Positions 1 through 64,000 of a stretch of 64,000 nucleotides of DNA are shown here, one piece after another. This DNA comes from Candidatus Nanopelagicales bacterium (lineage in GTDB: Bacteria > Actinomycetota > Actinomycetes > S36-B12). Below the pieces are notes generated by a model. The model did no database searches, was not told the origin of the DNA, and saw nothing but the letters and a program-made list of their open reading frames with translations. Location of the stretch: the NCBI GenBank assembly GCA_017854795.1, contig JAFMHB010000001.1:3753-67752 (forward strand), read 5' to 3'. Made by a program: the position numbers and the translations under genes. How positions within the stretch are numbered: the first letter of the stretch is position 1; each line of letters opens with the position of its first letter.

Positions 1-1
1 C

Positions 2-463
2 CTTGCGCATGGACTTCGCAAAGGGAACGCACAAATAGGCATTGTCATGCTCTCAACGTATGAGGAACCAAGGTTAATGGGACTTAATCAACCGGCTCTG
101 CCTGAAGGTTCCATCTACATGGTCAAACGGAGAGTCTCGGAGGCTGAAGAACTCTGCAGGGCGGTGACCATTTCAGTCAAGATGGCAAAGGGGGAAGATA
201 TAGAAGGTGGAATGTTGCCGTCACAGGTGGCGCGCAAGGAATTGAGTGACCAACAAATAGAAATCATGCGCCTCATTGCTGCAGGGCATTCCAATAGCGA
301 GATTTCGCGCATACGTCATCTATCCATTTCAGGTGTCGAGAACGCCGTCACTCGATTGTGCAAGCACTTGACCCTGGCATCGAGTTCCGAAAAAAATCAA
401 CGTGTTTTAATCGCTCAAGCTTACTTTCAAATGACGGGGGCTGTGAGTGTTCGTAGAAGGTGA
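2..463 (+). CDS. NarL/LuxR-family response regulator, 5'-truncated by the window edge
   Basis: The frame stays open back to nt 2. LuxR-type HTH 'LSDQQIEIMRLIAAGHSNSEISRIRHLSISGVENAVTRL'. 'QIGIVMLSTYEEP' aligns by eye with 'YLGVVILSNYEIT' of the complete regulator at 17639-18319. 17-nt overlap with the downstream kinase. Confidence 0.75.
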   Translation, partial: LAHGLRKGNAQIGIVMLSTYEEPRLMGLNQPALPEGSIYMVKRRVSEAEELCRAVTISVKMAKGEDIEGGMLPSQVARKELSDQQIEIMRLIAAGHSNSEISRIRHLSISGVENAVTRLCKHLTLASSSEKNQRVLIAQAYFQMTGAVSVRRR

Positions 464-2210
464 GCAAGAAGGTCTGCGAGAACGCTTGGGTGGAAAGTGG
501 TCCATTTCCTGGCAGACGTGGACCATCTCAACCGTTATCGTGTGTCTTGGACTAGCCGCTAGTGTGCCAAGCGCAACTCTAAGTGCCGCACTATTTTTCA
601 CTTGGATGTTAATTGGGTTCCTCGGTTCACTTTTCGTTGGCCTTTGGCTGTTGATGCTGCACCTAACATTGTTTCGAAATCGTTCACTAAGCCCGGTTCC
701 GATTTGGATTGTCATCGCGACCAGTTTCATGTCTGGCCTCATTCTCACCTTTGCGGTCACAGAACTGTCTAGACAAGTAGGGCTTGAGGCCGACATCGGG
801 AAACCTGATCAATACGTCGTCATTGGAGTTGTCGCTGTTTGGTTTGGTTGCATGATGATCCTCCTGTTTGATTATCGGGATCGAACATCACGTGCGAGAA
901 ATTTCCTGATCTCACAAGCAGTTCAACTGGAGGTTGAGGATCTGCAACGTCAGGGTCTTTCGGCCATCTTGCGTGATCAAATTAACCATCAAGTCGACAG
1001 TGAATTGCATGAAGCACGAATGGTTCTGGCGCAAAGAATCAGCGCGCAAAACGCAGAAACTCAAAGTGAAGCGAAACGTGACGACTGGATAGCTGCGAGT
1101 GTTGTCCTCAAAGGAACAGCACAGGACCTGGTGAGACCGATAAGTAAGCGTTTATGGCGCGACATGGCCGAAAAGTATCCGAGCAGATCGTGGTGGGTTT
1201 TGATCCCGAATACCATTGCTGATCAACCCTTTCGCCCTGGATTGATTTTGTTTATTCATCTTGTGGGGACTGGGGTAGCAACAATTTCGTTATTTGGCCG
1301 GAATCATGGAACGCTATTGCTCGCTTCATCAGTTTTGGCAGTTCTTGCCATCACTTTGCCAGCAAATGCATTGATGCGACGATTCCCAAATCAGCACAGC
1401 ATCATTTTTCTCATGGCACTGCTCGTTCTGCAGGCGGGTGTACCGGTAACTGCAAGAGTTCGTGAGTTCTGGGTTCCGGGTTCAGCTCCACTTGCGTGGC
1501 AGGTTGCGCAGATTACTTTGGGCATCTGTGTCGTTATCTTGACTTCAGCCGTGGGAGCCTGGCGTAATTTTGACGCTCAGGCAAGGGATATATTTCGCGA
1601 ACGGCTTCTTAAAAAGCGAGTGATCTCTTTTGCAGAGAATCGTCACGTTGCCGAACTCACTCGAGAAGCCTCCCGAACGTTACATGGCAGTGTGCAGACA
1701 CGACTGTATTCCTGTTCCATGGCTTTGGATCGAGCTGCCTTACTGGGAGATGAAGTAATGGCCAGTCAGGCGCTCCAGGAAGCCATGGAGGTGTTGGCAG
1801 CGCCTTTGCGTGAGCCTGTCGTTCTGAATCGGGTTGCCGATGAAGTTGAACGCAAGGTCAGTCTGTGGGGAAGTTTGTGTGTGTTTGATGTCCAAGTTAG
1901 TGTTCATGCAGATCATGACACGATTGTGAACGCACGAAATGTCGGAAGGTTAGTTGAAGAGGCAATATCGAATGCTGTGCGCCATGGTCGCGCTAGCCGC
2001 ATCGATATTCGAGTAGGCGAACTGTCAAACACTGAAATGAGCATTTCAGTAACCGATGACGGTGTTGGGCCTACTCCTGGAGGGCATGCAGGTATTGGTA
2101 GCGCGCTCTTCGATCAAATGTGCTCAGGCGACTGGTCTCTGACAGCAACAGCCGAGGGAACTCAATTGAATGCCGGCTTAAAGGTGAAAGAAACAACTAC
2201 TCACATCTGA
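447..2210 (+). CDS. multi-TM sensor histidine kinase (NarL-partner type)
   Basis: Two blocks of hydrophobic helices in the first ~400 aa. H-box-like 'TLHGSVQTRL'. HATPase_c motifs 'VEEAISNAVRHG', 'ISVTDDGVGP', 'GIGSAL'. GTG start overlaps the regulator gene. Confidence 0.7.
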   Translation: MFVEGEQEGLRERLGGKWSISWQTWTISTVIVCLGLAASVPSATLSAALFFTWMLIGFLGSLFVGLWLLMLHLTLFRNRSLSPVPIWIVIATSFMSGLILTFAVTELSRQVGLEADIGKPDQYVVIGVVAVWFGCMMILLFDYRDRTSRARNFLISQAVQLEVEDLQRQGLSAILRDQINHQVDSELHEARMVLAQRISAQNAETQSEAKRDDWIAASVVLKGTAQDLVRPISKRLWRDMAEKYPSRSWWVLIPNTIADQPFRPGLILFIHLVGTGVATISLFGRNHGTLLLASSVLAVLAITLPANALMRRFPNQHSIIFLMALLVLQAGVPVTARVREFWVPGSAPLAWQVAQITLGICVVILTSAVGAWRNFDAQARDIFRERLLKKRVISFAENRHVAELTREASRTLHGSVQTRLYSCSMALDRAALLGDEVMASQALQEAMEVLAAPLREPVVLNRVADEVERKVSLWGSLCVFDVQVSVHADHDTIVNARNVGRLVEEAISNAVRHGRASRIDIRVGELSNTEMSISVTDDGVGPTPGGHAGIGSALFDQMCSGDWSLTATAEGTQLNAGLKVKETTTHI

Positions 2211-2596
2211 TGAGACTGAATGGCATCAGAGGGTATGTGCCCCAAATGGCCGGCTTGGAATTTTTCCACGAACTAAATGACCTCAGTTTTATTGCTCATA
2301 ACAAATGGTCCATGTCGGAAGGTTGGTTGGCGCCAGGGAGCACCACGAATGAGGAACACATCTAAATTGGGGGAGCACGACTCTTGAAAATCGGCAGCGC
2401 GCAATTTCACGGTGTCACCATCGACCAAAATCACCTTTTCACCTCAGACCCGTCACTAACATTGGATGTCTGGACCCAACTACTGATAGAGATACGGAGG
2501 CCTTGAGTCATTTCAATAAGCGTACCGACGGCGCATGAGTGCAGCAAAAATGGAGTTTCAAGAACCTTGATGCAGGAAAAACCGGAATGTTACTCG

Positions 2597-2669
2597 TGGC
2601 CCCGGCATGATTCGAACATGCGACGCACGGTTTAGGAAACCGACGCTCTATCCCCTGAGCTACGGGGCC
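2597..2669 (-). tRNA. tRNA-Arg (anticodon CCT)
   Basis: Hand-folded 73-nt cloverleaf: acceptor GGCCCCG/CGGGGCC, D-arm GCTC-AGGGGATA-GAGC, anticodon arm CGGT-TTCCTAA-ACCG (U27-U43 mismatch), T-arm GCATG-TTCGAAT-CATGC, discriminator A. No encoded CCA. Confidence 0.9.
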
Positions 2670-2715
2670 GGGGGGTGCGTGAATAACTTAGTGCATAACC
2701 AAGTGCGTAACCTCG
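2663..2715. repeat. att-like direct repeat, copy 1 (overlaps the first 7 nt of the tRNA-Arg 5' end and its upstream flank)
   Basis: cggggccggggggtgcgtgaataacttagtgcataacc (2663-2700) recurs at 15255-15292 (35/38) and 20711-20747 (about 34/38 with one gap). It is followed by a degenerate second gtgcgtaacc. Confidence 0.8.
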
Positions 2716-2889
2716 TGTGGATAGTGGCGGTTGGTTCTTTCTGGAACATTTGTGTGATTGCCGTTCAATAGTGAGTCGAGTTTGCGGGAATTAGGTGAGA
2801 TGCGGCCCGTTAATAGCCACGATCAGGGCAAATAAGCGTTTTTGAGCATTCTGATGATTTGAGATGTTCGACGGTGAAGGTTTTATTGC

Positions 2890-4452
2890 TTAGCCAGCGG
2901 CTGAGTCGGGGATTTGTTTTCGCCTTAGTTGCTGGTAAACGAGGTTGTGTCCTATTAAGTAGCCGAAGACCCAGGCTTCTTTTGATTCCAATGACCAGCG
3001 TTGGAGTCGTTTAAAGGGAAGCATGTCATCGATGATGGAGTGCATGGCTTCAGCTGTTTGACGTAAGCCGTATATTTCCTTGAACTCTTCGCTGTCGGGT
3101 GCGTGTGGTTGTAGGTAACGAAGCATGTTGTCGTAGCCTTCATCACCGGCAATTTCGATCCCGTCCTTGCTCGTGCTCAGGGCGGACTTGCGACCGTTCC
3201 AAGCGACGCGAAGCATGTTGTTGGTTCCTGGAGAACACCAACAGGTGTAAGGGTGTTCCGTGTAGTGGAAGACGCGTCCATTTTTTTGTCGTTTAGGTCT
3301 CTGGTTGTGATGCAGCGGCAGGTAATTGCTATTCCCATTCACATCGGTCACGGCCAAGTGGAGTCGCTTTAAGATCGCAAAGAATCTTTGTTCGTGTCCG
3401 CATTCTGGGGTTGTGGTTCCAATGAATTTTGGTTTGCGGTAGTGACTTGAATCATCCGAAGTCCGGTCCATTGTTGCCCTAGTAGCAAGCACCATTCCTG
3501 CGCCGTTGAGTGTTTCCTGTTCCTTTCTGCCGGCCGCTCGGTCATAGGCAAGCAGGGATGCGGAGGCACCCTGTTCTATGAGGCGCGCTTGGACTTCGAG
3601 GGTGAGTTTGAGTGCGCTGCTTGCCTCGATTTGAGGGGAGGGCGAATTCACGTAGGCGGCACCGAGTGCGATCGTGTCATGTTTGTTAGGCCCTGGGGAC
3701 CAAATAATGGCGAATTTTGTTCCATGTGTGGATTCGCCACCGCCTTCGGAGTGAGTTTGAGCAACACCATCAATGTGCCTCTGCCGGATTTCCCCGGTGT
3801 ACATGTCTACCACTTCATCTTGCGTGTGTGAGGTGGCTGCCTTGAGGGCTGTTCCGTCTCCAATCATCATGTTCTTTGATGAATAAACCGTGTTCCTCTG
3901 GGAGAACCTTTCGTCATCTAATGACAGCATGACTCCCTGTTGTTGTAACAAGTCTGATTGGTTAATGCCTCGCATTTTTAAGCCACGAAACAGTCTGCTG
4001 ATTCTGCTGGCGCTTGGGCTTTTTGGAGCTGCTATCCAATTTGTGATGCGGACTTGGTCATCAGGTGCAACGGTGGGTAGTGCGTCTTGCAGCCTTTGTT
4101 TGATTAAGGGTAAGTAACTATCAAACAACAATGCTCGGGAGATAGCTGACTGAGAAGAAAATGCGTTTTGTAGCGCGTATATCAACGAGAAGAGTTGGCG
4201 TGGGTAAATACCGGGTGAACCACCTTCGGGTCGAGTGCCCATCATGATGTGATCAAGAAGGCGGTAACTGTCAGGATTCGTAAGTATTAAGTTGAATCGA
4301 GCCAAAGGGTCAGTGCGCAGGTTTTTGGAAGGTCCTGTTTTTTGAGAACGCTTGCCTGACTGCAAGGACATACGTGTCACGCGACCATCAGAGAGACGCA
4401 CTTGATCGGATTTTTCGTCGATACGGATGATTGTGATTTCAGTATCGCTCAT
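2890..4452 (-). CDS. IS4-like DDE transposase-like protein (~520 aa)
   Basis: Start moved to ATG 4452 (ATGA overlap with the upstream stop). By-eye DDE layout: 'MIGDGTALK', 'LLAYDRAAGR', then 'YGLRQTAE' = Y-x2-R-x3-E followed by 'GYLIGHNLV'. No terminal IRs found. Confidence 0.5.
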   Translation of the reverse strand: MSDTEITIIRIDEKSDQVRLSDGRVTRMSLQSGKRSQKTGPSKNLRTDPLARFNLILTNPDSYRLLDHIMMGTRPEGGSPGIYPRQLFSLIYALQNAFSSQSAISRALLFDSYLPLIKQRLQDALPTVAPDDQVRITNWIAAPKSPSASRISRLFRGLKMRGINQSDLLQQQGVMLSLDDERFSQRNTVYSSKNMMIGDGTALKAATSHTQDEVVDMYTGEIRQRHIDGVAQTHSEGGGESTHGTKFAIIWSPGPNKHDTIALGAAYVNSPSPQIEASSALKLTLEVQARLIEQGASASLLAYDRAAGRKEQETLNGAGMVLATRATMDRTSDDSSHYRKPKFIGTTTPECGHEQRFFAILKRLHLAVTDVNGNSNYLPLHHNQRPKRQKNGRVFHYTEHPYTCWCSPGTNNMLRVAWNGRKSALSTSKDGIEIAGDEGYDNMLRYLQPHAPDSEEFKEIYGLRQTAEAMHSIIDDMLPFKRLQRWSLESKEAWVFGYLIGHNLVYQQLRRKQIPDSAAG

Positions 4453-5495
4453 GACAAAACCCGGGGTTGGTATAGGGGATTCTTGATTTTCGCGGGATTT
4501 ATCACTCCGCGCCAATCTAGATCAATAGCGCGTGCTGCTGCGTCAAGAGAAGCGGAGCCGAGGAGTTTTGCAACGTCGATGATGCTGGAGCTTTGGTCAA
4601 AAACTGTGACACCGGCCCAACGTTGGAAACTCGCCGGTTTTAGTCCTAGGTCGTTCGAGTAGCCGGAAACATTTAATATTTGCGCGAGTGCCATCGCGGC
4701 CCCTGCTTGGCGCGAGGCTTCTTTACCGTTTCTTTGAATAACAAACCCAATGTCGCTGGATCCACCCGCGCAGGTGAGTGCCGCGTGGCGATGTGAGATG
4801 ACGTCGTACTCCCAATCACCTGCAATTGCGACACGTCTTTGTTTGATGTGTCGACTACCGGGAAGTAAAAGTGAGCCGTCACTTAAGTCAATGTGTTTTA
4901 GTTTTATGTTGCCAATGTCAGCGGTTCCTGCGCCACAGAGGCCAAGAGCAACGGCACTTGCCAGGCGTGTTTCTAGATAACTGAAAGCCACACTCCGGCA
5001 ACGATCAACCTCACATTCGTTTAATGCGCGTCCTTGCCTGCGGATATCTGATCCATCGCGACCCTCATACCTCGGCATGACGGATGTAGCACCGAATGTT
5101 TTTGCTGTTGCATAAAGAGCGCGCACGGCGCAGGAGCGTAAATGTCGAATAGCGATTGCAGGTGTGCCTAAGCGACCACTTCGATCCCGCCCTGCTGCGC
5201 AGAGCCACTGTTCAAATAACTCCAATGCGGAGTCAAGTGTTGTGAAACCTTGAGCATGCGTGAAGTTGATGTATTGCTCTACTAATCCGCGATATCGGTG
5301 AAACGTTTGTTCTGAGAGGTCACCGGAGTTGACATCAGCACTCCACAGTTCCACGACCGTGAGCAGAACTTCACGTGAGTCAAATGATTGTGGATCAGGC
5401 ATGTTTTTGAGCACCTGATGCCTGCCGCGAGCTGAAGGCAACTCCCACAAGGTGAATGCGCACTGTTGAAAACGTGAAAGGGAAACCATGGTCAT
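4449..5495 (-). CDS. tyrosine recombinase (phage-integrase fold)-like protein, possibly catalytically degenerate
   Basis: SAM-like N-domain pattern ('TFHRYRGLVEQYINF', 'IRHLRSCAVRALY'). C-domain layout ('ALGLCGAGTADIGNIKLKHIDLSDGSLLLPG..RRVAI', 'PASFQRWAG', 'LLGSASLD'). Several catalytic positions appear substituted. Confidence 0.55.
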   Translation of the reverse strand: MTMVSLSRFQQCAFTLWELPSARGRHQVLKNMPDPQSFDSREVLLTVVELWSADVNSGDLSEQTFHRYRGLVEQYINFTHAQGFTTLDSALELFEQWLCAAGRDRSGRLGTPAIAIRHLRSCAVRALYATAKTFGATSVMPRYEGRDGSDIRRQGRALNECEVDRCRSVAFSYLETRLASAVALGLCGAGTADIGNIKLKHIDLSDGSLLLPGSRHIKQRRVAIAGDWEYDVISHRHAALTCAGGSSDIGFVIQRNGKEASRQAGAAMALAQILNVSGYSNDLGLKPASFQRWAGVTVFDQSSSIIDVAKLLGSASLDAAARAIDLDWRGVINPAKIKNPLYQPRVLS

Positions 5496-5617
5496 GGCTG
5501 GTTTCCCTTTGATAAGTCATTGATCTCCCTTGTGAGCGCGTCCTTGAACGCGACACACTGGCGCATACATGCGCCACTTGTCAAGGTTTTGGAGCAAATT
5601 GCCCTTAACATGAGGAA

Positions 5618-5923
5618 ATGCCGTCCAGAGTTCGCTCCGCTAGCTCCTTTAAGGACTACGTGGAAACCGGTGAATGGCCTGAAGCTGTACTCAAAAAGGA
5701 AACCCCGATCCAGGTGCATTATGCGCAGGAAATCGCTTGTGCTCTTGCCAATTCCCTCAGGGATTTGGACATAAGCCTGCGTGAAGCCGCAAGGCGAACC
5801 GGTGTTGACAGAGCAACAATCTCCCGAACACTTGAAGGGGAAACCATCGCAGATCTGGCCACTCTGGCGTTGCTCGAACAAGGTCTTCATGCGCGTCTCT
5901 GGCCCCTCTTCTCTCCTCGTTGA
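5618..5923 (+). CDS. XRE-family helix-turn-helix transcriptional regulator
   Basis: HTH_3-like 'ISLREAARRTGVDRATISRTLEGETIADLATLALLEQGL'. Divergent from the recombinase operon. Preferred over the overlapping minus-strand ORF 5492-5938. Confidence 0.7.
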   Translation: MPSRVRSASSFKDYVETGEWPEAVLKKETPIQVHYAQEIACALANSLRDLDISLREAARRTGVDRATISRTLEGETIADLATLALLEQGLHARLWPLFSPR

Positions 5924-5986
5924 CTTTTGTGCCTTCACTCCTCATCTATAACAAGGCGGCCAAGAAGTTTTCCGTCCAACCCGATT

Positions 5987-6009
5987 AAAGGCTTCAAATT
6001 GAAGCCTTT
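5987..6009. repeat. perfect 23-nt palindrome / hairpin (possible terminator or operator)
   Basis: aaaggcttc-aaatt-gaagccttt, 64 nt after the HTH stop and abutting ATG 6010. No clear U-tract. Confidence 0.35.
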
Positions 6010-6423
6010 ATGCTCAGAATCATGGGTTGTGGGGAGTGCGGTGCAATAAGGGGTAGTTACAGCGCAATCTGTGGCACCTGCCAAAAACGAAAAAGACGAA
6101 GCGAGCAACAAAGAAACCGACGCACCGGAGCACCCGACTCGAGGGCTACGGTCCCGCCTGGCGCAATCCAAGGGATTCGCGAAACCCAACTCAAAATTAC
6201 GAGAATGCAGGTCTTCTTCACTAGGTACTCCCAGAACCCTGTCAAACCACTCACTGACCTAACAATCAAACGCATTCTTGCCGATTTGGAAATCAGTAGT
6301 GAGCGCGTCAAGCTATTCCTCACAACCTGCGAAGACCTTTCCGGTCAAGATCGCCCGAGGCCGATTAGGCGATACCGCAGAAGAGCACCTGCGATTGCTT
6401 TGGACATGGACGGGAGCAGCTGA
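6010..6423 (+). CDS. hypothetical zinc-ribbon / basic-tract protein (weakly supported)
   Basis: 'CGEC-x11-CGTC' followed by 'QKRKRRSEQQRNRR'. No other recognisable motif. Competing ORFs exist on both strands. Confidence 0.25.
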   Translation: MLRIMGCGECGAIRGSYSAICGTCQKRKRRSEQQRNRRTGAPDSRATVPPGAIQGIRETQLKITRMQVFFTRYSQNPVKPLTDLTIKRILADLEISSERVKLFLTTCEDLSGQDRPRPIRRYRRRAPAIALDMDGSS

Positions 6424-6557
6424 GTTCCGGGTCAATGACAGACAAGTTTAACTACTGCCCTTTCGTAAGGATTCCTTAAAACGGTCACACGCTGTCGGTA
6501 TTGTGGGAGGTCATCGATCGTTAGCTCGCGGTTTCAAACTGGGGGTCGAATTTCACG

Positions 6558-6926
6558 GTGGCAAGTAAACCAAAGAACCAACAAAGTGTCGGGCTGGAAG
6601 CATCCCTCTGGGCTGCTTGCGATCGTCTACGATCGAACATGGACGCCGCCGAATGTAAGCACGTAGTACTTGGCCTAATCTTCCTCAAAGACGTTCCGGA
6701 TGTATTCGCCCAACGCCAAAATCAACTTGCAATATGTGTAGAGGATCCCAAATCGGATTACTACATGCCCACCGAAGAAGCACGCAAATCAATCCTCAAA
6801 TCCCGGGACGAATACACATCTGAAGGCGTCTTCTGGGTACCTGAAGGACACTGCGGGGACGACTTCAGAAAAGCCGCCAAACAAAGGGAAAGTGGTGCTC
6901 GATGCTCCAGCAGCGGTTCTGCCTAG
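6558..6926 (+). pseudogene. hsdM: type I restriction-modification methylase HsdM, N-terminal fragment only
   Basis: 'LWAACDRLRSNMDAAECKHVVLGLIFLK' and 'DEYTSEGVFWVPEG' match the HsdM_N consensus (LWxxADxLRGxMDAxEYKHVVLGLIFLK ... ENVFWVPxEARW). The ORF ends after ~120 aa and no MTase domain, hsdS or hsdR follows. Confidence 0.8.
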
Positions 6927-7537
6927 GCGACCGATTCGGCCAAATCGCGTCGGAGTGTTGAGTGGCCAAGAGTCGTGACCAGGAAATTCTTGCCAAGTGC
7001 AGTTTTTCGAGACTCACTAATTCGTGCAAGGTTCAGAATCTCGCCAACCCGCATGTGCAGGCGATCCGCGTCTTCGCTTCCGTGCACCAGAATTACTTTG
7101 CCGTCTTGTGCGAGTAACGTGCTAAGGAATCTGAGTTGCGTCGACATGGATTTATCTCCCCCCATGTAATAGAGAACCTCTGACACGATGACGTGGTCCA
7201 CTGAACCTCGTAACCAAGGATGCCGTCGCAGCAGTTCAGTCAGATCAGTATTTTCAACATGGATCTTTGTTTGGTTCCGTGTCTTTGCCCTCGCAATTGA
7301 GCACGCTCTGTGGGAGATATCGATTCCAATAATTATTGACTCTTGAGAGTGGGAAGCAACAGCCAATAAATTATGCCCATCGGCAGAGCCCACCTCAACA
7401 ATGGTGTGAGCACCCACTGGGATCTCATCGAGCAGAGCGACCCGTTTCGCAGCCTCGTATGGACACGACTCATAAGGCCATGGATTTCCGCGGAGGAACC
7501 GCAGATTGAAAAAAGACGTCAGTACTTTCGAGGCCAT
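6923..7537 (-). CDS. class I SAM-dependent methyltransferase (NodS-like)
   Basis: Motif I 'IVEVGSADGHN', 'IIGIDIS', 'VIVSEVLYYMG'. Start set at ATG 7537 ('MASKVLTSF'); the open frame extends to 7726. Confidence 0.7.
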   Translation of the reverse strand: MASKVLTSFFNLRFLRGNPWPYESCPYEAAKRVALLDEIPVGAHTIVEVGSADGHNLLAVASHSQESIIIGIDISHRACSIARAKTRNQTKIHVENTDLTELLRRHPWLRGSVDHVIVSEVLYYMGGDKSMSTQLRFLSTLLAQDGKVILVHGSEDADRLHMRVGEILNLARISESRKTALGKNFLVTTLGHSTLRRDLAESVA

Positions 7538-7791
7538 GCATTTTGGCAGTCCACTTATCAGCCAAAAGCATGCTCTGTGAGCGAACCGTGTGACCGAACA
7601 TTCCCTTCTAGTCGAGCGACTTTGCGGTAAGACTTTCACGTTGCTCCTCATGTTGGACTTCAGACTCATTTCACAAAATGTAGGTTGATTGCCCCAAAGT
7701 TGCTGTCGCAAAAAGTGAAAAATCAAAGATCGTCATGTGATCGTCATATATTCCGGTAAAAATCGGTGGGGAGTGCAACGACCATGTAGTC

Positions 7792-8490
7792 ATGGCGATT
7801 TCTACCCAAACTTCCACACCGACTCAAGGGAATTCCACTCTTCATGCTGTTCGCCAAATGAAGTATTCGGACCTCGCCAACGTCGTCGCGTGGCACTCAC
7901 AATCATTTTCCTCAGCTTTCTACTCCCAATTAGGTCACGGATTTCTGCGCCATTGGTTTACTTCGCACATGAACGCACCTGAATCAGTTTCGCTCACGGT
8001 GTCTGATTCTTCGGGGCATCTGGTGGGGTATCTCATTGGGACAACGGATCAATCAGCGGCGAGTGGAGTTTCCTGGCAAACCGGATACATCACGGGCCTG
8101 CGTGGAGCCTGTGCGTTGCTGGCTCGACCCAGAATGTGGGTTTCATTCCTACGTGTGCGCGTTCGTCCCTACGCTGGCAAAACCATTCGTCTAATTTTGC
8201 GACCACGAAAAGGCAAAGTGCTTTCAAGTGGCGATGGCCAGTTAATGTACATATGCATGGCGCCAAGCCACCGGTGTCGTGGCGCAGGTAGCGTGTTGCT
8301 GGAAGCCTTTGTGGGGGAGGCCCGAAGGAGTGACGCTACTCGACTCACATTGGTTACCGAAACTGAAAATGTCTCGGCACAACGTTTCTACCTTCGGCAC
8401 GGATGGACTATGAATTCAAGTCCAGCCCAGGCCATGGACGGTAGACCCCTCACGCGAATGGAACTCAACCTTGGGGAGGATGCAATTTGA
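7792..8490 (+). CDS. GNAT family N-acetyltransferase
   Basis: Acetyl-CoA motif A 'MAPSHRCRGAGSVLLEAFVGEARR', 'RFYLRHGW'. 4-nt overlap with the next gene. Confidence 0.75.
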   Translation: MAISTQTSTPTQGNSTLHAVRQMKYSDLANVVAWHSQSFSSAFYSQLGHGFLRHWFTSHMNAPESVSLTVSDSSGHLVGYLIGTTDQSAASGVSWQTGYITGLRGACALLARPRMWVSFLRVRVRPYAGKTIRLILRPRKGKVLSSGDGQLMYICMAPSHRCRGAGSVLLEAFVGEARRSDATRLTLVTETENVSAQRFYLRHGWTMNSSPAQAMDGRPLTRMELNLGEDAI

Positions 8491-9269
8491 TGGGTAGTCG
8501 ATATCGCTTGTTGATCCCAGTAATTATCGTTGCGGTCACACTAGGTATTGCTGGTTGGATTCAGTACTCCGTGTCTAACCAACCAGAGGCTAACGCCCAG
8601 CCCGTATCTGCCGCCCCCGTCACAACCACCCCCGAAGTTCAACCGACACCGGGGACACGGGTCAGCGTGCGTTCAGGGAGCGCGCCAAAAATCTCACGCA
8701 TTCCCGCTGAGCAGTGGCAGGAAATCGTAGCCACAGGCACTTGGAGACCAGGTTGCCCAGTTGGCCGCAAGCAACTCAGGTTGCTTGAAATCGGATATTT
8801 TGATTTCGCAGGCAAAGAGCAACGTGGAAAGATCGTTGGACATCGCGATAGTGTAGAAGATTTAGCAGAGATATTTTCTCAAATGTATCTGGACCGATTC
8901 CCAATTGCGAGAATGGAACCGGTCGAGATGTACGGTGGAGATGTTGCTCGAAGTCTCAAAGCAAATAACACTTCAGCGTTTAATTGCCGTAAACCGGGGC
9001 AAATCAATGCACCAGTTCTCGAATCCCCACATGCCAACGGCAGGGCAATTGATATCAATCCAGTACAAAACCCATGGCGTGATCCTCGGTGTGAGTGTTG
9101 GGTTCCCAAAGCGAAGTATGCAAAAGACAAGCAAGGGCCGGGTGTAATCCGTAAGGGAAGTCCTGTGATTCAACTTTTCAAGGAGAGAGGGTGGGTCTGG
9201 CAGAACATTAAGGTGCCCGATTACATGCACTTTGACACCGGTTACCCTTCTAAGGGACGATCCGGATAG
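8487..9269 (+). CDS. membrane-anchored M15 (VanY-like) D,D-peptidase
   Basis: N-terminal TM 'LLIPVIIVAVTLGIAGW'. Zn motif 'SPHANGRAID' = SxHxxGxAxD. Distal 'DYMHFD'. Confidence 0.7.
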   Translation: MMGSRYRLLIPVIIVAVTLGIAGWIQYSVSNQPEANAQPVSAAPVTTTPEVQPTPGTRVSVRSGSAPKISRIPAEQWQEIVATGTWRPGCPVGRKQLRLLEIGYFDFAGKEQRGKIVGHRDSVEDLAEIFSQMYLDRFPIARMEPVEMYGGDVARSLKANNTSAFNCRKPGQINAPVLESPHANGRAIDINPVQNPWRDPRCECWVPKAKYAKDKQGPGVIRKGSPVIQLFKERGWVWQNIKVPDYMHFDTGYPSKGRSG

Positions 9270-9368
9270 ATTTCTATCGCCCCTACATTTAATGGGTCGC
9301 GTGCAAACACTCAGTGACCGACTGCGACCGCCAGACCCGCTTGTATGGTTTCAATAAGGGAGGCCCTC

Positions 9369-10070
9369 ATGTCATTAGGCCGCGCATTAGTAGTTGATGA
9401 TGAAAAACCCCTTGCCCGAATTGTCGGGAGCTATCTTGAACGCGAAGGTTTTGAAGTTTTCGTAACATACGATGGCGAAAGTGCAATTGAACTCGCAAAA
9501 AATGAACGCCCGCACCTTATAGTTTTGGACATCATGCTTCCTGGCTTGGATGGAATTGAAGTGTGTAAGAAGTTAAGGGAATTCACAGATGCTTACATTC
9601 TGATGCTGACAGCTCGAGACGATCCTGCAGACAAAGTCATCGCACTCTCAACTGGTGCAGATGACTACCTGGTCAAGCCCTTCTCCTCAAAAGAGTTGGT
9701 CGCAAGAGCTCATGCCATGCTTCGTCGGCCTCGCGGCCCTCGTGGGCTGCACGCACCAGCTTGGGAGCGCCTCACAACGGGGGAACTCGTCTTGGATGCT
9801 CACGCCCGTCGCGCCGAACTAGATGGGCGCGTGATTCAAATGACCCGCACCGAATATGACATTCTGGAATTACTTGTTCGAGCCGATGGCGCTGTCGTGA
9901 CTCGCGAAGAAATCATCGCGGCTATTCGCGGAGGCGATTGGTTTGGAGATCCGCAAATGATTGACGCACACGTGGCTCGATTGCGCGGAAAATTACATGA
10001 CCCAGCTCGCGATTCGCGCTTCATATTGACTGTTCGAGGAGTTGGCTACCAATGGGGAGGAGACCATTGA
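9369..10070 (+). CDS. OmpR-family response regulator
   Basis: Start at ATG 9369 behind RBS aagggagg. Receiver 'ALVVDDE..LDIMLPGLDG'. Winged-helix C-terminus 'LTRTEYDILELL...TVRGVGYQW'. Confidence 0.85.
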   Translation: MSLGRALVVDDEKPLARIVGSYLEREGFEVFVTYDGESAIELAKNERPHLIVLDIMLPGLDGIEVCKKLREFTDAYILMLTARDDPADKVIALSTGADDYLVKPFSSKELVARAHAMLRRPRGPRGLHAPAWERLTTGELVLDAHARRAELDGRVIQMTRTEYDILELLVRADGAVVTREEIIAAIRGGDWFGDPQMIDAHVARLRGKLHDPARDSRFILTVRGVGYQWGGDH

Positions 10071-11218
10071 GTCCACGACGGCTTCCTTCCTTGGCTCGAC
10101 GAATGCTAACCACTCAAATGCAGGTTACAACCCTTGCTGGACTCACCTTGTTGGCTTCAGTTCTACTAGTCGCACCTAACCTGTTCGCCGACCATCTGGC
10201 CGCAACGGGAGAAACTGATCCTTTGGTGCAAGCGCATGCCGAGGAGGCCTTTTGGAAGGCTGGAGCAATTGCATTGGGTCTGGCCCTTGTTGTGGCCTTG
10301 TTAGCCTCGGCTTTGCTTTTTCGATTAATTGGACGGCGAATCTCCAAGCCTGTGGAGGAGCTTGCCCACCGCGCAGAAGAGCTCGGAGAAGGCAACTTCG
10401 ACGTCGAGCTCACACGACAACCGTTTAGCGATGAAGTCTCACGATTGAGCATGAATCTTCAGCGAATGGGTGAACAACTGCGTGAAATCGAAATCACAAG
10501 GAGCCGACTCCTGTCAGATCTCGCACATGAAATGCGTACGCCACTCGCCACGCTGGAACTGTATATAGAGAGTTTGCACGTCGAGTTGATACCAAAAGAG
10601 GTGGCACTCGAAACCATAGATTCACAGATTCAACGATTGAGGCGTCTCGCCCAAGATCTGCGGGAGGTTTCACTGGCTGAAGAGCACGCACTTGCTATGG
10701 AATTTAATGTGGAAGATTTAGATGCAATTATCGCAGGTTCCTGCGCTGCATTTGCTCCTCGATTCGCGGCGGCAGGCGTTGAACTAATTCATGAATACTC
10801 CATTGGAACGATCATGATTCGAGCTGACTCCATTCGACTCCAGCAAGTTTTCGGAAATTTGCTCGACAATGCCCACCGCCACACACAGACCGGTGGAAAG
10901 GTCCGGGTAACGACTGAGAGAGCCAGCACCGATGCGGTCGTTCGTATTTCAGATGATGGACAGGGAATATCTCCACAAGAGCTTGATCGAATATTCACTC
11001 GCTTTTACCGAGTCGATCAGTCACGATCTGCTGCTGACGGATCAGGCAGTGGACTCGGTCTAACGATTGCGCGGGCGATAGTTGAAGCACATGGTGGCAG
11101 CCTGATTGCGTCGTCGCGCGGGCTTGGCGAGGGAAGCACACTGGTCATGACGATTCCGACCCAGAAAGTTTCATCTGAGGTCACTGGACCTAACTCGAAA
11201 ACCACCCAGTCGATCTAA
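10052..11218 (+). CDS. HAMP/HisKA/HATPase sensor histidine kinase
   Basis: Two TM segments and a HAMP linker. H-box 'LSDLAHEMRTPLATL'. N/G boxes 'LLDNAHRHT', 'DDGQGI', 'GSGLGLTIA'. Start is uncertain (10052 or 10103). Confidence 0.85.
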   Translation: MGRRPLSPRRLPSLARRMLTTQMQVTTLAGLTLLASVLLVAPNLFADHLAATGETDPLVQAHAEEAFWKAGAIALGLALVVALLASALLFRLIGRRISKPVEELAHRAEELGEGNFDVELTRQPFSDEVSRLSMNLQRMGEQLREIEITRSRLLSDLAHEMRTPLATLELYIESLHVELIPKEVALETIDSQIQRLRRLAQDLREVSLAEEHALAMEFNVEDLDAIIAGSCAAFAPRFAAAGVELIHEYSIGTIMIRADSIRLQQVFGNLLDNAHRHTQTGGKVRVTTERASTDAVVRISDDGQGISPQELDRIFTRFYRVDQSRSAADGSGSGLGLTIARAIVEAHGGSLIASSRGLGEGSTLVMTIPTQKVSSEVTGPNSKTTQSI

Positions 11219-11617
11219 GCGTCACCAAATCCGACTGAATCAAATACTAGATCGGCGCTCCTACGATCCCCGTCACTTTGATTCACCGAGAGTCTTTGGA
11301 CGTTCTCGATGAGTCTGAATCCAATGGATGCACATGAGCTTGTGGCATGACCCCTTCCACTGGGACTGATGTGAAACGGATTTCGGTCGTGCCAGGGCCA
11401 TGGATGCCGTACCGCGGTTCTGGCGCGCTCAGTCATTAGACGTGCTCAGCTAGATGGCTGATATTGCGGGTTAGCGCGCAGTGATTGAGACCGCGAGGCT
11501 GCTGGCAAGGTTTCTCTCCAGCCAAGGTGATCCTGGCTGTGGCATGACCTCTTGTGGTGCGTCCACCTGATTTGAGAGTCCTAGTTCACCCTTTACGGGT
11601 GGGAAGGCTCGGTTGTT

Positions 11618-11887
11618 ATGGCTGGTCGAAAGAATCATTCGCCGGAGGAGATTGTGCGGCTTTTGCAGCGCTTTGATGAGGTTCTGGCCCAAGGTCTCAC
11701 GGTAGAGCTCGCAGACGGGGAAATAGGCATCAGTGCCCCCACGTATCACAATTGGCGGCAACGCTACGACGGGATGAGTATTGATGACGCGAAAAAGCTC
11801 AAGGAGTTACTCGCAAGGAACGCGAAACTCACACGCCTCGTCGCAGACTCCGAGCTAGAAAAAATTGATGCTCAAGGAGATCGCTAA
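11618..11887 (+). CDS. IS3-family transposase OrfA (HTH)
   Basis: 'RKNHSPEEIVRLLQRFDEVLAQGLTVELADGEIGISAPTYHNWRQRY' plus a leucine-zipper-like tail. Paralogue at 14707-14965. Confidence 0.75.
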   Translation: MAGRKNHSPEEIVRLLQRFDEVLAQGLTVELADGEIGISAPTYHNWRQRYDGMSIDDAKKLKELLARNAKLTRLVADSELEKIDAQGDR

Positions 11888-11893
11888 GGGAAA

Positions 11894-12653
11894 ATGCAAT
11901 GCTTGATGAGTCCAATAGCCAAAATGTCGGGCCGTTCTGTTGCTCCAAAAAAATTCGGAACATCAGAACGGTTCACGTGCAACGTTGCTGGGCTACCCAG
12001 ATCAACGAACCGCAGACCGCTTAAGTGTGAAACACCGACCGATCCTGACCGATGGCTGCGCACGCATTTATGTACATGGGCAGGCATCTCGCGAAATGCC
12101 CGTAAGGGTTACCGCAGGGCCCAGTACGAGCCCAATCACGACCGCTGACGCGCCGAATGTGGTGTGGGCGATTGACTTCCCATTCGATTCCATGCGTTGC
12201 GGAACGCTAGTGAAGCTCGCGTCCATGGTTGATGAGCATACCTGTGAGTCAATCCTTGACATGACCAACCGTTGGATAACGAGCGAGAAAGACATCGACA
12301 AGGTAGAGAAAATCATTGCCCATCGCGTAGCACCCCTGGTGCTGCGGTGCGACAACGGGCCCGAATTCACTTCCCACGCCCTCAACGAATTCGCTGCCCG
12401 CCAGCGTGGCATTCACTACATTCCACTAGGTCAACCCTGGTGCAACGAGTACTTGGAATCTTTCAAAAATCGTGTGCGTGACGAGTGCCTGAAATTGAAT
12501 ACCTTCGACCACATTTACGAAGCACGCGCTATCGTTGGCGACTGGAAGGAGGACTACAACTGTTACCACCGGCACTCAATGCTGGGCTACCTAACGCCCA
12601 ACGAGTGTGCTCAGAACTGTAAGTGCATACACAATTCAAAAACTCTCAAATAG
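11894..12653 (+). pseudogene. IS3-family transposase OrfB (integrase core), frameshifted and internally shortened
   Basis: The N-terminal piece 'SERFTCNVAGLPRSTNRR..GYRRA' is in the orfA frame after a TAA. The DDE core 'VWAIDF', 'LRCDNGPEF', 'NEYLESFKNRVRDE' is in another frame (11940-12653). Confidence 0.7.
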
Positions 12654-12730
12654 CGTGGACCTAATAATGGGGTCCTTTCAGCTGGTGCCACTCTATTGCA
12701 TCATGGCATAACTGATGTCACAATCCACCT

Positions 12731-13141
12731 ATGATGAAGAGGTCACCCATGGGATCGAGGCGGTCCACCCGTCTGGGCATCGTGGTGGCAGTCGTCATCG
12801 GAATTATTGGCATGCATCACATAGTGGTCGTCATGTGTTCCACTCCGGCCGACATGGCAAGCATAGATGTTGTAGAGAGTCATGCTCATGCCCCACACGT
12901 CAGTCAAGAAGCACCCGAAGTGTTCCAGGGGACCGCGGCCCAAACTCCCGCGGATTCTGATCTTCATCCAAGCCTGGTTCATTTATGTCTGGTCATTGCC
13001 ATGGGACTGGCACTATTTATGCCGACAATTAAGGCTCGTCACCTACCATGGAATAGGCGTGAGTTGAATATAGGTCGCGGTCAGCTTTTCGACCTGCGAG
13101 CACCACCGCAAAAGGATCTCCTCTGTATTAGTCGAACATAA
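12731..13141 (+). CDS. small His-rich membrane protein (hypothetical)
   Basis: TM 'LGIVVAVVIGIIGMHHIVVV', 'ESHAHAPH', second TM 'LVHLCLVIAMGLALFM'. Sits directly upstream of the DUF305 gene. Confidence 0.4.
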   Translation: MMKRSPMGSRRSTRLGIVVAVVIGIIGMHHIVVVMCSTPADMASIDVVESHAHAPHVSQEAPEVFQGTAAQTPADSDLHPSLVHLCLVIAMGLALFMPTIKARHLPWNRRELNIGRGQLFDLRAPPQKDLLCISRT

Positions 13142-13207
13142 AAGGAACGGTCACCACGTTTCTCGAGGCTTTCATGCCTCACATTCAACTATTTACAGGA
13201 GATTTTT

Positions 13208-14569
13208 ATGTCTATATTTCGTTCAGCAGCACACAAAATTTCAACAAAGTCACTTCTCATTTCAGTGGCGTGCACCATCACGATGCTTACAGCCCTCACT
13301 ATGACCGGATGTTCATCGCAGGACTCAACCGCGAAGACTCCTGCTCAGGTTGCAGGGCAGGTGTCTGAAGAAACATTTTCCGCTTTAGACTTCATGTTTG
13401 TCCAAATGATGATTCCTCACCACGATCAAGCAGTACAAATGGCCAGCCTGGCCACCAGTCGAGCACTCAACCCGCAGATCAAAGATCTCGCAAATCAAAT
13501 TTCTGCCGCTCAAAAATCAGAGATTCAGGTGATGGAATCATGGTTGATGTCAATGGGCGTCACACAAATGCCTGAGCTCGATTCACTAGGCGCCCATGCA
13601 GGGCATATGGACGGCGTGCTTACAGAATCCCAGATGGAGACATTACGTCAGGCAAGTGGTCGAGAATTTGACCAACTCTTCGGAGAATTCATGATTGAAC
13701 ATCATTTGGGCGCAATTTCCATGGCCCAAGATGTTTTGAAACAAGGAACAAGTCAAGGAGACCCCGCAGTCAAAGCTCTCGCGCAGTCAATAATTGGCGA
13801 TCAGGAAAAGGAAATTGTCCTGCTGAAGTCCATGATTAGAGCGAGTGAAAAACCAGCTCGTACCGCAATTTCGCCGGCGCTAAGTCACGTCCACGATGCA
13901 GTCGTCAGCGGCGATTCAATATATATCGGTACCCACAGCGGGATACATCGAGTTGATATCCCAACTGGCAGTTCTGAACTAATCGGCGATTCCAAGGATG
14001 ACTTTATGTCGCTTGCAGGTCAGCCCGAAAAAGTACTGGTTGCCAGCGGCCACCCAGGAGTTGGTTCTTCATTATCAAACCCCATTGGGCTGGTCAAAAG
14101 CGCGAACCAAGGATTGACTTGGGAGAGCATTAGTTTAGAGGGCGACGTTGATTTCCATGCACTAGCGATTAATGAAAATCAAATTGTGGGCTGGGACACT
14201 AGGGGACCCTTGCTTTGGTCACAGGACGGTGGCCAAAGCTGGACAGATGGGCCATCGGTGCAAGCCATGTCAATAGTCTGGTTTCAAGACACAGTCTGGA
14301 TCACAACCCCGGACCAAGGTCTACTCAAATGGAACCCTGGCGACATGACCACTGTTTCAGTTGGCCTGCCTGCAGTTTTGCTTTCCACGTCGCCGAAGGG
14401 CGATGCAATCTGGAGGGTTGACGCAGATGGCAGCGTGCATCGAAGTCTCGACATTCAATCCTGGACACAAGCAGGTTCTTTGAAAGAAATTGAAGCACTT
14501 GCTGCCGAATTCGACCATGCATTCGCGGTCACTCCGCAATCATTTCAACGGCTATCGCTGGACAACTAA
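13208..14569 (+). CDS. lipoprotein: DUF305 (four-helix, His-rich) domain fused to a BNR/Ycf48-like beta-propeller
   Basis: Lipobox 'LTMTGC'. Two DUF305 half-motifs, 'MMIPHHDQAVQMA' and 'FMIEHHLGAISMA'. C-terminal BNR-type motifs 'SANQGLTW' and 'SQDGGQSW'. RBS aggag 7 nt upstream. Confidence 0.75.
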   Translation: MSIFRSAAHKISTKSLLISVACTITMLTALTMTGCSSQDSTAKTPAQVAGQVSEETFSALDFMFVQMMIPHHDQAVQMASLATSRALNPQIKDLANQISAAQKSEIQVMESWLMSMGVTQMPELDSLGAHAGHMDGVLTESQMETLRQASGREFDQLFGEFMIEHHLGAISMAQDVLKQGTSQGDPAVKALAQSIIGDQEKEIVLLKSMIRASEKPARTAISPALSHVHDAVVSGDSIYIGTHSGIHRVDIPTGSSELIGDSKDDFMSLAGQPEKVLVASGHPGVGSSLSNPIGLVKSANQGLTWESISLEGDVDFHALAINENQIVGWDTRGPLLWSQDGGQSWTDGPSVQAMSIVWFQDTVWITTPDQGLLKWNPGDMTTVSVGLPAVLLSTSPKGDAIWRVDADGSVHRSLDIQSWTQAGSLKEIEALAAEFDHAFAVTPQSFQRLSLDN

Positions 14570-14649
14570 ACTCGAGTTACCTTCAAACATAAGAGCCGTC
14601 GTCATAAGAGCCGCTGTGCATTATCTGGATGGCATCACCCCTTACGGTA

Positions 14650-14965
14650 GTTCCCCATAATTTGAGAGCCTGAGTTCGCCTTGTGTGGTGGGAAGACTCG
14701 GTTGTTATGGCAAGTAGGAAAAATCATTCTCCTGAGGACATTGTCCGGTTGTTGCAGCGTCATAATGAATTGCTGGGAAAAGAACTTACCGTCGAGTTGG
14801 TGTGCCGTGAGGTGGGTATTTCAAGTCCAACGTATTGCACGTGGCGGCAGCGTTATGTCGGAATGAGTGGTGATGACGGGCAAGGAACTCAAAGAGCTAC
14901 GTGCCCAGAAAACAAAGTTGAAACGGCTCGTTGTGTTAACGCTCATCCAAAATTAGGCCATTTTT
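14650..14965 (+). mobile_element. truncated IS3-family remnant (left end plus frameshifted orfA only)
   Basis: The left end ttccccataatttgagagcc and the 5'UTR are homologous to 11561-11617. OrfA 'MASRKNHSPEDIVRLLQRHNELLGKELTVEL..PTYCTWRQRY' then loses frame. No orfB or right IR. Confidence 0.7.
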
Positions 14966-15156
14966 GATCAGGTGGTTTCAAGCGGTCGTCGCAACTTTGC
15001 TAGATCGTCAACAGTTGAGAGAAACGCCTCGAAATTCATTAGTGACAGGACATGGAATTTAGTTCTCGATTCAAATGACGCGATTGGCGACGTTTAAAGG
15101 CCAAAACTCTTGTCGACTGCGTGTTTTGGCTAGTTTTCACCGCAGATTGATAACCG

Positions 15157-15308
15157 AGTTTTCATTATCGCCCGAATAATTTTCATTTTGGAATGTTGAT
15201 GGGGGAGAAACCGCACTGGATTTCCCTCACAAAAAGGGGTTATGCACAAGCCCCCGGGGCCTGGGGGTGTGTGAAGAACTTAGTGCATAACCTTGTGCAT
15301 CTCCAAAG
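15157..15308. repeat. att-like direct repeat, copy 2 (~140-bp arm plus 38-nt core)
   Basis: Core 15255-15292 matches 2663-2700 at 35/38. The ~100 nt to its left is homologous to 20614-20710. IR ggttatgcac (15238-15247) / gtgcataacc (15283-15292). Confidence 0.8.
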
Positions 15309-15805
15309 TTGAGTTGCGCTGGGTGGCCTGATCCCTTTCCGAAACGCAAATATGCCTTCTGTGACAGCGTGGCCTGTTCGGAATCGACAGCAATTACGTT
15401 TACGTCCAGTGCATGAAGGAATGCGTCGAACGCGCCTGGTCGACGCGAATCCGGGCGACCATCTGCTCGTCGTCACCCATTCACCCACGGCTGCGATCGC
15501 TCAGGCGACCTTCAAGGGTGAGCGCGGCCATCCGGTGCGCATCTCGCGTGAGCTGTGGGACGAGGCCATCGATGTCGCACGCGGTGATGAGGGAGTAACG
15601 CGGCTGATTCGTGGACGAGACGACGTCGCCGGGGGCGACGACATTGACGTGCTCTGACGTCACCCGCGCTCAATGATCGCAAGGAGATCAACTACCTGAC
15701 GCGCTCTCCAGTGAGCGCTCCGCGGATTGTCGGCCACTCGCTGTCATGGAGCAACGGGAGGCCGCTGAGGATGACCCTTGATCGGTCAGCAGGCAGCTCT
15801 ATTGG

Positions 15806-17590
15806 TCACCTCCGGGGTGCGACCTTCACCTTGATGTAGGACACCTCGCCAGTCGTCGGATCAGTGATCGTGAACGTGTACGTCCCCTTGCGAGTGAGCG
15901 TCATGACCGGCAGCTGCGCCAGCCCGTCAGCATCAGCCACCGTCGCCCCCACGGACACATACCCATCAGACGTCTTTACCTGCACCGAGTAGACAACTCC
16001 CGACGTCAGACCCGAGGCGGCCAGCGACACCGGGGTGCCGACCGTGGCCGGCACCTTCGGTGCACGCCCGATCCTTGGCCCAGGAGCCTTGTTCATCTTT
16101 CGTGTCGGAGTCGCGGCGGCCACCTTCTCTCCCACCAGCACCACACCCGGCGTCACAACCTTGGGCGTCACCGGATTGTTCGGCACCCCCACGACCACCG
16201 GAACCTCAGACGAATCAGCACTGTCCATTGCATCCGTTCCTGCATCATCGGCCGTCGTCTGCGCCACGACAGGTGTCACCGCCGGTGTCGTCTCACCACT
16301 GCTATTCGAGTCCGGCGTCGGAGTGGGCGCCGGAGTGGGCGCCGGAGCAGGAGTGGGCCATGCGTACACGCGTACAACTCCGTTATAGGTGTACGCACCA
16401 CTTGTCGCATAAGGGATACCCATCGCCACGGTCTCCCCGTCAGCAGACAATGCAACCGACCATCCGGCATAATCACCCTTCGCACGAGTCAGATCAGTCC
16501 CCACCTGCGTCCACGAACTGGCCACGAGCTCAAAGACCTGCACCTGCCCGGCATATGCATTGACCCCGATCGCGCCGATCGCAAGTGTTGTCCCGTTGGC
16601 AGACATTGCGATCGAATAGCCGAAGGCAGCACCCGTTGCGCCATCGATGTTGGCACCCAGTTGTGTCCACGAGCCCGACACCAGTTGAAAGACCTGCACC
16701 TGCCCGGCATATGCATTGACCCCGTCAGCGCCCACCGCCACGATCGTTCCATCCTTAGACAGCGCCACGGACCGGCCGAAACTGCCGTTTGCAGCAGCAG
16801 TTATGTCAGTGCCCACCTGCGTCCACGAACTGGCCACGAGCTCAAAGATCTGAACGCGGTTGAGGTTTACACCACTTGATGGAACTCCCACAGCCATGAC
16901 CGTCCCGTCGGAGGACAACGCCACTGAGGTACCTAGAAAGTCATCGGTCTTGGCGCCATCGATGTTGGCACCCACCGGCGTCCACGAACTGCCCACCAGC
17001 TTAAAGGCCCGAACTTGCCCCACCCTCGTATCGGGCGAGCGGTCCTTATTTGGAGCGCCGACGGCAAGCGTCGTCCCGTCCGCAGACAACGCCAACGAGG
17101 CGCCGAACTGATCCTTGTCGGCCAGGCCGGTGATATCCGCTCCTAGTTGCGTCCACTTATCCGACCCAAACTGGAACACCCGGACCAGTCCAGGCTTAAG
17201 CTGTCCGGACTGTGATGCGCCCACAGCCATGATCGTCCCGTCGGCAGACAACGCCACTGAAGAGCCGAACTTGTCTTTGGTGGCTGTGCCATTGATGGGG
17301 TCGCCCAATTGCGTCCAAGCCCCGGACACGTAGCCATAGGCACGGACCTGACCAGCGCCCCCTCCGGCGGCTATTGCGCCCACAGCCATGATCGTCCCGT
17401 CGGCAGACAACGCCACCTTGTCTCCGAACTCGTCGTAGTCGCCCCCACCGGCCACTTCAGAGGCCAATTGAGTCCAGTCATCCACCGACGCCGCGTGCAC
17501 AGGGCCATTGACAGCCCCGGCACCAAACGCGACCACCATGGCCGCACAAACACCGATTGTGATCGTCTTTGCCCTGCGTAAGAAATCCAT
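15806..17590 (-). CDS. secreted FG-GAP-like 7-bladed beta-propeller protein with Pro/Thr linker and C-terminal Ig-like domain
   Basis: Signal peptide 'AAMVVAFGAGAVNGPVHAAS'. Seven repeats of 'FGxSVALSADGT(I/T)xAVGA'. Linker 'PTPAPAPTPAPTPTPD'. Confidence 0.75.
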   Translation of the reverse strand: MDFLRRAKTITIGVCAAMVVAFGAGAVNGPVHAASVDDWTQLASEVAGGGDYDEFGDKVALSADGTIMAVGAIAAGGGAGQVRAYGYVSGAWTQLGDPINGTATKDKFGSSVALSADGTIMAVGASQSGQLKPGLVRVFQFGSDKWTQLGADITGLADKDQFGASLALSADGTTLAVGAPNKDRSPDTRVGQVRAFKLVGSSWTPVGANIDGAKTDDFLGTSVALSSDGTVMAVGVPSSGVNLNRVQIFELVASSWTQVGTDITAAANGSFGRSVALSKDGTIVAVGADGVNAYAGQVQVFQLVSGSWTQLGANIDGATGAAFGYSIAMSANGTTLAIGAIGVNAYAGQVQVFELVASSWTQVGTDLTRAKGDYAGWSVALSADGETVAMGIPYATSGAYTYNGVVRVYAWPTPAPAPTPAPTPTPDSNSSGETTPAVTPVVAQTTADDAGTDAMDSADSSEVPVVVGVPNNPVTPKVVTPGVVLVGEKVAAATPTRKMNKAPGPRIGRAPKVPATVGTPVSLAASGLTSGVVYSVQVKTSDGYVSVGATVADADGLAQLPVMTLTRKGTYTFTITDPTTGEVSYIKVKVAPRR

Positions 17591-17638
17591 GGATCAGAAA
17601 CTAGTCGTCCATTTAGACGCCTTCACGTCAAAGTGGGG

Positions 17639-18319
17639 CTACCTTGACGTCGGCTCCGCAGTGCCGGGTCGACCGGCCCATTCAATGAACATCCGCGCGG
17701 CCGTCACTCGCATGTTGACTGCCGGATCAGTCTCGAGGCCCAATGCAACGAAGATGCGGTTCAGGATGTGCTCAACGGCTCCGACTGTCGAACCACGACG
17801 CTCCGCGATCTCTGCGTTGCTCAGCCCCATGGCCACCATCCGCAGGACCTGCACCTGGGTGGGAGTCAAGGACGACAGTCCATTGGAGGTGGACTCAGCA
17901 CCTGCAGCGGAATTCTTGTCGTGTGAATCGCTAAGGACGGTCTCTAGAGCCTGAAGGACTACGGCAGCATCGTTCACGTCCGACTTGCGCAGGTAGAGGG
18001 CGCGCTCGAACCACCTCTTGCGGTAGTCCGAGGTGATCTCGTAGTTGGAGAGGATTACTACTCCGAGGTAGGGCGCCTCCTTCGTCAGCGAAACGATGAG
18101 GTCGAGACCACTGACACCGCTGCCCAAATCAATGTCACAGAGGATTGCATCTGGATCGAACCGAGGAAACTCCTGCACCGCAGTGCTGGCACCGGCGACA
18201 GCTATCACGTCAAAGCCGGCGGCCGTGAGCATGTCTTTCAGCATGGCACGGATGAGCCCCTCGTCCTCCACCACCAGGACGCGGCGGGGCGGCACCGTGA
18301 CTTTACTCAACGACGTCAT
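17639..18319 (-). CDS. NarL/LuxR-family response regulator
   Basis: Start set at ATG 18319 ('MTSLSKVTVPPRRVLVVEDE'). Receiver Asp in 'ILCDIDL'. HTH 'LTPTQVQVLRMVAMGLSNAEIAERRGSTVGAVEHILNRI'. Confidence 0.8.
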   Translation of the reverse strand: MTSLSKVTVPPRRVLVVEDEGLIRAMLKDMLTAAGFDVIAVAGASTAVQEFPRFDPDAILCDIDLGSGVSGLDLIVSLTKEAPYLGVVILSNYEITSDYRKRWFERALYLRKSDVNDAAVVLQALETVLSDSHDKNSAAGAESTSNGLSSLTPTQVQVLRMVAMGLSNAEIAERRGSTVGAVEHILNRIFVALGLETDPAVNMRVTAARMFIEWAGRPGTAEPTSR

Positions 18320-20093
18320 TGTTACGCCCCCCTGTCGTCGCCAGCAATGTTCGGAGCACCGTACCGGCCTCGGAGTCCCGTCGAGTCCACTCCAGACATG
18401 TGTCATCGAGAAGTCTCGTCCCGGCGCCGGGGGGCCCTTGGCCCATCAGGCCATCCCCGTCGTCCGCCACGACGATGACGAGGTAGGGGCCTTGAACGGA
18501 TAGATTCACATCGACCCGATCCGCGGCCCCAGCACGAACGGCATTGACGATACCCTCGCGGACGATCTCCACAGCAGCCAGTGCCAGAGAGGGATCGCGC
18601 TCGAGCGCTTCGGATGCCTCGTGCGCCACCTCCACACGTAGATCGATGGAGAAGCCCCAGACATCACCCATGTCTTGTAGTGACGTGCGCCAGTCGGCTG
18701 GGTTGGTCTCACGAAGTCGAACGCGGATTCGTTCACCTAGGTCGCGGAGAAGCACCTCCTGATCGCACTGTGGATCATTCACGATGCGGAGAGCAGCTGC
18801 CACCAGTTCCGACTGCACTGCTCCATGCACGCGCACGCCGAGGCTTTGCCGCTCGAACCATGCTTGGAGATTGAGTTCCGCCGTGAGTTGGCCCACGGCT
18901 TTCAGGGTGGCCTGCAGCTGCTCCTCCGCATTGCGCCACTGCCGAGCCCCAGCGAGTGCGACTGGCGGGCCCACAATCCAGACTAGAACGAACAGAGCTG
19001 ACCGAAGGGTCGAACCGAGACCGACCGCCTGCGTCACTTCATCAGGCACACGCGACGCGATCAGAGCCGTGGAGGTGACAGCCGCTGCAGAGGCTGCGAT
19101 CACCCAGGCGGCCACAATCAGGGTCGATGCCGCACGCGGATGCTGCGACCACGTATCTGGGACGTAGATGCGATCTGCCAGTCCCAGAATGGCCCAACTG
19201 ATGGCCGCCATCGTTATTCCCGCTAGAACACCATTCACGATGCCGAACTGGTTTCTTGCCGTCAGGCTGATCCAGACGAGGATCAAGGTCGCTGACATCG
19301 CAGGTGAGAAAGGGCAGTCCCGCAAGACCGCCCACAAGCCGCCGAACGTCGATCGGACGGCACCCATCGCATCGGTCCTGTCGATCACGAGGGTCACCGA
19401 TCCCGGCGTCATCAACTCACGCCCCAGCGGCCGCACGACAGACTCTGCCAGTCGGGACAGTTTCTGCGACGTGACTGCATCCGACGTGCCTCGCGTGTCG
19501 GCGATGATGGTCGCCAACTCGACCTCGACTGTGTCCTGCACACTGGACAGGAGCTCATCTCGATAGGCATCAATGGCAGTCAGAGTCTCCCTGCCGAGGG
19601 CCCTTTCACGCGCCAGTTCGTCCTGCAGGTGCTGCTGCGCGTCGCGGTGTCTGCGATATCCGTCGACGACCAAAGCCGCCATGGCCAGCAGTGCGGCGCT
19701 GGCCAGCGTTGTGGTGGCAATTCGGTCGACCCAGCCATCCACGGGAAGTCCCCACCACGCATTGCCGAACTGGACAACCGACGCACGGATGGCACTCGCC
19801 AGGACGAACGTGGCAACAGCAAGCACGGGTCTGGGCTGCCGATCACCGGGTCTCAGATACGTCAACCAGGCCAACCACAGGACAAGGCCCAAGGCCAACT
19901 GTCCCACGATCCTGATCAGGAACCAGGTTGCCACGGCAGAGGGAACGTGGTTCGAGCTTGAGATCGCCTCGATATCCGCCGTCGTTGGCAGCAGAGCGAA
20001 GGCGAACATGAGCAGCCACGCTGGAAGCGAAACGGCGTTGGGGCCACCCACGCGCCACCACGGTACGCGCAGCGCTCCTGCCCTTAGCACCAT
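18303..20093 (-). CDS. multi-TM sensor histidine kinase, paralogue of 447-2210
   Basis: Same layout as 447-2210: TM block, coiled segment, TM block, 'RVHGAVQSEL' H-box-like, 'VREGIVNAVRAG', 'VVADDGDG'. Confidence 0.7.
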   Translation of the reverse strand: MVLRAGALRVPWWRVGGPNAVSLPAWLLMFAFALLPTTADIEAISSSNHVPSAVATWFLIRIVGQLALGLVLWLAWLTYLRPGDRQPRPVLAVATFVLASAIRASVVQFGNAWWGLPVDGWVDRIATTTLASAALLAMAALVVDGYRRHRDAQQHLQDELARERALGRETLTAIDAYRDELLSSVQDTVEVELATIIADTRGTSDAVTSQKLSRLAESVVRPLGRELMTPGSVTLVIDRTDAMGAVRSTFGGLWAVLRDCPFSPAMSATLILVWISLTARNQFGIVNGVLAGITMAAISWAILGLADRIYVPDTWSQHPRAASTLIVAAWVIAASAAAVTSTALIASRVPDEVTQAVGLGSTLRSALFVLVWIVGPPVALAGARQWRNAEEQLQATLKAVGQLTAELNLQAWFERQSLGVRVHGAVQSELVAAALRIVNDPQCDQEVLLRDLGERIRVRLRETNPADWRTSLQDMGDVWGFSIDLRVEVAHEASEALERDPSLALAAVEIVREGIVNAVRAGAADRVDVNLSVQGPYLVIVVADDGDGLMGQGPPGAGTRLLDDTCLEWTRRDSEAGTVLRTLLATTGGRNNDVVE

Positions 20094-20416
20094 GCGAGGC
20101 TAGCCGCTACCTGCGATCCCGTCCAGTTACCGTGCACGTGACCGGCGCGACCGCCGAGCAGCATCACGCCGACGACGGCCATCATGATCGTACCCATCCC
20201 CACACCCACCATGGCCTGGTGCGTCGCGAAGGGCTCTCGCTCCCGGCACAGCGGCACGGTCAGCGCGAGGAGAAGTAGGACGGGGAGAGCGAAGCCATGG
20301 CGAGCCGATGGGGTGCCGGTGCTTTCTGCGATTTCGGCACCCACGACTCTCGCTGTTGATCTCGTCTGTACGACAGATCTCACCCTTGCCGGGTTCGTGC
20401 GCAACTCTGGTTTCAC
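20084..20416 (-). CDS. possible small 2-TM membrane protein upstream of the kinase (weak)
   Basis: Hydrophobic stretches 'FALPVLLLLALTVPL' and 'MVGVGMGTIMMAVVGVMLLGG'. 10-nt overlap with the HK start. High-GC DNA makes spurious ORFs likely. Confidence 0.25.
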   Translation of the reverse strand: MKPELRTNPARVRSVVQTRSTARVVGAEIAESTGTPSARHGFALPVLLLLALTVPLCREREPFATHQAMVGVGMGTIMMAVVGVMLLGGRAGHVHGNWTGSQVAASLAWC

Positions 20417-20613
20417 TCTCTACAGCGGTGCGCATCGGGTCAACCTGAACGACTCTTAGCAATCGATGGTCGCAGTCCACTTGTGACTGCTAGTGCTCTC
20501 GTGGGTCCAGTGTTTCCTTTCACTACTGGAGTTCGAGTCAACTTGACGCGACCAACGCGTGGTACCGGGATTTCACTGGTGGCGGCGCGTGTGTGCTGCG
20601 AGAGCGTTCATAC

Positions 20614-20763
20614 AGTTTTCATATTTGGGCAAGAAATTTTCACATTGGACAGTTGATGGGCAAAATGGCGTTTCGAATTCCCCCACAAAAAGGGGTTATG
20701 CACACACCCCCGGGGCCGAGGGTGTGTGAAGAACTTAGTGCATAACCGAATGCTCAACTCCAG
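20614..20763. repeat. att-like direct repeat, copy 3 (~140-bp arm plus core)
   Basis: Core 20711-20747. IR ggttatgcac (20694-20703) / gtgcataacc (20738-20747). Inner 9-bp IR cacacaccc (20701-20709) / gggtgtgtg (20720-20728). Confidence 0.8.
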
Positions 20764-20819
20764 GTGCATTGCAAGCGAGATTTCCTGATCGGGGTGTTGG
20801 AGGTGAGGCCTGCGGCATT

Positions 20820-20852
20820 GAAGGTGGAAATTCGAAGGTGGAAATTCGAAGG
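20820..20852. repeat. tandem 14-bp direct repeat (2.3 units)
   Basis: gaaggtggaaattc gaaggtggaaattc gaagg, read directly. It lies between repeat copy 3 and the amidohydrolase gene. Confidence 0.9.
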
Positions 20853-21083
20853 CCACAGTGCATCCTCTGGGTCAACTGTCCAAGAGGACATGCCACAGGT
20901 GATCGTTGACAGTGTCTCGTCGAGTATCCATTTAATATCCCACATAAAGCGTGTGGTCGCAGGCGAGTTTGGTCAACCATGGATTTTCTTTAGTTTTCCA
21001 GTTCAAGGGAACAAAGACCATAGACTTTGAGTCGAGCGAGTATGGGAAGGTGTGATACCACCGCCCATCGGGAAAGGATGAAC

Positions 21084-22805
21084 ATGGCAACTGATCTGAT
21101 TCTTAAAGCTGCATCCATCATCACGATGGAAGATGAACTCCCGCGAGCAGAGGCGATTGCCATTGACACCTCAACGGGGGTGATCACGGCGGTTGGAACG
21201 CTCGCTGTTGTGCAGGCGACTGCGCCAGGTGTTGCGGTGACCGATCTGGGAACAGATGTGCTGATGCCTGGTTTTGTTGATCCACACAACCACCCAGCAC
21301 TAAGTGGCTTAGTGACCCAGGCACCTGCGCATTGGATTGCACCGTACGTGGGATACCCGACCTACGCCGATGTGCAGGCCTTGTGGAAGCAACTCGATGC
21401 CTCAACTCCTGCAGGGCAGGCATTAGTATTCGCCGGCCTTGATCGGCTGCTTCAAGGAGCGCCTGAGTTGAATAACACTGACCTCGATGCATTCTTCCCG
21501 TCGCGGCCCGTGATCGTTATTGATAACTCAGGGCACGAGAGCTACTTCAACACTGCGGTATTCACATTAAATGGCTGGACGGATAACAAGCCCCCAGCCG
21601 ACCCGGTCGGTTCACATTTTGGTCGCAACCCCGATGGTACGTCGAACGGGCGCGCCTACGAGACGGCAGCAACATTGATGGCGGCAAACAAGGTGTTTGC
21701 AATTGCAATCCCGCATCCGTTGTTATCGGTAGCGCGATGGCTGGCAGAGATGTCGAGCAACGGAATAACCATGACTTCCGAGCACACATTTAAGGGCGAC
21801 ATGTTGGCGGCGTATTCAGCATGCGTGAGCGTCACCAACAGCCCAATTCGCATCGCGCTCTACCACATGTCAATTGAATCGGACTGCGGTGAAAAGATCA
21901 CCTCACCGAACCCATCGATGCTGTGGAAGCAGGGCATCAAGTTGTGGGCTGACGGATCGCCTTGGGTGGGTACCATCGCCGCCTCATTCCCATACCTGGA
22001 TTCGCCCGTTGTTCAGCATGCACAGATCCCCCTGGGTCCGGGGGGAGAGGCCATGATGAATTACACGAGAGCCGAACTCGATCAGGTGCTTGCTACGCAC
22101 GCAGCACAGGGTTGGCAATTCGCCTTCCATGTAAATGGCGACGTTGGACTCGACATCGTGCTCGATGCATATGAGCATGCATTGGTCACAAACAACCTGA
22201 TGGGTTTGGATCACCGCTGGCGCGTTGAACACGTCGGTGCCGCTCGAGGAGATCAGTTTGAACGTGCGGCCGCACTAGGGGTGACCATCTCGATGCTCCC
22301 TGCGCAGTTCATCTATTGGGGTGATCTCCTAGATGGGCAGATGTTCCCTCCCGAGATCGGCAGCCAATGGATGCGGGCAGGGGATGCCTTCCGTTCGGGT
22401 GCGTTGGTCACCTTCCACAACGACGGATTTGTCAGCCCACCGATCCCTCTTTTAAATATTCAAGCCATGACCACTCGTCGAAGCGCATCGGGCCAAGTAC
22501 ATGGCCCGAAGCAGCAGGTAAGTCTTCATGATGCATTCCGTGCGCACACAATTAATGCAGCTCGTCAGCTTTTCCGCGATCAAGATCTGGGATCTATCAA
22601 GGTTGGCAAGCTCGCCGACCTGGTTCAACTCTCTGCCGATCCGTACGCGGTTGATTCAGACAAACTCACCGAGCAGGTGAACGTGCAGGCAACTTGGGTG
22701 AATGGCACCAAGATCGATACCAATAAGTTCGTTGCGAACATTGAGGCCATCGATCCCAGTGAGCACCAACACCTCCCTCAGGCGGCGCTCTCGCACACCT
22801 GCTGA
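21084..22805 (+). CDS. amidohydrolase-family (Amidohydro_3-type) metal-dependent hydrolase
   Basis: 'LMPGFVDPHNHP', 'FHVNGD', 'RVEHVG', 'TFHNDG'. Start ATG 21084 (or 21078) behind ggaaagga. Confidence 0.75.
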   Translation: MATDLILKAASIITMEDELPRAEAIAIDTSTGVITAVGTLAVVQATAPGVAVTDLGTDVLMPGFVDPHNHPALSGLVTQAPAHWIAPYVGYPTYADVQALWKQLDASTPAGQALVFAGLDRLLQGAPELNNTDLDAFFPSRPVIVIDNSGHESYFNTAVFTLNGWTDNKPPADPVGSHFGRNPDGTSNGRAYETAATLMAANKVFAIAIPHPLLSVARWLAEMSSNGITMTSEHTFKGDMLAAYSACVSVTNSPIRIALYHMSIESDCGEKITSPNPSMLWKQGIKLWADGSPWVGTIAASFPYLDSPVVQHAQIPLGPGGEAMMNYTRAELDQVLATHAAQGWQFAFHVNGDVGLDIVLDAYEHALVTNNLMGLDHRWRVEHVGAARGDQFERAAALGVTISMLPAQFIYWGDLLDGQMFPPEIGSQWMRAGDAFRSGALVTFHNDGFVSPPIPLLNIQAMTTRRSASGQVHGPKQQVSLHDAFRAHTINAARQLFRDQDLGSIKVGKLADLVQLSADPYAVDSDKLTEQVNVQATWVNGTKIDTNKFVANIEAIDPSEHQHLPQAALSHTC

Positions 22806-22891
22806 TTCCTGCACGGCTGAATCATGTCCACACCCATCAGTGGCTAATGGCCATGCCGCGAGGATTTAACTCGGCTACATAATCTTCGCGG

Positions 22892-23545
22892 TTAGTCGTC
22901 CCGAGCGTCCGAAACCTGAGTGGGCAGGGTGGGTACCTGCCAGCCGAGAGTGACGGCACCGAGTCGAATAATGAGGGTGACGGAAACGCCGACTAGGAAT
23001 GGAACCCAGTCACCGAAACTTTGGGTGAGGAGGAATGCCACGGAACCGGCGACCGCGGCTAATGCGTAAACCTCGCCATCGAAAATCGAGATGCGAATTC
23101 CCGCGATTATGTCGCGGATAATTCCGCCGGCAATTCCACTAATTACACCAAGAACAACAGCGGGTCCGTAAGAAAATCCTGCATCACGAGCTATGTCGGT
23201 ACCCACGATTGTGAAAGCCGCTAGTCCAATGGCGTCGGTGAAGAGAAATACGTGTCCCATCCAAGCTCTGTGACGTTGCCAAGGAAAAACTCGCGCTGCA
23301 ATCCAGACCACCACAACCGTAATCGCAATCAGAATCACCGTGGGCCAGAAGTCGACCAACCAACCAGGGGTTTCGGTGATAAGAAGGTCTCTCAAAGTCC
23401 CACCACCAATTGCGGTGACAGCGGCTAATGTCGAGACTCCCAACCAGTCCATGCCAGCTCGCGCACCTGCGACGGCACCGGAGGCGGCGAAGGCAACTAT
23501 GCCCACCACGGTCATGATAAGTAATGGCAAAGGTAGTTCAAGCAC
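22892..23545 (-). CDS. UPF0126 / TRIC-type (Pfam 'Gly_transporter') membrane protein
   Basis: Duplicated 3-TM halves carrying 'GGGTLRDLL' and 'AGGIIRDII'. GTG start. Confidence 0.75.
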   Translation of the reverse strand: MLELPLPLLIMTVVGIVAFAASGAVAGARAGMDWLGVSTLAAVTAIGGGTLRDLLITETPGWLVDFWPTVILIAITVVVVWIAARVFPWQRHRAWMGHVFLFTDAIGLAAFTIVGTDIARDAGFSYGPAVVLGVISGIAGGIIRDIIAGIRISIFDGEVYALAAVAGSVAFLLTQSFGDWVPFLVGVSVTLIIRLGAVTLGWQVPTLPTQVSDARDD

Positions 23546-23742
23546 GGTGACACTCTTTCAGGTTCTCGCACAATTGCAGGGTGTACGCCACGAGCAACTA
23601 CCCGGACTTACTTGCTTTTTGGTCGGAGTGAGTGACCTTGGCCCAGGCGGGCACAGGAATCTTGCGGTAGTCCCGTGCCGAGAGCCCTCTCCGAAACGGT
23701 AATAAGGCTGCCCAGTACAAGTGGCAGGGCTAACTCAAAGTC

Positions 23743-24552
23743 TTATCGAGTGAAACCACCGTGAGCCTCGACCACTGAACCATTCAATGAAGCGCCATCC
23801 AATGAACAACAGAAAGCAATTGTTTTCGCAATCTCGGATGGCTGGAGTAATCGTTGTACCAGTTGTGCAGATGCAAACTCTTGTGGGTCGCCTATTCCAT
23901 ATATTTCAGCAGTTGCGGTAAGCATGGGGGTTTGTGTGGAACCGGGGGAGACAGCTACCGCGGTGACGCCTGTGCCAACGAGGTCGGCGGCCAGTCCGCG
24001 GACAAGACCTACGACAGCATGCTTTGCCATTGAATACGCTGCCAATCGGTGAAGCCCACGTGTCCCGGCTACCGAGGCGATGCCGACGAATCGACATCCA
24101 CTTGGATCGGGGCCGTTGAGCATGTGTGGAATCACAGCGGCCGCTGTGTTCCACACTCCGATCACATCAATGTCGAGCAGAGTTTTGACGTGGGTTTCTG
24201 GCGTTTGCCAGAGTGCTTCCCCTCCACTGATCACCGCGGCTGCGGCCACGGCTGCATCAAGTCGCCCGAATGTGCTGACAGCCAGGTCGGCGACTTCAAT
24301 CATTTTTGCGCGATCACGGACGTCAACAACTCGTGCAATCACTTGACCTGGGTGCTCATCTTGCAGACTCATGAGTTCGTCTGTCTCGGCCAATGAGTAC
24401 GCAACACCCGCATAATCTGATGTTTCGCTGCCCACGCATGAATCGATAGCTAGCACTCTGAAGCCATCGCTGCACAGTGCTTCGACGGTGGCGCGCCCAA
24501 TTCCACGCGCCGCCCCGGTGACCAGCGCCACCCGCTCAATGTGATTCGTCAT
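23743..24552 (-). CDS. mycofactocin-coupled SDR-family oxidoreductase
   Basis: 'ALVTGAARGIGRA', 'YSMAKHAV'. ATGA-coupled to the end of mftE. Confidence 0.75.
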   Translation of the reverse strand: MTNHIERVALVTGAARGIGRATVEALCSDGFRVLAIDSCVGSETSDYAGVAYSLAETDELMSLQDEHPGQVIARVVDVRDRAKMIEVADLAVSTFGRLDAAVAAAAVISGGEALWQTPETHVKTLLDIDVIGVWNTAAAVIPHMLNGPDPSGCRFVGIASVAGTRGLHRLAAYSMAKHAVVGLVRGLAADLVGTGVTAVAVSPGSTQTPMLTATAEIYGIGDPQEFASAQLVQRLLQPSEIAKTIAFCCSLDGASLNGSVVEAHGGFTR

Positions 24553-25325
24553 GACTTGGAGAGTCTAGAAGATTGTTCGGCGGATTTCGCAGCCGATGCT
24601 GCGGGCCTTGCGAGTTTCCCGCTGGGGCTGACCGAGTTGCCGAGTATTCGTTCGCAGAGGTCATCGACGAGGCCGGTGAATAGGTGTTCACCAGCAGATG
24701 CGCTCGCCTGTAATGGATCTCCGAGTACCCCCGACTCGGAAACGGCCCGCACCCCCGATGCCATTAGTGCGGGCAGGAGTTCACTCAGGTTTGCTGTATT
24801 ACCCGTGACTGCGCGGTCCATGTCGACCCGGTTTGGTTCAAGGAACAGCATGACCGAAGTTTCATCGCGACCGGCGTGGGCATCGGTTGCACCTTCAAAT
24901 GCGCAGGGAACCCACGCAACCTGATGTTGCTCGAGAATCATTTGGTTGACAACATCGGTCACGGTAGCGACGTTCCCTCCGTGACCATTGACAAACACCA
25001 CTCGTCCAGCCCAATGGGAAAGGGAACGCACAACCTCAATCAGCAGTACCCTCAATGCCTCGTGCCCAATAGAGATCGTTCCGGGAAACATTTGGTGCTC
25101 GCCACTAGAGCCGTAAGCGATGGCAGGGGCAACAACGACCGGGATGCCGTGCTCATCGGATAGGTGAGAAGCGCATGCTGCTGCTGCTGCGGAAGCAATG
25201 GCCGTGTCTGTGTCAAAGGGTAGGTGCGGACCATGTTGTTCTGTTGATCCGATTGGTACCAAGACCAGCGGGTGATCAGGAACAGCGGTCCACGTTAACT
25301 CTGACAAATGACATGACACAGCCAT
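24549..25325 (-). CDS. mftE: mycofactocin biosynthesis peptidyl-dipeptidase MftE (creatininase family)
   Basis: 'GSTEQHGPHLPFDTD', 'VNGHGGN'. Position between mftD and the SDR. Confidence 0.85.
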   Translation of the reverse strand: MAVSCHLSELTWTAVPDHPLVLVPIGSTEQHGPHLPFDTDTAIASAAAAACASHLSDEHGIPVVVAPAIAYGSSGEHQMFPGTISIGHEALRVLLIEVVRSLSHWAGRVVFVNGHGGNVATVTDVVNQMILEQHQVAWVPCAFEGATDAHAGRDETSVMLFLEPNRVDMDRAVTGNTANLSELLPALMASGVRAVSESGVLGDPLQASASAGEHLFTGLVDDLCERILGNSVSPSGKLARPAASAAKSAEQSSRLSKS

Positions 25326-25334
25326 AGGAACTAC

Positions 25335-26507
25335 TTAAGCACCCAATGTACGAGTGAAACCGGGGGGAACGATCACGTCTTCTGGAGTGAGGTCGTGAAT
25401 TGAAGAATGGCCGAGGCCATAGAGCGTCGCATCCATCCCGTTGCGCATGATGTCAAGGACATTTTCCACACCCGCCTGTCCATTGGCTGCGAGTGCCCAG
25501 AGGTAGGCGCGGCCAATCATCACAGAGCGAGCGCCGAGGGCGACGGCTTTAATAACGTCACTGCCCCGTCTAATCCCACCATCCATGACGACCTCAATTT
25601 CATCGCCGACGGCGGTCACGATTGATGGCAAGACTCTGATTGGTGCGGGCGTCGTGTCGATGTTGTTGCCTCCATGGTTGGAGACTGAAATGGCGGAGAA
25701 CCCGGCCTGCACGGCAGCTTTGGCGTCGTCAACTCGACAGATTCCCTTTAGAAGGAAAGGGCCCTCCCACTGGGAGCGCAGCCACGCTATGTCTTCCCAG
25801 GTGGCGGGAGGGGTTTGCATCCACTCTGCATAGGCCCCGAAGAATGTGGGAGATACTCCCTGGTCGTTCATCAGGTTAGGAGTGGTGAGATCGGGAATTC
25901 CACCACCGAGTGCGAACTCCATAAGCCAGCGGGGGCGTCGAATTACCTGGGGTGCGAATTGCACCATGGCACTCAACCCAATTTTCTCCGGAATAACCGG
26001 GCTACCCCAATCCCGACCGTAGGTAAAGGACCAATCAAGGGTGAGGATCAATCCTTTTGCCCCATCAATCCGCGCCTTTTCAATTCGCTTAAGCATGGTG
26101 TCTCTGGTCCCCATCCAGTACATCTGAAAAAATGTCTGTGGGTTTTGCTCAACAACTGCCTCGAGCGGCTTGCTACCAAACGAACTCAGACTTACCGCTG
26201 TGCCGCGCGAAGCAGCAGCCCGGGCGACAGCTAATTCACCTTGAGGATGCACCGCCTGGACGCCGGTGGGGGAGATGAATAAAGGCATCGAGATGTTCTG
26301 GCCCATCACGTTAGTTGCCAAATCACGTTTGGCGTGCAGCCCGGCAACGTGCGGGGCAAGTCCGAGTTCGGAGAATGCCTGCGTGTTGTCCGCGTAGGAG
26401 ACTCCCTTTTCGGATCCGGCCAGCAGTGCGCTGTAAACGGATGAAGGTAGTTTTTTTTCAGCGCGGCGCTGGGCTTCAGCGACAGTCTCAAACCAAGTGT
26501 TGGCCAT
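25335..26507 (-). CDS. mftD: pre-mycofactocin synthase MftD (FMN alpha-hydroxyacid oxidase family)
   Basis: 'ISPTGVQ', 'VSNHGGNN', 'DGGIRRGSDVIKA'. Cluster context. Confidence 0.85.
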   Translation of the reverse strand: MANTWFETVAEAQRRAEKKLPSSVYSALLAGSEKGVSYADNTQAFSELGLAPHVAGLHAKRDLATNVMGQNISMPLFISPTGVQAVHPQGELAVARAAASRGTAVSLSSFGSKPLEAVVEQNPQTFFQMYWMGTRDTMLKRIEKARIDGAKGLILTLDWSFTYGRDWGSPVIPEKIGLSAMVQFAPQVIRRPRWLMEFALGGGIPDLTTPNLMNDQGVSPTFFGAYAEWMQTPPATWEDIAWLRSQWEGPFLLKGICRVDDAKAAVQAGFSAISVSNHGGNNIDTTPAPIRVLPSIVTAVGDEIEVVMDGGIRRGSDVIKAVALGARSVMIGRAYLWALAANGQAGVENVLDIMRNGMDATLYGLGHSSIHDLTPEDVIVPPGFTRTLGA

Positions 26508-26551
26508 TAGGAGCCTTTCGTGGATTCAGGTTAGTGCGGTAGTTGAGTTAT

Positions 26552-27793
26552 TTAGGTGGTTAAGTTGGCAGGGAAGTCAAACCCGGCGAGTGGATCTTCA
26601 GCACATGCGCGGCTGGGTGGCGCGGCAGGAGTGAACGAGCCGATTTGCAATAGGTTCTCGCCGATTCCGCGCGGTGCCGCTGTCCGTGAGTGATCTTGAC
26701 TCGCGGATGGAATAGTTCTTCCCACCTGAAGTAGAGCCTGCTCGCTGTAGCCCTGCACACACTCGGGATCAGGGCCGTCAAGCGGGAGACCTGTGAAGAA
26801 TTTTGCGGCCATGCAACCCCCGCGACATGCATCAAAAAATTCACACTTTGTGCAGGCGCCGGAGGTCTGGGGTGAGCGAAGTTCTTGAAATAGTTCCGAG
26901 GTTTGCCAGACGCCGGAAAATCCATTAGGTGAGAGAACATTGCCAGCAAGGAATTGATCGTGAATCGCGAAAGGGCAGGCGTACACGTCACCAATGGGGT
27001 CGATGAGACACACGACTCGTCCAGCGCCACAAAGATTCAGGCCCGGGAGCGACTCGCCGTAGCCTGCAAGGTGAAAGAATGAATCACCGGTGAGAACTGA
27101 TTCTCCCGCGACAAGTAGCCAGTTGTACAACTCACGTTGTTGCTCGGCAGTTGGGTGCAATTCTGACCACACGTCGGCTCCGCGCCCGGATGGTCGTAGC
27201 CGCGTAAGGCGAAGCGTCGCACCGTGGTGGTCTGCAAGTTCTTTGAACAAGTCAAGTTGGCTTACGTTTTCGCGCGTGACAACAACGGAGATTTTTGCGT
27301 CTTTGAATCCTGCCGCGGATAAATTGTCCAGTGCTTGTATTGCCATTTGATAGGAGCCCTTGCCCCTGACTCGATCATTGACTTCCGCCGTTGCGCCGTC
27401 GAGGGAGATTTGCACATCAACATAATCCGTCGATGCGAGAAAGGCTGCACGTTCGGGAGTAATTCGCACTCCGTTGGTAGAAAATTTTACGCCCACCTGA
27501 TGGTCGACCGCGTAGCTGAGAAGGTGCCAGAAATCAGGGCGGATGGTGGGCTCGCCACCTCCAATATTGACATAGAACACTTGCATTGCCTGAAGTTCAT
27601 CGATTATTGCTTCGCATTGCTCGGTGGAAAGTTCACGAGGATCGCGTCGGCCCGAGGAGGAAAGGCAATGCACGCACGCGAGGTTGCAGGCGTAAGTGAG
27701 CTCCCATGTAAGGCAAATCGGTGCATCGAGGCCGTATTCAAATTGCTCGACCAGTGAGCCACCTTGAGGGCGGGAGTGCATAACGGATGTCAT
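26552..27793 (-). CDS. mftC: mycofactocin radical SAM maturase MftC
   Basis: 'LTYACNLACVHC' (CxxxCxxC) plus a Cys-rich SPASM C-terminus ('CGAGR..C', 'CTKCEFFDACRGGC'). Start set at 27793 (ATGA overlap with mftB). Confidence 0.9.
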   Translation of the reverse strand: MTSVMHSRPQGGSLVEQFEYGLDAPICLTWELTYACNLACVHCLSSSGRRDPRELSTEQCEAIIDELQAMQVFYVNIGGGEPTIRPDFWHLLSYAVDHQVGVKFSTNGVRITPERAAFLASTDYVDVQISLDGATAEVNDRVRGKGSYQMAIQALDNLSAAGFKDAKISVVVTRENVSQLDLFKELADHHGATLRLTRLRPSGRGADVWSELHPTAEQQRELYNWLLVAGESVLTGDSFFHLAGYGESLPGLNLCGAGRVVCLIDPIGDVYACPFAIHDQFLAGNVLSPNGFSGVWQTSELFQELRSPQTSGACTKCEFFDACRGGCMAAKFFTGLPLDGPDPECVQGYSEQALLQVGRTIPSASQDHSRTAAPRGIGENLLQIGSFTPAAPPSRACAEDPLAGFDFPANLTT

Positions 27794-28086
27794 GAGACTT
27801 TCCTTTCGTCGCAACGGGTGATCATGCCGGTGGAGGCCAGAGATCCAAGTGCCTTGAGAAATGCAGGCCACTGTTCTTCGGGAACGTGCGCGCCCTCAAG
27901 CGCTTGCCTGACCAATGTCTGGGCATTGAGACTATTTACTACTGTGACGAGCGCTTTTTGCTTAAGAAAGGTCAACCTTCGCGTGCCAAAATGATAGGCA
28001 AGTGCGCCAAAAGGCTCTGGCCTTAAGGCAACATCGGGGGCAAGAACCCACGATTCATCGAGTTCGATTGAAACCAGCGTGGTCAT
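27790..28086 (-). CDS. mftB: mycofactocin biosynthesis chaperone MftB
   Basis: 'ALRPEPFGALAYHFGTRRLTFLK' hallmark. 98 aa. Lies between mftA and mftC. Confidence 0.9.
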   Translation of the reverse strand: MTTLVSIELDESWVLAPDVALRPEPFGALAYHFGTRRLTFLKQKALVTVVNSLNAQTLVRQALEGAHVPEEQWPAFLKALGSLASTGMITRCDERKVS

Positions 28087-28107
28087 AAAAGGTGTCGCGG
28101 CGCAGAT

Positions 28108-28221
28108 TTAGTAGACGCCGCACATGCCATCGATGGACACGTCTTCAATGAGTGTTTCGACGGTTACCCCTTCTGGTTCCACCACATTGGTTTCAATTTC
28201 TGTGTTGGTGTCGGTATTCAT
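28108..28221 (-). CDS. mftA: mycofactocin precursor peptide MftA (37 aa)
   Basis: C-terminus 'IDGMCGVY' is the canonical MftA core. Start at ATG 28221 with gaaagga upstream. The 62-aa ORF on the track is an upstream extension. Confidence 0.9.
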   Translation of the reverse strand: MNTDTNTEIETNVVEPEGVTVETLIEDVSIDGMCGVY

Positions 28222-28383
28222 GTCTGTGTTCCTTTCTCGATAGAATTTTTCGACGCGAAATTTGAGGTTATCGCGCTGTTGGAAGATTAATGGCACTCAG
28301 CGCCAAATGTCAAGAGTCTTATTGGGAAATCGGCACATCATTGGCTGATAGTGTTGGATCAAATAAGAATGTGAGCCAAAACC

Positions 28384-28962
28384 ATGATCGGAAGACCGCC
28401 AGCAACCACCCATGCTGAGATAGAAGTTGCGGCCTTTGATCTCTTTGCCCGGCGGGGTTTTGCCGGGACAACACTTGAGCACATAGCGCAGGCGGTCGGA
28501 GTGGGCAAGCGAACGATCTTTCGCTACTACCCATCCAAGAACGACATCCTGTGGGGTCAGTTTGATGACAGCCTTGCACGATTCGCGGAGACCTTGCACG
28601 AGATGCCCGCCGATATGCCGGTGTTCGAGGCCGTATATCGGGGAATCGTTGACTTTAATCGCTTCGATGGCCAAGTTATTGACCATCATCGCGAACGGAT
28701 GGCTCTCATCTTGCGAACACCCGAACTTCAGGCGCACTCGGCAATTCGTTACCAACAGTGGCGGCGGGTAATCGAAGAATTCGTGGCAGATCGACTCGAC
28801 CAGAACCAAAGCTCGGTTATCCCTGTGACTGCGGGCCACGTTGGCCTTGCGCTCGCACTGAGTGCATATGAGTCGTGGCTGGGTTCAGACGGTCCATCCC
28901 TTGAGGACGAACTCGAAAGGGTCTTTGAAGGATTGGGTCAATTAATGGTTCTCCGTGAGTGA
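28384..28962 (+). CDS. mftR: TetR-family regulator MftR
   Basis: TetR HTH 'AAFDLFARRGFAGTTLEHIAQAVGVGKRTIFRYYPSK'. Divergent from mftA. Confidence 0.8.
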   Translation: MIGRPPATTHAEIEVAAFDLFARRGFAGTTLEHIAQAVGVGKRTIFRYYPSKNDILWGQFDDSLARFAETLHEMPADMPVFEAVYRGIVDFNRFDGQVIDHHRERMALILRTPELQAHSAIRYQQWRRVIEEFVADRLDQNQSSVIPVTAGHVGLALALSAYESWLGSDGPSLEDELERVFEGLGQLMVLRE

Positions 28963-30424
28963 TCACACTTTGCCTTCCCACACCCACCCGCCGGTAGATC
29001 GAAGGCTTCCCATGGGTGCTTCTGTGCGGCTTGACCCTCGAACCATCGTGTGGGGTGGTGGAGCAGTTCTTGTGGGCGGATCTCCATGGAGAATTAGTCG
29101 ACTGTCGGCTACCACCCGGGACATCGTGCTTGATATTCACAGGCAAGGCCCCTACGGTCGTTCCGCCACAAGTGCCCAAGATTTGGCCGTCTACCGTGAG
29201 TTGATTGATAGGGGATTTGCTTTTCTTTTGCCAGGTCGGGCCAACAGTGGGAGGGCCTGCGGGAGCGTTGTTCCGGCAATGGACCGTCCTGATCTATTGG
29301 AACGGTGCCTAGCTTCACTATCGGGCTCAGATGTCACGGTCGTCGATGACGGGTCCGTTGATGGCACCGCAATTGCCGGGGTTGTCCGCCGAAGCGGTTT
29401 CAGGCTTATTTCACTCCCAGTAAATATTGGTCCGGCAGGCGCTCGGAATGCAGGATTTCGTGAGTCCGAGGGCGAGTTTGTGGCCTTCATTGATTCTGAT
29501 TGCACTGCCCCCGCTGGCTGGCCAAACTCGATGCTCCATCACTTCGATGACCCCTCGGTGGCGGTCGTAGCTCCACGGGTTTTGGGTCGTGAACTTTCTT
29601 CAGGTGTGATCGAGCGTTACGAGCGCACGCGCTCATCCCTTGACATGGGGGTACGGGCCGAGCTTGTTCGCCCTGGCTCGCGTCTGGGTTTTATTCCGTC
29701 GGCAGCTCTCATTGTTCGGCGTTCCGCGTTCGTGGGATTTGACGAGAGTCTGCGCGTGGGTGAAGACGTTGATCTCATATGGAAATTGGTCGAATCCGGA
29801 TGGCATGTTTGCTACGACCCAGAAGTTATCGTTCACCATGAGATAAGAACAAATCCCCAACAGTGGTTGGCGCGTAGGTTCCAATACGGGACGTCGGCGC
29901 CCGACCTTGAAGTCCGGCACCCGGGGAATCTCGCACCCGCACGTCTTTCTGCGTGGAATGTCGGGATCCTAGCTTTGCTAACTCTTGGCAGGCCCGTCCT
30001 AGCAACGTCTGTGGCTGCTGCCGCGACCGTCGCTTTGGCTGCCTCCATGCGATCGATTCCGCGAGGAAGCCTGCTCGCAGGGAGGGTCGTGGGTCAAGGT
30101 CTGCTGGCCGACTCTGCATCAATTGGACATTTGTTGCGCCGAGAGTGGTGGCCGGTTGGTGCGGTCGCACTCGCACTAGTACCCAAATCTCGACCAGCTC
30201 GAGTAGCGGCTATCACCATGCTTGCACCGATTGCACTTGAATGGGTCACTCGTGAACGCTACCTAGACCCGGTTCGCTACACGGTTCTGCGGCTTGTCGA
30301 CGACGCGAGTTACGGCTCTGGGGTTATTGCGAACTCGCTCCGGGCACGGAAATTTGCACCGTTACTGCCGAAAATTCGACTTCCCAAGGTTCGTCTCCCT
30401 GGGGTTCACGCCCATCGAAAGTGA
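28955..30424 (+). CDS. mftF: mycofactocin glycosyltransferase MftF (GT2)
   Basis: GT2 motifs 'VTVVDDGS', 'GPAGARNAG', 'FIDSD', with C-terminal TM helices. GTG start overlaps the mftR stop by 8 nt. Confidence 0.8.
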   Translation: MSDHTLPSHTHPPVDRRLPMGASVRLDPRTIVWGGGAVLVGGSPWRISRLSATTRDIVLDIHRQGPYGRSATSAQDLAVYRELIDRGFAFLLPGRANSGRACGSVVPAMDRPDLLERCLASLSGSDVTVVDDGSVDGTAIAGVVRRSGFRLISLPVNIGPAGARNAGFRESEGEFVAFIDSDCTAPAGWPNSMLHHFDDPSVAVVAPRVLGRELSSGVIERYERTRSSLDMGVRAELVRPGSRLGFIPSAALIVRRSAFVGFDESLRVGEDVDLIWKLVESGWHVCYDPEVIVHHEIRTNPQQWLARRFQYGTSAPDLEVRHPGNLAPARLSAWNVGILALLTLGRPVLATSVAAAATVALAASMRSIPRGSLLAGRVVGQGLLADSASIGHLLRREWWPVGAVALALVPKSRPARVAAITMLAPIALEWVTRERYLDPVRYTVLRLVDDASYGSGVIANSLRARKFAPLLPKIRLPKVRLPGVHAHRK

Positions 30425-30483
30425 ATACTGTTGACAATTTGGCGGCAGCCGGTCAAAATCTTCCTCTACCCAGGGAGTGAAAA

Positions 30484-31518
30484 ATGCGCGCAGTTCAATT
30501 TGACACATATGGCGGTCCAGAAGTTCTCACGGTACGTGAAGTACCGGATCCGGTGGCAGGTCCCTTCGAAGTACTGGTCGACCTTCAAGCCATTGGTATC
30601 AATCACGTTGACCTCGATGTCCGTGATGGCACTTCCCGGTTCGACATCACACTTCCGCACACTCCGGGGCTAGAAGGCGCAGGAATTGTGGCTGAAGTGG
30701 GTCCAAATGTTGGTTCGGTGAAGGTCGGAGACCGGGTGGCATTGTCCTACATCAAAACCTGCGACCAGTGTGAAGAGTGTCTTTCCGGACGGGAAATGTT
30801 TTGCCCTCGGCGAGGCCTCTTGGGGGAGCAAATACCAGGGACTTACGCTGAGCGGATAGTCGTGCCAGCTTCGCTGTGCATTCCCATTCCCGACTCCGTT
30901 TCCTTTGTAGATGCGGCCGCCAGCATCGTTACGTACGGGAGTTCCTGGCATGCGTTAACGACGCGCGCACAAGTCCGCTTGGGTGAAACCGTTCTCATTC
31001 ACTCTATTGGCAGCGGTGTGGGCACTGCCGGACTGCAGATTGCCAAGGCTGCAGGCGCTGTTGTTCTCGGGACAGTTGGCTCAGATGAAAAGATAAGCAA
31101 GGCTCTCGATGCAGGAGCCGATGCAGTGATCAATCACAACACGACAGATTTCGTCGAATTCGCCCTGGATTCCACCGGCGGCAAGGGCGTAGATGTCGTA
31201 TTCGATATGGTCGGTGGGAGGGCCTTCAGTGACTCAATGAAGGCCATGCGACCAAATGCTCGCCTGGTGACTATTGGGGCACATGGCGGTGAAGTCGTGC
31301 AGTTTGACGTTATCGAATTCTTCCGTCGACACATCACCTACATCTCAACTCATTCTCAGTCCCGTTCTGAATTACGCCAAGTATTCGAACTGTTGGGTCG
31401 TGGAGTATTCGACCCGCACATCCACGCTGTTTTGCCCCTATCCCAAGCGGCGGAAGCCCACACGATGATCGCGAGCCGAAGCAATTTCGGCAAAGTTCTG
31501 CTCGACCCCACAATTTAG
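30484..31518 (+). CDS. zinc-type medium-chain alcohol dehydrogenase/reductase
   Basis: 'PGLEGAGIV', structural-Zn loop 'CDQCEECLSGREMFC', Rossmann 'IHSIGSGVG'. Confidence 0.75.
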   Translation: MRAVQFDTYGGPEVLTVREVPDPVAGPFEVLVDLQAIGINHVDLDVRDGTSRFDITLPHTPGLEGAGIVAEVGPNVGSVKVGDRVALSYIKTCDQCEECLSGREMFCPRRGLLGEQIPGTYAERIVVPASLCIPIPDSVSFVDAAASIVTYGSSWHALTTRAQVRLGETVLIHSIGSGVGTAGLQIAKAAGAVVLGTVGSDEKISKALDAGADAVINHNTTDFVEFALDSTGGKGVDVVFDMVGGRAFSDSMKAMRPNARLVTIGAHGGEVVQFDVIEFFRRHITYISTHSQSRSELRQVFELLGRGVFDPHIHAVLPLSQAAEAHTMIASRSNFGKVLLDPTI

Positions 31519-31625
31519 GTCAATCGAGACTAAACCGGATTAGCAGTAACAATTCGATAACAACTGTTGACAGTTGACGATCTGCATCCTTGACTAGGGA
31601 CATCGCCGAAATAAGGAGTTCACGC

Positions 31626-31955
31626 ATGTCAGAGAAGTACCCAGCATTGGGTCGCTCAATGACCATCGACTTTGGGACCGATGGCCCTTTTGGTCCTTTT
31701 GCAGCTGATTTAACCTACTCAGATACGGAAGTGAGTTTCGTTGTAACGAAGGGCAGTCTGAGCGGTAAAGAAGAGACATGCGATTACCAAGCAACACATG
31801 TGCGAGATGGAATTTGGGTTGTGACGTGGCAAGAGATCGACCTGTTAACAGTGGTGCAGGCGCAAGATTTCACTACGGGTGCCCTCATATCGGCCGTTAC
31901 GACCGCTGATCAGGCATTGGTCCAACTCAATGGATCCTTCACACTCGCCGAATAA
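31626..31955 (+). CDS. small MoaF-like / lipocalin-like hypothetical protein
   Basis: Start ATG 31626 behind aaggag. 'GIWVVTWQEIDLLTVVQAQDF' resembles the MoaF-type pattern. The assignment is tentative. Confidence 0.45.
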   Translation: MSEKYPALGRSMTIDFGTDGPFGPFAADLTYSDTEVSFVVTKGSLSGKEETCDYQATHVRDGIWVVTWQEIDLLTVVQAQDFTTGALISAVTTADQALVQLNGSFTLAE

Positions 31956-32067
31956 CGCGGGAGAGTATCGGTTCTGTCGACATTTAAACAAAGGTTCCGA
32001 CTCAATTGGAAGCATGATTCACAACCAGAAAAAAACCCCCACGTAAACTTCGACGAAAGGAACACCG

Positions 32068-32946
32068 GTGTCTAGCCTTAAGACTCTTGTCAGAGACGCT
32101 CACTCTGCAAGTCGGGCATTCCTGCTGCCCGGGGCCTACGACGCTTTGTCCGCTCGAATCATTCAGGACCTCGGATTCGAGGCCGTTTATGTCACGGGTG
32201 CAGGGCTGGCGAATTCCCGATTGGGAGTCCCCGACATTGGGTTGGTCACACTCACGGAACTGCGGGATCATGTCGCACTCCTGGCTGACGCGGTTGACCT
32301 TCCCCTCGTGGTCGACATTGATACCGGGTTCGGCAATGCGGTCAACGTTGTGCGGACTGTGAAATTAATGGAGCGGGCCGGGGCATCTGCACTTCAATTA
32401 GAAGACCAGGTGTTTCCCAAAAAATGTGGGCACTTCGATGGCAAGGCGGTGATTCCTGCAAATGAGATGGTCGCAAAGATCAAGGCGGCTGTAGACACGA
32501 GGCAATCACAGGACCTACTCATTATTGCCCGCACTGATGCACGGGCCGTGAGCACTCTTGAAGAGGCGGTGGATCGTGGACACGCTTACCAGGAGGCCGG
32601 TGCCGATGTCATCTTCATCGAGGCTCCAGAATCAACCGACGAACTTGCAATTGTGGGCAAGTCATTCGACGTCCCACTAATCGCCAACATGGTTGAGGGA
32701 GGCAAGACCCCCGTCCAGTCGGCGCAGGAACTGGCGGAACTGGGATTCACATTGGTGCTTTTTGCTAATGCGGCTCTTCGCAGCGCACAGAAGTCAGTTC
32801 GAGACGTACTTCAGGAGATACAGCGAGTCGGCTCAACCGCCGCGGTACTTGATCACATGTCTACCTGGGAAGAACGCCAAAGCGGAGTTGGCAAGCCGTA
32901 CTTCGACATGCTGGAACGAAAGTACGCGGTCGAGGTGACGCCATGA
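32068..32946 (+). CDS. isocitrate lyase / PEP mutase superfamily lyase (methylisocitrate/dimethylmalate-lyase or oxaloacetate-decarboxylase-like)
   Basis: 'LPGAYDALSARI', 'DIDTGFG', 'LEDQVFPKKCGH', 'IIARTDA', 'IFIEAP'. Confidence 0.75.
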   Translation: MSSLKTLVRDAHSASRAFLLPGAYDALSARIIQDLGFEAVYVTGAGLANSRLGVPDIGLVTLTELRDHVALLADAVDLPLVVDIDTGFGNAVNVVRTVKLMERAGASALQLEDQVFPKKCGHFDGKAVIPANEMVAKIKAAVDTRQSQDLLIIARTDARAVSTLEEAVDRGHAYQEAGADVIFIEAPESTDELAIVGKSFDVPLIANMVEGGKTPVQSAQELAELGFTLVLFANAALRSAQKSVRDVLQEIQRVGSTAAVLDHMSTWEERQSGVGKPYFDMLERKYAVEVTP

Positions 32947-34337
32947 GCACCATCGATCTTCGAATTCGCAATGCGAGCGTTGTTCTCTCCGATGGTCCTC
33001 GGGATCTAGATATTCTGGTGGACGGTGGAAAGATCACGGGTGTTGTTCCTCGCACGGACCCCACAGTTGCCACGGAGGAGATTGACGCCACAGGCCTTCA
33101 CGTATTCCCGGGACTCGTGGACCCCCATGTGCATTTGGGACCGAATATCACCTACCCCCAGAGCGCCGAAGACGTTGCGCGCGAAACCCAATCGGCAGCG
33201 GCAGGCGGAATCACCACACTCATTGCCTACCTAATGACCCCACAGCCATATGAAGAAGTTTTCCCCATTGCCAAAGCCGCGATGGAAGCTGATTCGGCCG
33301 TGGATTTTGGTTTCCACTTTTGCGTAGTCACCCGCGACCAACTTGAGTCGATGCCAGATTACGTCCGGGATTTGGGAGTTAGCTCCTTTAAATTCTTTAT
33401 GAATTTTCGAGGCGATGAAGGTAAGTACCTTGATCTTCCCGGAAATGATGATGGATTTATGTTCGACCTGCTTGAGGCAGCCGAGCGCAACGGTGCCATG
33501 CTCGATCCACACGCGGAAAATATTGAACTCGTCTGGCGCTTGCGAGCGTTGGGTAGACCTGAAGGCGTAAATGACCTTGATGCGTGGAATCTTGGTCGCC
33601 CCGATTACGTTGAGGCTGAAGCACTGCACCGCCTTTCGTTCCTTGCCAAGGTGACCGGCGCAAGCGTCTACGCCGTCCATACGACTAGCGGTCTCTCACT
33701 CGATGTCCTTCGACAAGGTCAGCAGAGCCACCCGGATCTTTTCGTGGAAACCTGCCCTCATTACTTAACTCTGGACATCAACGCCCCGTGTGGCACCTAC
33801 GGCAAAGTGAATCCTCCACTACGTCCGCGACACGATCTGGATGCACTGTGGTCTGCAGTTGCTGATGGCCTGGTGGACACAATCGGCTCCGACCATGTGC
33901 CACGTCACAAATCGTTCAAGGAAAAAGACATCATGACAGCGTCTGCCGGCTTTCCTGGAATGCAAAACCTATTGCCCCTGCTCATCTCCGAGGGGTACCA
34001 CAAGCGGAACCTGCCATTGGAGCGAATCGCGTATCTGACCAGCACCCGACCCGCCCAACTTTTCGGTCTTTACCCGAAGAAGGGTGTGATTCACGTCGGC
34101 TCGGACGCTGACTTGACCTTGGTCGATTTGTCAGGGCAGGCCGACATCACCGCGGCAACGCAACTCTCAGGTGCCGAGTACACGCCGTGGGAGGGCTGGC
34201 ACGTTGAAGGAGTTGTCGCCCGAACAATCCGCGGCGGAGAGTCAACCTTCGCCAATGGTGCGATTCTGCCGAGCGCCACAGGCAAATTCCTTCACCGCGA
34301 GCACAGTGGACGCGCCGCATTGGATGCGATCGCATGA
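32943..34337 (+). CDS. cyclic amidohydrolase (D-hydantoinase / dihydropyrimidinase-like)
   Basis: 'GLVDPHVHL', 'SFKFFMNF' (carboxylated-Lys position), 'DPHAEN', 'AVHTTS', 'IGSDHVP'. ATGA-coupled on both sides. Confidence 0.75.
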   Translation: MSTIDLRIRNASVVLSDGPRDLDILVDGGKITGVVPRTDPTVATEEIDATGLHVFPGLVDPHVHLGPNITYPQSAEDVARETQSAAAGGITTLIAYLMTPQPYEEVFPIAKAAMEADSAVDFGFHFCVVTRDQLESMPDYVRDLGVSSFKFFMNFRGDEGKYLDLPGNDDGFMFDLLEAAERNGAMLDPHAENIELVWRLRALGRPEGVNDLDAWNLGRPDYVEAEALHRLSFLAKVTGASVYAVHTTSGLSLDVLRQGQQSHPDLFVETCPHYLTLDINAPCGTYGKVNPPLRPRHDLDALWSAVADGLVDTIGSDHVPRHKSFKEKDIMTASAGFPGMQNLLPLLISEGYHKRNLPLERIAYLTSTRPAQLFGLYPKKGVIHVGSDADLTLVDLSGQADITAATQLSGAEYTPWEGWHVEGVVARTIRGGESTFANGAILPSATGKFLHREHSGRAALDAIA

Positions 34338-35029
34338 GCGAGTTGTGGAGCGGTGTGATCACCCCAGACGACGAGCGGCGGTATGCCCGCGCAGGCTTTG
34401 GTCACCCCGTTGGTATGGGTTCGAACCCTGCGCTCCTCATCATCGACGTTCAGTACCGAACTTTGGGAAATACACCGAAGCCCTTTGACGAGGCGGTCGA
34501 GGACTACTCCACAGCATGTGGTGATGTCGGGTGGACTGCCGTTGATCACATTGCGGAATTGCTGGCCTTCTCCCGATCTGCCGGCATTCCTGTTTTGTAC
34601 CCACATGTGGCACCAAAACTTTCGTATGACTCGGGGGTTTTGGGCGCCAAGGTGCCTTCCATCATGGGAGTTGCGGCAAAGGGTTACGAGTTCCCGCCCG
34701 AGGTGGCCCCGTTGGAGCAGGACATCATGCTGCCCAAGAAGCACCCCAGCGCTTTTTTCGGGACGCCACTAATTAGTTACCTGATCGGACTTGGTGTCGA
34801 CTCACTCATTATTACCGGGTGCAGCACAAGTGGCTGCGTACGTTCGACGGTCGTTGATGCTTTTGCCAATAATTTTCGCGTTACCGTTCCATTTGACGCG
34901 GTTTACGACCGCAGTGAAACAGTTCATAAGGTAAATCTTTTCGACATGGCGCAAAAATATGCAGATGTCACATCAACCTCCGAGTTGATCGCTTCGCTGC
35001 GCTCGTTGGGCTACGGGGAAAAATCATGA
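34334..35029 (+). CDS. isochorismatase-family cysteine hydrolase (N-carbamoylsarcosine/maleamate amidase-like)
   Basis: 'ALLIIDVQ', 'LPKKHPSAF', 'LIITGCSTSGCVRSTVVDA'. Confidence 0.75.
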   Translation: MSELWSGVITPDDERRYARAGFGHPVGMGSNPALLIIDVQYRTLGNTPKPFDEAVEDYSTACGDVGWTAVDHIAELLAFSRSAGIPVLYPHVAPKLSYDSGVLGAKVPSIMGVAAKGYEFPPEVAPLEQDIMLPKKHPSAFFGTPLISYLIGLGVDSLIITGCSTSGCVRSTVVDAFANNFRVTVPFDAVYDRSETVHKVNLFDMAQKYADVTSTSELIASLRSLGYGEKS

Positions 35030-35394
35030 AACTACAGGCAAACTGGAGTGAACTTCCCGAGCAGGTAAACGCACCTAACAACTTTCGGCGTGCGGTGCTT
35101 GGTCGCGAGATGGGGGTCAACTTGATCCGCTGGGTTCACCCCACGACCCTGCCAAGTCATGCCCACAATGACGCCGAGCAAGCGATGGTCATGGTGAAGG
35201 GGACTATCCGTCTCATGGTCGGTGATCAGGACATGGTGCTCGTCGACGGTGATGTTGTCATCATTCCGCGAGGTGTTGAGCACTCTGGCGAGAGCATTCA
35301 CGGTGAAGCGGAATTCATTGAAGTCTTTGCACCCGGCCGTGTGGAGAACCTTCCGGGATTTCTCGGTACCTTCGAAGAATTAGGAAAGGACTGA
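35026..35394 (+). CDS. cupin-domain protein
   Basis: 'PSHAHNDAEQAMVMVKG' and 'GDVVIIPRGVEHSG' (two-motif cupin). Confidence 0.7.
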   Translation: MKLQANWSELPEQVNAPNNFRRAVLGREMGVNLIRWVHPTTLPSHAHNDAEQAMVMVKGTIRLMVGDQDMVLVDGDVVIIPRGVEHSGESIHGEAEFIEVFAPGRVENLPGFLGTFEELGKD

Positions 35395-35398
35395 CGTC

Positions 35399-36262
35399 AT
35401 GGCTCTTGAGCGCATCACACCGCGCGTGTTCGTTGAAACGAGCAACCTGGGCAGCAACAACTCGCTGATTGTGGGCTCGGAAGGCAACATCCTTGTGGAC
35501 TCGCCGCACCGGCCAACCGATGCAATCGAGTTGGCGCGCGAAGCGCAAGAACATGGCAGGCTTCGTTTTGTCGTAAACACCGACCACCACCCCGATCACA
35601 CTATTGGCAATTTCTGGATGCCGGGGGAGATCGTTTCTCACGCGGGAACGCGAAAGCGACTGATCGAGGAAGCACCGTCGGATGAATATTTACAAAATCT
35701 GATGGCCCGCATTGATCCTGAAGCTTTGCCGCTCATGGGTGACTACAAGGTGCGTATCCCTGACGTAGTTTTTATCAACGAGATGACTTTGCATGTTGGC
35801 GATTTAAGTTTGGAGTTGTCTTTTCAGCCGGGTCATACCGCGAACAGCCTGTTGGCCTATTGCCCACAAGAACATGTACTTTTTTCGGGAGATATTTTCT
35901 GTGAGGCAGGTCTCCCCTCATTTCAGGATTCCAGGGTAGCTGACTGGTTCTCTGCACTCGAAGCCGTAGAGGCCTTCGATTTCGAAATTCTCGTTCCTGG
36001 TCACGGTGATGTCGCTGATCGTTCGGCGATCGAACGCTATCGCGCCCAGGGAAGAGAAGTGGTCCAGAAAGTGGCGGCAGCAATTGCTGCGGGACACGAC
36101 TGTGATCAGGCGATGGATGAGATCAGGTTCGAAGATCGAATCCATGTTGATACCGATCAGTACATCGGATACCCCGATGACCTGATCGAAATGTTCCAAC
36201 GGCGATCTGTTTCTCGGATCTATGAGGATCTGGTCGCCAACCCCAATCTGGTCGATCGCTAG
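35399..36262 (+). CDS. MBL-fold metallo-hydrolase
   Basis: 'VVNTDHHPDHTIGN' (HxHxDH-type), 'QPGHT', 'LVPGHG'. Confidence 0.7.
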   Translation: MALERITPRVFVETSNLGSNNSLIVGSEGNILVDSPHRPTDAIELAREAQEHGRLRFVVNTDHHPDHTIGNFWMPGEIVSHAGTRKRLIEEAPSDEYLQNLMARIDPEALPLMGDYKVRIPDVVFINEMTLHVGDLSLELSFQPGHTANSLLAYCPQEHVLFSGDIFCEAGLPSFQDSRVADWFSALEAVEAFDFEILVPGHGDVADRSAIERYRAQGREVVQKVAAAIAAGHDCDQAMDEIRFEDRIHVDTDQYIGYPDDLIEMFQRRSVSRIYEDLVANPNLVDR

Positions 36263-36308
36263 CGAAGTTCGGTCAGTTCCCCCCCCCGAAAGAGATCCGG
36301 AGAATCGA

Positions 36309-37490
36309 ATGAGAGTAAGAAAGTTGGCAATTGCGGTGATTGCTGCAGGATCAGCACTCACCCTGGTCGCCTGTAGCAGTGATTCAGATACGACGACAGA
36401 AACGACAGCCGAAGCCACAGCTGTCGAAGAGAGTGCTAGCGAGACCGCCGACGGTACGGCCGATCTTGTTGCAGCAGCTCAAGCCGTCTGCGATGCGGGC
36501 AAGGCAATCCCAGCCACAACCGACATTGGTGAACCGATTGATGTCACGCCACTTGCAGGCAAGACGATCTACAGTATTCCAATTGACAGCAAGTTGGAGT
36601 TCTATCAGGTTGGCGAAGAAGCCATGCGTGGCGTTGCTGAGAAGGCCGGCGTAGAGCTCGTCACCTTCCCATCAGATGGCACCCAGACCTCTTACCAGCA
36701 GGGTTTCCAGCAGGCTATCAATGCCAAAGCTGGTGCAATCTTGTTGAACGGACCACTGCCCGAGACGCTCGCACCTCAGCTTGAAGAGGCGTTGGCTGCA
36801 GGAGTACCGGTCATCCCAGTTCACGTCACAGATTCGACCGGCGAATCCGTCCCAGGTATCACATACGAGGCATTTGCTCCGTTCAATGAATCAGCTGCGC
36901 TGATGACATACTGTGCTATCGCCGATCTTGGTGGAGAGCCTTTGAACGCACTTGTGATCGAAGCCTCAGAAACTGGTCCGTCAGCAGGCATGGTTGAAAC
37001 CATTCAGTCTGTTATCGCTTCCGGTGCACCTGCAGGATCTACAGCGACAGTCATTAACTCCCCAGTGACAAAATGGGCAACGGACATCCAGCCTGCAGTC
37101 CAGTCGGCATTGATCGCAGACGCCGGCATCAACACTGTGTTGCCGATCTATGACTCGATGGCGCTCTTCGCAGCACCAGGTATCGAGCAGGCTGCACCAG
37201 ATCGCAACATCGGTATCTACACCTTCAACGGCACCCCAGCCGTGATGGCGTTGATCCCGGACGGTGTCGTACGAGTAGACATCGCTGAAAACCCAGACTG
37301 GGTCGCTTACGTGAACATCGACACCGCGTTCCGCGCCATGTTGAATGTTCCGCCAACACCCAAAGCCTCAGGCCCGATCCGTGCGATTAATGCATCGAAC
37401 GTAGCCGAGACTGGTAATCCACCCGAGGTCAATAAGGGCTTCGGCGACGAGTACCCAGCTGCTTACCTGCAGCTTTGGGGTCTCGGATGA
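36309..37490 (+). CDS. ABC transporter substrate-binding lipoprotein (type I PBP, sugar/CUT2-like)
   Basis: Start ATG 36309 behind ggaga. Lipobox 'LTLVAC'. Acidic Ser/Thr linker, then a periplasmic-binding-protein-like body. Confidence 0.7.
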   Translation: MRVRKLAIAVIAAGSALTLVACSSDSDTTTETTAEATAVEESASETADGTADLVAAAQAVCDAGKAIPATTDIGEPIDVTPLAGKTIYSIPIDSKLEFYQVGEEAMRGVAEKAGVELVTFPSDGTQTSYQQGFQQAINAKAGAILLNGPLPETLAPQLEEALAAGVPVIPVHVTDSTGESVPGITYEAFAPFNESAALMTYCAIADLGGEPLNALVIEASETGPSAGMVETIQSVIASGAPAGSTATVINSPVTKWATDIQPAVQSALIADAGINTVLPIYDSMALFAAPGIEQAAPDRNIGIYTFNGTPAVMALIPDGVVRVDIAENPDWVAYVNIDTAFRAMLNVPPTPKASGPIRAINASNVAETGNPPEVNKGFGDEYPAAYLQLWGLG

Positions 37491-39094
37491 TCGATCCGCA
37501 CACAGCGGACTCCAACAGTGGGGGTGTCTTTGACACCCCCACTGCAGGGGCCTTCACTCCAGGGGCTTTGTTGTCCATTCGTGGCGTTTCCAAGCACTTT
37601 GGAGGAAGCGTCGCACTGAAGGACGTTGATCTGGACATTATGCCCGGCGAAATCCACGGATTACTTGGCGCGAACGGATCCGGAAAATCGACTATCATTA
37701 AAATTCTTGCTGGTTTTCATGAGCCTGACGCTGGCGACTTCTGGATTCACGGTCAGCAAGTAAATACACCTTTCGGTGCGGGCGGTTTGCGTCATAAAGG
37801 AGTGGGCTTCGTCCACCAAGATCTTGGTCAAGTTCCTAATGCGTCGGTGCTCGAACATATGGTTCTTGATGCTCAGACTGAAAACCGCGGCCTAACGCGG
37901 ATTAATTGGCGCCTTGAACGAGATCGCGTGCAGGGTTTACTCGATCGGTACGAGCTCGACATAAGTCTTGACGCTCCCATTGACGCTCTCTATCCAGTGC
38001 AGCGCGCGCTTGTCGCGATTGTGCGCGCAATAAGTTCGCAAGAGGAATACGTGCAGGCCGGCAATGCCGGAGCGACTCTCCTCATTCTCGACGAACCCAC
38101 TGTTTTCTTGCCTAAGCACGAGGTTGATCAACTTTTCGTCATGATGCGTCGTTTGAAGGATCAAGGTTCGTCGGTGCTCTTTGTCTCTCACGACATCGAT
38201 GAAGTTCTTACGATCACCGATCGAGTTTCTGTGCTGCGTGATGGAAAGAATGCGGGCAGTCGCGTTACCAATGACTCCACTCGTGAGCAAATCGTGGAAA
38301 TGATTTTGGGTGGACGTTTCGAACATATTTCGCGCACCTTCACAGCCACAGATGAAAGCGCACAGCTTGTTTTGTCCACTAGTGGGTTGAAGGGGCACAG
38401 GGCGGTCGACGTTAGTTTCGATGTTCGCAAAGGCGAAGTCGTAGGTTTGACAGGTCTTGCGGGATCTGGTTTTGAGGAAATCACGGATTTGATTTACGGT
38501 TCTCGAAAACTTGAAGGGGGTTCGATTCTCGTTTATGGTGCGGATGTTCGAAAGCCTGCTCCGGACTCGATGATGAACCGCGGGGTGGTACTTATCCCAG
38601 CAGATCGAAAAGGACAGGGTGGTGCACTTTCCTTGACGGTTCTAGAAAACATGGCCCTACCCTCGCTTAGTACGCAGTCCAAGGGTTGGCGAATCAAATG
38701 GCGTCAACTTCGACAAAGAATGGCGAGTGTATGTCGCGAACTTCGAGTGGTACCCGACAACGTTGACGCACTATTTGGCAACCTCAGCGGGGGGAACCAG
38801 CAAAAAGCCCTGATGGGGAAATGGCTCGATCAAGAACCGCAACTGATGCTCCTCAATGAACCGACTCAAGGTGTTGATATTGGAGCTCGAATGGACATCT
38901 TTAGGTTAATCCGAAGTGCAGTTGATGAAAAGGGTATGGGTGTCGTTTGCGCCACGTCCGATTACGAGCAACTCGTTGAGATCGCGGATCGCGTTCTCAT
39001 TTTGAGCCAAGGGAGAATCCGAGGAGAGATCGTCGGTCAGGAAATAACAAAGGACGCGCTAGCAGCCGCGATCTATGCCGAGGAGGCCGCATGA
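37487..39094 (+). CDS. ABC transporter ATP-binding protein, duplicated NBD (CUT2 type)
   Basis: Walker A 'GANGSGKST'. Second-domain signature 'LSGGNQQK', 'LLNEPTQGVD'. ATGA overlap with the SBP stop. Confidence 0.85.
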   Translation: MIDPHTADSNSGGVFDTPTAGAFTPGALLSIRGVSKHFGGSVALKDVDLDIMPGEIHGLLGANGSGKSTIIKILAGFHEPDAGDFWIHGQQVNTPFGAGGLRHKGVGFVHQDLGQVPNASVLEHMVLDAQTENRGLTRINWRLERDRVQGLLDRYELDISLDAPIDALYPVQRALVAIVRAISSQEEYVQAGNAGATLLILDEPTVFLPKHEVDQLFVMMRRLKDQGSSVLFVSHDIDEVLTITDRVSVLRDGKNAGSRVTNDSTREQIVEMILGGRFEHISRTFTATDESAQLVLSTSGLKGHRAVDVSFDVRKGEVVGLTGLAGSGFEEITDLIYGSRKLEGGSILVYGADVRKPAPDSMMNRGVVLIPADRKGQGGALSLTVLENMALPSLSTQSKGWRIKWRQLRQRMASVCRELRVVPDNVDALFGNLSGGNQQKALMGKWLDQEPQLMLLNEPTQGVDIGARMDIFRLIRSAVDEKGMGVVCATSDYEQLVEIADRVLILSQGRIRGEIVGQEITKDALAAAIYAEEAA

Positions 39095-40101
39095 CCAACA
39101 ACAAGGCGAATACGACAGAGGCTGGATTGCAAAAGCCGAAGCGAAAGGGCCTAGATCTGGAACGCTTCGCGTTAATTGGCGTTTGGATCGTGCTGATTAT
39201 TTTCTTCGGCATTCTGCTCCCCGACACGTTCCTTACGTCGGCGAATATTTCAAATATGCTCGGTTCTCAGGCGGTTCTGCTCATTCTTGCCCTCGGATTG
39301 CTGATCCCGATGCGGGCAGGTGTTTACGACCTATCCGTGGCCTCGACTATGAACTTCTCCGCTGTGATTGTGGCAATTGGAAACGTCCAATGGGGATTAT
39401 CAATTTGGGTGGCTGTTCTTGTCGCAGTCTTCGCCGCAAGCCTGGTTGGCGTTGTCAATGGTTTCATCGTGGTGAAGTTTGGAATTGACCCGTTTATCGT
39501 GACTCTCGGCATCGGAACTGTTGTTGTGGGTCTGACTTACTGGATCTCTAATGCGCGCACGACGGTCGGTGTAGATCGAAGCCTGTCCGACTTCGTTTTG
39601 GCAAAGCCATTTCTCGCTATTCCGGTTGACGTTTATTACGCGCTCGCACTCTGCTTTGTGGTGTGGTACATCTTTCAATACACAGCTTTCGGACAGAGAC
39701 TGCTCTTCGTGGGACAAAACCCTGAAGTTGCACGACTCAATGGCGTTCCAGTTGGCCGTACGCGCTGGACGTCCCTGATCGCCTCTGCATTTGTGGCAGG
39801 TATTGCAGGCGCGGTTTTTGTGGGCACCACTGGTAGCGCCGATCCCACTGCAGGCCAGGCCTTTCTGCTCCCCGCTTTCGCGGCGGTCTTCCTCGGATCA
39901 ACTGTGTTAAGTATCGGGCGATTCAACGCATGGGGCACCGTGATCGCTGTGTATTTCCTGGCCACAGGTATTACCGGACTGCAATTACTAGGACTCCAGC
40001 AATTCGTTCAACAACTCTTCTACGGTGGAGCGCTCGTTATTGCTGTCGTTCTTTCCAAGATTGTTCGCTCGCGTAGCGAACGACAAGCCGGGGCCGGCTA
40101 A
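39091..40101 (+). CDS. ABC transporter permease (RbsC/BPD_transp_2 type)
   Basis: About 9 hydrophobic helices. 'GVYDLSVAS', 'GQNPEVARLNGVPV' typical of CUT2 permeases. Confidence 0.8.
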   Translation: MTNNKANTTEAGLQKPKRKGLDLERFALIGVWIVLIIFFGILLPDTFLTSANISNMLGSQAVLLILALGLLIPMRAGVYDLSVASTMNFSAVIVAIGNVQWGLSIWVAVLVAVFAASLVGVVNGFIVVKFGIDPFIVTLGIGTVVVGLTYWISNARTTVGVDRSLSDFVLAKPFLAIPVDVYYALALCFVVWYIFQYTAFGQRLLFVGQNPEVARLNGVPVGRTRWTSLIASAFVAGIAGAVFVGTTGSADPTAGQAFLLPAFAAVFLGSTVLSIGRFNAWGTVIAVYFLATGITGLQLLGLQQFVQQLFYGGALVIAVVLSKIVRSRSERQAGAG

Positions 40102-40112
40102 AACAGCCGGCC
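40092..40112 (+). terminator. GC-rich hairpin overlapping the permease stop (terminator-like, no U-tract)
   Basis: ggccggct-aaaac-agccggcc, an 8-bp perfect stem. Confidence 0.35.
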
Positions 40113-40198
40113 GCAATCCACGTCAGCCTCACTAATTAAACAAAACTAATCCAAAACGACCCATCGGTACACGACCAACAGAACGACGAAAGGGCACG

Positions 40199-41323
40199 GT
40201 GAAGACCATGAAGGCTAAGGGTGCTGTTATTCACGCAATTGGCGAGGACTGGAAGGTTGAAGATCTCGAACTGGATGAACCTGGCGAGAATGAAGTATTG
40301 ATTAAGGTCATGGCCAGTGGACTCTGCCATTCCGATGATCACTTTGTCACGGGAGACATTCCTGTCACGCTGCCCATGATCGGCGGCCACGAAGGCGCCG
40401 GAATTGTTGAGCGCGTAGGTTCCAAAGTGACGCGGGTCAAACCAGGAGATCACGTTGCGACGCTTTTTATCCCCTCGTGTGGAACGTGCCGATACTGCGC
40501 TCGCGGCCAGTCCTACATCTGCAATAACGGTGCCGGCATGGAGCATGGTCTTGCGATGGATGGAACACCTCGGTTCCACTTAGCGGACTCAGGTGCCGGG
40601 ATTGGTGGGGTAACTCGTTTGGGTACTTTTTCGAACTATCTCGTATGTCACGAAACACAGACGGTAAAGCTTCCTGAAGATATCCCATTTGAGCTTGCCT
40701 GCTTAGTCTCGTGTGGTGTGGCGACTGGATATGGCGCGGCGGTGAACGGTGCGAAGGTACGCCCCGGCGATGTCGTATTGATCGTCGGCGCAGGTGGCGT
40801 GGGCATGAATGCGGTCCAAGGAGCCCGTCACGCTGGAGCCGACCACATCATCGTGGTGGACCCAGTTCAGTACAAGCGTGATCGCGCCCCTGAGTTCGGT
40901 GCCACAGACACATTTGCCTCGTTGGAAGAGGCACAGTCCCGAATTGATTCACTTACCAACGGGCAGGGTGTTGACTCGGCGATTATTACAGTCGGTCGTG
41001 TCGACGGTGAGATATTGGGCGCGGTCTTTGACCGAGTGGGAAAGGCGGGCATTTGCATTCTTGTTTCCGTAGGGTCCTACGACAGGAGTCTGTCGGTCAG
41101 TCCGCAGGATCTCACTAACTTTGCCAAGTCCATCAAGGGTGTCATGTACGGAGACTGCAATCCCAGCGTCGACATTCCTCGGTTACTACAGATGTACGTC
41201 GATGGTTCGATCAAACTCGACCCGCTGGTCACGCGCACATACTCATTAGATGAAATCAATCAGGGCTTCGCTGACATGCATTCAGGCGCCAACATCCGCG
41301 GCGTACTCGTCCACGACCACTAA
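40199..41323 (+). CDS. Zn-dependent alcohol dehydrogenase, nicotinoprotein / mycofactocin-partner-like
   Basis: 'GLCHSDDH', 'GGHEGAGIVERVG', 'CGTCRYCARGQSYIC', 'IVGAGGVG'. N-terminus resembles the second copy at 50437-51546. Confidence 0.75.
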   Translation: MKTMKAKGAVIHAIGEDWKVEDLELDEPGENEVLIKVMASGLCHSDDHFVTGDIPVTLPMIGGHEGAGIVERVGSKVTRVKPGDHVATLFIPSCGTCRYCARGQSYICNNGAGMEHGLAMDGTPRFHLADSGAGIGGVTRLGTFSNYLVCHETQTVKLPEDIPFELACLVSCGVATGYGAAVNGAKVRPGDVVLIVGAGGVGMNAVQGARHAGADHIIVVDPVQYKRDRAPEFGATDTFASLEEAQSRIDSLTNGQGVDSAIITVGRVDGEILGAVFDRVGKAGICILVSVGSYDRSLSVSPQDLTNFAKSIKGVMYGDCNPSVDIPRLLQMYVDGSIKLDPLVTRTYSLDEINQGFADMHSGANIRGVLVHDH

Positions 41324-41369
41324 TCCTCGTTCATTTAATCAACCACAAGGCTAAGGGAGTTCTCAGATC

Positions 41370-42851
41370 ATGAGCATAGATATTTCAACGCAGGCAGCCA
41401 AGAGCATCAAACACACCAGATTGTTCATCGATGGCCAATTCGTCGATGCACTTGACGGCGCGGAATTCGACAGCATCAATCCATCAACGGGAGAAGTGAT
41501 CACCAAGGTTTCCGAGGCGAAGGAAGCAGATGTTGATCGGGCCGTAGCTGCAGCACGCAGGGCATTTGACAGTGGTCCATGGCGCACCATGACCCCGGCC
41601 AAGCGAGCAGCCGCATTGTGGCGCCTGGGCGATCTTCTGTTGGAGAATGCGAAGGAATTGGCAACAATCGAGACGCTTGATCAGGGAAAACCATATTGGT
41701 TGGCCGAGGTCAGTGACATTCCATCGGCTGCAGGACTGTTCCATTACATGTCCGGCTGGGCCACCAAGATCGAGGGAAACACGATTCCCATCTCGGCTCC
41801 GGGTAATTACCACTCGTACACGCGTCGCGAAGCAATCGGCGTTGTTGGCTTGATCGTGCCGTGGAACTTCCCATTGGTGATCACCGCATGGAAGGTCGCA
41901 CCCGCACTTGCCGCGGGAAATACCGTGGTACTCAAACCTGCTGAGCAAACACCCCTCTCGGCTCTTGCACTTGCTGAGCTTGCCTTGGAAGCGGGAATCC
42001 CACCCGGTGTGCTCAACGTTGTTCCAGGCTTTGGACCAACTGCCGGCGCTGCCCTGACCGCGCACCCCGACGTCGACAAGGTTTCCTTTACCGGATCCAC
42101 AGCCACAGGTCGTCGCATTATGCAGGCGGCCCAGGGCAACCTCAAGAAGCTGACCTTGGAATTGGGGGGTAAGAGCGCCAATATTATTTTCCCCGATGCC
42201 AACTTGGAAAAAGCAATAGCAGGATCAAAGGACGGTATTTTCTTTAACGCAGGCCAAGCTTGTGCGGCCGGCTCACGTCTTTACGTACACGAAGATATCT
42301 TCGACGAGTTCGTGGGTGGCCTGAAGACAATGGCCGAAGGTATCAAGGTCGGAGACGGTTTCGATCCAACGAGTGAGATTGGTCCATTGGCGAGTTTGGA
42401 GCACTTCGAGCGCGTCAGTGGCTACCTCTCAACCGGTGTCGCCGAAGGGGCGAAGGCCATAACCGGTGGAGTTCGGGTCGGTGACAGGGGCTACTTTGTC
42501 GCACCAACGATTTTCACTGACGCCGCACCGGATTCCACGATCATTCAAGAGGAAATCTTCGGCCCTGTTGTGGTTGCAACCAAATTCCGGGACACAGATG
42601 AAGTCGTAGCTTTAGCGAATGACACTCGTTTTGGTCTGGCGGCTGGCATTTGGTCCAATGATGTTTCAACGGTGCATAACGTTGCCGCTCGATTGCGTGC
42701 GGGCACAGTGTGGGCAAACTGCTACGGCGTTTTTGACCCGGCCCTGCCATTCGGTGGATATAAAGAGTCTGGTTGGGGTCGCGAGATGGGACACGAGGTA
42801 CTCAACTACTTTACGGAGGTCAAGACCGTCATCGTCAGTGTGGATGAATAG
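41370..42851 (+). CDS. NAD(P)-dependent aldehyde dehydrogenase
   Basis: 'VPWNFPL', 'ELGGKSA', catalytic 'FNAGQACAAGSR', 'EEIFGPV'. Confidence 0.9.
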   Translation: MSIDISTQAAKSIKHTRLFIDGQFVDALDGAEFDSINPSTGEVITKVSEAKEADVDRAVAAARRAFDSGPWRTMTPAKRAAALWRLGDLLLENAKELATIETLDQGKPYWLAEVSDIPSAAGLFHYMSGWATKIEGNTIPISAPGNYHSYTRREAIGVVGLIVPWNFPLVITAWKVAPALAAGNTVVLKPAEQTPLSALALAELALEAGIPPGVLNVVPGFGPTAGAALTAHPDVDKVSFTGSTATGRRIMQAAQGNLKKLTLELGGKSANIIFPDANLEKAIAGSKDGIFFNAGQACAAGSRLYVHEDIFDEFVGGLKTMAEGIKVGDGFDPTSEIGPLASLEHFERVSGYLSTGVAEGAKAITGGVRVGDRGYFVAPTIFTDAAPDSTIIQEEIFGPVVVATKFRDTDEVVALANDTRFGLAAGIWSNDVSTVHNVAARLRAGTVWANCYGVFDPALPFGGYKESGWGREMGHEVLNYFTEVKTVIVSVDE

Positions 42852-42905
42852 CAGGACTCGGTGCGGTTGAGTAGGGGGATCTAGTGTGGATGAATAGGGG
42901 AAACT

Positions 42906-43601
42906 GTGCTTAACGAGTCAGTCATCGATATCAGCAAGGCGAGTCTGGCCAATCAGGTTGAGGTCACCCTGCGACACCAGATTGTCCGGGGTGAAAAGTC
43001 TCCGGGATCCAGACTCAATGAGGTTGAGATCGCGCGTGAACTTGGGGTAAGCAGGGGTCCCGTTCGGGAGGCGATGCAACGTTTGGCGCGCGACGGCCTG
43101 GTCGTAATGGAGATGCACCGTGGGGCATTTGTACGCAGTTTGGATTTCCAAGAACTTCGTCAACTTTTCGAAGTGAGGGCGGGGCTTGAGTCAGAGGCTG
43201 CAGCGCTTGCTGCAATGCGCATTGATGATGAAGGAATCAGGATGCTTCTCGTGATGCAAGACGAAACGAGTGCTTACGTTAATGAGCAGGAAAATGCGGC
43301 CTATCCTGATCAGATCGATCTGCACCGTTTAGTGGCTCGGTTCTCCCAAAATGATCGTATCTCGCACATGCTGGATCTGATTAATGGCGAACTTCGCCTT
43401 GCGCGTTCGCGATCGGGGGCAACAGCTGAGCGTGCCCGAAAGGCGGTTCAAGAGCATCAATTTCTCATTGAGCAGTTGATCGCTCGCAACGCCGACGGAG
43501 CACGGGTCGCAATGCGCGACCACATCAACCACGCGTACGCAAATGTGATGCAGACAATTCATGAAAATGAAAACTCGGTTTCTGGTAACGGACAGGTCTA
43601 A
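42906..43601 (+). CDS. GntR-family (FadR/FCD) transcriptional regulator
   Basis: wHTH 'RLNEVEIARELGVSRGPVREAMQRLARDGLV' plus a helical FCD C-domain. Confidence 0.8.
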   Translation: MLNESVIDISKASLANQVEVTLRHQIVRGEKSPGSRLNEVEIARELGVSRGPVREAMQRLARDGLVVMEMHRGAFVRSLDFQELRQLFEVRAGLESEAAALAAMRIDDEGIRMLLVMQDETSAYVNEQENAAYPDQIDLHRLVARFSQNDRISHMLDLINGELRLARSRSGATAERARKAVQEHQFLIEQLIARNADGARVAMRDHINHAYANVMQTIHENENSVSGNGQV

Positions 43602-43602
43602 C

Positions 43603-44676
43603 GTGCCCAACCTCTTTGACCCACTCACACTTGGAAGCGCCGTGATGCGCAATCGAATTGCGATGGCCCCCATGACCCGCAACCGTGCGGATGAGAACGG
43701 CGTTCCCTCCCCTTTCGCCGTCGAATATTACCGGCAGAGAGCTGGAGCGGGCCTGATCATCACCGAGGCAACCCAGCCTTCTGAGACAGGGCGTGGGTAC
43801 GCCGGGACACCGGGATTGCACTCAGACGAACAACAGGCTGCCTGGAAACAGATCGCTGACGCTGTGCACGGTGAAGGCGGTTTGATCTACCTTCAACTGA
43901 TGCACACGGGGCGCATAGGGCACTCGTCTCTTCTCCCGTCAGGGCGACAGATCATGGCGCCGAGTGCGGTTCGAGCCGAAATGGATGTCGCAACCGCTAC
44001 TGGCGAAATGGTCCCCGCCGAGGTGCCGTTAGAGATGTCCACATCGGATATTGAGTCGGTGATTACCGACTTTGCCGACTCAGCCGAACGCGCCATCGCT
44101 GCAGGCCTTGATGGAGTGGAATTGCACGGAGCCAATGGTTATCTCCTCCACCAGTTTTTATCCTCACACACAAATCGGCGCACTGACGAATACGGCGGGA
44201 GTGTGTCGGGGCTGGGTCGATTCGTTGTCGAACTCGTCACGGCTGTCGCCGACCGGATCGGTGGGAATCGACTCGGGCTGCGTCTCTCCCCTGGTGGGAA
44301 GTTCAACGACATGCATGACACAAATAATGAGGAGACATACGTTGAACTAGTACGGCAACTTGATGGACTGGGCCTGAGTTACCTTCACACGCTCCGAGGA
44401 CGACCCACACCGCTGCACGATCAATTGCGGGCGATCTGGAACAGCGTTTACATGGTTAATACTGGGTATCAAGGATCCAGCGAGTTTGACGTCCTGAATC
44501 AACTGATCGTTGACAAAGTTGCTGACTGTGTCAGCGTGGGGCGTCTTTTTATATCCAACCCTGATCTGGTCACACGTTGGCGAAATTCATTACCACTCGC
44601 GCCGTGGGATGAGGACACTTTTTATTTCGGAACAGAAAAAGGCTACACCGACTATCCGAATGCAGAAACAGCCTGA
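43603..44676 (+). CDS. Old Yellow Enzyme-family alkene reductase (NemA-like)
   Basis: GTG start 43603, just after the GntR stop. 'RIAMAPMTRNRA', 'LMHTGR', 'GVELHGANGYLLHQF'. Confidence 0.8.
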   Translation: MPNLFDPLTLGSAVMRNRIAMAPMTRNRADENGVPSPFAVEYYRQRAGAGLIITEATQPSETGRGYAGTPGLHSDEQQAAWKQIADAVHGEGGLIYLQLMHTGRIGHSSLLPSGRQIMAPSAVRAEMDVATATGEMVPAEVPLEMSTSDIESVITDFADSAERAIAAGLDGVELHGANGYLLHQFLSSHTNRRTDEYGGSVSGLGRFVVELVTAVADRIGGNRLGLRLSPGGKFNDMHDTNNEETYVELVRQLDGLGLSYLHTLRGRPTPLHDQLRAIWNSVYMVNTGYQGSSEFDVLNQLIVDKVADCVSVGRLFISNPDLVTRWRNSLPLAPWDEDTFYFGTEKGYTDYPNAETA

Positions 44677-44724
44677 ACTAACTCCCAAATCAATGAAGTA
44701 CTACATTAAAAAAAGGAGCACACC

Positions 44725-45450
44725 ATGAAAGAACTTGAAGGTTTCGTCGTAGTCGTAACAGGTGCGGCATCCGGAATTGGTGAAGCATGTGTTACCGCCT
44801 TTGAAGATCGTGGGGCCAACGTGGTTGCCTGGGATTTGACCGGTACCGCATCCGCAGGTCCGGTTGATGTAAGCGATTCGGTAGCGGTTCGTGCTGCGGC
44901 AGAGCAGGTGCGGGAAAAATTTGGGCGAGTTGACGTTCTTGTTAACTGCGCTGGAGTTATCACCGCCAATCTCCCGCTACAAGAGGTAAACCCGGATGAC
45001 TTTCAGCGAAATTTCTCCGTGAACGTTATGGGAGTTGTAAACACGAGTCAGGCGGTCTACCCATTGATGTCGCAGTCATCACATGGCGCGATCGTGAACG
45101 TGGCATCTCAGGCGGCCCTTGTTTGTCTGCCTAGTCAATCCGCCTACTCTGCATCCAAGGGTGCTGTCGCCGCTTTGACCCGCGCATCGGCTATCGATTG
45201 GGCTGCCGAGGGCATCCGGGTCAACGCCGTATGTCCCGGCTTTACTGCTACCCCGATGGCCATGGGTCAAATGACGCCGGAACTCGATGCCGCCGTTTCC
45301 CGCAGAGTGCCCCTCGGTCGAATCTTCCAGCCATCTGAAATGGCTGAAGCGATCGTTTTCCTTGCAAGTCCGCGCGCATCGGCAATCACGGGTGTCGTGC
45401 TTCCTGTCGATGGTGGCTGGACTGCGGGCGAGCCTGCACTTCCTATGTAA
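44725..45450 (+). CDS. SDR-family oxidoreductase
   Basis: 'VVTGAASGIG', 'YSASKGAV'. RBS aaggag upstream. Confidence 0.85.
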   Translation: MKELEGFVVVVTGAASGIGEACVTAFEDRGANVVAWDLTGTASAGPVDVSDSVAVRAAAEQVREKFGRVDVLVNCAGVITANLPLQEVNPDDFQRNFSVNVMGVVNTSQAVYPLMSQSSHGAIVNVASQAALVCLPSQSAYSASKGAVAALTRASAIDWAAEGIRVNAVCPGFTATPMAMGQMTPELDAAVSRRVPLGRIFQPSEMAEAIVFLASPRASAITGVVLPVDGGWTAGEPALPM

Positions 45451-45499
45451 CGTGTCTGCTTTTCGCAGATGAATCGAACTCTCGAGATTGGAGTCACAG

Positions 45500-46261
45500 A
45501 TGAGGTTCAGTAATCAAGTTGCCATTGTCACGGGTGCAGGTTCTGGCATTGGTGAGGCTACGGCTTACCGACTGTCCGCGGAGGGCGCGCATGTGGTTCT
45601 GGTCGGGCGCAGGCGCGAGGCGCTCGAGTCTGTTGCGGCGAAGTGTGCGAGTCCGACCACGGTGTTACCGCTCGACGTGACCATAAAGGCCGACGTCGAC
45701 ACCGCACTTCCTGCCTTGCTCGCGCAGGTCGGATCGCCCAGTGTCGTTGTTCATTCCGCAGGCCAAACAATTGTCGGGGCCTTGGACGAACTCACCGTTG
45801 AAGAATGGGACAGTCAGTTTGACGTCAATCTCAAAAGTATTTATCTGGTGAACAAGCATCTGTGGCCGGCAATGAAAGCTGGTGGTGGCAGCATCGTGAT
45901 GGTTGCATCGACGGCGTCTTTCGCAGCTTTTCCGCAGGACGCGGCATACGTCGCATCCAAGGGTGCGGTACTTGCTTTGACAAAGGCCATGGCCCTCGAT
46001 GGTGCGTCCGTTGGAATTCGAGTCAATGCGGTCTGCCCAGGTTTCATTCTCACTCCGAATCTTCAAGGCTATTTCGATGCTCAAGACGACCCCGAGGCTG
46101 TTGCTCGCGGTGCTGCGATGTCCGCGCCCTTGGGACGCATGGGGACACCAGCTGATGTTGCCGGCACAATTTCATTCCTTGCTTCGGAAGATGCAGCGTT
46201 CGTTACAGGTGCAAGTTTGCTCGTTGATGGCGGCCTGATGGCGAAGGTACCGACTTCTTAA
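45500..46261 (+). CDS. SDR-family oxidoreductase
   Basis: 'AIVTGAGSGIG', 'YVASKGAV'. Start ATG 45500 behind ggag. Confidence 0.85.
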   Translation: MRFSNQVAIVTGAGSGIGEATAYRLSAEGAHVVLVGRRREALESVAAKCASPTTVLPLDVTIKADVDTALPALLAQVGSPSVVVHSAGQTIVGALDELTVEEWDSQFDVNLKSIYLVNKHLWPAMKAGGGSIVMVASTASFAAFPQDAAYVASKGAVLALTKAMALDGASVGIRVNAVCPGFILTPNLQGYFDAQDDPEAVARGAAMSAPLGRMGTPADVAGTISFLASEDAAFVTGASLLVDGGLMAKVPTS

Positions 46262-46278
46262 ATGCGCGTTACGCATTT
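46260..46278 (+). terminator. short hairpin after the SDR gene (weak terminator candidate)
   Basis: aaatgcg-cgtta-cgcattt, overlapping the TAA stop. Confidence 0.3.
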
Positions 46279-46350
46279 CGCGCGCACGGCCAACGTAAAC
46301 ATTTCTTGTGTAAAAGAATCTTGACACGCTATTGAAAAGAGTTAATCGAA

Positions 46351-47709
46351 ATGAATGACGTAGACGTTGATGTTGTTGTAGTTGGCGCAGGTGGTGGTGG
46401 ACTTGCTGCCGCTCTTGCCGCATCCGATGCGGGGGCCTCCGTTGTGGTCTTCGAAAAGTCCGATTCACCCGGTGGAAACACGGCCCTGTCGACAGGTTCG
46501 ATTCCCGCAGCGGGCTCCAAACTCCAGAAGGCTGCAGGTGTGCAAGATTCCCCGGAACGAATGGTCGCTGACTTACTCAGGCAAAGCGGTCCGCATGAAA
46601 ATGAGGAGGTCCTTCGTCAATTGGCCGAGTCTTCCGCAGAGCTCATTGATTGGTTGACTGAAAGTCACAACGTTTCGCTGAGTCTTGTCACTGATTACAA
46701 GCACGTAGGTCACACCGTGCACCGATTGCATGCGCCAGAGTCCAGACGAGGCGCAGACCTTACCGATGATCTAGTAGCCGCATGTCGCGCAGCAAATATC
46801 GACGTGATCACAAACAGTCCGGTAAGCAGTCTCCTTGTAGAGGACGGGTGTGTGGAAGGTGTGGTGATTTCGGGGGAACGGGTTGAAACCCAGCAAATTC
46901 GTGCACGCGCGGTCATTCTTGCGTCGAATGGCTTTGGTGCAAACCCCGCGCTCATCCGCACTTGGTTACCAGAGGCCATGGGTACCGAATACTTCGGCGC
47001 TCACGGCTCCACGGGAGAGGGCATCGAATGGGGCCTTGAATTAGGCGGGCACCTCGCTAATGCCACGGCGTATCAGGGATACGCGGCCGTGGCCTACCCG
47101 CATGGTTCAATCCTGTCGTGGACGACAATCGAGATGGGTGGGATCATCATTGATTCCACGGGTAACCGTCTCGGGGATGAAAGTGTCGGGTATTCGGGAT
47201 TCACAACCAGAATTATTAAGGGAGTGGCGCCCTTTTATGTCCTGTGTGACGAACGCATCAGAGATCTTGCATGTCGCGAATCGGAGTATGCCGAACTAGT
47301 CGACATGGGTGGTGTCCGTTCGTATGCGAGCGCAGCCGATCTCGCCGAAGCTTTGGGCATTCCGGTTCATTCACTCGAACGGACTCTTGCCGAATACCAG
47401 TCGGCCGCTGCTGGGGATAGCGCTGATCCTTTCCAAAGACGTGATTTCGGAATCGCCCCACTTCAGTCGCCTTTAATGGTGTCGCGAGTTGTTCCCGGGA
47501 TCTTCCATACGCAAGGCGGGCTTGCAGTTGACACTGAAGGTCGAGTTTTAGGCGCGGGTGACCGACCAATCCAAGGACTCTTCGCGGTGGGAGGTGTCGC
47601 AGCTGGAGTCAGTGGGGCCACGGGCGCCGACGGCTATTCATCGGGGAATGGGCTTCTAAGCGCCATCGGCCTCGGTCGCATTGCAGGACGAGCTGCGGTA
47701 TCCGCATGA
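46351..47709 (+). CDS. FAD-binding flavoprotein dehydrogenase/reductase (FAD_binding_2: fumarate-reductase/KstD/TcuA-like)
   Basis: 'DVVVVGAGGGGLAAALAASDAGASVVVFEKSDSPGGNT'. C-terminal 'GLFAVGGVA'. Confidence 0.75.
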   Translation: MNDVDVDVVVVGAGGGGLAAALAASDAGASVVVFEKSDSPGGNTALSTGSIPAAGSKLQKAAGVQDSPERMVADLLRQSGPHENEEVLRQLAESSAELIDWLTESHNVSLSLVTDYKHVGHTVHRLHAPESRRGADLTDDLVAACRAANIDVITNSPVSSLLVEDGCVEGVVISGERVETQQIRARAVILASNGFGANPALIRTWLPEAMGTEYFGAHGSTGEGIEWGLELGGHLANATAYQGYAAVAYPHGSILSWTTIEMGGIIIDSTGNRLGDESVGYSGFTTRIIKGVAPFYVLCDERIRDLACRESEYAELVDMGGVRSYASAADLAEALGIPVHSLERTLAEYQSAAAGDSADPFQRRDFGIAPLQSPLMVSRVVPGIFHTQGGLAVDTEGRVLGAGDRPIQGLFAVGGVAAGVSGATGADGYSSGNGLLSAIGLGRIAGRAAVSA

Positions 47710-49076
47710 CTCCGGAAGGGCACGACATTTGGTTGAGTGATCTTGCCCAACGGGTGAGTGGACTTTCCACCGGGGAAATTGCGCTCGAGCCAGAAATCAG
47801 ACAGCGCAGCGCGTTGGTGCTCGTTGATGACCTTGCGGCGATGATTGCAGGTAGCGGTGCAGAACAGGTTGCAAGGCTCGACGAAAACCAACGTGAACGA
47901 TCCGCGGGTGGCGAGGCGCGCACGGTCTTGGGGTCCAAACTGGCTCGGGCAAATGCTGCTTTGGTAAACGCGACCGCTGCCGATTGGGACGAACTTGACG
48001 AGGGGTATCGCCCGGCCACGTGTCACGGCGGCCTTTATGCGCTGCCAGCGGCCATGGCGGAGGCTGAGTCAAGTGGCGCTGACATTGCTCAGGTTCTTCG
48101 GGCCGTTGTCGTGGGGTACGAAGTATCGACCGCACATGCGAGGCTGTATCGGCCCACTGCATCGTTGGTGTTGCACCCGCACGCGGTCTTCTCTTCACTG
48201 GGCGCTGCCTCAGCTGTTGCCAGCCTTCGAAAGTGCGAATCAACTTCCTTCCAACAGGTAATCCAGGTGGCAGCCACGATGACACTTGCCGGGCCGTACC
48301 AGCATGCCCTAGACGGTCACGAAGTGCGAAATGCGTGGGCTGGAGCCGGCGCAATGTTGGGATTTGTTGCCGCGGACCTTGCCAGCGCGGGCATCCTTGG
48401 CAGCACAGACAGTGCATATGAAAGTTTGCATGGCGGACTTGGATATCAGGTGAGTGAAGATGAATTGCTTTATGGCATTCAGGGTTGGGCGATTGAGCAC
48501 GGCTACCACAAGGCTTACCCTTGCTGTCAGTACGCCCACAGCTCTGTGGAAGCAACTCTGAGCATTGTGGATCGGGACCTGATTGGTCAACGCCCTGAGG
48601 ACATCGAAGAGATCCTCGTCGAGGTTCATCCGCTGGGCTTTGCCCTCGCTAACCGTTCGCCCCAAACCAGCCTTGGTGGGAAGTTTTCGGTACCGCATGC
48701 GGTTGCCACAGTAATCGCGCATCGAAATGCAGGACTGCCTGCGTTTGCCCGTGACGCTCTTTTTGATGAACGTGTCGATTCCCTGCGGCAGCGGATAAGG
48801 CTGTTGCCCTTTGATGGTGACCTACACCCGCCACATGACCGCCCGGCCAGAGTTACGGTCCGAATGAACGATGGCACGGAGTTCACCGAAGAATGCCTCA
48901 GTGCAATTGGGGGACCGGATAGGCCCCTTGGCGTGGATCAGGTGTTGGAAAAAGTTGAACGGGTAACCCATGAAATTGCTCCTGGTTTTGCAGCGGTAGC
49001 CCGCAGCCTTGTCGAAGACTCTGGGAACGACTCCGAGCAGTGGTCCTCATTTTTTGATGTGGCGGTTGCTCGTTGA
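47706..49076 (+). CDS. MmgE/PrpD-family protein
   Basis: Size and layout of 2-methylcitrate dehydratase-like proteins ('VDDLAAMIAG', 'HKAYPCCQYAHS'). ATGA-coupled to neighbours. Confidence 0.7.
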   Translation: MTPEGHDIWLSDLAQRVSGLSTGEIALEPEIRQRSALVLVDDLAAMIAGSGAEQVARLDENQRERSAGGEARTVLGSKLARANAALVNATAADWDELDEGYRPATCHGGLYALPAAMAEAESSGADIAQVLRAVVVGYEVSTAHARLYRPTASLVLHPHAVFSSLGAASAVASLRKCESTSFQQVIQVAATMTLAGPYQHALDGHEVRNAWAGAGAMLGFVAADLASAGILGSTDSAYESLHGGLGYQVSEDELLYGIQGWAIEHGYHKAYPCCQYAHSSVEATLSIVDRDLIGQRPEDIEEILVEVHPLGFALANRSPQTSLGGKFSVPHAVATVIAHRNAGLPAFARDALFDERVDSLRQRIRLLPFDGDLHPPHDRPARVTVRMNDGTEFTEECLSAIGGPDRPLGVDQVLEKVERVTHEIAPGFAAVARSLVEDSGNDSEQWSSFFDVAVAR

Positions 49077-50440
49077 ACACACATGACATTGCTGAAATTA
49101 TTTCGCGAGCTGGGCGTGAGGTTCCAGAGCACGTGACAGCCTCAGCACGACTTCATTTTTTGGATGCAATTGGAGTGGGGTTTGCCGCATCGGTGGTTGG
49201 CCCCGTTACCAAAGTGAGCGGGCTGGCTAATCCTGCGCAAGAGAACAGTGGGCATCGCGCGTCCGTCTTCAACTCCGCAGCGTACGCTTCTTCATCCGTG
49301 TCAGCGCTGATCAATGGAACGCTGATTCATTCTTTGGAGTTTGATGACACACACGGAGCATCTATCGTCCACGGATCCAGCGTGGTGGCGCCCACTGCAC
49401 TTGCTGTCGCTGAAGATGTGCGTGCCTCGGGCACAGATTTACTGGCAGCGTTCACTATGGGCTGGGAACTGATGATCCGAATGGGAATGGCCTCACAAGG
49501 CTCGATTCAGGCCAACGGTTTTCAAACCACTTCGACGGTTGGCCCATTCGGTGCCGCAGTTGTTACCGCCCTCTTACACGGATCGGACTCGACACTTCTG
49601 GCAAATGCATTGGGCATTGCTGGTAGCACCCCTGCTGGTAATTTTGCGTTCCTTGATCACGGTGACACCACCAAGGCCATGCAGCCGGGTTGGGCTGCTC
49701 ACTCGGGCATCATGTCTTTCGAACTGGCATCCTTGGGTATCACTGGGCCCACTGGCGTCTTTGATGGGACCCGGGGGTTCTTCGCGATCTATGGCGATGA
49801 CCATGAGGCGGCACAACGCTTCGAGGACTACGCCGCTGATATCGGCACAAAGTGGCATCTGCCTGGCACTGCATTTAAGGGGATCGCTTGTTGTCATTAC
49901 ATCCACCCATTCGTTGAGGCGGCGGAGCAAGTTGTCAAAGGTGGCCTAGTCGCAGCAGATATTGAGTTGGTGACATGCGATGTTCCTGTTGAAGTGATTG
50001 ACATCATCGCGGAGCCGTGGGCTGCGCGCCAGCATGTTAGAAATGCTCATGAGGCTCGTTGGAGTCTGCCCTACGTTACAGCGGCGACACTATTGGGTCG
50101 CAGATCAATGCCTGACCTGTTTGTTGGTGTGGGTGAATCGGAGATTGTGGCTGTAGCCGAACGAGTGGAGTACCGTCCGTGGGTTGACAGTGGCTTTCCT
50201 GACCGTTACCCGGCCCGGATCACCGTTCGAAGTGTCGGTGGCGCTGTGCAAGTTGTTGAGATTGACGATGTCCTTGGAGGGTCGCGTAGGTCGATGCCCG
50301 AATCAGCCGTTGTGGACAAGGCGAAGTGGTGCTTTGGTGCGGGTGGCATGTCTGAGAGCACCAGCGAATTGCTGATCAACGAAATATTGAACGCGACCGA
50401 CCCCGATGTTGCAAGGATCGGCCGTGCCCTTCGGAACTAG
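49073..50440 (+). CDS. MmgE/PrpD-family protein (second paralogue)
   Basis: 'LHFLDAIGVGFAAS', 'EFDDTH', 'FKGIACCHYIHP'. Confidence 0.7.
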   Translation: MNTHDIAEIISRAGREVPEHVTASARLHFLDAIGVGFAASVVGPVTKVSGLANPAQENSGHRASVFNSAAYASSSVSALINGTLIHSLEFDDTHGASIVHGSSVVAPTALAVAEDVRASGTDLLAAFTMGWELMIRMGMASQGSIQANGFQTTSTVGPFGAAVVTALLHGSDSTLLANALGIAGSTPAGNFAFLDHGDTTKAMQPGWAAHSGIMSFELASLGITGPTGVFDGTRGFFAIYGDDHEAAQRFEDYAADIGTKWHLPGTAFKGIACCHYIHPFVEAAEQVVKGGLVAADIELVTCDVPVEVIDIIAEPWAARQHVRNAHEARWSLPYVTAATLLGRRSMPDLFVGVGESEIVAVAERVEYRPWVDSGFPDRYPARITVRSVGGAVQVVEIDDVLGGSRRSMPESAVVDKAKWCFGAGGMSESTSELLINEILNATDPDVARIGRALRN

Positions 50441-51546
50441 TGTGCGATCTCGAGGAGCCCGCGAATGTTTTTACCTGCGAGCATGTCGTCGTAGCCCTCA
50501 TTGACTTGTTCGAGGGAGTATCTCGAGGTGATGAGTTCATCGAGTTTGATTTGGCCCGCCATGTAAAGATCAATGATCTTTCGGATGTCAAGGTGCGGAT
50601 TGCCCGATCCGAAGAGACTTCCCACGAGTTTTTTCTCATAGAGGGTGAGCTCGAGGCCGGGAATCTGCAACATGAGGTTCGGGTTTGATACGGAAGTGAG
50701 AACAACCGTGCCTCCCTTTCGCACGATTGCAAACGCATCCGTGACCACTTTTTGGTCGGCTAGTCCCACTGTGATGATCGCTGCGTGTGCGCCATTGCCG
50801 CGGGTCTCGTTCCAAACAAACTCGTGGGCTTCTTCAGCACTGGCAAAAGCATGTGTTGCACCCATTGACAGAGCTGTGGTGCGCTTGAACTCGACTGGAT
50901 CAACGGCAACCACCATTACCGCCCCGGCGAGGGCTGCCCCCTGAACCGCATTGATCCCGATTCCGCCGATGCCATAAACAACGATCACCTGACCGGGCCG
51001 CGTATTTGCGGCGTAGATCGCGGAACCGAATCCGGTCGGCACCCCGCAGGCTGTAATTGCCACAACGTCGAGCGGAATATGGTCTTCTAATTTGACAATG
51101 CATGCGTCGGGAATCACGTTCCACTGCGAGAAGGTACCAAGAAGATCGACCGCGCCCATGCTCTGTCCTCGGGCGTGTAGGCGCTGGGTTCCATCAAGCA
51201 TGGTGCCGGCAAGAAGAAATTGACCGTTGTCACATAGGTTGGTGTGTCCGGAGATGCAGTATTGACATGTGCCGCACGAGGGCATCCACGAAGTTACAAA
51301 GTGGTCACCGGCTTTAAGGTTTTTGACCCCAGGGCCGACTTCCTCAATGATGCCCGTTCCTTCATGACCACCAACCATGGGTGGCGTGAACGCAAGGTCG
51401 CCATTGCGCATGTGTTCGTCAGTGTGACACAGACCCGCATAATCGAATCGGACCAAGACCTCATTGTCTTTCGGTGGGTCAAGTTCTAGTTCCGTGATCT
51501 CGAATTCGCCTGTTTCTCCCCACATGACGGCTGCCTTGGTTTTCAT
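50437..51546 (-). CDS. Zn-dependent alcohol dehydrogenase, nicotinoprotein / mycofactocin-partner-like (second copy)
   Basis: Start ATG 51546 ('MKTKAAVMWG'). 'GLCHTDEH', 'GGHEGTGIIEEVG', 'CGTCQYCISGHTNLC'. Confidence 0.75.
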   Translation of the reverse strand: MKTKAAVMWGETGEFEITELELDPPKDNEVLVRFDYAGLCHTDEHMRNGDLAFTPPMVGGHEGTGIIEEVGPGVKNLKAGDHFVTSWMPSCGTCQYCISGHTNLCDNGQFLLAGTMLDGTQRLHARGQSMGAVDLLGTFSQWNVIPDACIVKLEDHIPLDVVAITACGVPTGFGSAIYAANTRPGQVIVVYGIGGIGINAVQGAALAGAVMVVAVDPVEFKRTTALSMGATHAFASAEEAHEFVWNETRGNGAHAAIITVGLADQKVVTDAFAIVRKGGTVVLTSVSNPNLMLQIPGLELTLYEKKLVGSLFGSGNPHLDIRKIIDLYMAGQIKLDELITSRYSLEQVNEGYDDMLAGKNIRGLLEIAH

Positions 51547-51884
51547 AAAATACACCGTTTCTCTCTTAGTAATTGAATGCGCGTCAGGGTCCACAGGCGC
51601 GTTTAATTATTGAATTATGAGCCAATTTTGAACCTAATGGCATCGAGTGTCAATAGTACCGAAGTATGATATTTATGTGTGTTGGGCATGTGATAGCGAG
51701 ACCCCGTTTCACCCCGTCGACGGTCGGGCGTGTGCACGGTGTGGGGTCTGGCAGGCATTCGACTCGGGGGCGTTCGCCGGTCACGCATGGTCCCCTGATG
51801 GATACCGGGCCGCCTGTGAAAAATGTCGAAATGGATCATCCGTGGTCCTAGAATCTTCTGGGTCAAACGAAGAAGGGGGCTCAC

Positions 51885-52280
51885 TTGAGCGAACTTGAGC
51901 AGGTCTCGACAGGCAAGGAAACGAATAGACATGCGTACTACTACTCGCAAGCGATCCGTGTAGGCGATTTTCTGTTCGTATCAGGGCAGGCGGCACTCGA
52001 CGACGACGGCAACGTGGTGGGGCTTGAAGACTTTGACGCCCAAGCCGAACAGGTTTTTTCCAACCTCGAGGCAGTGCTCAGGGCCGGCGGAAGTGACCTG
52101 AACAGCGTGGTAAAGGTGACAATTTTTATGACGGATATGTCGTTTTTTCCTCGAATTATCGAGTTACGTCAACGTTTTTTCACCCCGCCCTACCCAGCAG
52201 ACACCACGGTGGAAGTTCGCTCTCTGGCGCTTGCGGGACTCATGGTTGAGATCGAGGCGATCGCACTAGTAAAGGAATAG
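51885..52280 (+). CDS. RidA/YjgF-family deaminase
   Basis: 'YSQAIRVGDFLFVSGQ', 'VKVTIFM', 'RSLALAGLMVEIEAIA'. TTG start. Confidence 0.8.
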   Translation: MSELEQVSTGKETNRHAYYYSQAIRVGDFLFVSGQAALDDDGNVVGLEDFDAQAEQVFSNLEAVLRAGGSDLNSVVKVTIFMTDMSFFPRIIELRQRFFTPPYPADTTVEVRSLALAGLMVEIEAIALVKE

Positions 52281-52329
52281 CCTTGAATGTACGCAAGTCT
52301 CTGACAAGTTTTTCTGTCAAGATGGCACC

Positions 52330-52827
52330 ATGAGTGAAAAAAATATGTACACCTACCAAGAGTCCGTCACAATCAAGGCGTCAGCTCAGACGGTGTACAG
52401 CATTGTTTCTGACATCACGCGGACAGGTGAGTGGAGCCCGGTCTGCACTTCATGCTGGTGGGATGACGAGGAAAGCGCAGGCGTTGAGGGTGCATGGTTC
52501 ACCGGACGCAATGAGTTACCGGACCGGACCTGGGAAACCCGGTCACAGGTTGTGAGCGCCGAACCTGGTCGGGAGTTCGCCTGGGTGGTCGGTGGCAAAT
52601 TCGTTCGGTGGGGATACACCCTTACCGAAGTTGATGCTCTTCCCGAAGTTGATGCTATGACGGTACTCACTGAATCGTGGGAGTTGCTCCCCGAGGGAAT
52701 CACAATGTTTGGTGAAAAATACGGGGATCAGGCGCCCGCCCGGATCGCTGACCGCACACAGCAGGCACTCGATGGAATCCCGAAAACGCTTTCCGCGATC
52801 AAAGGGATTGCCGAGTCAACACCTTAA
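52330..52827 (+). CDS. SRPBCC (START/polyketide-cyclase-like) family protein
   Basis: 'ASAQTVYSIVSDITRTGEWSP', with size and pattern typical of SRPBCC. Confidence 0.65.
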   Translation: MSEKNMYTYQESVTIKASAQTVYSIVSDITRTGEWSPVCTSCWWDDEESAGVEGAWFTGRNELPDRTWETRSQVVSAEPGREFAWVVGGKFVRWGYTLTEVDALPEVDAMTVLTESWELLPEGITMFGEKYGDQAPARIADRTQQALDGIPKTLSAIKGIAESTP

Positions 52828-52828
52828 T

Positions 52829-53791
52829 TTATGAGATGGGGACTCCATGCGTCATTGGTACGCGACACCGATCACGGTGGTGGAGTCGAAAACGCAGCGA
52901 TTTGCACAGTGACACAGCAGGGGAGTCGTTTGAGTCGACTTGGAGGGCGAGTTTGTTGCAATTTTGCTCGCGGGCCGTATCTTCTAACCCATGCACAATC
53001 AGCCGACCAATTCCTTGACGGCGATGCTCACTCGTTACGAAGACGTGCGTAATTACACCCCAGCCGCTATTGAAGGCAATTCGTCCGCTGGCAACGCTCT
53101 GACCATCGATAAGAATTGTTAAGTAATGTGCGGGGTATCGGCGCAAGTTTTCACTCAATGTTTTCCCTTGTATTGTAAACCATTCGTTAGTCGGCTCCTG
53201 GGAAATCTTGGTGGTGAACTGTCGGTGCGGCATTGATGGTTGAAGATCGCTGGTATCAATCACCATGAAGTTGAATTCGGCCGCAACGTTCCAGCCCTGT
53301 GTTTCGAGGTATTCATCAAGTTGGGTGTATGCCGGCAAGGGAACAGTTATTGCGGGTGGCAACGAATTTTCTTGGTAGAACTCTTCAACTTTGCGTACGG
53401 TCGGTTCAATTTCCATTCCGGGTTCACCGAAAGGCCTAGCTCCGGTCGGTAATGCAGAATTCTGAAGAAAAGGGTTATCTTTGGATGCACGGAGAAGCCA
53501 CTTACCGCACTCCTCTGTGACATCGGCTGGCCAGGTGGTGGCCGCGGCCGCTTCAAGCTCACGAATTCGCATACTCAGTGGTGCACCGAAACCTGCTTTA
53601 GCGTTGACTTCTGCAACCACGCGCCAGTGCGTAATTGAGTCAGGATCAAAGGTTGCCAGAGAACCATCGCGCGTTTGAATCGTGTATTTACCCTGCAGGA
53701 CTCCGAGCAGTTCCGCTGTGTTGCCCTGCGAATCCCGGAATGCAATTGTCAATCTGAGGCCGAACTGTGAGGCTCCGGGCGGGCTGATCAT
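52829..53791 (-). CDS. two-domain GNAT acetyltransferase
   Basis: C-terminal 'VFVTSEHRRQGIGRLIVHGLEDTAREQNCNKLALQV'. The N-terminal ~150 aa domain is unassigned. Confidence 0.65.
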   Translation of the reverse strand: MISPPGASQFGLRLTIAFRDSQGNTAELLGVLQGKYTIQTRDGSLATFDPDSITHWRVVAEVNAKAGFGAPLSMRIRELEAAAATTWPADVTEECGKWLLRASKDNPFLQNSALPTGARPFGEPGMEIEPTVRKVEEFYQENSLPPAITVPLPAYTQLDEYLETQGWNVAAEFNFMVIDTSDLQPSMPHRQFTTKISQEPTNEWFTIQGKTLSENLRRYPAHYLTILIDGQSVASGRIAFNSGWGVITHVFVTSEHRRQGIGRLIVHGLEDTAREQNCNKLALQVDSNDSPAVSLCKSLRFRLHHRDRCRVPMTHGVPIS

Positions 53792-53938
53792 GGTTCAAGT
53801 CTAGACAGTTGCGAAGATGCCATTACCCAGAAGGATTTTTTCGTCCTTGAGGCTTTTCCACTCATCGTCGCGCTGAACTTGTTCATCGCGCTACCGCGGC
53901 TGGGCTAATCGCATAACGGTTAAAACTCTGAGCGCAGG

Positions 53939-54316
53939 CTAGGCGATATTTCTTTTGATCAGGTCTCGAATCTCAGTGAGTAGTTCAATATCCGTTACAG
54001 GAGCGGATACTTCTTCGTCTTTTTGGTTTCGTTCCCTCCAACGATTCATGGGGGAGACAAAAACGAAGTAAAGGACGGCCATCGTCAATATAAACGTGAT
54101 GATCGCATTAATCACGGCGGTGACATCGAAAACCTGTCCATTGACAGTTATGACACCTGCGTCAACTCCGCCCCCGGAGATCAACCCAATCAGCGGAGTG
54201 ATGATCGCCCCGGTAACCCCCGAGATCAATGCTGTGAAAGCTGCGCCGGCTACAAAGCCAACCGCAACATCGATTACGTTGCCTTTTGTGATGAATTCCT
54301 TGAAACCTGTAAACAT
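53939..54316 (-). CDS. mscL: large-conductance mechanosensitive channel
   Basis: 'FKEFITKGNVIDVAVGFVAGAAFTALI'. 125 aa, two TM segments. Confidence 0.9.
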   Translation of the reverse strand: MFTGFKEFITKGNVIDVAVGFVAGAAFTALISGVTGAIITPLIGLISGGGVDAGVITVNGQVFDVTAVINAIITFILTMAVLYFVFVSPMNRWRERNQKDEEVSAPVTDIELLTEIRDLIKRNIA

Positions 54317-54342
54317 GGCGAAAGAATAACTGAAAAGGTGGC

Positions 54343-54765
54343 CTATGCAGACTCGACCGAATCGGCTTTTCGTTTTGCTTGACTCATTACGGTAGCCCCA
54401 CTAACAAACGCTTTACGCCAAGGAAGTACACCGTCGATCTCGACTTCAATACTGAAACTCAAAAGGGTTCGAATAAGGACGATGATGCCCAGGACAAGTA
54501 CATTGTCGAGGTTCGGCTCCACGGCGACAGTTCGAATGAGGTCACCAGCTACAAGAATTTCCAAACCGAGCAAAAGTGCACCACCGAATGTTTGACGCAT
54601 CGCTTTATAGGCGATGTCGCCTTTTTTGGTGCGGACGAGTGTTCGAACAGAGAAGTATGCGGCCCAAATTAAACCAAATGCGATAACGAGGGTCGCGATA
54701 ATTTCAAATCCCTTAGCAACGTTAAGCATCACTTCGGTGTAGGTGGCTTCAGACATGTCAAACAT
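54343..54765 (-). CDS. DUF1622-type membrane protein
   Basis: 'FGGALLLGLEILVAGDLIRTV' hallmark. Confidence 0.6.
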   Translation of the reverse strand: MFDMSEATYTEVMLNVAKGFEIIATLVIAFGLIWAAYFSVRTLVRTKKGDIAYKAMRQTFGGALLLGLEILVAGDLIRTVAVEPNLDNVLVLGIIVLIRTLLSFSIEVEIDGVLPWRKAFVSGATVMSQAKRKADSVESA

Positions 54766-54777
54766 GGGAAAGGTATA

Positions 54778-55374
54778 TCACTGGGCCCTTTTTTCCGCTG
54801 CCACTTCAGTGATCAGTGCGGTAAGGACCCCTTCTTCGACCGGCCCGATTATTCGAACTGCTATCTGGCCGTCCCTGTCTACGATTAGCGTGCTGGGCAG
54901 TCCATTCGGCGGAATACCCGGTACCAGAGCCAGCAAGCGGCCTTCGGGGTCGGCGATACTCCGGTAAGGGATTTCCTGTGCAAATTTCCGAGCTGATTCA
55001 AGGTCGTCGTTTACGTTTAATCCGAGAAATTGAACACCCAAGTCCTTGGTGGCCTTGTATGTTGCGACCAATTCTGGCGTTTCTTCAACACATGGAGCAC
55101 ACCAGCTTGCCCACGCGTTGACGACTGTGACCCCGCCCAAGTAATCCGTGATTGCGATTGGTTCAAGGTCGAGATCAAGGCCAGCGATAGCAGGGATTGG
55201 CTCTCGGTCGGATCGCGCGATAAAAGTCATTCCCGCACCTGTTTCCTGCTGCCCTGAAGCTCCTCCAAGATCAGTTTCATTAATTTGGATTGTCGTGTCA
55301 CTGCTGGAGGACATGAAATTTCCGCAACCGGACAGCGATACGGCGAGGACGAGGAGGAGAGCTAGTTTCTTCAT
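54778..55374 (-). CDS. TlpA/ResA-like thiol:disulfide oxidoreductase lipoprotein
   Basis: Lipobox 'SLSGC'. Thioredoxin motif 'WASWCAPC'. Confidence 0.85.
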   Translation of the reverse strand: MKKLALLLVLAVSLSGCGNFMSSSSDTTIQINETDLGGASGQQETGAGMTFIARSDREPIPAIAGLDLDLEPIAITDYLGGVTVVNAWASWCAPCVEETPELVATYKATKDLGVQFLGLNVNDDLESARKFAQEIPYRSIADPEGRLLALVPGIPPNGLPSTLIVDRDGQIAVRIIGPVEEGVLTALITEVAAEKRAQ

Positions 55375-56222
55375 GGAATGTTTCTCATGGCCTCTTGGCG
55401 TTCAAGTTGGTCGGTTTCCTTTTCTTGATCTTTCCACCACTGCAGTGCAGCAAGCATCATCCAGAATCCGTCGAGCACCATGCCGAGTGCCCACATAAGT
55501 GCCCCGGCAAATTTCTGGTCGGTGAGTGGATCTAGGCCGATCGTGACACTGGCCTCAATGTAGGTGGGATAAAGGGGAATGGGAGCGAAGTGAATCACCA
55601 TGCCGAGAACTGTTTCGGGGATCATCATTAATCCAAGTGAAACAAGACGAACGCTGGGAGCAGGTCGCTTGGCAATCAGGTCATTACCGATAAGTGGGTA
55701 GTAAAACATGAGAGCCGCCGCCAAGAAAACAGGCCGCTCGATAAACATCATTGCGTCGTGATCGGTGAGGATCCATTCCATAACAAAAATTACATGAGTC
55801 CCCAATAGAACGAAGGCAAAAAATGACCAACCAAAATACGGATTGGTAATCACTTTCATGACGCGGCTTCGCAGCACCTTTACAACATTTCGGCGCCCGT
55901 TAGGTCCTAGGTTGATGAAGGTCAGGGTGATCGGATTGGAGAGAACAATCAAAGGTCCGGCCACCATCATGATCGCTAGGTGTTGCATCATGTGGGGCCA
56001 AAACGCGACATGTGACCAAGCAGAAAACGGACCAAGGTAGGTGGCAATCATGATGGCGATTGCGCAGAGAAATGAAATGGTTCTGAGAATTGACCACGAC
56101 TGGCCAGTGATCCGTTTGGCCCGGTTTGCCGCCCACAGATAGAGCGCGGCCAAAGCCAGTAGGTTAATCAAGGCAAAGTAGTCCGGCTCCCAAAACGGAA
56201 GACCAAGTGGAACTATCTGCAT
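55371..56222 (-). CDS. ctaG: cytochrome c oxidase assembly factor CtaG (Caa3_CtaG family)
   Basis: Polytopic. 'WPHMMQHLAIMMVAGPLIVL'. Confidence 0.7.
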   Translation of the reverse strand: MQIVPLGLPFWEPDYFALINLLALAALYLWAANRAKRITGQSWSILRTISFLCAIAIMIATYLGPFSAWSHVAFWPHMMQHLAIMMVAGPLIVLSNPITLTFINLGPNGRRNVVKVLRSRVMKVITNPYFGWSFFAFVLLGTHVIFVMEWILTDHDAMMFIERPVFLAAALMFYYPLIGNDLIAKRPAPSVRLVSLGLMMIPETVLGMVIHFAPIPLYPTYIEASVTIGLDPLTDQKFAGALMWALGMVLDGFWMMLAALQWWKDQEKETDQLERQEAMRNIP

Positions 56223-56348
56223 AGGCTCAGGTTAGTTGAATCCAGATTCCCGCAAATTAGCGCATATGTCATAGAAAGTTTGTCTATTTTTGGCTAAATC
56301 AACTTCCTGATGCGCTAGGGTCGGTCGAACGATGAGGGTCGTTATCAG

Positions 56349-56378
56349 GGTCGATATCTAACCGGTCGATATCTAACC
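56349..56378. repeat. perfect 15-bp tandem duplication upstream of the oxidase operon
   Basis: ggtcgatatctaacc x2. Preceded by further gggtcg-containing units at 56318 and 56336. Confidence 0.9.
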
Positions 56379-56405
56379 ATTGGTGTTCATGTTCGAGATG
56401 AAAGG

Positions 56406-57122
56406 GTGTGTGTGAAAAAGTTTCTCGTTACATTCCTCACCGTGCTCCTCGGGGGAGCGATTGTCGCGGGAGTCGGGGTTTTCAACGCGGTCCAGCAGGA
56501 GGCTCCGCCCGTTCTGGTAGCCAATGTCGTGGGAACTAAGACTGCTCCATCGGGTGAAGAAATGCCACATGCGGAACTCTATTTAGACGTGTACCCCAAT
56601 AGTTCCTCGCAGGTTCCTCAGCCAGAGACGAAATCTCCCATAAATAACCTCCTGCTTGCCGGCCAGCCGTTTTATCACCCTTCGACGAGTTTGCAGGTGC
56701 CGTCAAACTCACTGGTCACCATTCACTTTCGCCAGTACGACAGCGGTGGCCAGATTTATAACCCTTATTTCTCCAAAGTTCATGGAACCGTTGATGGCAC
56801 CATGAAGTGGAATGGCGAGGAAGTAACCGAGATTAAGCCCGATGAAGTGGGTCATACCTTTACCGTGCACCAGTACCCGGAATCCACCCAGCCGTATTTC
56901 TTCATGTCAATCCCACTACCGATGAACAAGGCAAATGCCAAAACCGACAAAATGGGTTACCCAGTTGACCCGCAAATCGTCAGTGTCACCTTTATGACCG
57001 GAGATGCCGGAAGTTATGTGTGGAACTGTGAGTTCCCGTGTGGGGACCTGTACCAAGAATTTGGTGGGCCAATGCAAACACGTGGTTGGATGGCTGGAAC
57101 ATTTGATGTGGTGGATGCATGA
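56406..57122 (+). CDS. membrane-anchored cupredoxin-like protein of unknown function
   Basis: N-terminal TM. 'VGHTFTVHQ' and 'YVWNCEFPCG..GGPMQTRGWMAGTFDV' look like a cupredoxin C-terminal strand/loop but lack a canonical T1 or CuA ligand set. Confidence 0.5.
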   Translation: MCVKKFLVTFLTVLLGGAIVAGVGVFNAVQQEAPPVLVANVVGTKTAPSGEEMPHAELYLDVYPNSSSQVPQPETKSPINNLLLAGQPFYHPSTSLQVPSNSLVTIHFRQYDSGGQIYNPYFSKVHGTVDGTMKWNGEEVTEIKPDEVGHTFTVHQYPESTQPYFFMSIPLPMNKANAKTDKMGYPVDPQIVSVTFMTGDAGSYVWNCEFPCGDLYQEFGGPMQTRGWMAGTFDVVDA

Positions 57123-57976
57123 GCGCCGACACGTTGATCCCCGAAGAACCTGAAGCACCGACCAACCGTCCGCCTTCCATGGAACGCGTGCGATCGTGGC
57201 TGCAGCGCCCTTATGCCCGCAAGATTTTGATTCTGACGGTGGTGATCGGTTTTCTGCTCTTGCCACTGGCTTGGTTGCTTCTGGCAGCGATGAACCAAAC
57301 GGGTGCTCCCGCCTCCGAGATCATGAAGGACATTGAACAAACAGTCTTTGTTTTCACGTTGGTGTCAATTCCCATAACGGCTTTCGTGTTCGCGGTACTG
57401 GTCTACAGCTTGATCGGCTGGCGGCAGATAAGCGGCGACGAGCCTCCCATGCAGGACAGCCCAGCGATTCGCACCAACACAATCGGCGTTATTTTGTGGA
57501 CGGTTGCTTCCTCGCTGTTAGCGATGTTTCTCGTGGTCTGGGGCCTAGTTGAATTGGCTCAAATTACAGCCAATTCATATGGCTCAATTTCAGCCGATGA
57601 ACAGCCGGGTCAAAAAAGTTCAGAGATTATAAATGTCACCGGACAACAATGGGTGTGGACATTTGAGTACCCCGAACACAACGGTTTGACGTCAGACATT
57701 TTGTATTTGCCTCTGGATCGACCCGTGTATTTTAATGTCACCTCCAAAGACGTGATTCACAATTTTTGGGCTGTCGAACTGGGTGTCAAAATTGATGCGA
57801 ACCCAGGTGCCATCACTCAGACCGGTGTAACTGCGAACAAATTGGGTACCTTCAATGTTCGTTGTGCTGAGTTGTGCGGAATGCACCACGCCTTCATGCA
57901 AACGCAAATTCAGGTATTAGAACAGGACGCCTTCGATTCATGGGTCCGTGAAAGCGGAGGAAAGAAGACCTCATGA
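57119..57976 (+). CDS. ctaC: cytochrome c oxidase subunit II (CuA)
   Basis: Two TM segments. 'VIHNFW', CuA 'CAELCGMHHAFM'. No heme-c CxxCH. Confidence 0.9.
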   Translation: MSADTLIPEEPEAPTNRPPSMERVRSWLQRPYARKILILTVVIGFLLLPLAWLLLAAMNQTGAPASEIMKDIEQTVFVFTLVSIPITAFVFAVLVYSLIGWRQISGDEPPMQDSPAIRTNTIGVILWTVASSLLAMFLVVWGLVELAQITANSYGSISADEQPGQKSSEIINVTGQQWVWTFEYPEHNGLTSDILYLPLDRPVYFNVTSKDVIHNFWAVELGVKIDANPGAITQTGVTANKLGTFNVRCAELCGMHHAFMQTQIQVLEQDAFDSWVRESGGKKTS

Positions 57977-59937
57977 GTGTTGATACAGCGGTAGAAACGA
58001 AGACAGTGTTTGGAGCCGAAGTTCCCCAACCGCCACAGCATGGTGCGGCTGGTGGAGTAATGAGAGGGCTGAACTTTGGCACCGGGCTGATCGGTGGAAT
58101 TGGCCTGGCCGCCGTTGCCGGTTGGGTTACCGCGATTCTTACTCCTAGTTCAGCGTCAAATGCCTCCTTTGCCCCGATGGAACCAACCTATGTTTATCTC
58201 GCAGTCCTCCTCGGCTGGGTTGTGGGATTCATGCTCGGAATGGGTGCATTCGTTGGTCCACTGCGTTGGGTTGTCGGTCGAGACATTACCCACGCGGACG
58301 CCGAATACATGGCTGGCAAAGACCTGGGCCGCAAGCGCTACTGGAAATACACAACCGATCACAAAGTTGTGGGAATCCAATACTTGGTAGTCACCCTGTT
58401 CATCCTGGGATTCGCAGGTTTGCTTGCCATGTTGATTCGAACAGAACTCGGTATGACCTGGACTTCTCTGTTCACCCCGTCTTTCTACAACAGCATGATT
58501 GGTACACACGGAATTGCCATGATTATCGGCATGATCGTCGTCATTAGCGGCCCATTGGGTAACTTCATTGTTCCCATGATGATCGGCGCCCGCGATATGG
58601 CGTATCCGCGGTTGAACGCACTCTCGGTGTGGCTTCTTGTAGCGGCGGTCCCCATGCTGGTGAGCTCGATGTTCATGGGTGGAATTCAAGACGGATGGTC
58701 GGTGTATCAACCTCTCGCATCCCAAGCGCCTGTTGGAATGCTTGGTTATCAAATGACCATCATTATTTTCGCAATCTCAACGGCAATTGCCAGTGTTAAC
58801 CTGATGACCACAATTTTAACCATGCGCGCAAAAGGGATGACCTGGTCGCGCACACCAATTTTTGTCTACGGAATTTTTGCGGCCTCCGTTATGGGGCTTT
58901 ATGCATTCCCATTTTTCCAGTACGCACAGATTTTGGGACTGACAGATCGAGTCTTTAGCACATCGTTTTTTGATCCGCTGAATGGTGGCAGCGTCTGGCT
59001 TTATGAGAATCTTTTTTGGCTACTCGGTCACCCTGAGGTTTATGTCATCCTGATTCCATCGATGGCGGTGGCTCTCGAACTGATGCCTGTTTTCCTTCGC
59101 AAGCCTTTGTTCTCATTTAACTTTGCCGTCGCCGGCATAGTTGGTGTTGTTGCATTGAGCGGCTTGGTTTGGGCTCACCACATGTACATGACAGGTTGGG
59201 CCCCTGCCGCTAATTACCCATTCATGCTGTCGACAGAAATGATTTCAATTCCGGTGGGCTTCTTGGTCCTCGTTGCGATTGGCACCTTCTGGCGTGGAAC
59301 CGCATGGACTCGACTTCCACTGATGGCGGTGTACGCGGTAATTTTCAACAAGATGATTGGTGGCGTTACCGGCGTATATCTCTCCGACGTTCCAGCCGAC
59401 CAGTATTTCCACGGCAGCATGTTCGTGGTTGCCCACTTCCACTTCATGCTTATGGGAGCAGGGCTATTTGGAGCCATGGCTGGAATTGCGTTCTTCTTCC
59501 CCAAAATGACGGGGCGAATCCTGGACGAGCGGGTAGGGTCAATCGGCCTGTGGACCGCCTTTATCGGTTTTCAGATCACATTTATCTCAATGTTTGTCGC
59601 CGGGCTTCAGGGTCAACCCCGCCGGGTACTCGACTTCGATGATCAATTCAATCTTTCTAATTGGATTTCAACGATCGGTGCATACATCATTGGAATAGGA
59701 ATGTTGATCTTCCTGTCGGCAATCATCACTTCGTGGCGTTCGGGAGTTATCGCCTCCAGTAATCCTTGGGGATCCAAGTCCCTCGAATGGCAGACCGAAA
59801 CGCCGGTGCCGCTGGAGAACTTCCCAGTACTCCCTGTCGTAACCGAGCGGCCCTATAACTACGGTGTTCCAGATCCCTATGAAGCCGAGCTCGAATCAAT
59901 CGATGAAGACCTCACGGAGAAGGCGGGTACAAAGTGA
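57973..59937 (+). CDS. ctaD: cytochrome c oxidase subunit I with a ~115-aa N-terminal 2-TM extension
   Basis: 'YTTDHKVVGIQY', 'LGHPEVYVILIP', 'WAHHMYMTG', 'VVAHFHFMLMG'. The canonical start motif lies ~125 aa into the ORF. Confidence 0.9.
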   Translation: MSVDTAVETKTVFGAEVPQPPQHGAAGGVMRGLNFGTGLIGGIGLAAVAGWVTAILTPSSASNASFAPMEPTYVYLAVLLGWVVGFMLGMGAFVGPLRWVVGRDITHADAEYMAGKDLGRKRYWKYTTDHKVVGIQYLVVTLFILGFAGLLAMLIRTELGMTWTSLFTPSFYNSMIGTHGIAMIIGMIVVISGPLGNFIVPMMIGARDMAYPRLNALSVWLLVAAVPMLVSSMFMGGIQDGWSVYQPLASQAPVGMLGYQMTIIIFAISTAIASVNLMTTILTMRAKGMTWSRTPIFVYGIFAASVMGLYAFPFFQYAQILGLTDRVFSTSFFDPLNGGSVWLYENLFWLLGHPEVYVILIPSMAVALELMPVFLRKPLFSFNFAVAGIVGVVALSGLVWAHHMYMTGWAPAANYPFMLSTEMISIPVGFLVLVAIGTFWRGTAWTRLPLMAVYAVIFNKMIGGVTGVYLSDVPADQYFHGSMFVVAHFHFMLMGAGLFGAMAGIAFFFPKMTGRILDERVGSIGLWTAFIGFQITFISMFVAGLQGQPRRVLDFDDQFNLSNWISTIGAYIIGIGMLIFLSAIITSWRSGVIASSNPWGSKSLEWQTETPVPLENFPVLPVVTERPYNYGVPDPYEAELESIDEDLTEKAGTK

Positions 59938-60638
59938 GCACTTCGACACTGCCCGTCTCCCCAACAACGGGTGAGCCAATCACAACCATCGCTAGACGAG
60001 CACGCCTAGGACTGTGGCTACTTATCGTTGCTGACGTTGCCGGCACGATTGCTCTGGTTATCAGTTACTCCTACCTGTGGTCCCTTAACGTCAATGGTGG
60101 CTGGGCACCCCCCGGTGCAACTCTTACCGCCAATCAAACAAATAGCACACTTCCAACAACGCCATCCACGGCAACCTTCGCCGTCGAATGGCCTTTCTGG
60201 GCGATCTTGTTTGTTGTAGTTGTTGCTACCGCATTGATGTGGTTCGGGTACCGAAGCGCGCGAAGTGGAAACCATGCAGGTTTGATGGTGGGAGCGGGGC
60301 TGTCATTCCTTGTGACCGTAGCGGCGCTGATCTTCCAATGGATTCAAATGAGCACTTTCCCCTTTGATGCGGGAGATGGTGCATACGCATCTGCGGTTTT
60401 ACTCCTGTGCGCAAGCAATATTTTTCATCTTTTCCTTTTGTTGTTTATCGGCATGGGAATTTTTATGCGGGCGCGCAAGGGACTGATCGACAAAACGAAT
60501 TGGTACCAGGCCCAGTTGTTGAGCTACTACATGACGTGGGTGTGTATCGCATTCCTCCTCGGTGCGATCCTGACAACTTTCATGGTTGAGAGCCCAAACA
60601 CGGACCCGGCAATATTTGGAACTTTTAAACAGCAGTAG
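59934..60638 (+). CDS. ctaE: heme-copper oxidase subunit III-like
   Basis: Five hydrophobic helices. Position after subunit I with a 4-nt overlap. Confidence 0.65.
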   Translation: MSTSTLPVSPTTGEPITTIARRARLGLWLLIVADVAGTIALVISYSYLWSLNVNGGWAPPGATLTANQTNSTLPTTPSTATFAVEWPFWAILFVVVVATALMWFGYRSARSGNHAGLMVGAGLSFLVTVAALIFQWIQMSTFPFDAGDGAYASAVLLLCASNIFHLFLLLFIGMGIFMRARKGLIDKTNWYQAQLLSYYMTWVCIAFLLGAILTTFMVESPNTDPAIFGTFKQQ

Positions 60639-60642
60639 TTAA

Positions 60643-62130
60643 ATGCTTCCCAAACGAATGCAGAATCAGGTCTCCACACGTTGGTCACTCCTGCTGGCAG
60701 GTTCCTGTGCTCTAGCTTCCATGTATTTGGTGCTGGCCATGATTGGCGCATTGAGCGAGAACGAGATTATCGGCTTGCCAACGGTCCCAGAGCTGACGCT
60801 ATGGGGACTACCCTTGAGTTTGCTGATCAGAGATATTGCGATGGCGCTTACCGTTGGTTCGGTGTTGGTCGGAGGGGTGTTGGCACCGAGACCCGATGCG
60901 TTCTTGGGTCGGCTGACCTCCTTGAGCGCGTTGGTATGGATTCTGGCAATCGCGACTCAATCAGTGTTCACCGTTTCTGAGGTTCTCGCTTTTTCAATTT
61001 CGGATTCACTCAACGTAACTGTCTGGTGGTCACTACTGTCACAAACGACTGTCGGCCAAGTCATGTTGGTCCAAACCGTGATACTTGTTTTTGTCGCAAT
61101 TCTGGGTTGGGTGGTGCTTGACCGCGTCACCGGAATTATCATTTCTTCACTCGCAATCATCGCGGCTTTCCTACCCGGTCTCACCGGTCATTCAAGTTTG
61201 ACCGACACACACAATGCGGCATCAATCAGCCTAGGTATTCATATCGTTGCTATGAGTGCTTGGATTGGCGGATTGGTTGCCTTGGTGATCTACCTGTTGC
61301 ACTCAGGAAATGATTCAGGGATAGTCATTCGTCGGTTCAGTACTCTCGCTCTGATTAGCGTCATTGCCTTAGTCGAAAGCGGATTACTCAATGCGTCACT
61401 GAGACTTGATGGACCGGCAGCACTTGTTACCTCAGTTTATGGCGCGATCCTTCTGGCAAAAATCTCGATCCTGATTGTCTTAATCTCATTTGGTTGGCGG
61501 GTGCGGAAGAAAATTAATGAAAGCGCTGAAGAAGGTCCGATGAACAACGTGGCGATATCGTTGCTAGCGGGGCGTGAGATTCTTTGGATGGGCTTAGTCC
61601 TAGGGCTTTCCGTCGCACTCTCGCGTACGGCGCCCCCGGGTGAATTCCAAGCCGGCGACCAACTCATTTGGGTGGCCCTTCTGGCCCTTGCCTTATTTCT
61701 GCCATTTTCCATTTACTATCTGCTCCCACGCGGCAAGGGAACGGTTAAATTTTTCCAGAAGTACCCCGATGTCAGCGCGATCGCATTGACCATTTGGCTG
61801 TATCTCTTTATTACGTTTTTCACCTCCGTGACCATCGGGCAAAGTATCGGTGCTCAGTGGTTCGCCCTGCTAGGTTCGTTATTGACTATTTTTCTTGGGT
61901 ACCAGTTCATCAGTTCACTCTCACAGAACCGGAGCTGGTCAACGGCTGGATTCGCTGTAGTGGGCATCCCACTCGTTGGTTGGTGGTTGGAGCGCGATGT
62001 CAATGGTGGACTGCATTGGTCATTCTGGGTCATGACTCTGTTCGCAATCCTGTTCATTCTCTCCTTAATGCGACCCATTGCGCCACAATCTGAAATCCCG
62101 ATCAACGAATCTGTCCGGATTCCAGCATGA
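60643..62130 (+). CDS. CopD-family copper-handling membrane protein
   Basis: 'GLTGHSSLTDTHNAASISLGIHIVAMSAWIGGLVAL' CopD hallmark. About 12 TM segments. Confidence 0.65.
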   Translation: MLPKRMQNQVSTRWSLLLAGSCALASMYLVLAMIGALSENEIIGLPTVPELTLWGLPLSLLIRDIAMALTVGSVLVGGVLAPRPDAFLGRLTSLSALVWILAIATQSVFTVSEVLAFSISDSLNVTVWWSLLSQTTVGQVMLVQTVILVFVAILGWVVLDRVTGIIISSLAIIAAFLPGLTGHSSLTDTHNAASISLGIHIVAMSAWIGGLVALVIYLLHSGNDSGIVIRRFSTLALISVIALVESGLLNASLRLDGPAALVTSVYGAILLAKISILIVLISFGWRVRKKINESAEEGPMNNVAISLLAGREILWMGLVLGLSVALSRTAPPGEFQAGDQLIWVALLALALFLPFSIYYLLPRGKGTVKFFQKYPDVSAIALTIWLYLFITFFTSVTIGQSIGAQWFALLGSLLTIFLGYQFISSLSQNRSWSTAGFAVVGIPLVGWWLERDVNGGLHWSFWVMTLFAILFILSLMRPIAPQSEIPINESVRIPA

Positions 62131-62510
62131 GTAATGCGAAGCAAAAGCGAAAAGATTTTTGGCAGTTGCACGTCCCGCTGGCAATAGTCTTAGCATTTTG
62201 CGCATATGCCACCGTGATCGAATTTAGCCGAGCACAGGAAGGGGTCACTCGCGCCTGGGTCTACACCTTTCAGTGGCCAATCATTGGCATCTTCGCGGTG
62301 GTGGTGTGGAATCGTTACCGCAAGCACGGCAGCCTCACCACGTCAATCAGTAAGTACTTTCGGGACAGGGCAAAAAGATTTGAAGCCATGGAGCAGGATC
62401 CGGCTGCTCCCGAACTGCAAGTTAAAGATCCGGATGAAGTCGCGTGGAAAGAATATGTAACGAAAATGCAGCAGGAGAATCCACCGGGTGGCCCCCCGGA
62501 ACGGGCTTAA
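62127..62510 (+). CDS. small 2-TM hypothetical protein
   Basis: ATGA-coupled to copD. TM segments 'VPLAIVLAFCAYATVI' and 'WPIIGIFAVVVW'. Confidence 0.5.
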   Translation: MSNAKQKRKDFWQLHVPLAIVLAFCAYATVIEFSRAQEGVTRAWVYTFQWPIIGIFAVVVWNRYRKHGSLTTSISKYFRDRAKRFEAMEQDPAAPELQVKDPDEVAWKEYVTKMQQENPPGGPPERA

Positions 62511-63214
62511 CCCACTGTTCCGATCTGGAAGTCGGCAAGCGCAGCCTCGGGTTCTCCCTGAACATTGTGTTGATTATTGAACGGAGTGGATGCATCAACT
62601 CCACACATGGATTCCACGGGACCGCTCCCGCCAGGGTGCTCATTTATCCACTGGGTGAGTTCATATACATTTCCATTAACGACCGACCAACAATCATCCG
62701 GGGTTGCGTGTAGTGCCACCTCCGAAAGGGAGAAAGTTGACTCAGGGGGAATAACTGCCATTGGGGCTGCCATATCCGTATCTTCCAGCCATACGGATTT
62801 GGCGCCAGAGTGTCCGGCAAGAATGGTTGCCGAAATTGCGGCAAGGGAAACTAGCACGACGAGTATGCCCGTGATTGTTGAGTAAATTGATTTGGGTTTG
62901 GTGTCTAACCACAACCACAATGCACTAAGGACAACGAGTGCCAAGGAGGCATAAAATGTTCGGGATCCCCACTCTTGGTGGTATTCGGACACACTATCAA
63001 CTTTTCTGAGCGTCTCACCAGATTCCTTTGCTAGGAAGGCGCTTCCCGTTGCAACAATTAAGGTGCCACCAACGAAATACTTCTGCACTTTGCCACGAAA
63101 TGGTGGGATCAGGATCATGGCGATCATGCCTATTGCCCCTAAGGGAAGCAGCACGACGACCGCGTGCACCAACAGCGGATGGGCTGGGATTCCAAAAATA
63201 AATTCGGGAATCAA
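62507..63214 (-). CDS. DUF2231-like membrane domain fused to a cytochrome b5-like heme-binding domain
   Basis: N-terminal 4 TM segments ('HPLLVHAVVVLLPLG'). C-terminal 'DCWSVVNGNVYELTQWINEHPGG'. Confidence 0.65.
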   Translation of the reverse strand: MIPEFIFGIPAHPLLVHAVVVLLPLGAIGMIAMILIPPFRGKVQKYFVGGTLIVATGSAFLAKESGETLRKVDSVSEYHQEWGSRTFYASLALVVLSALWLWLDTKPKSIYSTITGILVVLVSLAAISATILAGHSGAKSVWLEDTDMAAPMAVIPPESTFSLSEVALHATPDDCWSVVNGNVYELTQWINEHPGGSGPVESMCGVDASTPFNNQHNVQGEPEAALADFQIGTVG

Positions 63215-63570
63215 CGTTTCTTCTTCACGACACCGATTTGGTACTCGGCTAAGTTGCTGTTGGGTGACCCTTGACCCGCATGTTGGGCGTTAAAAGCTTT
63301 TGATGCATTTTTGCCACACATGGCAATGATTCGGCTTGAACCGCCGGGGTGTCGACTGATCCAACCGGTAAGGTTGTAGACCTTTCGATTCACGACTGCC
63401 CAACAATCATTCGCACTATTGTGTTTTTTGACCGCCTTGAATGTAATCGGTTTGGTGGTGTTGGGAGCCGCACTGATGGCTGTTGGTGCCATTAGGCCCA
63501 GAGGAATAAACACTGATACGGAGACCGCGATTATCTTTGATTTTATTCTCATAACGTGATTCTGCGACAT
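63211..63570 (-). CDS. secreted cytochrome b5-like domain protein
   Basis: Signal peptide, then 'NDCWAVVNRKVYNLTGWISRHPGG...AQHAG'. Confidence 0.65.
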   Translation of the reverse strand: MSQNHVMRIKSKIIAVSVSVFIPLGLMAPTAISAAPNTTKPITFKAVKKHNSANDCWAVVNRKVYNLTGWISRHPGGSSRIIAMCGKNASKAFNAQHAGQGSPNSNLAEYQIGVVKKKR

Positions 63571-63576
63571 GACTGA

Positions 63577-64000
63577 TTAATCTGCAATCTGGGATGAATT
63601 TTTGGTGTCTACCACCGGTTCATCGTAGTCCGCTACGACGGGTGTTTTGGTGGGACGCCTGATAATCCAAGTGAAGAAAGCCAGAACAACTGCTACGCCT
63701 GCAAGGACTTCGAATAGCTGCAGGGTGCCCGTTTGGGCAAATTCGACGAGAGTGCCACCAATTTGTTGGCTGAGAATGAAGATGGCCATGACAAGTACAA
63801 ACCAGCCAAAACCCCTTCGTAGCTTCTCTGGGTGGATCTTGCCCACGACTCGACTTCCAATGAGAACACCGACGATTGCTGCCGCAGTCACAATAAGGGT
63901 GGCAGTCCAATTGATTTCTGTCTCGGGGTTAAGGGAGACCAAACTGCCATTGCCGAACTGGAGTGCATAACCTGCGAAGCCGGCAAAGGACTTCATTGCA
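63577..64000 (-). CDS. TSUP (TauE/SafE) family permease, C-terminal part; gene runs off the window
   Basis: The frame is open to nt 64000. 'LRRGFGWFVLVMAIFIL' resembles a TauE C-terminus. Confidence 0.55.
   Translation of the reverse strand, partial: AMKSFAGFAGYALQFGNGSLVSLNPETEINWTATLIVTAAAIVGVLIGSRVVGKIHPEKLRRGFGWFVLVMAIFILSQQIGGTLVEFAQTGTLQLFEVLAGVAVVLAFFTWIIRRPTKTPVVADYDEPVVDTKNSSQIAD

Follow-up and report, generated by a model that had tools for sequence, protein, structure and literature searches.

A tandem array of putative site-specific transposable elements at the 5' end of tRNA-Arg(CCT) in a freshwater Nanopelagicales genome

Organization of the tRNA-Arg(CCT) locus

The window considered here, meaning the whole 64-kb stretch of DNA analysed, comes from a Candidatus Nanopelagicales bacterium. 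It contains a tRNA-Arg(CCT) gene, two segments, E1 and E2, and three directly oriented repeats. The features concerned are listed below.

2596-2669, minus strand: tRNA-Arg(CCT), found with ARAGORN (Rfam score 61.7 bits)
2664-2669, read on the plus strand: first copy of the hexamer GGGGCC, corresponding to the first six nucleotides of tRNA-Arg(CCT); putative insertion target and duplicated hexamer
2670-15255, plus strand: element E1, 12.6 kb, 51% GC
2670-2715, plus strand: left end (IRL) of E1, one variable nucleotide followed by GGGGGTGCGTGAATAACTTAGTGCATAACCAAGTGCGTAACC
2890-4515, minus strand: putative DDE transposase, an ORF of 541 aa (520 aa according to gene callers, with the start at 4452)
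4449-5495, minus strand: 348-aa protein with a tyrosine-recombinase fold, its stop overlapping the start of the DDE gene
5618-5923, plus strand: gene for an XRE-type HTH protein, divergent from the recombinase-like gene
15157-15255, plus strand: right end (IRR) of E1, two TTTTCAT repeats, then CCCTCACAAAAAGGGG and the terminal GGTTATGCACAAGCCCCC
15256-15261, plus strand: second copy of GGGGCC, at the E1/E2 junction
15262-20711, plus strand: element E2, 5.45 kb, 61.5% GC, no mobility genes
15262 to about 15300: left end of E2
15806-17590, minus strand: FG-GAP/Kelch repeat protein (E2 cargo)
17639-18406, minus strand: LuxR-type response regulator (E2 cargo)
18303-20093, minus strand: 596-aa histidine-kinase-like protein (E2 cargo)
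about 20613 to 20711: right end of E2, with TTTTCA repeats at 20616 and 20637
20712-20717, plus strand: third copy of GGGGCC
20718-20765, plus strand: third, solitary left-end-like sequence (GAGGGTGTGTGAAGAACTTAGTGCATAACC...), its outermost repeat decayed

An earlier note on this DNA described a 38-nt sequence at 2663-2700 beginning within the 5' acceptor strand of the tRNA, and its start does lie 7 nt inside the gene. The second copy reported there (15255-15292, 35 of 38 positions identical) was recovered in direct orientation with three mismatches, a similarity seen in 0 of 100 shuffles, and the gapped third copy (20711-20747) aligns with one gap. No further copy of the core was found in the 64-kb window beyond these three sites, and a 20-nt sub-core, GAANAACTTAGTGCATAACC, has three exact occurrences over the same range. 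The duplicated segment corresponds, as had been claimed, to the 5' rather than the 3' end of the tRNA, and consists of tRNA nucleotides 1-6 or 1-7 and upstream sequence. The tRNA-derived part duplicated at every junction is GGGGCC only (6-7 nt), the 38-nt repeat being composed of this hexamer (tRNA nucleotides 1-6) and some 31 nt that belong to the conserved left end of an element. Two features had escaped the earlier note: alignment showed that a further 90-110 nt to the left of copies 2 and 3 are held in common, and the internal junctions each form an imperfect palindrome with GGGGCC at its centre. The right-end arm was also considered as a decayed copy of the tRNA, a possibility rejected because the alignment gave only scattered identity.

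GC content and gene content shift exactly at the repeat copies. E1 carries the genes previously attributed to it, i.e. transposase-like and recombinase-like genes (the mobility module), an HsdM_N remnant (6558-6926), IS3 debris (rve, HTH_Tnp_1), DUF305 and DUF6153 genes and a two-component system (an OmpR/HisKA pair), together with a methyltransferase, a GNAT protein and an M15 peptidase. Within E1, rve occurs only in the IS3 debris, at 11940-12653. A 148-aa ORF at 5492-5938 on the minus strand was considered as the third gene of an operon resembling the IS66-like trio, and was discarded as a shadow of the XRE HTH gene; it is Cys/Arg-rich and poorly conserved, and the conserved product at this site is the XRE HTH protein, encoded on the opposite strand. 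E2 also contains a small ORF and one of 101 aa. Between copies 2 and 3 the GC content is indeed higher, at 61.5%, versus 51% for E1 and 49.5% and 55% for the flanks. E2 is probably a non-autonomous cargo element, because its ends are the same and mobility genes are absent.

Element ends and the two-protein module

The ends of the elements are asymmetric. The left end is about 45 nt long and has three direct GGTTAYGCAC repeats, which in E1, on the tRNA strand, read GGTTAYGCACnn in units of 12-13 nt. The right end measures about 100 nt (about 90-110) and combines one inverted copy of the GGTTAYGCAC motif with two TTTTCAY repeats; those of E1, TTTTCAT, lie at 15159-15170 and 15180-15191, with a spacing of 21 nt. 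The left and right ends pair as a terminal inverted repeat of about 17 bp, GGGGGTGTGTGCAWAAC, matching at 15/17 positions in E2 and in the element at locus L002, about 12/17 in E1, 17/18 in L022 and 15/18 in L037. All 12 distinct junctions in the window and its relatives have the same composition: the tRNA (...GAGCTAC) or a right end (...GCACACACCCCC), then GGGGCC, then 0-1 nt and a left end. E1, E2 and the L002 element are each flanked on either side by GGGGCC as a short duplication; its exact length is ambiguous because of G/C runs (6-7 nt, up to 10 nt in L037), and a 6-bp overlap in conservative recombination would look alike. For the third left-end-like sequence no right-end partner was found up to 64 kb; it represents what is left of an older element or else the tRNA's ancestral upstream region. 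The E1 left end contains a candidate -10 element, TAAGTT, which precedes tRNA +1 by 15 nt; a scan for consensus promoters gave no sigma-70 match in the left end.

The two-protein module of E1 is not recognised by any Pfam, NCBIfam or PHROG model, and its RefSeq annotation is hypothetical. The 3' end of the putative DDE gene faces the tRNA, at a distance of 220 nt. The only invariant columns among 30 sequences, with identities down to 16%, are D220, D249, D325, G394 and E489, and D220, D325 and E489 (plus D249) may be read as a DDE triad. In the AF2 model the strands follow an RNase-H-like order and a beta insertion domain separates the second D from the E; its best Foldseek matches are Mos1, Hermes and RNase H, all of them weak (Mos1 E=0.02, probability 0.91). 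Beyond a weak match of the C-terminus to PF13751 (Pfam E=0.0078), nothing was found for this family in Pfam, NCBIfam, PHROGs or PDB sequence searches; single-sequence and profile searches gave no PDB sequence match for the 541-aa protein, and ten distant relatives had no Pfam matches.

The 348-aa protein gave a profile match, with alignment, to XerA (5hxy, E=7.7e-6), and its AF2 model (pLDDT 83.6) matched XerA, Cre, IntI and lambda Int in Foldseek with a probability of 1.0. It has no Arg-I, H-x-x-R, H/W or Tyr nucleophile: the XerA positions Arg-I, H-x-x-R, H and Y are occupied by G, A..Q, T and A/I, respectively, and none of them is kept as a catalytic residue in 18 relatives. The same residues are lost in a branch of the family associated with tRNA-Gly. 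No match to PF00589 was found among the window proteins tested, and one member of the 348-aa family has a precomputed match to this model. Judging from the alignment and the modelled fold, the protein is derived from a tyrosine recombinase and is predicted to be catalytically dead.

Related sites in other genomes

The repeat is not a generic REP/MITE: all five of the five matches to the core in 596 Gb of reference genomes lie at the same tRNA-linked site. Five of nine metagenome matches were also located there, the other four being chance 20-mers without flanking similarity, and viral contigs yielded no matches. A phage or plasmid origin was rejected, with no viral-contig match and a single match on a Streptomyces plasmid, where the gene pair adjoins no tRNA and is annotated as hypothetical. 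Single-copy sites in relatives, which the earlier note had proposed to look for, were found at L001, L012 and L013 (order tRNA-GGGGCC-X-DUF6364-PIN), but these still have a left-end-like sequence beside the tRNA. Such a sequence adjoins the tRNA at every tRNA-Arg site seen, ‘empty’ ones included, and a truly naive Arg site is therefore not among them. Strain variants without E1 or E2 were sought and discounted, as five assemblies of the species are identical in arrangement, all with E1-E2; neither circular junctions nor excision scars nor an empty site in the same species came to light.

An occupied site is present in the MAG EUL_228, in which L005 reads tRNA-GGGGCC-left end at the end of a contig and L003 reads formamidase cargo-right end-GGGGCC-X-DUF6364-PIN, the latter 93-94% identical to L013. 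Other cargo is found at the same tRNA-linked site in L002, L003 and L004; L002 is a two-copy array with a 2.2-kb one-gene element bearing the same ends, and its duplicated stretch reaches about 150 nt. Contigs often break at this site (L005, L008, L011, L012).

The module lies 160-220 nt from the 5' end of a tRNA gene (Arg-CCT or Gly-CCC), or from the right end of another element, in eight lineages. The tRNA-Arg(CCT) loci are those of the window, L011, L027, L029, L028 and L021/L022, and the tRNA-Gly(CCC) loci are L035, L036 and L037. The module is identical in L021 and L022, which diverge into different neighbours at the end of the left inverted repeat. No other recombinase was found within 10 kb of the module in L027, L028 or L029. 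The proteins of the tRNA-Gly branch are only 20-24% identical, with an hhalign probability of 99.8. L037, a tRNA-Gly locus, is a clean single insertion with a far flank unrelated to the left end; GCGGG(T), nucleotides 1-6 of the tRNA-Gly, is present at both ends, with about 6-10 nt duplicated.

Mechanism, alternatives and relation to known systems

The insertion of two mobile elements, in tandem and site-specifically, at the first six bases of tRNA-Arg is well supported. The arrangement proposed earlier, attL-E1-hybrid att-E2-attR, stands insofar as the 5' boundary of tRNA-Arg(CCT) bears two mobile elements, in tandem and equally oriented, but the 38-nt sequence is not one att core and an active integrase is absent. 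Since only DDE-type and catalytically dead recombinase-fold proteins are present, the anatomy would be that of a site-specific transposon with non-autonomous derivatives. Since a third left end comes after it, copy 3 is no simple chromosomal attR arm. The locus is best read as transposable elements of fixed site and orientation, arrayed in tandem at the first six bp of tRNA-Arg(CCT), with E1 as the autonomous element type, an explanation to which, as a whole, a probability of roughly 0.58 can be attached. Speaking against it are the low database scores behind the DDE assignment, the 6-bp spacer and direct repeats that a tyrosine-recombinase site would also show, the negative searches for circular junctions, excision scars and empty sites, the left-end-like sequence at all tRNA-Arg sites seen, the negative promoter scan and the Streptomyces plasmid copy of the gene pair with no neighbouring tRNA.

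DDE catalysis would be helped by the dead recombinase. Cleavage at the inverted repeats, and joining of the ends to a target cut with a stagger of 6 bp, would be the work of the DDE enzyme. The dead recombinase may serve as a sequence-specific DNA binder, recognising either the dif/lox-like palindrome of abutting right and left ends or the tRNA 5' target, and its binding would lead to the strict choice of site and orientation. E2, which has only ends and cargo, would be moved in trans, and the newest insertion would adjoin the tRNA, with older elements pushed outward. The earlier inference that the native upstream region of the tRNA has been displaced by insertion holds; as insertion parts the tRNA from its prior upstream DNA, the left end would need an outward promoter.

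Conservative site-specific recombination is an alternative that seems unlikely, although several features speak for it. The islands would have been moved by a tyrosine (or serine) recombinase, either the 348-aa protein, its active site being of a non-canonical kind, or an integrase encoded at another place in the genome; GGGGCC would be the overlap region, the inverted repeats core-type sites, and TTTTCAY and GGTTAYGCAC arm-type sites, with the DDE protein a passenger or having some other role. The junction palindrome with its 6-bp spacer has the core anatomy of tyrosine-recombinase sites, like dif, lox and attP cores, and the direct repeats of the right end, at 21-nt spacing, are typical of arm sites. 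The module does encode a recombinase-fold protein, from a family with one precomputed PF00589 match, and the identity of the left end with the tRNA-adjoining sequence of single-copy sites, over 31 to about 150 nt, recalls a tRNA-restoring attP. However, Arg-I, H-x-x-R, the second His/Trp and the Tyr nucleophile have all been replaced, and their loss throughout a family diverged to 24% identity argues for a long-term non-catalytic function. Moreover, no module-bearing locus has another integrase, the DDE-like partner is translationally coupled and has kept its invariant acidic triad, and the duplication in L037 extends over only about 6-10 nt. The transposon and tyrosine-integrase mechanisms are inseparable by sequence alone.

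Flexible genomic islands are known in freshwater Nanopelagicales, the lineage studied here, and the locus might be one that changes by homologous recombination, the repeats of about 40-250 nt being copies of the tRNA promoter that anchor cassette swaps between strains, with no dedicated recombinase. The left-end-like sequence at every tRNA-Arg site, the duplicated stretch of about 150 nt in L002 and the frequent contig breaks at the site would fit such a process, which nevertheless appears improbable given that it leaves unexplained the precise GGGGCC at each junction, the terminal inverted repeats, the conserved right end, the constant position of the module and the recurrence of this architecture at tRNA-Gly, where the end sequences are unrelated. 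It is scarcely credible that the copies are a generic dispersed repeat (REP/MITE) or regulatory palindrome, present three times by chance and not delimiting mobile units. In its favour, the internal copies form imperfect palindromes whose stem is GC-rich, but the 64 kb hold only three copies and viral contigs none, all real genome and metagenome matches lie at the tRNA-linked site or its arrays, and GC and gene content change precisely where the copies lie; a generic REP/MITE repeat is contradicted by the genome, metagenome and viral-contig scans.

For mobile elements that home to tRNA genes, the rule with few exceptions is insertion at the 3' end by an active tyrosine integrase; what sets this locus apart is its strict targeting of the tRNA 5' end, together with its transposon-like ends. 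With tyrosine-integrase tRNA islands, CIME/ICE arrays and Islander-type islands it shares one-orientation multi-element tRNA arrays, short boundary repeats, strain-variable cargo and recombinase-less elements presumably moved in trans. Unlike these islands, however, it has nucleotides 1-6 of the tRNA as its target rather than the 3' part, with only 6-7 nt derived from the tRNA, has terminal inverted repeats and lacks a catalytically competent integrase. The combination proposed here, of a DDE-type enzyme with a separate DNA-binding partner that would select one conserved chromosomal site, has a counterpart in Tn7-like elements (attTn7; tRNA-homing CAST), as do orientation-specific insertion, asymmetric multi-repeat ends, and defence and metabolic cargo. 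Searches with Pfam and NCBIfam found no TnsA, TnsB (rve), TnsC (AAA+) or TniQ in the module, which has two genes, and insertion is into the 5' end of the tRNA gene, whereas Tn7-like elements insert downstream of a gene; the tandem arrays imply that, unlike in Tn7-like elements, there is apparently no target immunity.

The putative transposase resembles DDE insertion sequences of the IS4/IS1182 clan (Tn5/IS50) in its C-terminal R-x3-E ... K/R ... N-L signature, its weak PF13751 match and the modelled beta-rich insertion between the second D and the E, as do the elements in their terminal inverted repeats and short duplication. They differ from this clan in that no Pfam or NCBIfam model matches at threshold, a recombinase-fold partner is obligatory, there is a single target site, and the elements, of 2-13 kb, carry cargo. 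In TnGBS-type ICEs, which carry conjugation genes, a Mutator-like DDE transposase inserts just upstream of sigma-A promoters, and the putative DDE-driven elements here would be comparable in their strong preference for a site directly preceding a transcription unit. In contrast, the transposase family here is unrelated, conjugation genes are absent, and the target lies within the tRNA 5' end, so that the native promoter is displaced. The arrays also recall integron cassettes, with mostly promoterless cargo units that each end in a conserved imperfect palindrome, the newest nearest a fixed platform, whereas IntI and attI are absent, no attC with R''/R' GTTRRRY cores appeared when the palindromes were read directly from the sequence, the recombinase-fold protein has lost its catalytic residues, and inverted repeats form the ends of the units.

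The literature searched yielded no description of a module combining a DDE protein with an inactive recombinase, or of bacterial transposons that insert at tRNA 5' ends; SE elements use active R-H-R-Y recombinases (PMC9345347). It can tentatively be proposed, at somewhat less than even odds, that these elements form an undescribed superfamily of bacterial transposons, in which an unclassified DDE transposase and an exapted dead tyrosine recombinase would target the first six bp of tRNA Arg-CCT or Gly-CCC, the element's own end would supply the tRNA promoter, and integron-like tandem arrays of autonomous and non-autonomous elements with defence and metabolic cargo would result in streamlined freshwater Actinobacteria.

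If the dead recombinase is indeed the target selector of the DDE enzyme, it would be a new solution to programmable-site transposition, comparable with TnsD/TniQ or CRISPR guidance in Tn7-like elements, and a clear example of exaptation, from recombinase to DNA-binding subunit. Were the tRNA to rely on an element-borne promoter, the element could not easily be lost. Small units of 2-5 kb that carry cargo but no mobility genes share the same ends, so gene flow at the site may be integron-like, and the locus points to a mechanism behind one ‘additive’ flexible genomic island of abundant freshwater Actinobacteria.

Repeats and element ends at tRNA-Arg(CCT)

Three direct repeats, the first of them at the 5' end of tRNA-Arg(CCT), are confirmed as the earlier note had described; a 20-nt sub-core occurs exactly three times in the 64 kb, and none of 100 dinucleotide shuffles gave a match of the 38-mer to copy 2. 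The block between copies 2 and 3 is indeed richer in GC (61.5%; the stretch from copy 1 to copy 2 has 51%, the left flank beyond the tRNA 49.5% and the right flank 55%), and annotation of the window agrees with the gene content reported from sequence. The main features are as follows:

2596–2669, minus strand: tRNA-Arg(CCT), a single tRNA according to ARAGORN and Rfam
2663–2700: repeat copy 1, the 38-mer of the earlier note
2890–4515, minus strand: gene for a putative DDE transposase (520–541 aa), beside the tRNA
4449–5495, minus strand: gene for a 348-aa recombinase-fold protein, translationally coupled to the DDE gene
5618–5923, divergent: XRE-type HTH gene
15255–15292: repeat copy 2, direct orientation, three mismatches
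20711–20747: repeat copy 3, direct orientation, one gap

Copies 2 and 3 have a further 90–110 nt in common on their left side, where a pair of TTTTCAY repeats with a 21-nt spacing is accompanied by a CCCTCACAAAAAGGGG block and by GGTTATGCACACACCCCC. A junction rule was drawn from every junction in the window and the related loci. In all those collected, the left part is either the tRNA (...GAGCTAC) or the right-hand arm (...GCACACACCCCC), followed by GGGGCC (tRNA nucleotides 1–6), 0–1 variable nucleotides and, finally, GGGGGTGTGTG(A/C)A(A/G)AAC..., a last part that forms three direct 12–13-nt repeats, GGTTAYGCACnn, on the tRNA strand. This uniform rule, together with the repeat structure, indicates that the 38 nt comprise 6–7 nt of duplicated target and ~31 nt belonging to the conserved left end of an element. 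Left and right ends pair as a terminal inverted repeat in E2, between copies 2 and 3 (15/17), in the small element of L002 (15/17), in the module-bearing locus L022 (17/18) and in E1, between copies 1 and 2 (~12/17), and the internal junctions are all palindromes around a 6-bp spacer. Copy 3 is not the plain chromosomal arm (attR) that had been supposed, as a third, solitary left end comes after it.

Two related loci with an identical module but different neighbouring elements differ in the central spacer of the abutted inverted repeats, which one of them has as the reverse complement (L021 4790–4850, C6 G4 CC T G5, vs L022 4540–4640, C5 T GG C4 G5); this could reflect a template switch at the palindrome or an insertion in the opposite orientation. 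Within the end repeats (window 2691–2712, 15238–15247 and 20694–20703) is TTATGCACA, a possible host-factor site matching the enterobacterial DnaA-box consensus, TTATNCACA; a DnaA box is also present in the outside end of Tn5. A 14-nt sequence duplicated perfectly in tandem (20823–20850; GGTGGAAATTCGAA twice) is found just to the right of copy 3, upstream of an amidohydrolase gene. Two 110-nt segments of E1 (11598–11707 and 14687–14796; 75% identical) are IS3-type orfA (HTH_Tnp_1) fragments flanking DUF6153/DUF305 genes, and may be remnants, with these genes, of a decayed composite transposon. The 156–162-nt periodic repeats (families D1–D4) of E2 at 16412–17476 are protein repeats of an FG-GAP/Kelch repeat gene, unrelated to att sites. 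E2 also encodes a histidine-kinase-like protein and a LuxR-type regulator distantly homologous to two proteins encoded beside the tRNA on its chromosomal side (kinase-like protein 24% identical over its full length; 18303–20093 vs 447–2210).

The site in related genomes

A 20-mer scan of 185,579 reference genomes yielded five loci, all five true homologues in Nanopelagicales-type MAGs, and metagenomes added another five real loci besides four 20-mer matches due to chance; the viral contigs scanned gave no real match. Since the real matches all lie at the homologous tRNA-linked site, and not at many unrelated loci, the core appears to be specific to that site, and a REP or MITE reading is ruled out by these scans.

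Nor are all relatives alike with three copies. Single copies, which the earlier note had suggested looking for, occur in three contigs (L001, L012 and L013) arranged as tRNA–GGGGCC–left-end-like X–DUF6364/PIN–redoxin–Gly_transporter, the transporter having 85% protein identity to window 22892–23545. The MAG EUL_228 resembles these sites in its left flank (85% identity) and its X-DUF6364-PIN right flank (93–94%), on two contigs joined by binning only: L005 stops exactly at the core, and L003 carries AmiS/formamidase cargo and a right end. In L002, the two repeat copies enclose a 2.2-kb element whose one gene encodes an ALTTAQ-repeat protein, and the L004/L018 and L011 contigs have the window's left end (93%) with other cargo or another chromosomal flank. 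In the window's own species, E1–E2 is present in 5/5 assemblies, with no empty site or excision product among them, and no naive tRNA-Arg site was seen among the sites compared. All the sequences are metagenome or MAG contigs, and contig ends are frequent at the repeat (L005, L008, L011, L012).

At L004 6036–6110 (= L018), the left end is accompanied by short patches matching the final ~60 nt of the DDE gene, with glyoxalase and OpuA cargo in place of the module; this looks like a deletion derivative turned non-autonomous. L001 (CAMCYV010000053.1) is titled a Bifidobacterium breve MAG. Over an aligned 1.1 kb it has ~98% identity to L013, a freshwater metagenome contig, and its tRNA site is common to the Nanopelagicales MAGs; the contig is probably mis-binned or a contamination. 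In L001 and L013, the Gly_transporter homologue directly adjoins the homologue of window 52313–53145, so that window 23546–52313, ~29 kb with genes of metabolism (ABC sugar transporter, dehydrogenases, MmgE/PrpD, GntR), is additional compared with these contigs; mobility genes were not observed in this stretch.

The two-protein module and its relatives

No Pfam integrase was found in 1–24 kb of the window. A profile of 18 relatives of the 348-aa protein matches XerA (5hxy; E=7.7e-6), and for its structural model (pLDDT 83.6) Foldseek gives probability 1.0 with XerA, Cre, IntI, lambda Int, XerH and Tn1549 Int. At the positions of XerA Arg-I, the His and Arg of H-x-x-R, the second His and the Tyr nucleophile, it has G, A and Q, T, and A/I, respectively, and none of these columns is conserved as catalytic in the family. 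The protein is thus predicted to have a tyrosine-recombinase fold without its chemistry. A 148-aa ORF overlapping the HTH gene is a shadow of that gene.

The 520–541-aa protein has 146 relatives in a search of 1.8 billion representative proteins, but no family assignment beyond a weak C-terminal PF13751 match; 0/10 distant relatives examined had Pfam domains. Only D220 (GDG), D249, D325 (YDRA), G394 and E489 (R-x3-E) are invariant in a 30-sequence alignment reaching down to 16% identity. The AlphaFold model (pLDDT 63) has its strands and helices ordered as in an RNase-H-like core, a beta-rich insertion precedes the E, and its best Foldseek matches, all weak, are Mos1, Hermes, Sleeping Beauty, RNase H and Argonaute PIWI. 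From this motif conservation and weak fold similarity, we infer, short of proof, that the protein is a DDE transposase belonging, as a divergent member, to the IS4/IS1182 clan.

The 3' end of the DDE gene is 215–220 nt from tRNA-Arg(CCT) in the window, in the related loci L027 (GCA_038908335.1) and L029, and in a 48%-identical clade represented by L028, placed from a partial tRNA at a contig end. In L021 and L022, the module adjoins the right end of another element rather than the tRNA; these loci encode an identical recombinase-like protein and split into different neighbours where the left inverted repeat ends. The cargo of module-bearing elements is mostly defence (type I R-M, GmrSD, DUF499/DUF1156/SNF2), and the HsdM_N fragment of E1 (6558–6926) is a relic of type I R-M-like defence cargo.

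In a far branch (DDE 20% identical, recombinase-like protein 24%, hhalign probability 99.8), the module lies 160–195 nt upstream of tRNA-Gly(CCC) (L035, L036 and L037), and three short direct repeats again precede the tRNA. L037 is a clean single insertion, with a 15/18 inverted repeat and GCGGG(T), tRNA-Gly nucleotides 1–6, at both ends; its far flank has no likeness to the left end, so the duplication is short in the tRNA-Gly lineage. The last 14 nt of this tRNA, CCCGTCACCCGCTC (L037 7528–7541), are repeated ~100 nt downstream (7643–7656), which looks like a scar left by an integrative element of the classical 3'-end type at the very tRNA that carries the 5'-end transposon. A homologous pair (318 aa + 524 aa, annotated hypothetical) on the Streptomyces mirabilis linear plasmid pI (L038; NZ_CP074103.1, 65097–67620) lies beside a Tn554-like recombinase trio with no adjacent tRNA; some members of the wider family are, therefore, not at a tRNA.

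Mechanism and novelty

The insertions are tandem, orientation-specific and site-specific at tRNA nucleotides 1–6; the elements have inverted-repeat ends, the same with or without the module, and the module co-varies with these ends and the tRNA target over deep divergence. As first proposed, two mobile elements lie in tandem at the 5' end of the tRNA, whereas an integrase-made attL–hybrid–attR array with a 38-nt att core gives way to hexamer duplication and conserved transposon ends. The DDE protein would cleave and transfer strands with a 6-bp stagger, and the dead recombinase would bind DNA sequence-specifically, at the lox/dif-like palindrome of abutted ends or at the tRNA 5' target, leading to the choice of site and orientation. 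In the principal alternative, conservative recombination, GGGGCC would be the overlap region and the repeats would serve as arm sites. The anatomy of the ends and junctions is compatible with this, but the recombinase-like protein has lost its catalytic residues family-wide and no other recombinase lies within 10 kb in L027, L028 or L029. Under DDE transposition, E2 and the other small elements would be mobilised in trans, the insertion nearest the tRNA would be the newest, and the left end would supply the promoter now driving the tRNA. Promoter-like motifs are found 15 nt upstream of the tRNA +1 in the window (TAAGTT) and in the L037 left end (TTGGCA-16-TAATCT); a promoter consensus scan of the window left end gave no match.

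The gene pair is annotated as hypothetical in RefSeq, the module has no name in profile libraries, and full-text searches found no description of it in the literature covered. Site-specific DDE transposons and tandem islands at tRNAs are already known in kind; what appears to be new is the two-protein module, the target at the 5' end of a tRNA, the recombinase's apparent exaptation and the arrays of non-autonomous cargo elements.

Follow-up and report, generated by a model that had tools for sequence, protein, structure and literature searches.

In Tn6022-like Tn7 transposons, the target selector for comM is TnsF, whose tyrosine-recombinase domain is inactivated (Faure et al. 2023, Mol Cell, PMC10293859). 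TnsF also carries zinc fingers at its N-terminus, and the rest of the Tn6022 machinery consists of TnsA, TnsB (rve), TnsC and TniQ (PMC10293859). Tn7 itself (TnsD, attTn7) and the tRNA-homing CASTs (V-K, I-B2) are cargo-carrying DDE transposons with asymmetric multi-site ends; they enter next to a conserved gene in a fixed orientation, keep that gene functional and often have defence genes aboard. Tandem arrays at a tRNA gene are formed by tycheposons, in which newcomers displace older elements outward (bioRxiv 10.1101/2020.12.28.424599). Tycheposons and classical tRNA islands alike depend on active tyrosine or serine recombinases, and their att sites are partial tRNA copies. In classical tRNA islands, these att repeats usually come from the 3' part of the tRNA. 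Insertion at or just upstream of a tRNA gene start, a safe haven, is known from the retroelements Ty3 and Dictyostelium TRE5, which target the Pol III machinery.

By computational analysis throughout, we find that a two-gene operon (A-B) in a stretch of 64,000 nucleotides, hereafter the window, is probably the transposition module of site- and orientation-specific DDE transposons of Actinomycetota, with a dead recombinase as the proposed DNA-recognition subunit. The family is apparently undescribed; we found no description of such A-B elements in the searchable literature, in line with the preliminary description, which recognized no known IS or ICE family in the pairing. The closest analogue of A is TnsF: both are dead tyrosine-recombinase proteins, TnsF co-opted for site-specific insertion by a DDE transposon, and A probably co-opted in a similar way, perhaps for targeting. 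Here, however, the sole partner is one transposase of the IS5/IS1182 clan, and both TniQ and an AAA+ regulator are absent; the layout of A is simply CB+CAT, and insertions target tRNA genes at their 5' end. The traits listed above for Tn7 and the CASTs recur in these elements, whereas the transposase belongs to another superfamily, TnsA, TnsC, TniQ/TnsD and a guide RNA are missing, and insertion is at tRNA base +1 rather than downstream of the tRNA gene. With tRNA islands and tycheposons they share tandem arrays at tRNA genes, variable cargo and an inward-facing 'integrase-like' gene at the tRNA-proximal end; in contrast, they combine a dead recombinase fold with a DDE enzyme, and have inverted-repeat ends with only tRNA bases 1-7 repeated. 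Ty3 and TRE5 resemble them in tRNA-start insertion but, as retroelements, have no proteins in common with the A-B element.

The operon lies on the minus strand just inside the first of three repeat copies. Gene A (4449-5495, 348 aa) is followed by gene B (2890-4452, 520 aa counted from its ATG), which is predicted to be translationally coupled to A via an ATGA at 4452-4449, where the start of B overlaps the stop of A. A divergent gene (5618-5923, plus strand, 101 aa) encodes an XRE-family HTH protein (Pfam HTH_3, E 1e-6, above the gathering score), a probable repressor of the A-B operon. The same position is occupied by 101-aa HTH_3 genes in the related loci L001, L004-7 and L072, and by HTH/XRE genes on Mycobacterium and Streptomyces plasmids. 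The control region between A and the XRE gene contains a perfect 16-nt palindrome, GGCGCATACATGCGCC (5560-5575), which is a candidate operator and has a near-identical counterpart in L001. A perfect 23-nt palindrome, AAAGGCTTCAA-A-TTGAAGCCTTT (5987-6009), lies between the XRE gene and the next open reading frame (ORF), directly adjoining the ATG of the latter; it is kept in L001 with one stem position altered and may be a hairpin or an operator. This ORF (6010-6423, plus strand, 137 aa) encodes a zinc ribbon (CxxC...CxxC) together with a basic tract, and has a weak DZR_2 match. It is conserved in the close clade (a homologous ORF in L001), and its position is taken by a 133-aa ORF in L072 and a 125-aa ORF in L006/7. 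Apart from the 16-nt palindrome, the preliminary description had placed these features, from the overlapping operon to the zinc-ribbon ORF, where we find them.

Protein A has the fold of a tyrosine recombinase without its chemistry. By Foldseek, its AF2 model (pLDDT 84; the AF2 input alignments were shallow, with 17 and 25 sequences) is structurally similar to XerA, IntI, Cre and lambda Int (E 3e-7, prob 1.0). In profile alignments with two XerA structures, Arg-I is replaced by Gly, His-II by Ala, Arg-II by Gln, the His of the LGH motif by Ser/Thr, and the nucleophilic Tyr by Ala. No member of a 13-sequence alignment of A-like proteins, in which all clades were sampled, has the Arg/His/Arg set, and a Pfam search gave no PF00589 match for the window protein. 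A is thus predicted, from sequence and model, to be catalytically dead across its family. Because the whole family is without the catalytic Arg/His/Arg/Tyr, A cannot be the recombinase, a role we ruled out with every alignable catalytic residue missing. Of the earlier assignment of A as a phage-integrase-fold protein, the fold stands and the recombinase does not. Nor does the operon unite two alternative mobility chemistries, as had been proposed: since none of the alignable catalytic residues is present in A, there is one (DDE), next to a dead recombinase-fold protein that is a putative DNA-binding partner.

Protein B, by its motifs and model, is predicted to be a DDE transposase, a highly divergent one within the IS5/IS1182 clan. 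Among 80 relatives (15-27% identity), D199 and D304 are the sole invariant columns, and conservation reaches 90% or more at R464 and E468. D199, D304 and E468 are candidates for the catalytic residues, and R464 belongs to the same Y-x2-R-x3-E motif as E468. The AF2 model places D199 in a beta-strand, D304 just past a beta-strand and E468 at a helix end, and a beta-rich insertion separates the second D from the E; the N-terminal region, of about 190 aa, is helical, and the N-terminus has a DUF772-like motif, GGSPGIYP. Weak matches recur among the 80 relatives and all lead to this one clan: to IS1182 (14/80) and IS5 (4/80) in NCBIfam, and to DDE_Tnp_1 (9), DDE_Tnp_1_6 (6) and DUF772 (2) in Pfam. 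The IS1182 match runs collinear with B. All family-model matches, at 17-20 bits, stay far under the curated cut-offs of 25-270; for IS1182/IS5, the scores are 14-20 bits with a cut-off of 270. In BFVD, the structure closest to B is that of a Catovirus DDE transposase (E 6e-3, prob 0.98), whereas a PDB search with the full-length model gave nothing significant, Tn5 transposase included. The preliminary reading of B as IS4-like holds as regards the DDE type, with its D...D...Y-x2-R-x3-E layout and DDE signatures in the 520-aa protein. The IS4 family itself we rejected: the weak links go to IS1182/IS5, and the Lys of the IS4 Y-R-E-K motif is missing.

Beyond B itself, whose DUF772-like motif, D...D...Y-x2-R-x3-E layout and collinear weak IS1182 matches are signatures of the clan, the elements resemble IS1182/IS5 (DDE_Tnp_1 clan) in ending in terminal inverted repeats and in duplicating a short target. 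They differ from these families in having two obligate proteins, cargo within a total length of 5-13 kb, asymmetric ends with multiple repeats, and a strictly fixed insertion site and orientation, and B scores far below that 270-bit cut-off. Going by the ISfinder descriptions, we know of no IS1182 or IS5 member with two proteins, cargo, multi-repeat ends or site and orientation specificity.

The pairing of A and B is conserved and, across the loci examined, obligate. An A-like gene is directly upstream of B in 17/17 independent loci, over which B identity falls from 98% to about 18%, and the A/B overlap is mostly 4 nt. The XRE/A/B layout is not due to chance, because it recurs in every related locus examined, and A-B pairs also occur on Streptomyces and Mycobacterium plasmids. 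The idea of a simple nested IS, in which an element encoding B landed beside an unrelated integrase-like gene, draws on the weak IS1182/IS5 transposase-model matches. It is effectively refuted by this adjacency, and no inverted repeats surround gene B alone: those of the island stand 12.6 kb apart and enclose the whole of it.

That island, E1 (2670-15254, 12.6 kb), has asymmetric ends. Its B-proximal (R) end (2670-2715, minus strand) has a terminal inverted repeat, GGGGGTGCGTG, and a tandem array of three 12-bp repeats (gene strand: GGTTAYGCAC-nn); its distal (L) end (15137-15254, plus strand) combines three subterminal repeats of the GTTTTCA type with the terminal inverted repeat GGTTATGCACAAGCCCC. 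The cargo between (6424-15136) encodes an HsdM N-terminal fragment, a SAM methyltransferase, a GNAT protein, an M15 peptidase, a response regulator with a histidine kinase, DUF6153 and DUF305, and includes an IS3-type IS. A second island, E2 (15262-20710, minus strand, 5.4 kb, ~62% GC), has the same two end types (R 15262-15314; L about 20592-20710) and is non-autonomous because the A and B genes are missing. As E2 bears the same two kinds of ends, the earlier proposal that A-B is the only candidate machinery for the first island and, in trans, for the second is plausible. A third R-end copy (E3, 20718-20770, minus strand) has no matching L end within the window; E3 may be decayed or part of a very large element. 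A family of 58-nt direct repeats (2665-2722, 15257-15314 and 20712-20769) was considered as integrase att sites and rejected: the repeats combine the B-proximal end of a transposon with 7 bp copied from the start of the tRNA, and in both islands the distal end, which is absent from the preliminary description, differs from the R end and is inverted.

The target of E1 is a tRNA-Arg(CCT) gene (2596-2669, minus strand; ARAGORN and sequence), whose base +1 (2669) abuts the element. Bases 1-7 (2663-2669), GGCCCCG (CGGGGCC on the plus strand), are copied between E1 and E2 (15255-15261) and between E2 and the next R-end copy (20711-20717). The R end adjoins position +1 of tRNA-Arg(CCT) in the window, L001, L009, L011 and L024-type loci, of tRNA-Gly(CCC) in L010, L015 and L016, of tRNA-Lys(TTT) in L068, and of a tRNA 5' half in L069. 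In every tRNA-adjoining locus, B and the tRNA point the same way, and 160-250 nt separate the stop codon of B from +1. Two single-copy elements have a 7-bp duplication of tRNA bases 1-7 on both flanks: L016 (GCGGGTG, with a perfect 14-bp inverted repeat) and L011 (GGCCCCG, with a 14/18 repeat). Among 18 distinct metagenomic L-end contexts, 12 adjoin the R end of another element via GGGGCC. Target duplication is not universal: the 7-mer is missing at the L024-type distal junction and in L060, the spacer is absent from L031, and it is inverted in L002/L043. No tRNA lies beside the A-B pair of L070 or those of the Streptomyces and Mycobacterium plasmids, and no empty site was recovered.

Where two ends abut, 11-bp inverted arms flank the 7-bp spacer, a geometry that by analogy resembles a recombinase core site. 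This junction is one reason to consider classical integrase-driven tRNA islands, in which A would be an active, unorthodox tyrosine recombinase acting between attP (L end, 7 bp, R end) and the tRNA start. B would then be accessory, for example a directionality factor or a domesticated transposase. The clear recombinase fold of A, the 7-bp overlap within the junction, the tandem arrays at tRNAs that are typical of integrases (compare tycheposons) and the RefSeq label 'site-specific integrase' on Mycobacterium A-like proteins fit such islands. We nevertheless consider them very unlikely, given the replacement of Arg-I, His-II, Arg-II and the nucleophilic Tyr in every clade, the retention by B of its two invariant D residues and its E across the 80 relatives, and the lack of a PF00589 match in the window A.

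The same arms bear on how labour is divided within a DDE transposon, as this is the geometry bound by tyrosine-recombinase dimers. We regard it as rather unlikely that B alone recognizes the ends and the tRNA while A bends or pairs the ends, or regulates or inhibits transposition. Pairing by A could occur, for example, on an excised-circle junction. The helical N-terminal region of B with its DUF772-like motif could bind DNA itself, and plasmid A-B pairs without a nearby tRNA fit as well. Against this, the target (Arg, Gly or Lys tRNA) shifts between clades in which A and B have both diverged; for the same reason, target identity cannot be assigned to one protein.

Cargo varies across elements (type I R-M, GmrSD, regulators and metal genes), an identical A protein is found in differing flanks, and the interior of one L end recurs in two contexts (L053 and L024); the last two observations suggest recent mobility. 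The frequent proximity of defence cargo (type I R-M, GmrSD) would suit a domesticated, immobile A-B pair, regulatory or defensive, that merely marks a recombination hotspot at tRNA genes. We give this reading hardly any credence, since both ends are conserved even on an element without A and B, the same elements occur in different contexts, at least three different tRNAs serve as targets, with insertion invariably at +1 and in a single orientation, and A-B is also plasmid-borne.

Our main reading is thus a two-protein DDE transposon. B would cut the DNA, with a stagger of 7 bp, and carry out strand transfer. A, a probable descendant of a tyrosine recombinase that lost all its catalytic residues, would be made in stoichiometric amounts with B through translational coupling and would serve as a sequence-recognition or architectural subunit, either choosing where to insert (at the opening bases of a particular tRNA gene) or pairing both element ends; it could also be a regulator rather than a targeting subunit. 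Transcription of the tRNA is a point against the main reading, as insertion would replace the DNA upstream of it. Insertion would take place exactly at tRNA base +1, with A, B and the tRNA co-directional, and would duplicate tRNA bases 1-7, so that the tRNA remains intact. Because every insertion would recreate the target, elements would pile up in tandem, and copies without A and B, such as E2, would be mobilized in trans.

Genes A and B form a minus-strand operon, and on sequence and model comparisons we think it quite likely that the elements carrying them are a new family of DDE transposons that home to tRNA starts with a dead-recombinase partner. Gene A (4449-5495, minus strand) encodes 348 aa and gene B (2890-4452, minus strand) 520 aa counted from the ATG; at 4452-4449, a shared ATGA contains the stop of A and the start of B. 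An XRE-type HTH gene runs divergently (5618-5923; Pfam HTH_3, E 1e-6), followed by a perfect 23-nt palindrome (5987-6009) that adjoins the ATG of an ORF of CxxC...CxxC/basic type (6010-6423). ORF listing and direct reading bear out every feature named in the preliminary description (the A/B ATGA overlap, the divergent XRE gene, the 23-nt palindrome and the zinc-ribbon/basic ORF), so that the observation itself stands, while its interpretation as a whole is partly supported. A perfect 16-nt palindrome, GGCGCATACATGCGCC (5560-5575), lies in the divergent promoter region between A and the XRE gene and is nearly conserved at L001, a related locus. XRE probably represses the A-B operon via this candidate operator. 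The number of sites found in a promoter and terminator consensus scan of 2550-6500 was not above that in shuffled sequence.

The A-B pairing is obligate. An A-like gene lies immediately upstream of B in every locus examined, usually with an overlap of 4 nt. This includes a close clade (L001, L002/3, L004-7, L072), a clade at 40% identity (L009, L011-13) and loci with a distant B of about 18 to 27% identity (L010, L014, L015, L016, L067, L068, L069, L070). A nested IS, in which B had simply inserted beside an unrelated A, is ruled out by this conserved pairing. The XRE/A-like/B-like triad is also found on large plasmids with no tRNA close by, in Mycobacterium kansasii (pMK12478, L065), M. intracellulare (L066), M. 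avium (H4) and Streptomyces mirabilis (pI, L017), and a divergent HTH/XRE gene usually accompanies the plasmid pairs. RefSeq names the A-like proteins of these plasmids 'site-specific integrase', 'integrase' or 'hypothetical', and the B-like ones 'hypothetical protein'. The 40%-identity clade has an extra 191-193-aa gene translationally coupled upstream of A, making a three-gene operon (L009 8266-8841; L011 8392-8973); this gene has no counterpart in the window's clade. The family comprises about 170 clusters at 50% identity, Mycobacterium and Streptomyces plasmid copies included. Our literature search found no description of the pairing or the module, in agreement with the earlier suggestion that it may be undescribed; the coverage of the searchable literature was partial, and this is hence no proof of novelty.

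Protein A has the fold of a tyrosine recombinase without its active site. The window protein matches nothing in Pfam, NCBIfam or PHROGs, and only 25 relatives, none carrying a name, were found among 5.8 billion proteins; just 5 of these 25 gave sub-threshold matches to PF00589. An AF2 model built on the alignment of the 25 relatives (pLDDT 84) shows the two-domain CB and CAT architecture of tyrosine recombinases, and Foldseek against the PDB matches both domains to XerA, integron IntI, Cre, lambda Int, XerH and Tn1549 Int (E down to 3e-7, prob 1.0). The phage-integrase fold given in the preliminary description is therefore upheld by structure, but family thresholds are not reached and the catalytic residues are replaced. 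We aligned the A-family profile to the archaeal XerA structures 5hxy and 4a8e (E 8e-6 and 4e-3), which gave the same substitutions, in a comparison that leaves out the beta-hairpin Lys because the alignment there is not confident. Arg-I of the canonical TGxR is Gly in A (GAGTADIG), His-II and Arg-II of HxLRH are Ala and Gln, His/Trp-III of LGH is Ser/Thr, and the Tyr nucleophile is Ala (AARAIDLDW). In an alignment of 13 A-like proteins covering all clades, none has the Arg/His/Arg set, and only the Mycobacterium versions have a Tyr near the nucleophile position. Because the catalytic residues are replaced and the Arg/His/Arg set is absent from all 13, A is predicted to be unable to catalyze recombination. 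It may keep the specific DNA clamping that is the strength of this fold.

Protein B has the hallmarks of a highly divergent DDE transposase. Its one Pfam match in the window is weak and C-terminal (DDE_Tnp_1_6 over YGLRQTAE; E 0.007, 17 bits against a cut-off of 25.1), and no curated-family model is matched above threshold. Searching 1.84 billion cluster representatives exhaustively with a profile recovered 173 relatives, and conservation was scored on an alignment of 80 of them that are 15-27% identical to B. No column is invariant apart from D199 and D304; R464 and E468 are conserved at ≥90%, and so is a Gly near the N-terminus, within a motif of GRPxxYP type that is typical of DUF772. The family thus contains a D, D, E triad in RNase-H-like order. 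An AF2 model (pLDDT 79) places D199 within a beta-strand, D304 right after a strand and E468 at a helix end, with a beta-rich insertion between the second D and the E, and these positions fit beta1, post-beta4 and the catalytic helix. Weak NCBIfam matches among the 80 relatives point to IS1182 (14/80) and IS5 (4/80); those to IS1182 (NF033551) are collinear with the model, the listed scores being 14-20 bits against a cut-off of 270. Pfam gave sub-threshold matches to DDE_Tnp_1 in nine relatives, DDE_Tnp_1_6 in six and DUF772 in two. These recurrent weak matches, NCBIfam and Pfam alike, indicate a single clan.

Structure searches were less informative for B. The full-length model had no PDB match at E<=0.001 (weak top matches were HIV RT and Ppx/GppA), and its best BFVD match, also weak, was a Catovirus 'Transposase DDE domain protein' (E 6e-3, prob 0.98). 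Profiles of the B family and superfamily returned only noise from PDB sequences, tblastn of B against a phage collection found no match, and a profile search with a broad B alignment recovered the close family and nothing further. The preliminary description had called B IS4-like. The Y-x2-R-x3-E layout is indeed present (YGLRQTAE), but the residues 6-7 positions past the E are Ile/Asp, not Lys, and the NCBIfam IS4 model matches 0/80 relatives. Because the Lys of Y-R-E-K is missing and no IS4 model matches, B is not an IS4 enzyme; by its sequence, B is a clan-level relative of IS5/IS1182 outside every curated family.

The elements have two distinct ends that are conserved across loci in our alignments: an R end, proximal to B and adjoining the tRNA, and a distal L end. 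Going outward from B, the R end consists of three tandem 12-bp repeats and a terminus, GGTTACGCACtt GGTTATGCACta AGTTATTCACgc ACCCCCC, and is followed by GGCCCCGTAGCTCAG, where the tRNA starts; in the window this is a tRNA-Arg(CCT) gene (2596-2669, minus strand). Conservation of the L end extends over about 110 bp among four independent elements, and two to three GTTTTCA repeats set it apart from the R end. In the window, the terminal inverted repeats match at 15/18 positions (GGGGGTGTGTG-type ends). Two junctions, at 15238-15269 and 20694-20728, read ...GGTTATGCACA(A/C)(G/A)CCCC - CGGGGCC - (N)GGGGGTGTGTGAAGAAC..., in the order of an inverted terminus copy, a 7-mer equal to tRNA bases 1-7, and the next R end. 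Because this succession recurs at both junctions, the window holds a tandem array, to be read from the tRNA outward. Its first member, E1 (2670-15254), is autonomous, 12.6 kb long and about 50% GC, and the second, E2 (15262-20710), has both ends without A or B and measures 5.4 kb at about 62% GC, a difference in composition that indicates different origins for the two elements. A third R-end copy, E3, lies at 20718-20770 (GAGGGTGTGTGAAGAACTTAGTGCATAACC...), and no third L end to close it was found anywhere downstream in the window. E3 may be an orphan or decayed element, or an element longer than 43 kb; we dismissed a match to GGTTATGCAC at 63963 as its end, as this is ordinary sequence with no other end motifs around it. 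The 58-nt family at 2665-2722, 15257-15314 and 20712-20769, previously read as direct repeats, corresponds to these R ends and lies upstream of the tRNA. Integrase att sites are ruled out for these repeats by the lack of catalytic residues in A and by the inverted ends that every island has.

Insertion is tied to the first base of a tRNA gene and to one orientation. The R end adjoins tRNA base +1, A, B and the tRNA are co-directional, and the B stop lies 160-250 nt from +1. Targets are tRNA-Arg(CCT) in the window, L001, L009, L011 and L024-type contigs, tRNA-Gly(CCC) in L010, L015 and L016, tRNA-Lys(TTT) in L068, and a tRNA 5' half in L069. The three-repeat R end is common to the tRNA-Arg and tRNA-Gly loci, with a similar two-repeat version at the tRNA-Lys locus. 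The R-end repeats could be taken for native tRNA promoter DNA; however, they are alike before Arg and Gly genes (two-repeat before Lys) and always stand behind B, and therefore belong to the element. Both boundaries can be seen in two single-copy elements. The 6.0-kb element of L016 is bounded by a perfect 14-bp inverted repeat (GGCGGCTGTGCACG), with GCGGGTG, bases 1-7 of tRNA-Gly, at both boundaries, and the 8.2-kb element of L011 has a 14/18 inverted repeat with GGCCCCG at both. The tRNA itself is not part of the element, since the 7-bp repeat lies on both sides in L016 and L011 and arrays retain just 7 nt of the tRNA. Identical A proteins, and identical L-end interiors, turned up in different flanks, which is indirect evidence of movement; no empty site was recovered.

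Arrays are the norm for these elements. A metagenome scan with the L-end pattern gave 47 matches, from which 22 chance ones were removed by requiring upstream TTTTCA repeats. The 25 that remained are true L ends and represent 18 distinct contexts, 12 of which adjoin another element's R end via GGGGCC. Some junctions differ: that of L031 has no spacer at all, and at L002 4795-4830 and in L043 the 7-8-bp spacer is reverse-complemented, arrangements that simple repeated insertion does not account for. The 7-mer is missing from the distal junctions of L024-type elements and L060. A 7-bp target duplication is thus likely to be present but not universal. The L024 type (L024 172-1690; also L034, L047, L051 and L062) is a 1.5-kb internal-deletion derivative at tRNA-Arg that comprises an R end, the C-terminal roughly 360 codons of B and an L end, and is probably the source of the 361-366-aa 'B' proteins found in databases.

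The elements carry varied cargo. In E1, an HsdM N-terminal fragment (6558-6926; Pfam HsdM_N, E 1e-12) occupies the position of a complete type I R-M system in L001 and L004-7, accompanied by GmrSD in L001, indicating cargo turnover beside a constant XRE-A-B module. E1 also encodes an M15 D-Ala-D-Ala carboxypeptidase, an OmpR-type response regulator and a histidine kinase (8487-11218), a trio that resembles VanY/VanRS and is also present in L072. An IS3-type IS (HTH_Tnp_1 and rve) is nested at 11300-12700, with its rve ORF at 11940-12653; around it, 3.1 kb apart, lie 110-nt direct repeats that are 75% identical (11598-11707 and 14687-14796). E2 carries an FG-GAP/Kelch-like repeat protein (15806-17590) with 156-nt tandem repeats (16415-17416), in a block of about 62% GC. 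At other loci, the tRNA-Gly element of L016 carries a TnpB (Cas12f1-like_TNB) fragment (895-1326), and phage-like genes (PhageMin_Tail, WhiB) lie beside the tRNA-Lys element of L068 (7009-8375).

We compared the A-B elements with known systems. By analogy, the nearest concept to A is TnsF of Tn6022-like Tn7 elements, in which an inactivated tyrosine-recombinase domain is the target selector for comM (PMC10293859). The machinery of those elements is TnsABC plus TniQ, whereas A-B elements have a single enzyme of the IS5/IS1182 clan. Tn7-like transposons are further characterized by TnsB (rve), the AAA+ protein TnsC and TniQ/TnsD, none of which is found in the A-B module: rve, AAA+ and TniQ domains are absent from A and B (Pfam, NCBIfam), and the sole rve gene in E1 is part of the nested IS3-type IS. 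IS1182 elements are single-gene ISs of about 1.3-2 kb, in contrast to A-B elements of 5-13 kb with two obligate genes and cargo. Textbook tRNA islands arise by integrase recombination, usually at the 3' part of the tRNA gene. Tycheposons and such classical islands share the array logic of A-B elements; they have active recombinases and partial-tRNA att repeats, however, whereas here A is dead and only tRNA bases 1-7 are repeated. We would place A-B elements among the site-specific DDE transposons that carry cargo and have co-opted a selector, that role of A being putative.

The sequences themselves show that A and B are translationally coupled, that insertion is specific in site and orientation, and that arrays and non-autonomous copies occur. 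In the mechanism we propose, B would cut and join at tRNA bases 1-7 with a stagger of 7 bp, regenerating both an intact tRNA and a fresh target; each later element would enter there, on the tRNA side, and displace earlier ones outward. A, co-produced 1:1 with B, would supply DNA recognition. It may recognize the tRNA start, as a TnsF-like target selector; alternatively, what it recognizes may be the two ends in paired form, the 11-7-11 bp junction of which is laid out like the core site of a recombinase. Transcription of the tRNA after insertion could come from a TAnnnT hexamer in the close-clade R end, or from read-through out of B. A broader reading, for which we see the case as evenly balanced, is that Actinomycetota harbor a superfamily of DDE transposons not recognized before, minimal, site-specific and built on two proteins, in which an IS5/IS1182-like transposase permanently recruited a dead tyrosine recombinase as its DNA-recognition subunit. 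The element would thereby home to +1 of Arg-CCT, Gly-CCC and Lys-TTT tRNA genes and build tandem cargo and defense islands, and the 7-bp duplication and 11-7-11 bp junction would be the relic of an att core used by an ancestral integrase.

Should it be confirmed, the A-B system would join TnsF of Tn6022 as a second, independent case of a dead tyrosine recombinase co-opted by a transposon, and it would be the first in which the transposase is not of Tn7 type and no AAA+ or TniQ adaptor takes part. With only two proteins, it would also be a very compact means of placing large cargo precisely, and in one orientation, at a defined site in the genome. Software that looks for islands by active integrases and partial-tRNA repeats would overlook A-B islands or assign them wrongly, and the RefSeq labels 'site-specific integrase' and 'hypothetical' extend to plasmids of clinically relevant mycobacteria. 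Were the broader reading true, it would document a switch from tyrosine to DDE chemistry within one mobile-element lineage. The A-B system offers a testable case of a recombinase fold repurposed for DNA recognition, and, if confirmed, would mean that tRNA-linked islands of Actinomycetota can arise by DDE transposition at the 5' end of a tRNA gene.

Follow-up and report, generated by a model that had tools for sequence, protein, structure and literature searches.

Within the 64,000-nucleotide stretch of DNA that we analyzed (the window), positions 15262-20710 probably form the outer of two units arrayed at the start of a tRNA-Arg gene; this distal unit has no machinery for moving on its own, and its interior is a ~4.9-kb foreign fragment that carries an intact operon (Table 1). 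The Nanopelagicales (acI and its relatives) rank among the commonest bacteria in fresh water; their strains differ mainly in a few flexible islands, some flanked by tRNA genes.

Table 1. Features of the tRNA-Arg array, in order along the window
Feature	Position	Strand	Evidence and remarks
tRNA-Arg(CCT), array anchor	2596..2669	-	ARAGORN; first 7 nt (CGGGGCC on + strand, 2663-2669) recur at every unit junction
Island 1 candidate mobility module	2890..5495	-	541-aa + 348-aa proteins
541-aa weakly DDE-like protein	2890-4515	-	Pfam DDE_Tnp_1_6, E 0.0078, below cut-off
348-aa integrase-fold protein	4449-5495	-	Overlaps 541-aa gene; without catalytic residues
Right end ("P arm") of island 1	15157..15254	.	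79-88% identity to 20613-20710 and to arms in L004, L005, L012, L013
Junction heptamer CGGGGCC, copy 2	15255..15261	.	Same as first 7 nt of tRNA; sequence and alignment
Left end of unit	15262..15300	.	TGGGGGTGTGTGAAGAACTTAGTGCATAACC(TTGTGCAT) = conserved region upstream of tRNA-Arg
PIN/VapC gene remnant, residues 46-103 of 129, both ends cut	15278..15451	-	59% aa identity to L009 PIN protein, E 1e-23
3' remnant of MobA-like NTP_transf_3 gene	15470..15657	+	Weak Pfam match, profile positions 108-158 of 160
Secreted protein, 594 aa	15806..17590	-	Signal peptide; FG-GAP propeller; PT linker; beta-sandwich tail
Response regulator (RR), 226 aa, REC + LuxR/GerE HTH	17639..18319	-	Pfam; gene call in L008; 84% aa identity to L009 orthologue
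Histidine kinase (HK), 596 aa	18303..20093	-	Weak HATPase_c and NarX/UhpB matches; hydropathy; 62% aa identity to L009
110-aa ORF with DUF2182/PpoB2 stump	20084..20416	-	Residues 41-91 (nt 20144-20296), 59% identity over 51 aa to L009 PpoB2
Spacer, lower GC	20420..20612	.	GC profile; matches only in same-species contigs
Right end ("P arm") of unit	20613..20710	.	Terminal sequence ...GGGGTTATGCACACACCCCC; hairpin; two GTGAAAAT-type repeats 21 nt apart
Junction heptamer + copy-3 core (GAGGGTGTGTGAAG...)	20711..20747	.	Joined directly to tRNA in run X3, 58-nt unitig, depth 20.4

The block at 15470-20400 has a GC content of 0.624, which gives a z of 4.6 against the 198 remaining windows of equal size (mean 0.535, sd 0.019, maximum 0.567), and it is the tetranucleotide outlier of the 64-kb window. 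The GC profile steps at ~15,430 and ~20,400, with 1-kb windows across 16-20 kb lying at 0.61-0.63, those on the left side at 0.48-0.54, and those on the right at 0.50-0.58. GC3 is 0.69-0.73 in the four ORFs of the block versus 0.45-0.60 in 23 other genes, and long shadow ORFs occur on both strands. The composition of the block differs from that of the host. Sliding-window GC and codon usage, the check proposed in an initial annotation of this DNA, bear out its description of the region between repeat copies 2 and 3 as richer in G+C, and its shadow ORFs were seen again; the enriched part is, however, narrower (~15,470-20,400) than the island limits that it gave (15293-20747), and its statement that third positions are almost all G or C overstates what is a genuine rise in GC3. 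Unitigs of four runs cross both block junctions at a depth equal to that of the flanks, and an independent JGI contig (L008) spans 15700-24179 at 99.2% identity; on these crossings we rejected an assembly artefact.

All genes of the block (HK, RR, and FG-GAP protein) lie on the minus strand. The response regulator exceeds the Pfam cut-offs for both Response_reg (51.5 bits) and GerE (25.9 bits), and it starts at Met30 of a longer ORF, with a 17-nt overlap with the HK stop. The kinase scores 19.6 for HATPase_c, below the cut-off of 26.4, and its NarX/UhpB matches are weak; its H-box (HGAVQSEL) and its N, G1, and G2 boxes are legible in the sequence, hydropathy gives a layout of four TM segments, a cytoplasmic helical region of ~140 aa, three to four further TM segments, the H-box, and the ATPase domain, and the full-length family comprises 725 clusters at E<=1e-10. 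HK and RR form a NarL/LuxR-type two-component system, matching the multi-TM kinase and LuxR regulator first read on this strand. Contigs of two metatranscriptomes match the propeller and HK genes at 99-100% identity, and the three-gene operon HK-RR-secreted protein is intact and transcribed. The membrane-embedded kinase and the LuxR-type regulator would most likely control the adjacent secreted protein. To the left of tRNA-Arg there is a further RR-HK pair, a distant paralogue.

The secreted protein is a seven-blade beta-propeller of the FG-GAP/integrin-alpha type. It matches Pfam FG-GAP_2 (E 2.5e-24, 85.6 bits against a cut-off of 23), its gene contains seven DNA repeats at a spacing of 156-171 nt, and the AF2 model (pLDDT 75.7 overall, the propeller mostly above 85) shows a 7-blade propeller at approximately residues 40-412, a disordered PT-rich linker at 415-506, and a beta-sandwich tail at 510-594. 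The best Foldseek matches in the PDB are integrin alpha propellers (alpha X, M, 4, and V; E down to 5e-15). The signal peptide, seven blades, and PT-linker that had been called by eye were all seen again, and the tail first read as Ig-like is a beta-sandwich in the AF2 model. The orthologues in L009 and L002 have just the signal peptide and the last 170 aa in common with this protein, and island-borne variants in X10, X11, X14, and X17, at 96-98% identity, do not have the propeller segment 16333-17407. The middle domain thus appears to be strain-variable, framed by a constant signal peptide and beta-sandwich tail, with a domain-level swap in which the propeller replaces a lectin/Ig-like middle part. 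Many integrin-alpha-type FG-GAP beta-propeller surface proteins (Pfam FG-GAP_2) are T9SS-sorted proteins of Bacteroidota. The unit's protein shares with bacterial FG-GAP surface proteins the seven FG-GAP_2 blades (~40% identity) and the integrin alpha fold, but its propeller is preceded by an actinobacterial signal peptide and followed by a PT linker and beta-sandwich tail that are lineage-specific, and it carries neither a T9SS nor an LPXTG sorting signal and is apparently under a dedicated two-component system.

A homology search, which the initial annotation had suggested for identifying the donor lineage, led to loci in higher-GC Nanopelagicales (L009/L010 and L002). The native locus in L009/L010 (GC 0.655) has the order PpoB2-HK(62%)-RR(84%)-505aa-mobA-xdhC-moaE-moaA-cox and no repeats; in L002 (GC 0.67), DNA identity to the block is 89-92%, and mobA-xdhC is intact. 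DNA homology to L002 (89%) and L009 (77%) ends at 15470-15472, and the mobA remnant there is the left edge of the imported GC-rich block. On the right side, homology to L009 reaches 20251, and the 110-aa ORF fuses the C-terminal 51 aa of a DUF2182/PpoB2 protein to unrelated residues, making it a gene stump at the right edge rather than the small membrane protein or 2-TM peptide originally proposed. The PIN remnant lies between the left repeat and the GC-rich block, and the left side of the unit is a patchwork of PIN', a possible 27-nt moaA-like piece, and mobA'. Homology to L009 accounts for all of 15470 to ~20300 (HK, RR, secreted protein, and two stumps), and the unit contains no recombinase, the DNA outside these limits being too short to encode one, in agreement with the earlier finding of no integrase or transposase in the island. 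On this homology, we take the block to be a ~4.9-kb chromosomal cut-out of a locus native to higher-GC Ca. Nanopelagicales. The cargo recognized at the outset, an intact two-component system with a secreted propeller protein, is supported, but because the neighbor genes are truncated at both ends (mobA' and DUF2182') and a PIN remnant adjoins, we rejected a designed cassette in favor of a random cut-out.

The array begins at base 1 of tRNA-Arg(CCT), with the first of three repeat copies (2663-2722, 15157-15314, and 20613-20769) abutting the 5' end of the gene. The heptamer CGGGGCC is present at 3/3 junctions and missing from a solo arm in L015, a pattern that fits a target-site duplication and fits a recombinase overlap region equally well. 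Both unit ends, read inward, begin GGGGGTGTGTG...CATAACC. The right arm of the unit has the family-typical length of ~100 nt, with conservation of 79-88% over ~136 nt, and the right subterminal region is common to the unit and island 1, whereas the left subterminal region is not. The left end differs in variant from copies 1 and 3 and retains only ~36-45 nt of family sequence, with the PIN remnant following directly; because so little of it is kept, the presence of intact attL and attR seems doubtful, and this end may be non-functional. The copy-3 core is the original tRNA-upstream sequence. The spacer next to the right arm matched no compared locus except same-species contigs.

In every relative compared, the sequence conserved upstream of tRNA-Arg is the core; in four Nanopelagicales-type MAGs it adjoins tRNA-Arg(CCT), with other genes at the site in L003, L004, and L006. 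The block is not syntenic in all relatives, those with the same tRNA lacking it there; the unit is a tRNA-linked additive genomic island, abutting the tRNA and present or absent among relatives. The same right arm bounds other cargo in L004 (a 2.2-kb one-gene island without a recombinase), L005 (a formamidase/AmiS island), L012, and L013, and in L016 and L017 it abuts the left end of int-like/DDE-like elements, indicating that tandem arrays exist elsewhere. At six independent loci, arm plus core is the switch point between unrelated gene contents. The solo right arm in L015 lies 45 nt downstream of tRNA-Ser, beside housekeeping genes, indicating that the arm is not always an island boundary.

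Neighboring island 1 encodes the putative mobility module. Its 541-aa protein has no NCBIfam match and, on one weak Pfam match, is the sole candidate catalytic enzyme of the island. The 348-aa protein has 25 homologues, with a Phage_integrase match in 4/22, and its AF2 model matches XerA, XerD, IntI, and Cre in Foldseek; in a HMMER alignment to XerA, Arg-I, His-I, His-II, and Tyr are replaced by T, A, S/T, and A, respectively. With all of these catalytic residues, the Tyr nucleophile included, missing from its integrase-fold protein, island 1 is not an ICE/IME with an integrase, and a Pfam scan of its nine ORFs of at least 232 aa found no relaxase or T4SS domain. The initial annotation had viewed the unit as a cis-mobilizable element (CIME) relying on this neighbor: its foreign, machinery-less nature and the repeats common with the neighbor hold, but the neighbor as an ICE/IME with integrase does not, and we would use "CIME" as an analogy, not as a membership.

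One estuary metagenome (run X3) contains a unitig, at a depth of ~20, in which tRNA-Arg runs straight into the copy-3 core variant, whereas the occupied junction has a depth of 11.6; the empty-type and occupied junctions both lead into the same amidohydrolase flank and differ exactly at the heptamer. We regard this junction, on one 58-nt unitig of one run whose depths do not sum exactly (20.4 + 11.6 vs 17.1), as the likely empty site. The alternative allele is without both islands together, compatible with gain or loss of a composite. Contigs of 14 DNA metagenome runs contained no junction for the unit excised, circular, or present at this site without island 1, and metagenome contigs held no island-1-only or island-2-only junction; Logan contigs drop rare variants, so missing joints are weak evidence.

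These data bear on an unlikely alternative, in which 2670-20710 is, or now acts as, a single composite island of 18 kb, copy 2 is an old accretion scar, illegitimate or homologous recombination (e.g., after DNA uptake from a relative) later brought in the GC-rich fragment, and the 5.4-kb unit never moves with this cargo. The joint loss of both islands in X3 and the missing single-island junctions argue for such a fossil, as do the short left end and the patchwork beside it, which points to repeated illegitimate joins. It fits poorly with the unit's own left-end variant, unlike copies 1 and 3, with the recurrence of machinery-less units bearing the same arm (L004, L005), and with word shares of the islands that are partly uncoupled across runs: X10, X11, and X17 hold the block at ~0.23-0.36 and are not among the island-1 holders, and X25-X29 hold island 1 at 0.30-0.49 and are not among the block holders.

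We consider it improbable that the unit is a classical CIME, in which case it would be the degenerate form of an integrative element, the tyrosine integrase of an ICE/IME at the same tRNA would recombine its attL and attR, and conjugation would carry it along. Although in the direct repeats inverted 11-nt arms (CACACACCCCC / GGGGGTGTGTG) flank a 7-bp spacer, CGGGGCC, as in a tyrosine-recombinase core site, and the tandem arrangement fits accretion as defined for CIMEs (PMC6323972), the only nearby integrase-fold protein is without the four catalytic residues, the nine scanned island-1 ORFs hold no relaxase/T4SS domain, and the site is a 5' tRNA start whose upstream region is newly provided by the unit, an unusual arrangement for an integrase. 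Quite improbable, too, is a reading of the repeats as duplicated tRNA-promoter, terminator, or regulatory modules (a REP-like intergenic element) rather than mobility sites, with the foreign block arriving independently: the repeats have no Rfam match and their RNA folds do not surpass those of shuffled sequences (z -0.1 to -1.2), gene content changes at arm plus core in six loci, and the X3 junctions part exactly at the heptamer, against which stand the conservation of the core upstream of tRNA-Arg in every relative and the solo arm beside tRNA-Ser in L015. Native DNA of the host core genome, or an assembly chimera at the repeats, is highly improbable, since for all that repeats could mislead assemblers and a paralogous RR-HK pair lies left of the tRNA, the unitigs and the JGI contig cross both junctions at equal depth, the neighbor genes are truncated, relatives lack the block at the site, and GC3 is 0.70 vs 0.45-0.60.

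Taking 15262-20710 as the distal unit of the array, we propose that the host would be a Nanopelagicales-type freshwater or estuarine actinobacterium whose insertion array starts precisely at base 1 of tRNA-Arg(CCT). In the donor lineage, the HK-RR-secreted-protein operon would have stood between a DUF2182 gene and a mobA-xdhC-moa-cox cluster; a fragment would have been cut within both neighbor genes, leaving stumps, and then joined to the PIN-gene remnant beside the left end. The unit (5.4 kb) keeps the family right end of ~100 nt and a short left end and cannot move alone. Any movement would depend on the DDE-like enzyme of island 1 together with the catalytically dead protein of integrase fold, acting in trans on the ends of the unit or in cis, with both islands moving as an 18-kb composite. 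We infer both the order of insertion and any present-day mobility. A broader proposal, which we hold to be doubtful, is that the tRNA-Arg start may be an integron-like platform on which units, with a common ~100-nt right arm and a left end bearing the tRNA upstream region (the presumed promoter), would be stacked by the DDE-like enzyme guided by the dead integrase; most of them would be machinery-less (this unit, L004, L005), would be moved in trans, and would shuttle raw chromosomal fragments, often surface-protein genes and regulators, between lineages of very different GC.

CIMEs accrete in tandem with ICEs, as exemplified in ICEberg 2.0 (PMC6323972) by CIME-L3catR3 and ICESt3 of Streptococcus thermophilus. 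Like them, the unit has no integration or transfer genes and shares its bounding repeats with a gene-carrying neighbor, next to which it lies in tandem at one tRNA-linked site; it differs in that the neighbor has no active integrase, relaxase, or T4SS (island-1 ORFs scanned), insertion is at the 5' start of a tRNA gene and the left end is eroded, and the cargo is a raw chromosomal fragment with gene stumps, with no excision seen. Among Nanopelagicales, Planktophila has flexible genomic islands, GI2-GI4, that are additive and flanked by tRNAs (PMC12817590, citing Neuenschwander et al. 2018). They share with the unit the order, the tRNA flank, and an additive, strain-variable character with cell-surface-related cargo; here, by contrast, the unit is base-resolved, with defined end sequences and several units in series, and the native locus of its cargo can be found in a sister lineage of higher GC. 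A further comparison is with non-autonomous derivatives of site-specific transposons such as the Tn6022-like Tn7 elements, in which TnsF, an inactivated tyrosine recombinase, acts as the target selector (Faure et al. 2023, PMC10293859). Island 1 similarly combines a transposase-like protein with one of integrase fold that lacks its catalytic residues, at one precise conserved insertion site where arrays can form, but no TnsA/B/C or TniQ was found here, the 348-aa protein has no TnsF zinc-finger N-terminus and is likened by features, not by family, and the target is a tRNA start, not comM, with the studied unit encoding none of these proteins.

New here are the chromosomal-locus origin, the stumps, the PIN remnant, the shared ends on other machinery-less cassettes, the likely empty site, and a neighbor that is not an ICE. 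The locus shows how freshwater actinobacteria swap surface-protein cassettes, and the swap of the secreted protein's middle domain is surface variation as expected under phage or grazer pressure. Base-resolved boundaries, a common end sequence, a likely empty site, and traceable cargo together make cross-lineage gene capture directly testable.

The initial annotation described the DNA between repeat copies 2 and 3, which holds the unit of interest (unit 2, 15262-20710), as obviously richer in G+C, and the computed profile agrees: the block at 15470-20400 has a GC content of 0.624, whereas 198 other windows of the same length average 0.535 (sd 0.019, maximum 0.567), giving z = 4.6. In 1-kb windows, GC is 0.61-0.63 at 16-20 kb, compared with 0.48-0.54 in the left 15 kb and 0.50-0.58 in the right 43 kb, with steps at about 15,430 and 20,400 (150-nt resolution), and the strongest tetranucleotide outlier in the window falls at the position of the block. 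Shadow ORFs are numerous on both strands, as had been noted, and GC3 is raised to 0.69-0.73 in the four block ORFs versus 0.45-0.60 in 23 genes elsewhere, although third codon positions are not almost all G or C, as first stated. Both borders of the block are spanned by unitigs from four metagenome runs at the depth of the flanks, and an independent JGI contig (L008, the same as L014) is 99.2% identical to 15700-24179, so the junctions are not assembly artifacts.

The genes of unit 2 and the features around them are listed in the table. What had been read as a possible two-TM peptide is a DUF2182/PpoB2 gene stump. The histidine kinase (HK) belongs to a large yet unnamed family (725 clusters at E<=1e-10, almost all of them full-length). 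A distant pair of response regulator (RR) and HK genes lies immediately left of the tRNA at 2-2210, in reversed order relative to the HK-RR of unit 2: the RR fragment (2-463) is 26% identical to the RR of L009, a contig from another Ca. Nanopelagicales MAG, and the paralogous HK (447-2210) shows 24% identity over its full length and the same 4+4 TM layout. For the secreted protein, the proposed seven FG-GAP blades and PT linker are borne out by DNA repeats, Pfam (FG-GAP_2, 85.6 bits) and AlphaFold2, which gave a confident seven-blade propeller at about residues 40-412, a disordered PT-rich linker at 415-506 and a beta-sandwich tail at 510-594; the top PDB matches are integrin alpha-subunit propellers, with E values down to 5e-15. 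Unit 2 contains no recombinase gene, as the first reading held, and its remaining space is too small for one. In two metatranscriptomes, contigs match the propeller and kinase genes at 99-100% identity and leave the repeat regions uncovered. The operon thus appears to be transcribed in nature, although contigs reflect expression poorly and DNA carry-over is possible. A promoter and terminator scan of the block gave signals at or below chance level, and a pattern scan of genome contigs with the propeller protein gave no match.

Features of unit 2, the repeats and related loci (window positions unless a contig is named)
Feature	Position	Strand	Details
tRNA-Arg(CCT)	2596-2669	-	
Repeat copy 1	2663-2722		
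Repeat copy 2	15157-15314		
Repeat copy 3	20613-20769		
PIN/VapC remnant (PIN')	15278-15451	-	residues 46-103; between block and left repeat
mobA stump (mobA')	15470-15657	+	last ~60 codons left
Secreted protein	15806-17590	-	594 aa; seven DNA repeats, spacing 156-171 nt
Response regulator	17639-18319	-	226 aa, REC+GerE; 17-nt overlap with kinase stop
Histidine kinase	18303-20093	-	4 TM, ~140-aa cytoplasmic helical stretch, 3-4 TM, H-box, ATPase domain
110-aa ORF	20084-20416	-	residues 41-91 = C-terminus of DUF2182/PpoB2 membrane protein; no other homology
Tandem propeller copy	L008 8459-9335 (= L014 1-877)		
Sole gene of L004 island	L004 3580-5358		592-aa ALTTAQ-repeat protein; Ig-like module QTVSWAPxNT...GTCQVQA common with L009/L002 middle

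Close relatives of the kinase are few. In the Ca. Nanopelagicales MAG represented by contigs L009 and L010 (GC 0.655), orthologs occupy a chromosomal locus without any repeat, with identities of 62% for the HK, 84% for the RR and 67% for the tail of the secreted protein. The gene order there is PpoB2(DUF2182)-HK-RR-505-aa secreted protein, followed by a convergent mobA-like gene, xdhC, moaE, moaA, moaD, coxG and coxMSL. A further contig, L002 (GC 0.67), is 89-92% identical to the window at the DNA level, and its secreted-protein gene adjoins an intact mobA-xdhC. Homology to both L009 and L002 ends inside mobA, at 15470-15472, and on the right homology to L009 reaches 20251, inside PpoB2. These stops within mobA and PpoB2 mark the block as a cut-out of such a chromosomal locus: judged from its sequence, it is a 4.9-kb piece of a native HK-RR locus, with the stumps of both neighbors attached, imported into a ~53%-GC host.

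The stretch left of the block varies in other metagenome contigs. One from run X6 matches the window up to 15468 and then runs into 30 nt matching L009 moaA (16464-16493) at 100% identity; at this breakpoint, GACCATCTGCTC is common to the window (15442-15468) and moaA. The contig does not lead into an intact PIN gene, a reading that we rejected given the moaA-like sequence found instead, and the breakpoint may reflect either a very small moaA fragment in inverted orientation or a site of repeated recombination. A seawater contig from X14 passes from 15399, within the PIN remnant, straight to 15806, where the secreted-protein gene stops. It lacks mobA' and has unrelated sequence in place of the preceding repeat core, a further arrangement of the same pieces.

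Three repeat copies are present, and the first 7 nt of tRNA-Arg(CCT) form the beginning of copy 1. In four Nanopelagicales-type MAGs (L003, L004, L006 and L007), the core of the repeat, GGGGGTGTGTGAAGAACTTAGTGCATAACC, is the conserved sequence immediately upstream of this tRNA. In copies 2 and 3, a right arm of ~100 nt lies left of the core; it contains a small hairpin and two GTGAAAAT-type repeats spaced 21 nt apart and terminates in ...GGGGTTATGCACACACCCCC, followed by the heptamer CGGGGCC. Both unit ends, read inward, begin GGGGGTGTGTG...CATAACC. One 58-nt unitig of X3, an estuary run, links the tRNA without intervening sequence to the copy-3 variant of the core (GAGGGTGTGTGAAG...) at a depth of 20.4, and this unitig and the occupied junction (depth 11.6) lead to the same amidohydrolase flank. 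On the basis of this one short unitig from one run, the junction looks like an empty site, which would place the insertion point at the heptamer, where the tRNA begins. In L003, a homolog of the glycine transporter of the host (83% aa) lies only 2.5 kb away from the tRNA, separated from it by other small genes, indicating that the tRNA-Arg site is hypervariable. An Rfam scan of 14.9-21.1 kb returned no family, a sub-threshold snoRNA match alone being taken as chance, and a structured RNA gene in the repeats was rejected because the folds of five arm-plus-core copies were no better than shuffles. A 14-nt tandem repeat, gaaggtggaaattc, at 20820-20852 is polymorphic in nature: in contigs from X3, X4 and X7 it is shorter by one 14-nt unit, and an additional G follows 20885.

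Unit 2 had been likened to a cis-mobilizable element (CIME) dependent on the machinery of its neighbor. CIMEs are recombinase-less units in tandem accretion (PMC6323972), and the machinery-less tandem layout of unit 2 supports the comparison; however, a CIME requires a cognate ICE/IME partner whose integrase is active, and in this respect the likeness, which is one of layout only, breaks down. The neighbor, island 1 (2670-15254), encodes 348-aa and 541-aa proteins in overlapping genes, a pair that recurs with varied cargo. The 348-aa family comprises 25 homologs, with Pfam Phage_integrase matched by 4 of 22 members, and the fold of the AlphaFold2 model (pLDDT 83.5) matches XerA, XerD, IntI, Cre and lambda Int; a PDB sequence search with the protein alone found no match, so that profile and fold searches were needed. 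In a HMMER alignment with XerA, Arg-I is replaced by an invariant Thr, His-I by Ala or Ser, His-II by Ser or Thr, and the Tyr nucleophile by Ala. With the canonical catalytic residues replaced, the 348-aa protein is predicted to be an integrase-fold DNA-binding protein and no active recombinase. The 541-aa protein has a weak DDE_Tnp_1_6 match only (E 0.0078). In Tn6022-like transposons, an inactivated tyrosine recombinase, TnsF, serves as target selector (PMC10293859); the 348-aa protein resembles this use, and Tn7 core genes were not found here.

Island 1 also holds a DUF305 gene region (12894-14585), to which a 1693-nt contig in X4 corresponds at depth 160 with 107 differences, against a flank depth of ~14, a contrast that indicates a related DUF305 gene in an organism of much higher abundance. 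A direct repeat of 110 nt (75% identity, 11598-11707 and 14687-14796) lies beside an rve (IS3-type) transposase gene (11940-12653); these IS remnants bracket the DUF305 gene.

As to the order of events, the copy-3 core would be the original sequence upstream of the tRNA; unit 2 would have been the first to insert, at base 1 of the tRNA and bringing its own upstream region, and unit 1 (island 1) would have followed at the same point. The present cargo of unit 2 is a captured chromosomal fragment and its left side a patchwork of remnants, the left end being down to ~36-45 nt. Unit 2 has no genes for its own movement, and any present mobility would depend on the proteins of the neighbor, acting either in trans or on an 18-kb composite. 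In the contigs of 14 DNA runs, where Logan contigs hide rare variants, we found neither the joint 15261->20718 (unit 2 excised) nor the joint tRNA->15262 (unit 2 without island 1). Loose tRNA-like ends at 15255 were discarded as mobility joints, since they are copy-1-type contigs of other strains aligned via the common core. The alternative to the occupied state in X3 lacks both units at once. From run to run, the word shares of the two islands do not fully follow each other, which counts against strict coupling of the units, although this measure is confounded by divergence and low depth.

The same ends occur elsewhere. In metagenome contigs, the right-arm pattern was found at five loci, including one chance match (L011, GC 0.39). 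Arm plus core bounds a 2.2-kb island in L004 that encodes a single ALTTAQ-repeat surface protein and lacks a recombinase, a formamidase/AmiS island in L005, and unrelated cargo in two further metagenome contigs (L012 and L013). In L016 and L017 the arm adjoins the left end of elements encoding the int-like/DDE-like gene pair, indicating that tandem arrays recur. A solo arm with 80% identity over 80 nt (27 nt identical) lies at 8640-8718 of L015, a 59%-GC metagenome contig, 45 nt downstream of tRNA-Ser(CGA) and next to the housekeeping genes lytR_C, upp and pntAB; the CGGGGCC heptamer is absent there, and there is no left end within 6 kb. In freshwater run X10, a 92%-similar arm-plus-core variant (window 20616-20717) reaches a unitig depth of ~309 and tRNA/core unitigs exceed 1200, placing the element family, or at least its end, in very abundant organisms. 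A phage link of the repeats was dropped, as viral contigs had no arm and their single core match was a chance one on a 31%-GC contig.

Additive tRNA-flanked flexible islands have already been described in Planktophila (PMC12817590). What is new here is the combination: insertion at the 5' start of a tRNA by units with defined arm/core ends, several of them machinery-less, together with a dead-integrase partner and cargo traceable to a native locus of a higher-GC sister lineage. Much of the mechanistic novelty is that of the neighboring mobility module, a separate finding.

The secreted protein is itself a mosaic. It matches its L009/L002 orthologs only in the signal peptide and the last 170 residues (67-91%), the propeller standing in place of an unrelated middle part, and this replaced part holds an Ig-like module that is also found in the sole protein of the small L004 island. 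Island-borne variants with 96-98% identity, in metagenome contigs from X10, X11, X14 and X17, share the left junction (core, PIN', mobA', tail), depart from the window sequence no later than 16333 and return to it at 17407 or 17535; this divergence indicates that they carry a different middle domain. Other strains have a second, diverged propeller gene in tandem, seen in L008 and as a joint 17803->15700 in X3, X4 and X6. Past 15700, the sequence repeats the final ~170 nt of the RR gene and then the start of the new propeller gene, 95% identical for 412 nt and diverged beyond. The HK-RR-protein synteny is kept across 62-99% identity, suggesting that the two-component system controls the secreted protein. 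The layout, in which the signal peptide and tail are constant and the middle domain is exchangeable, fits a surface-exposed, strain-variable binding protein.
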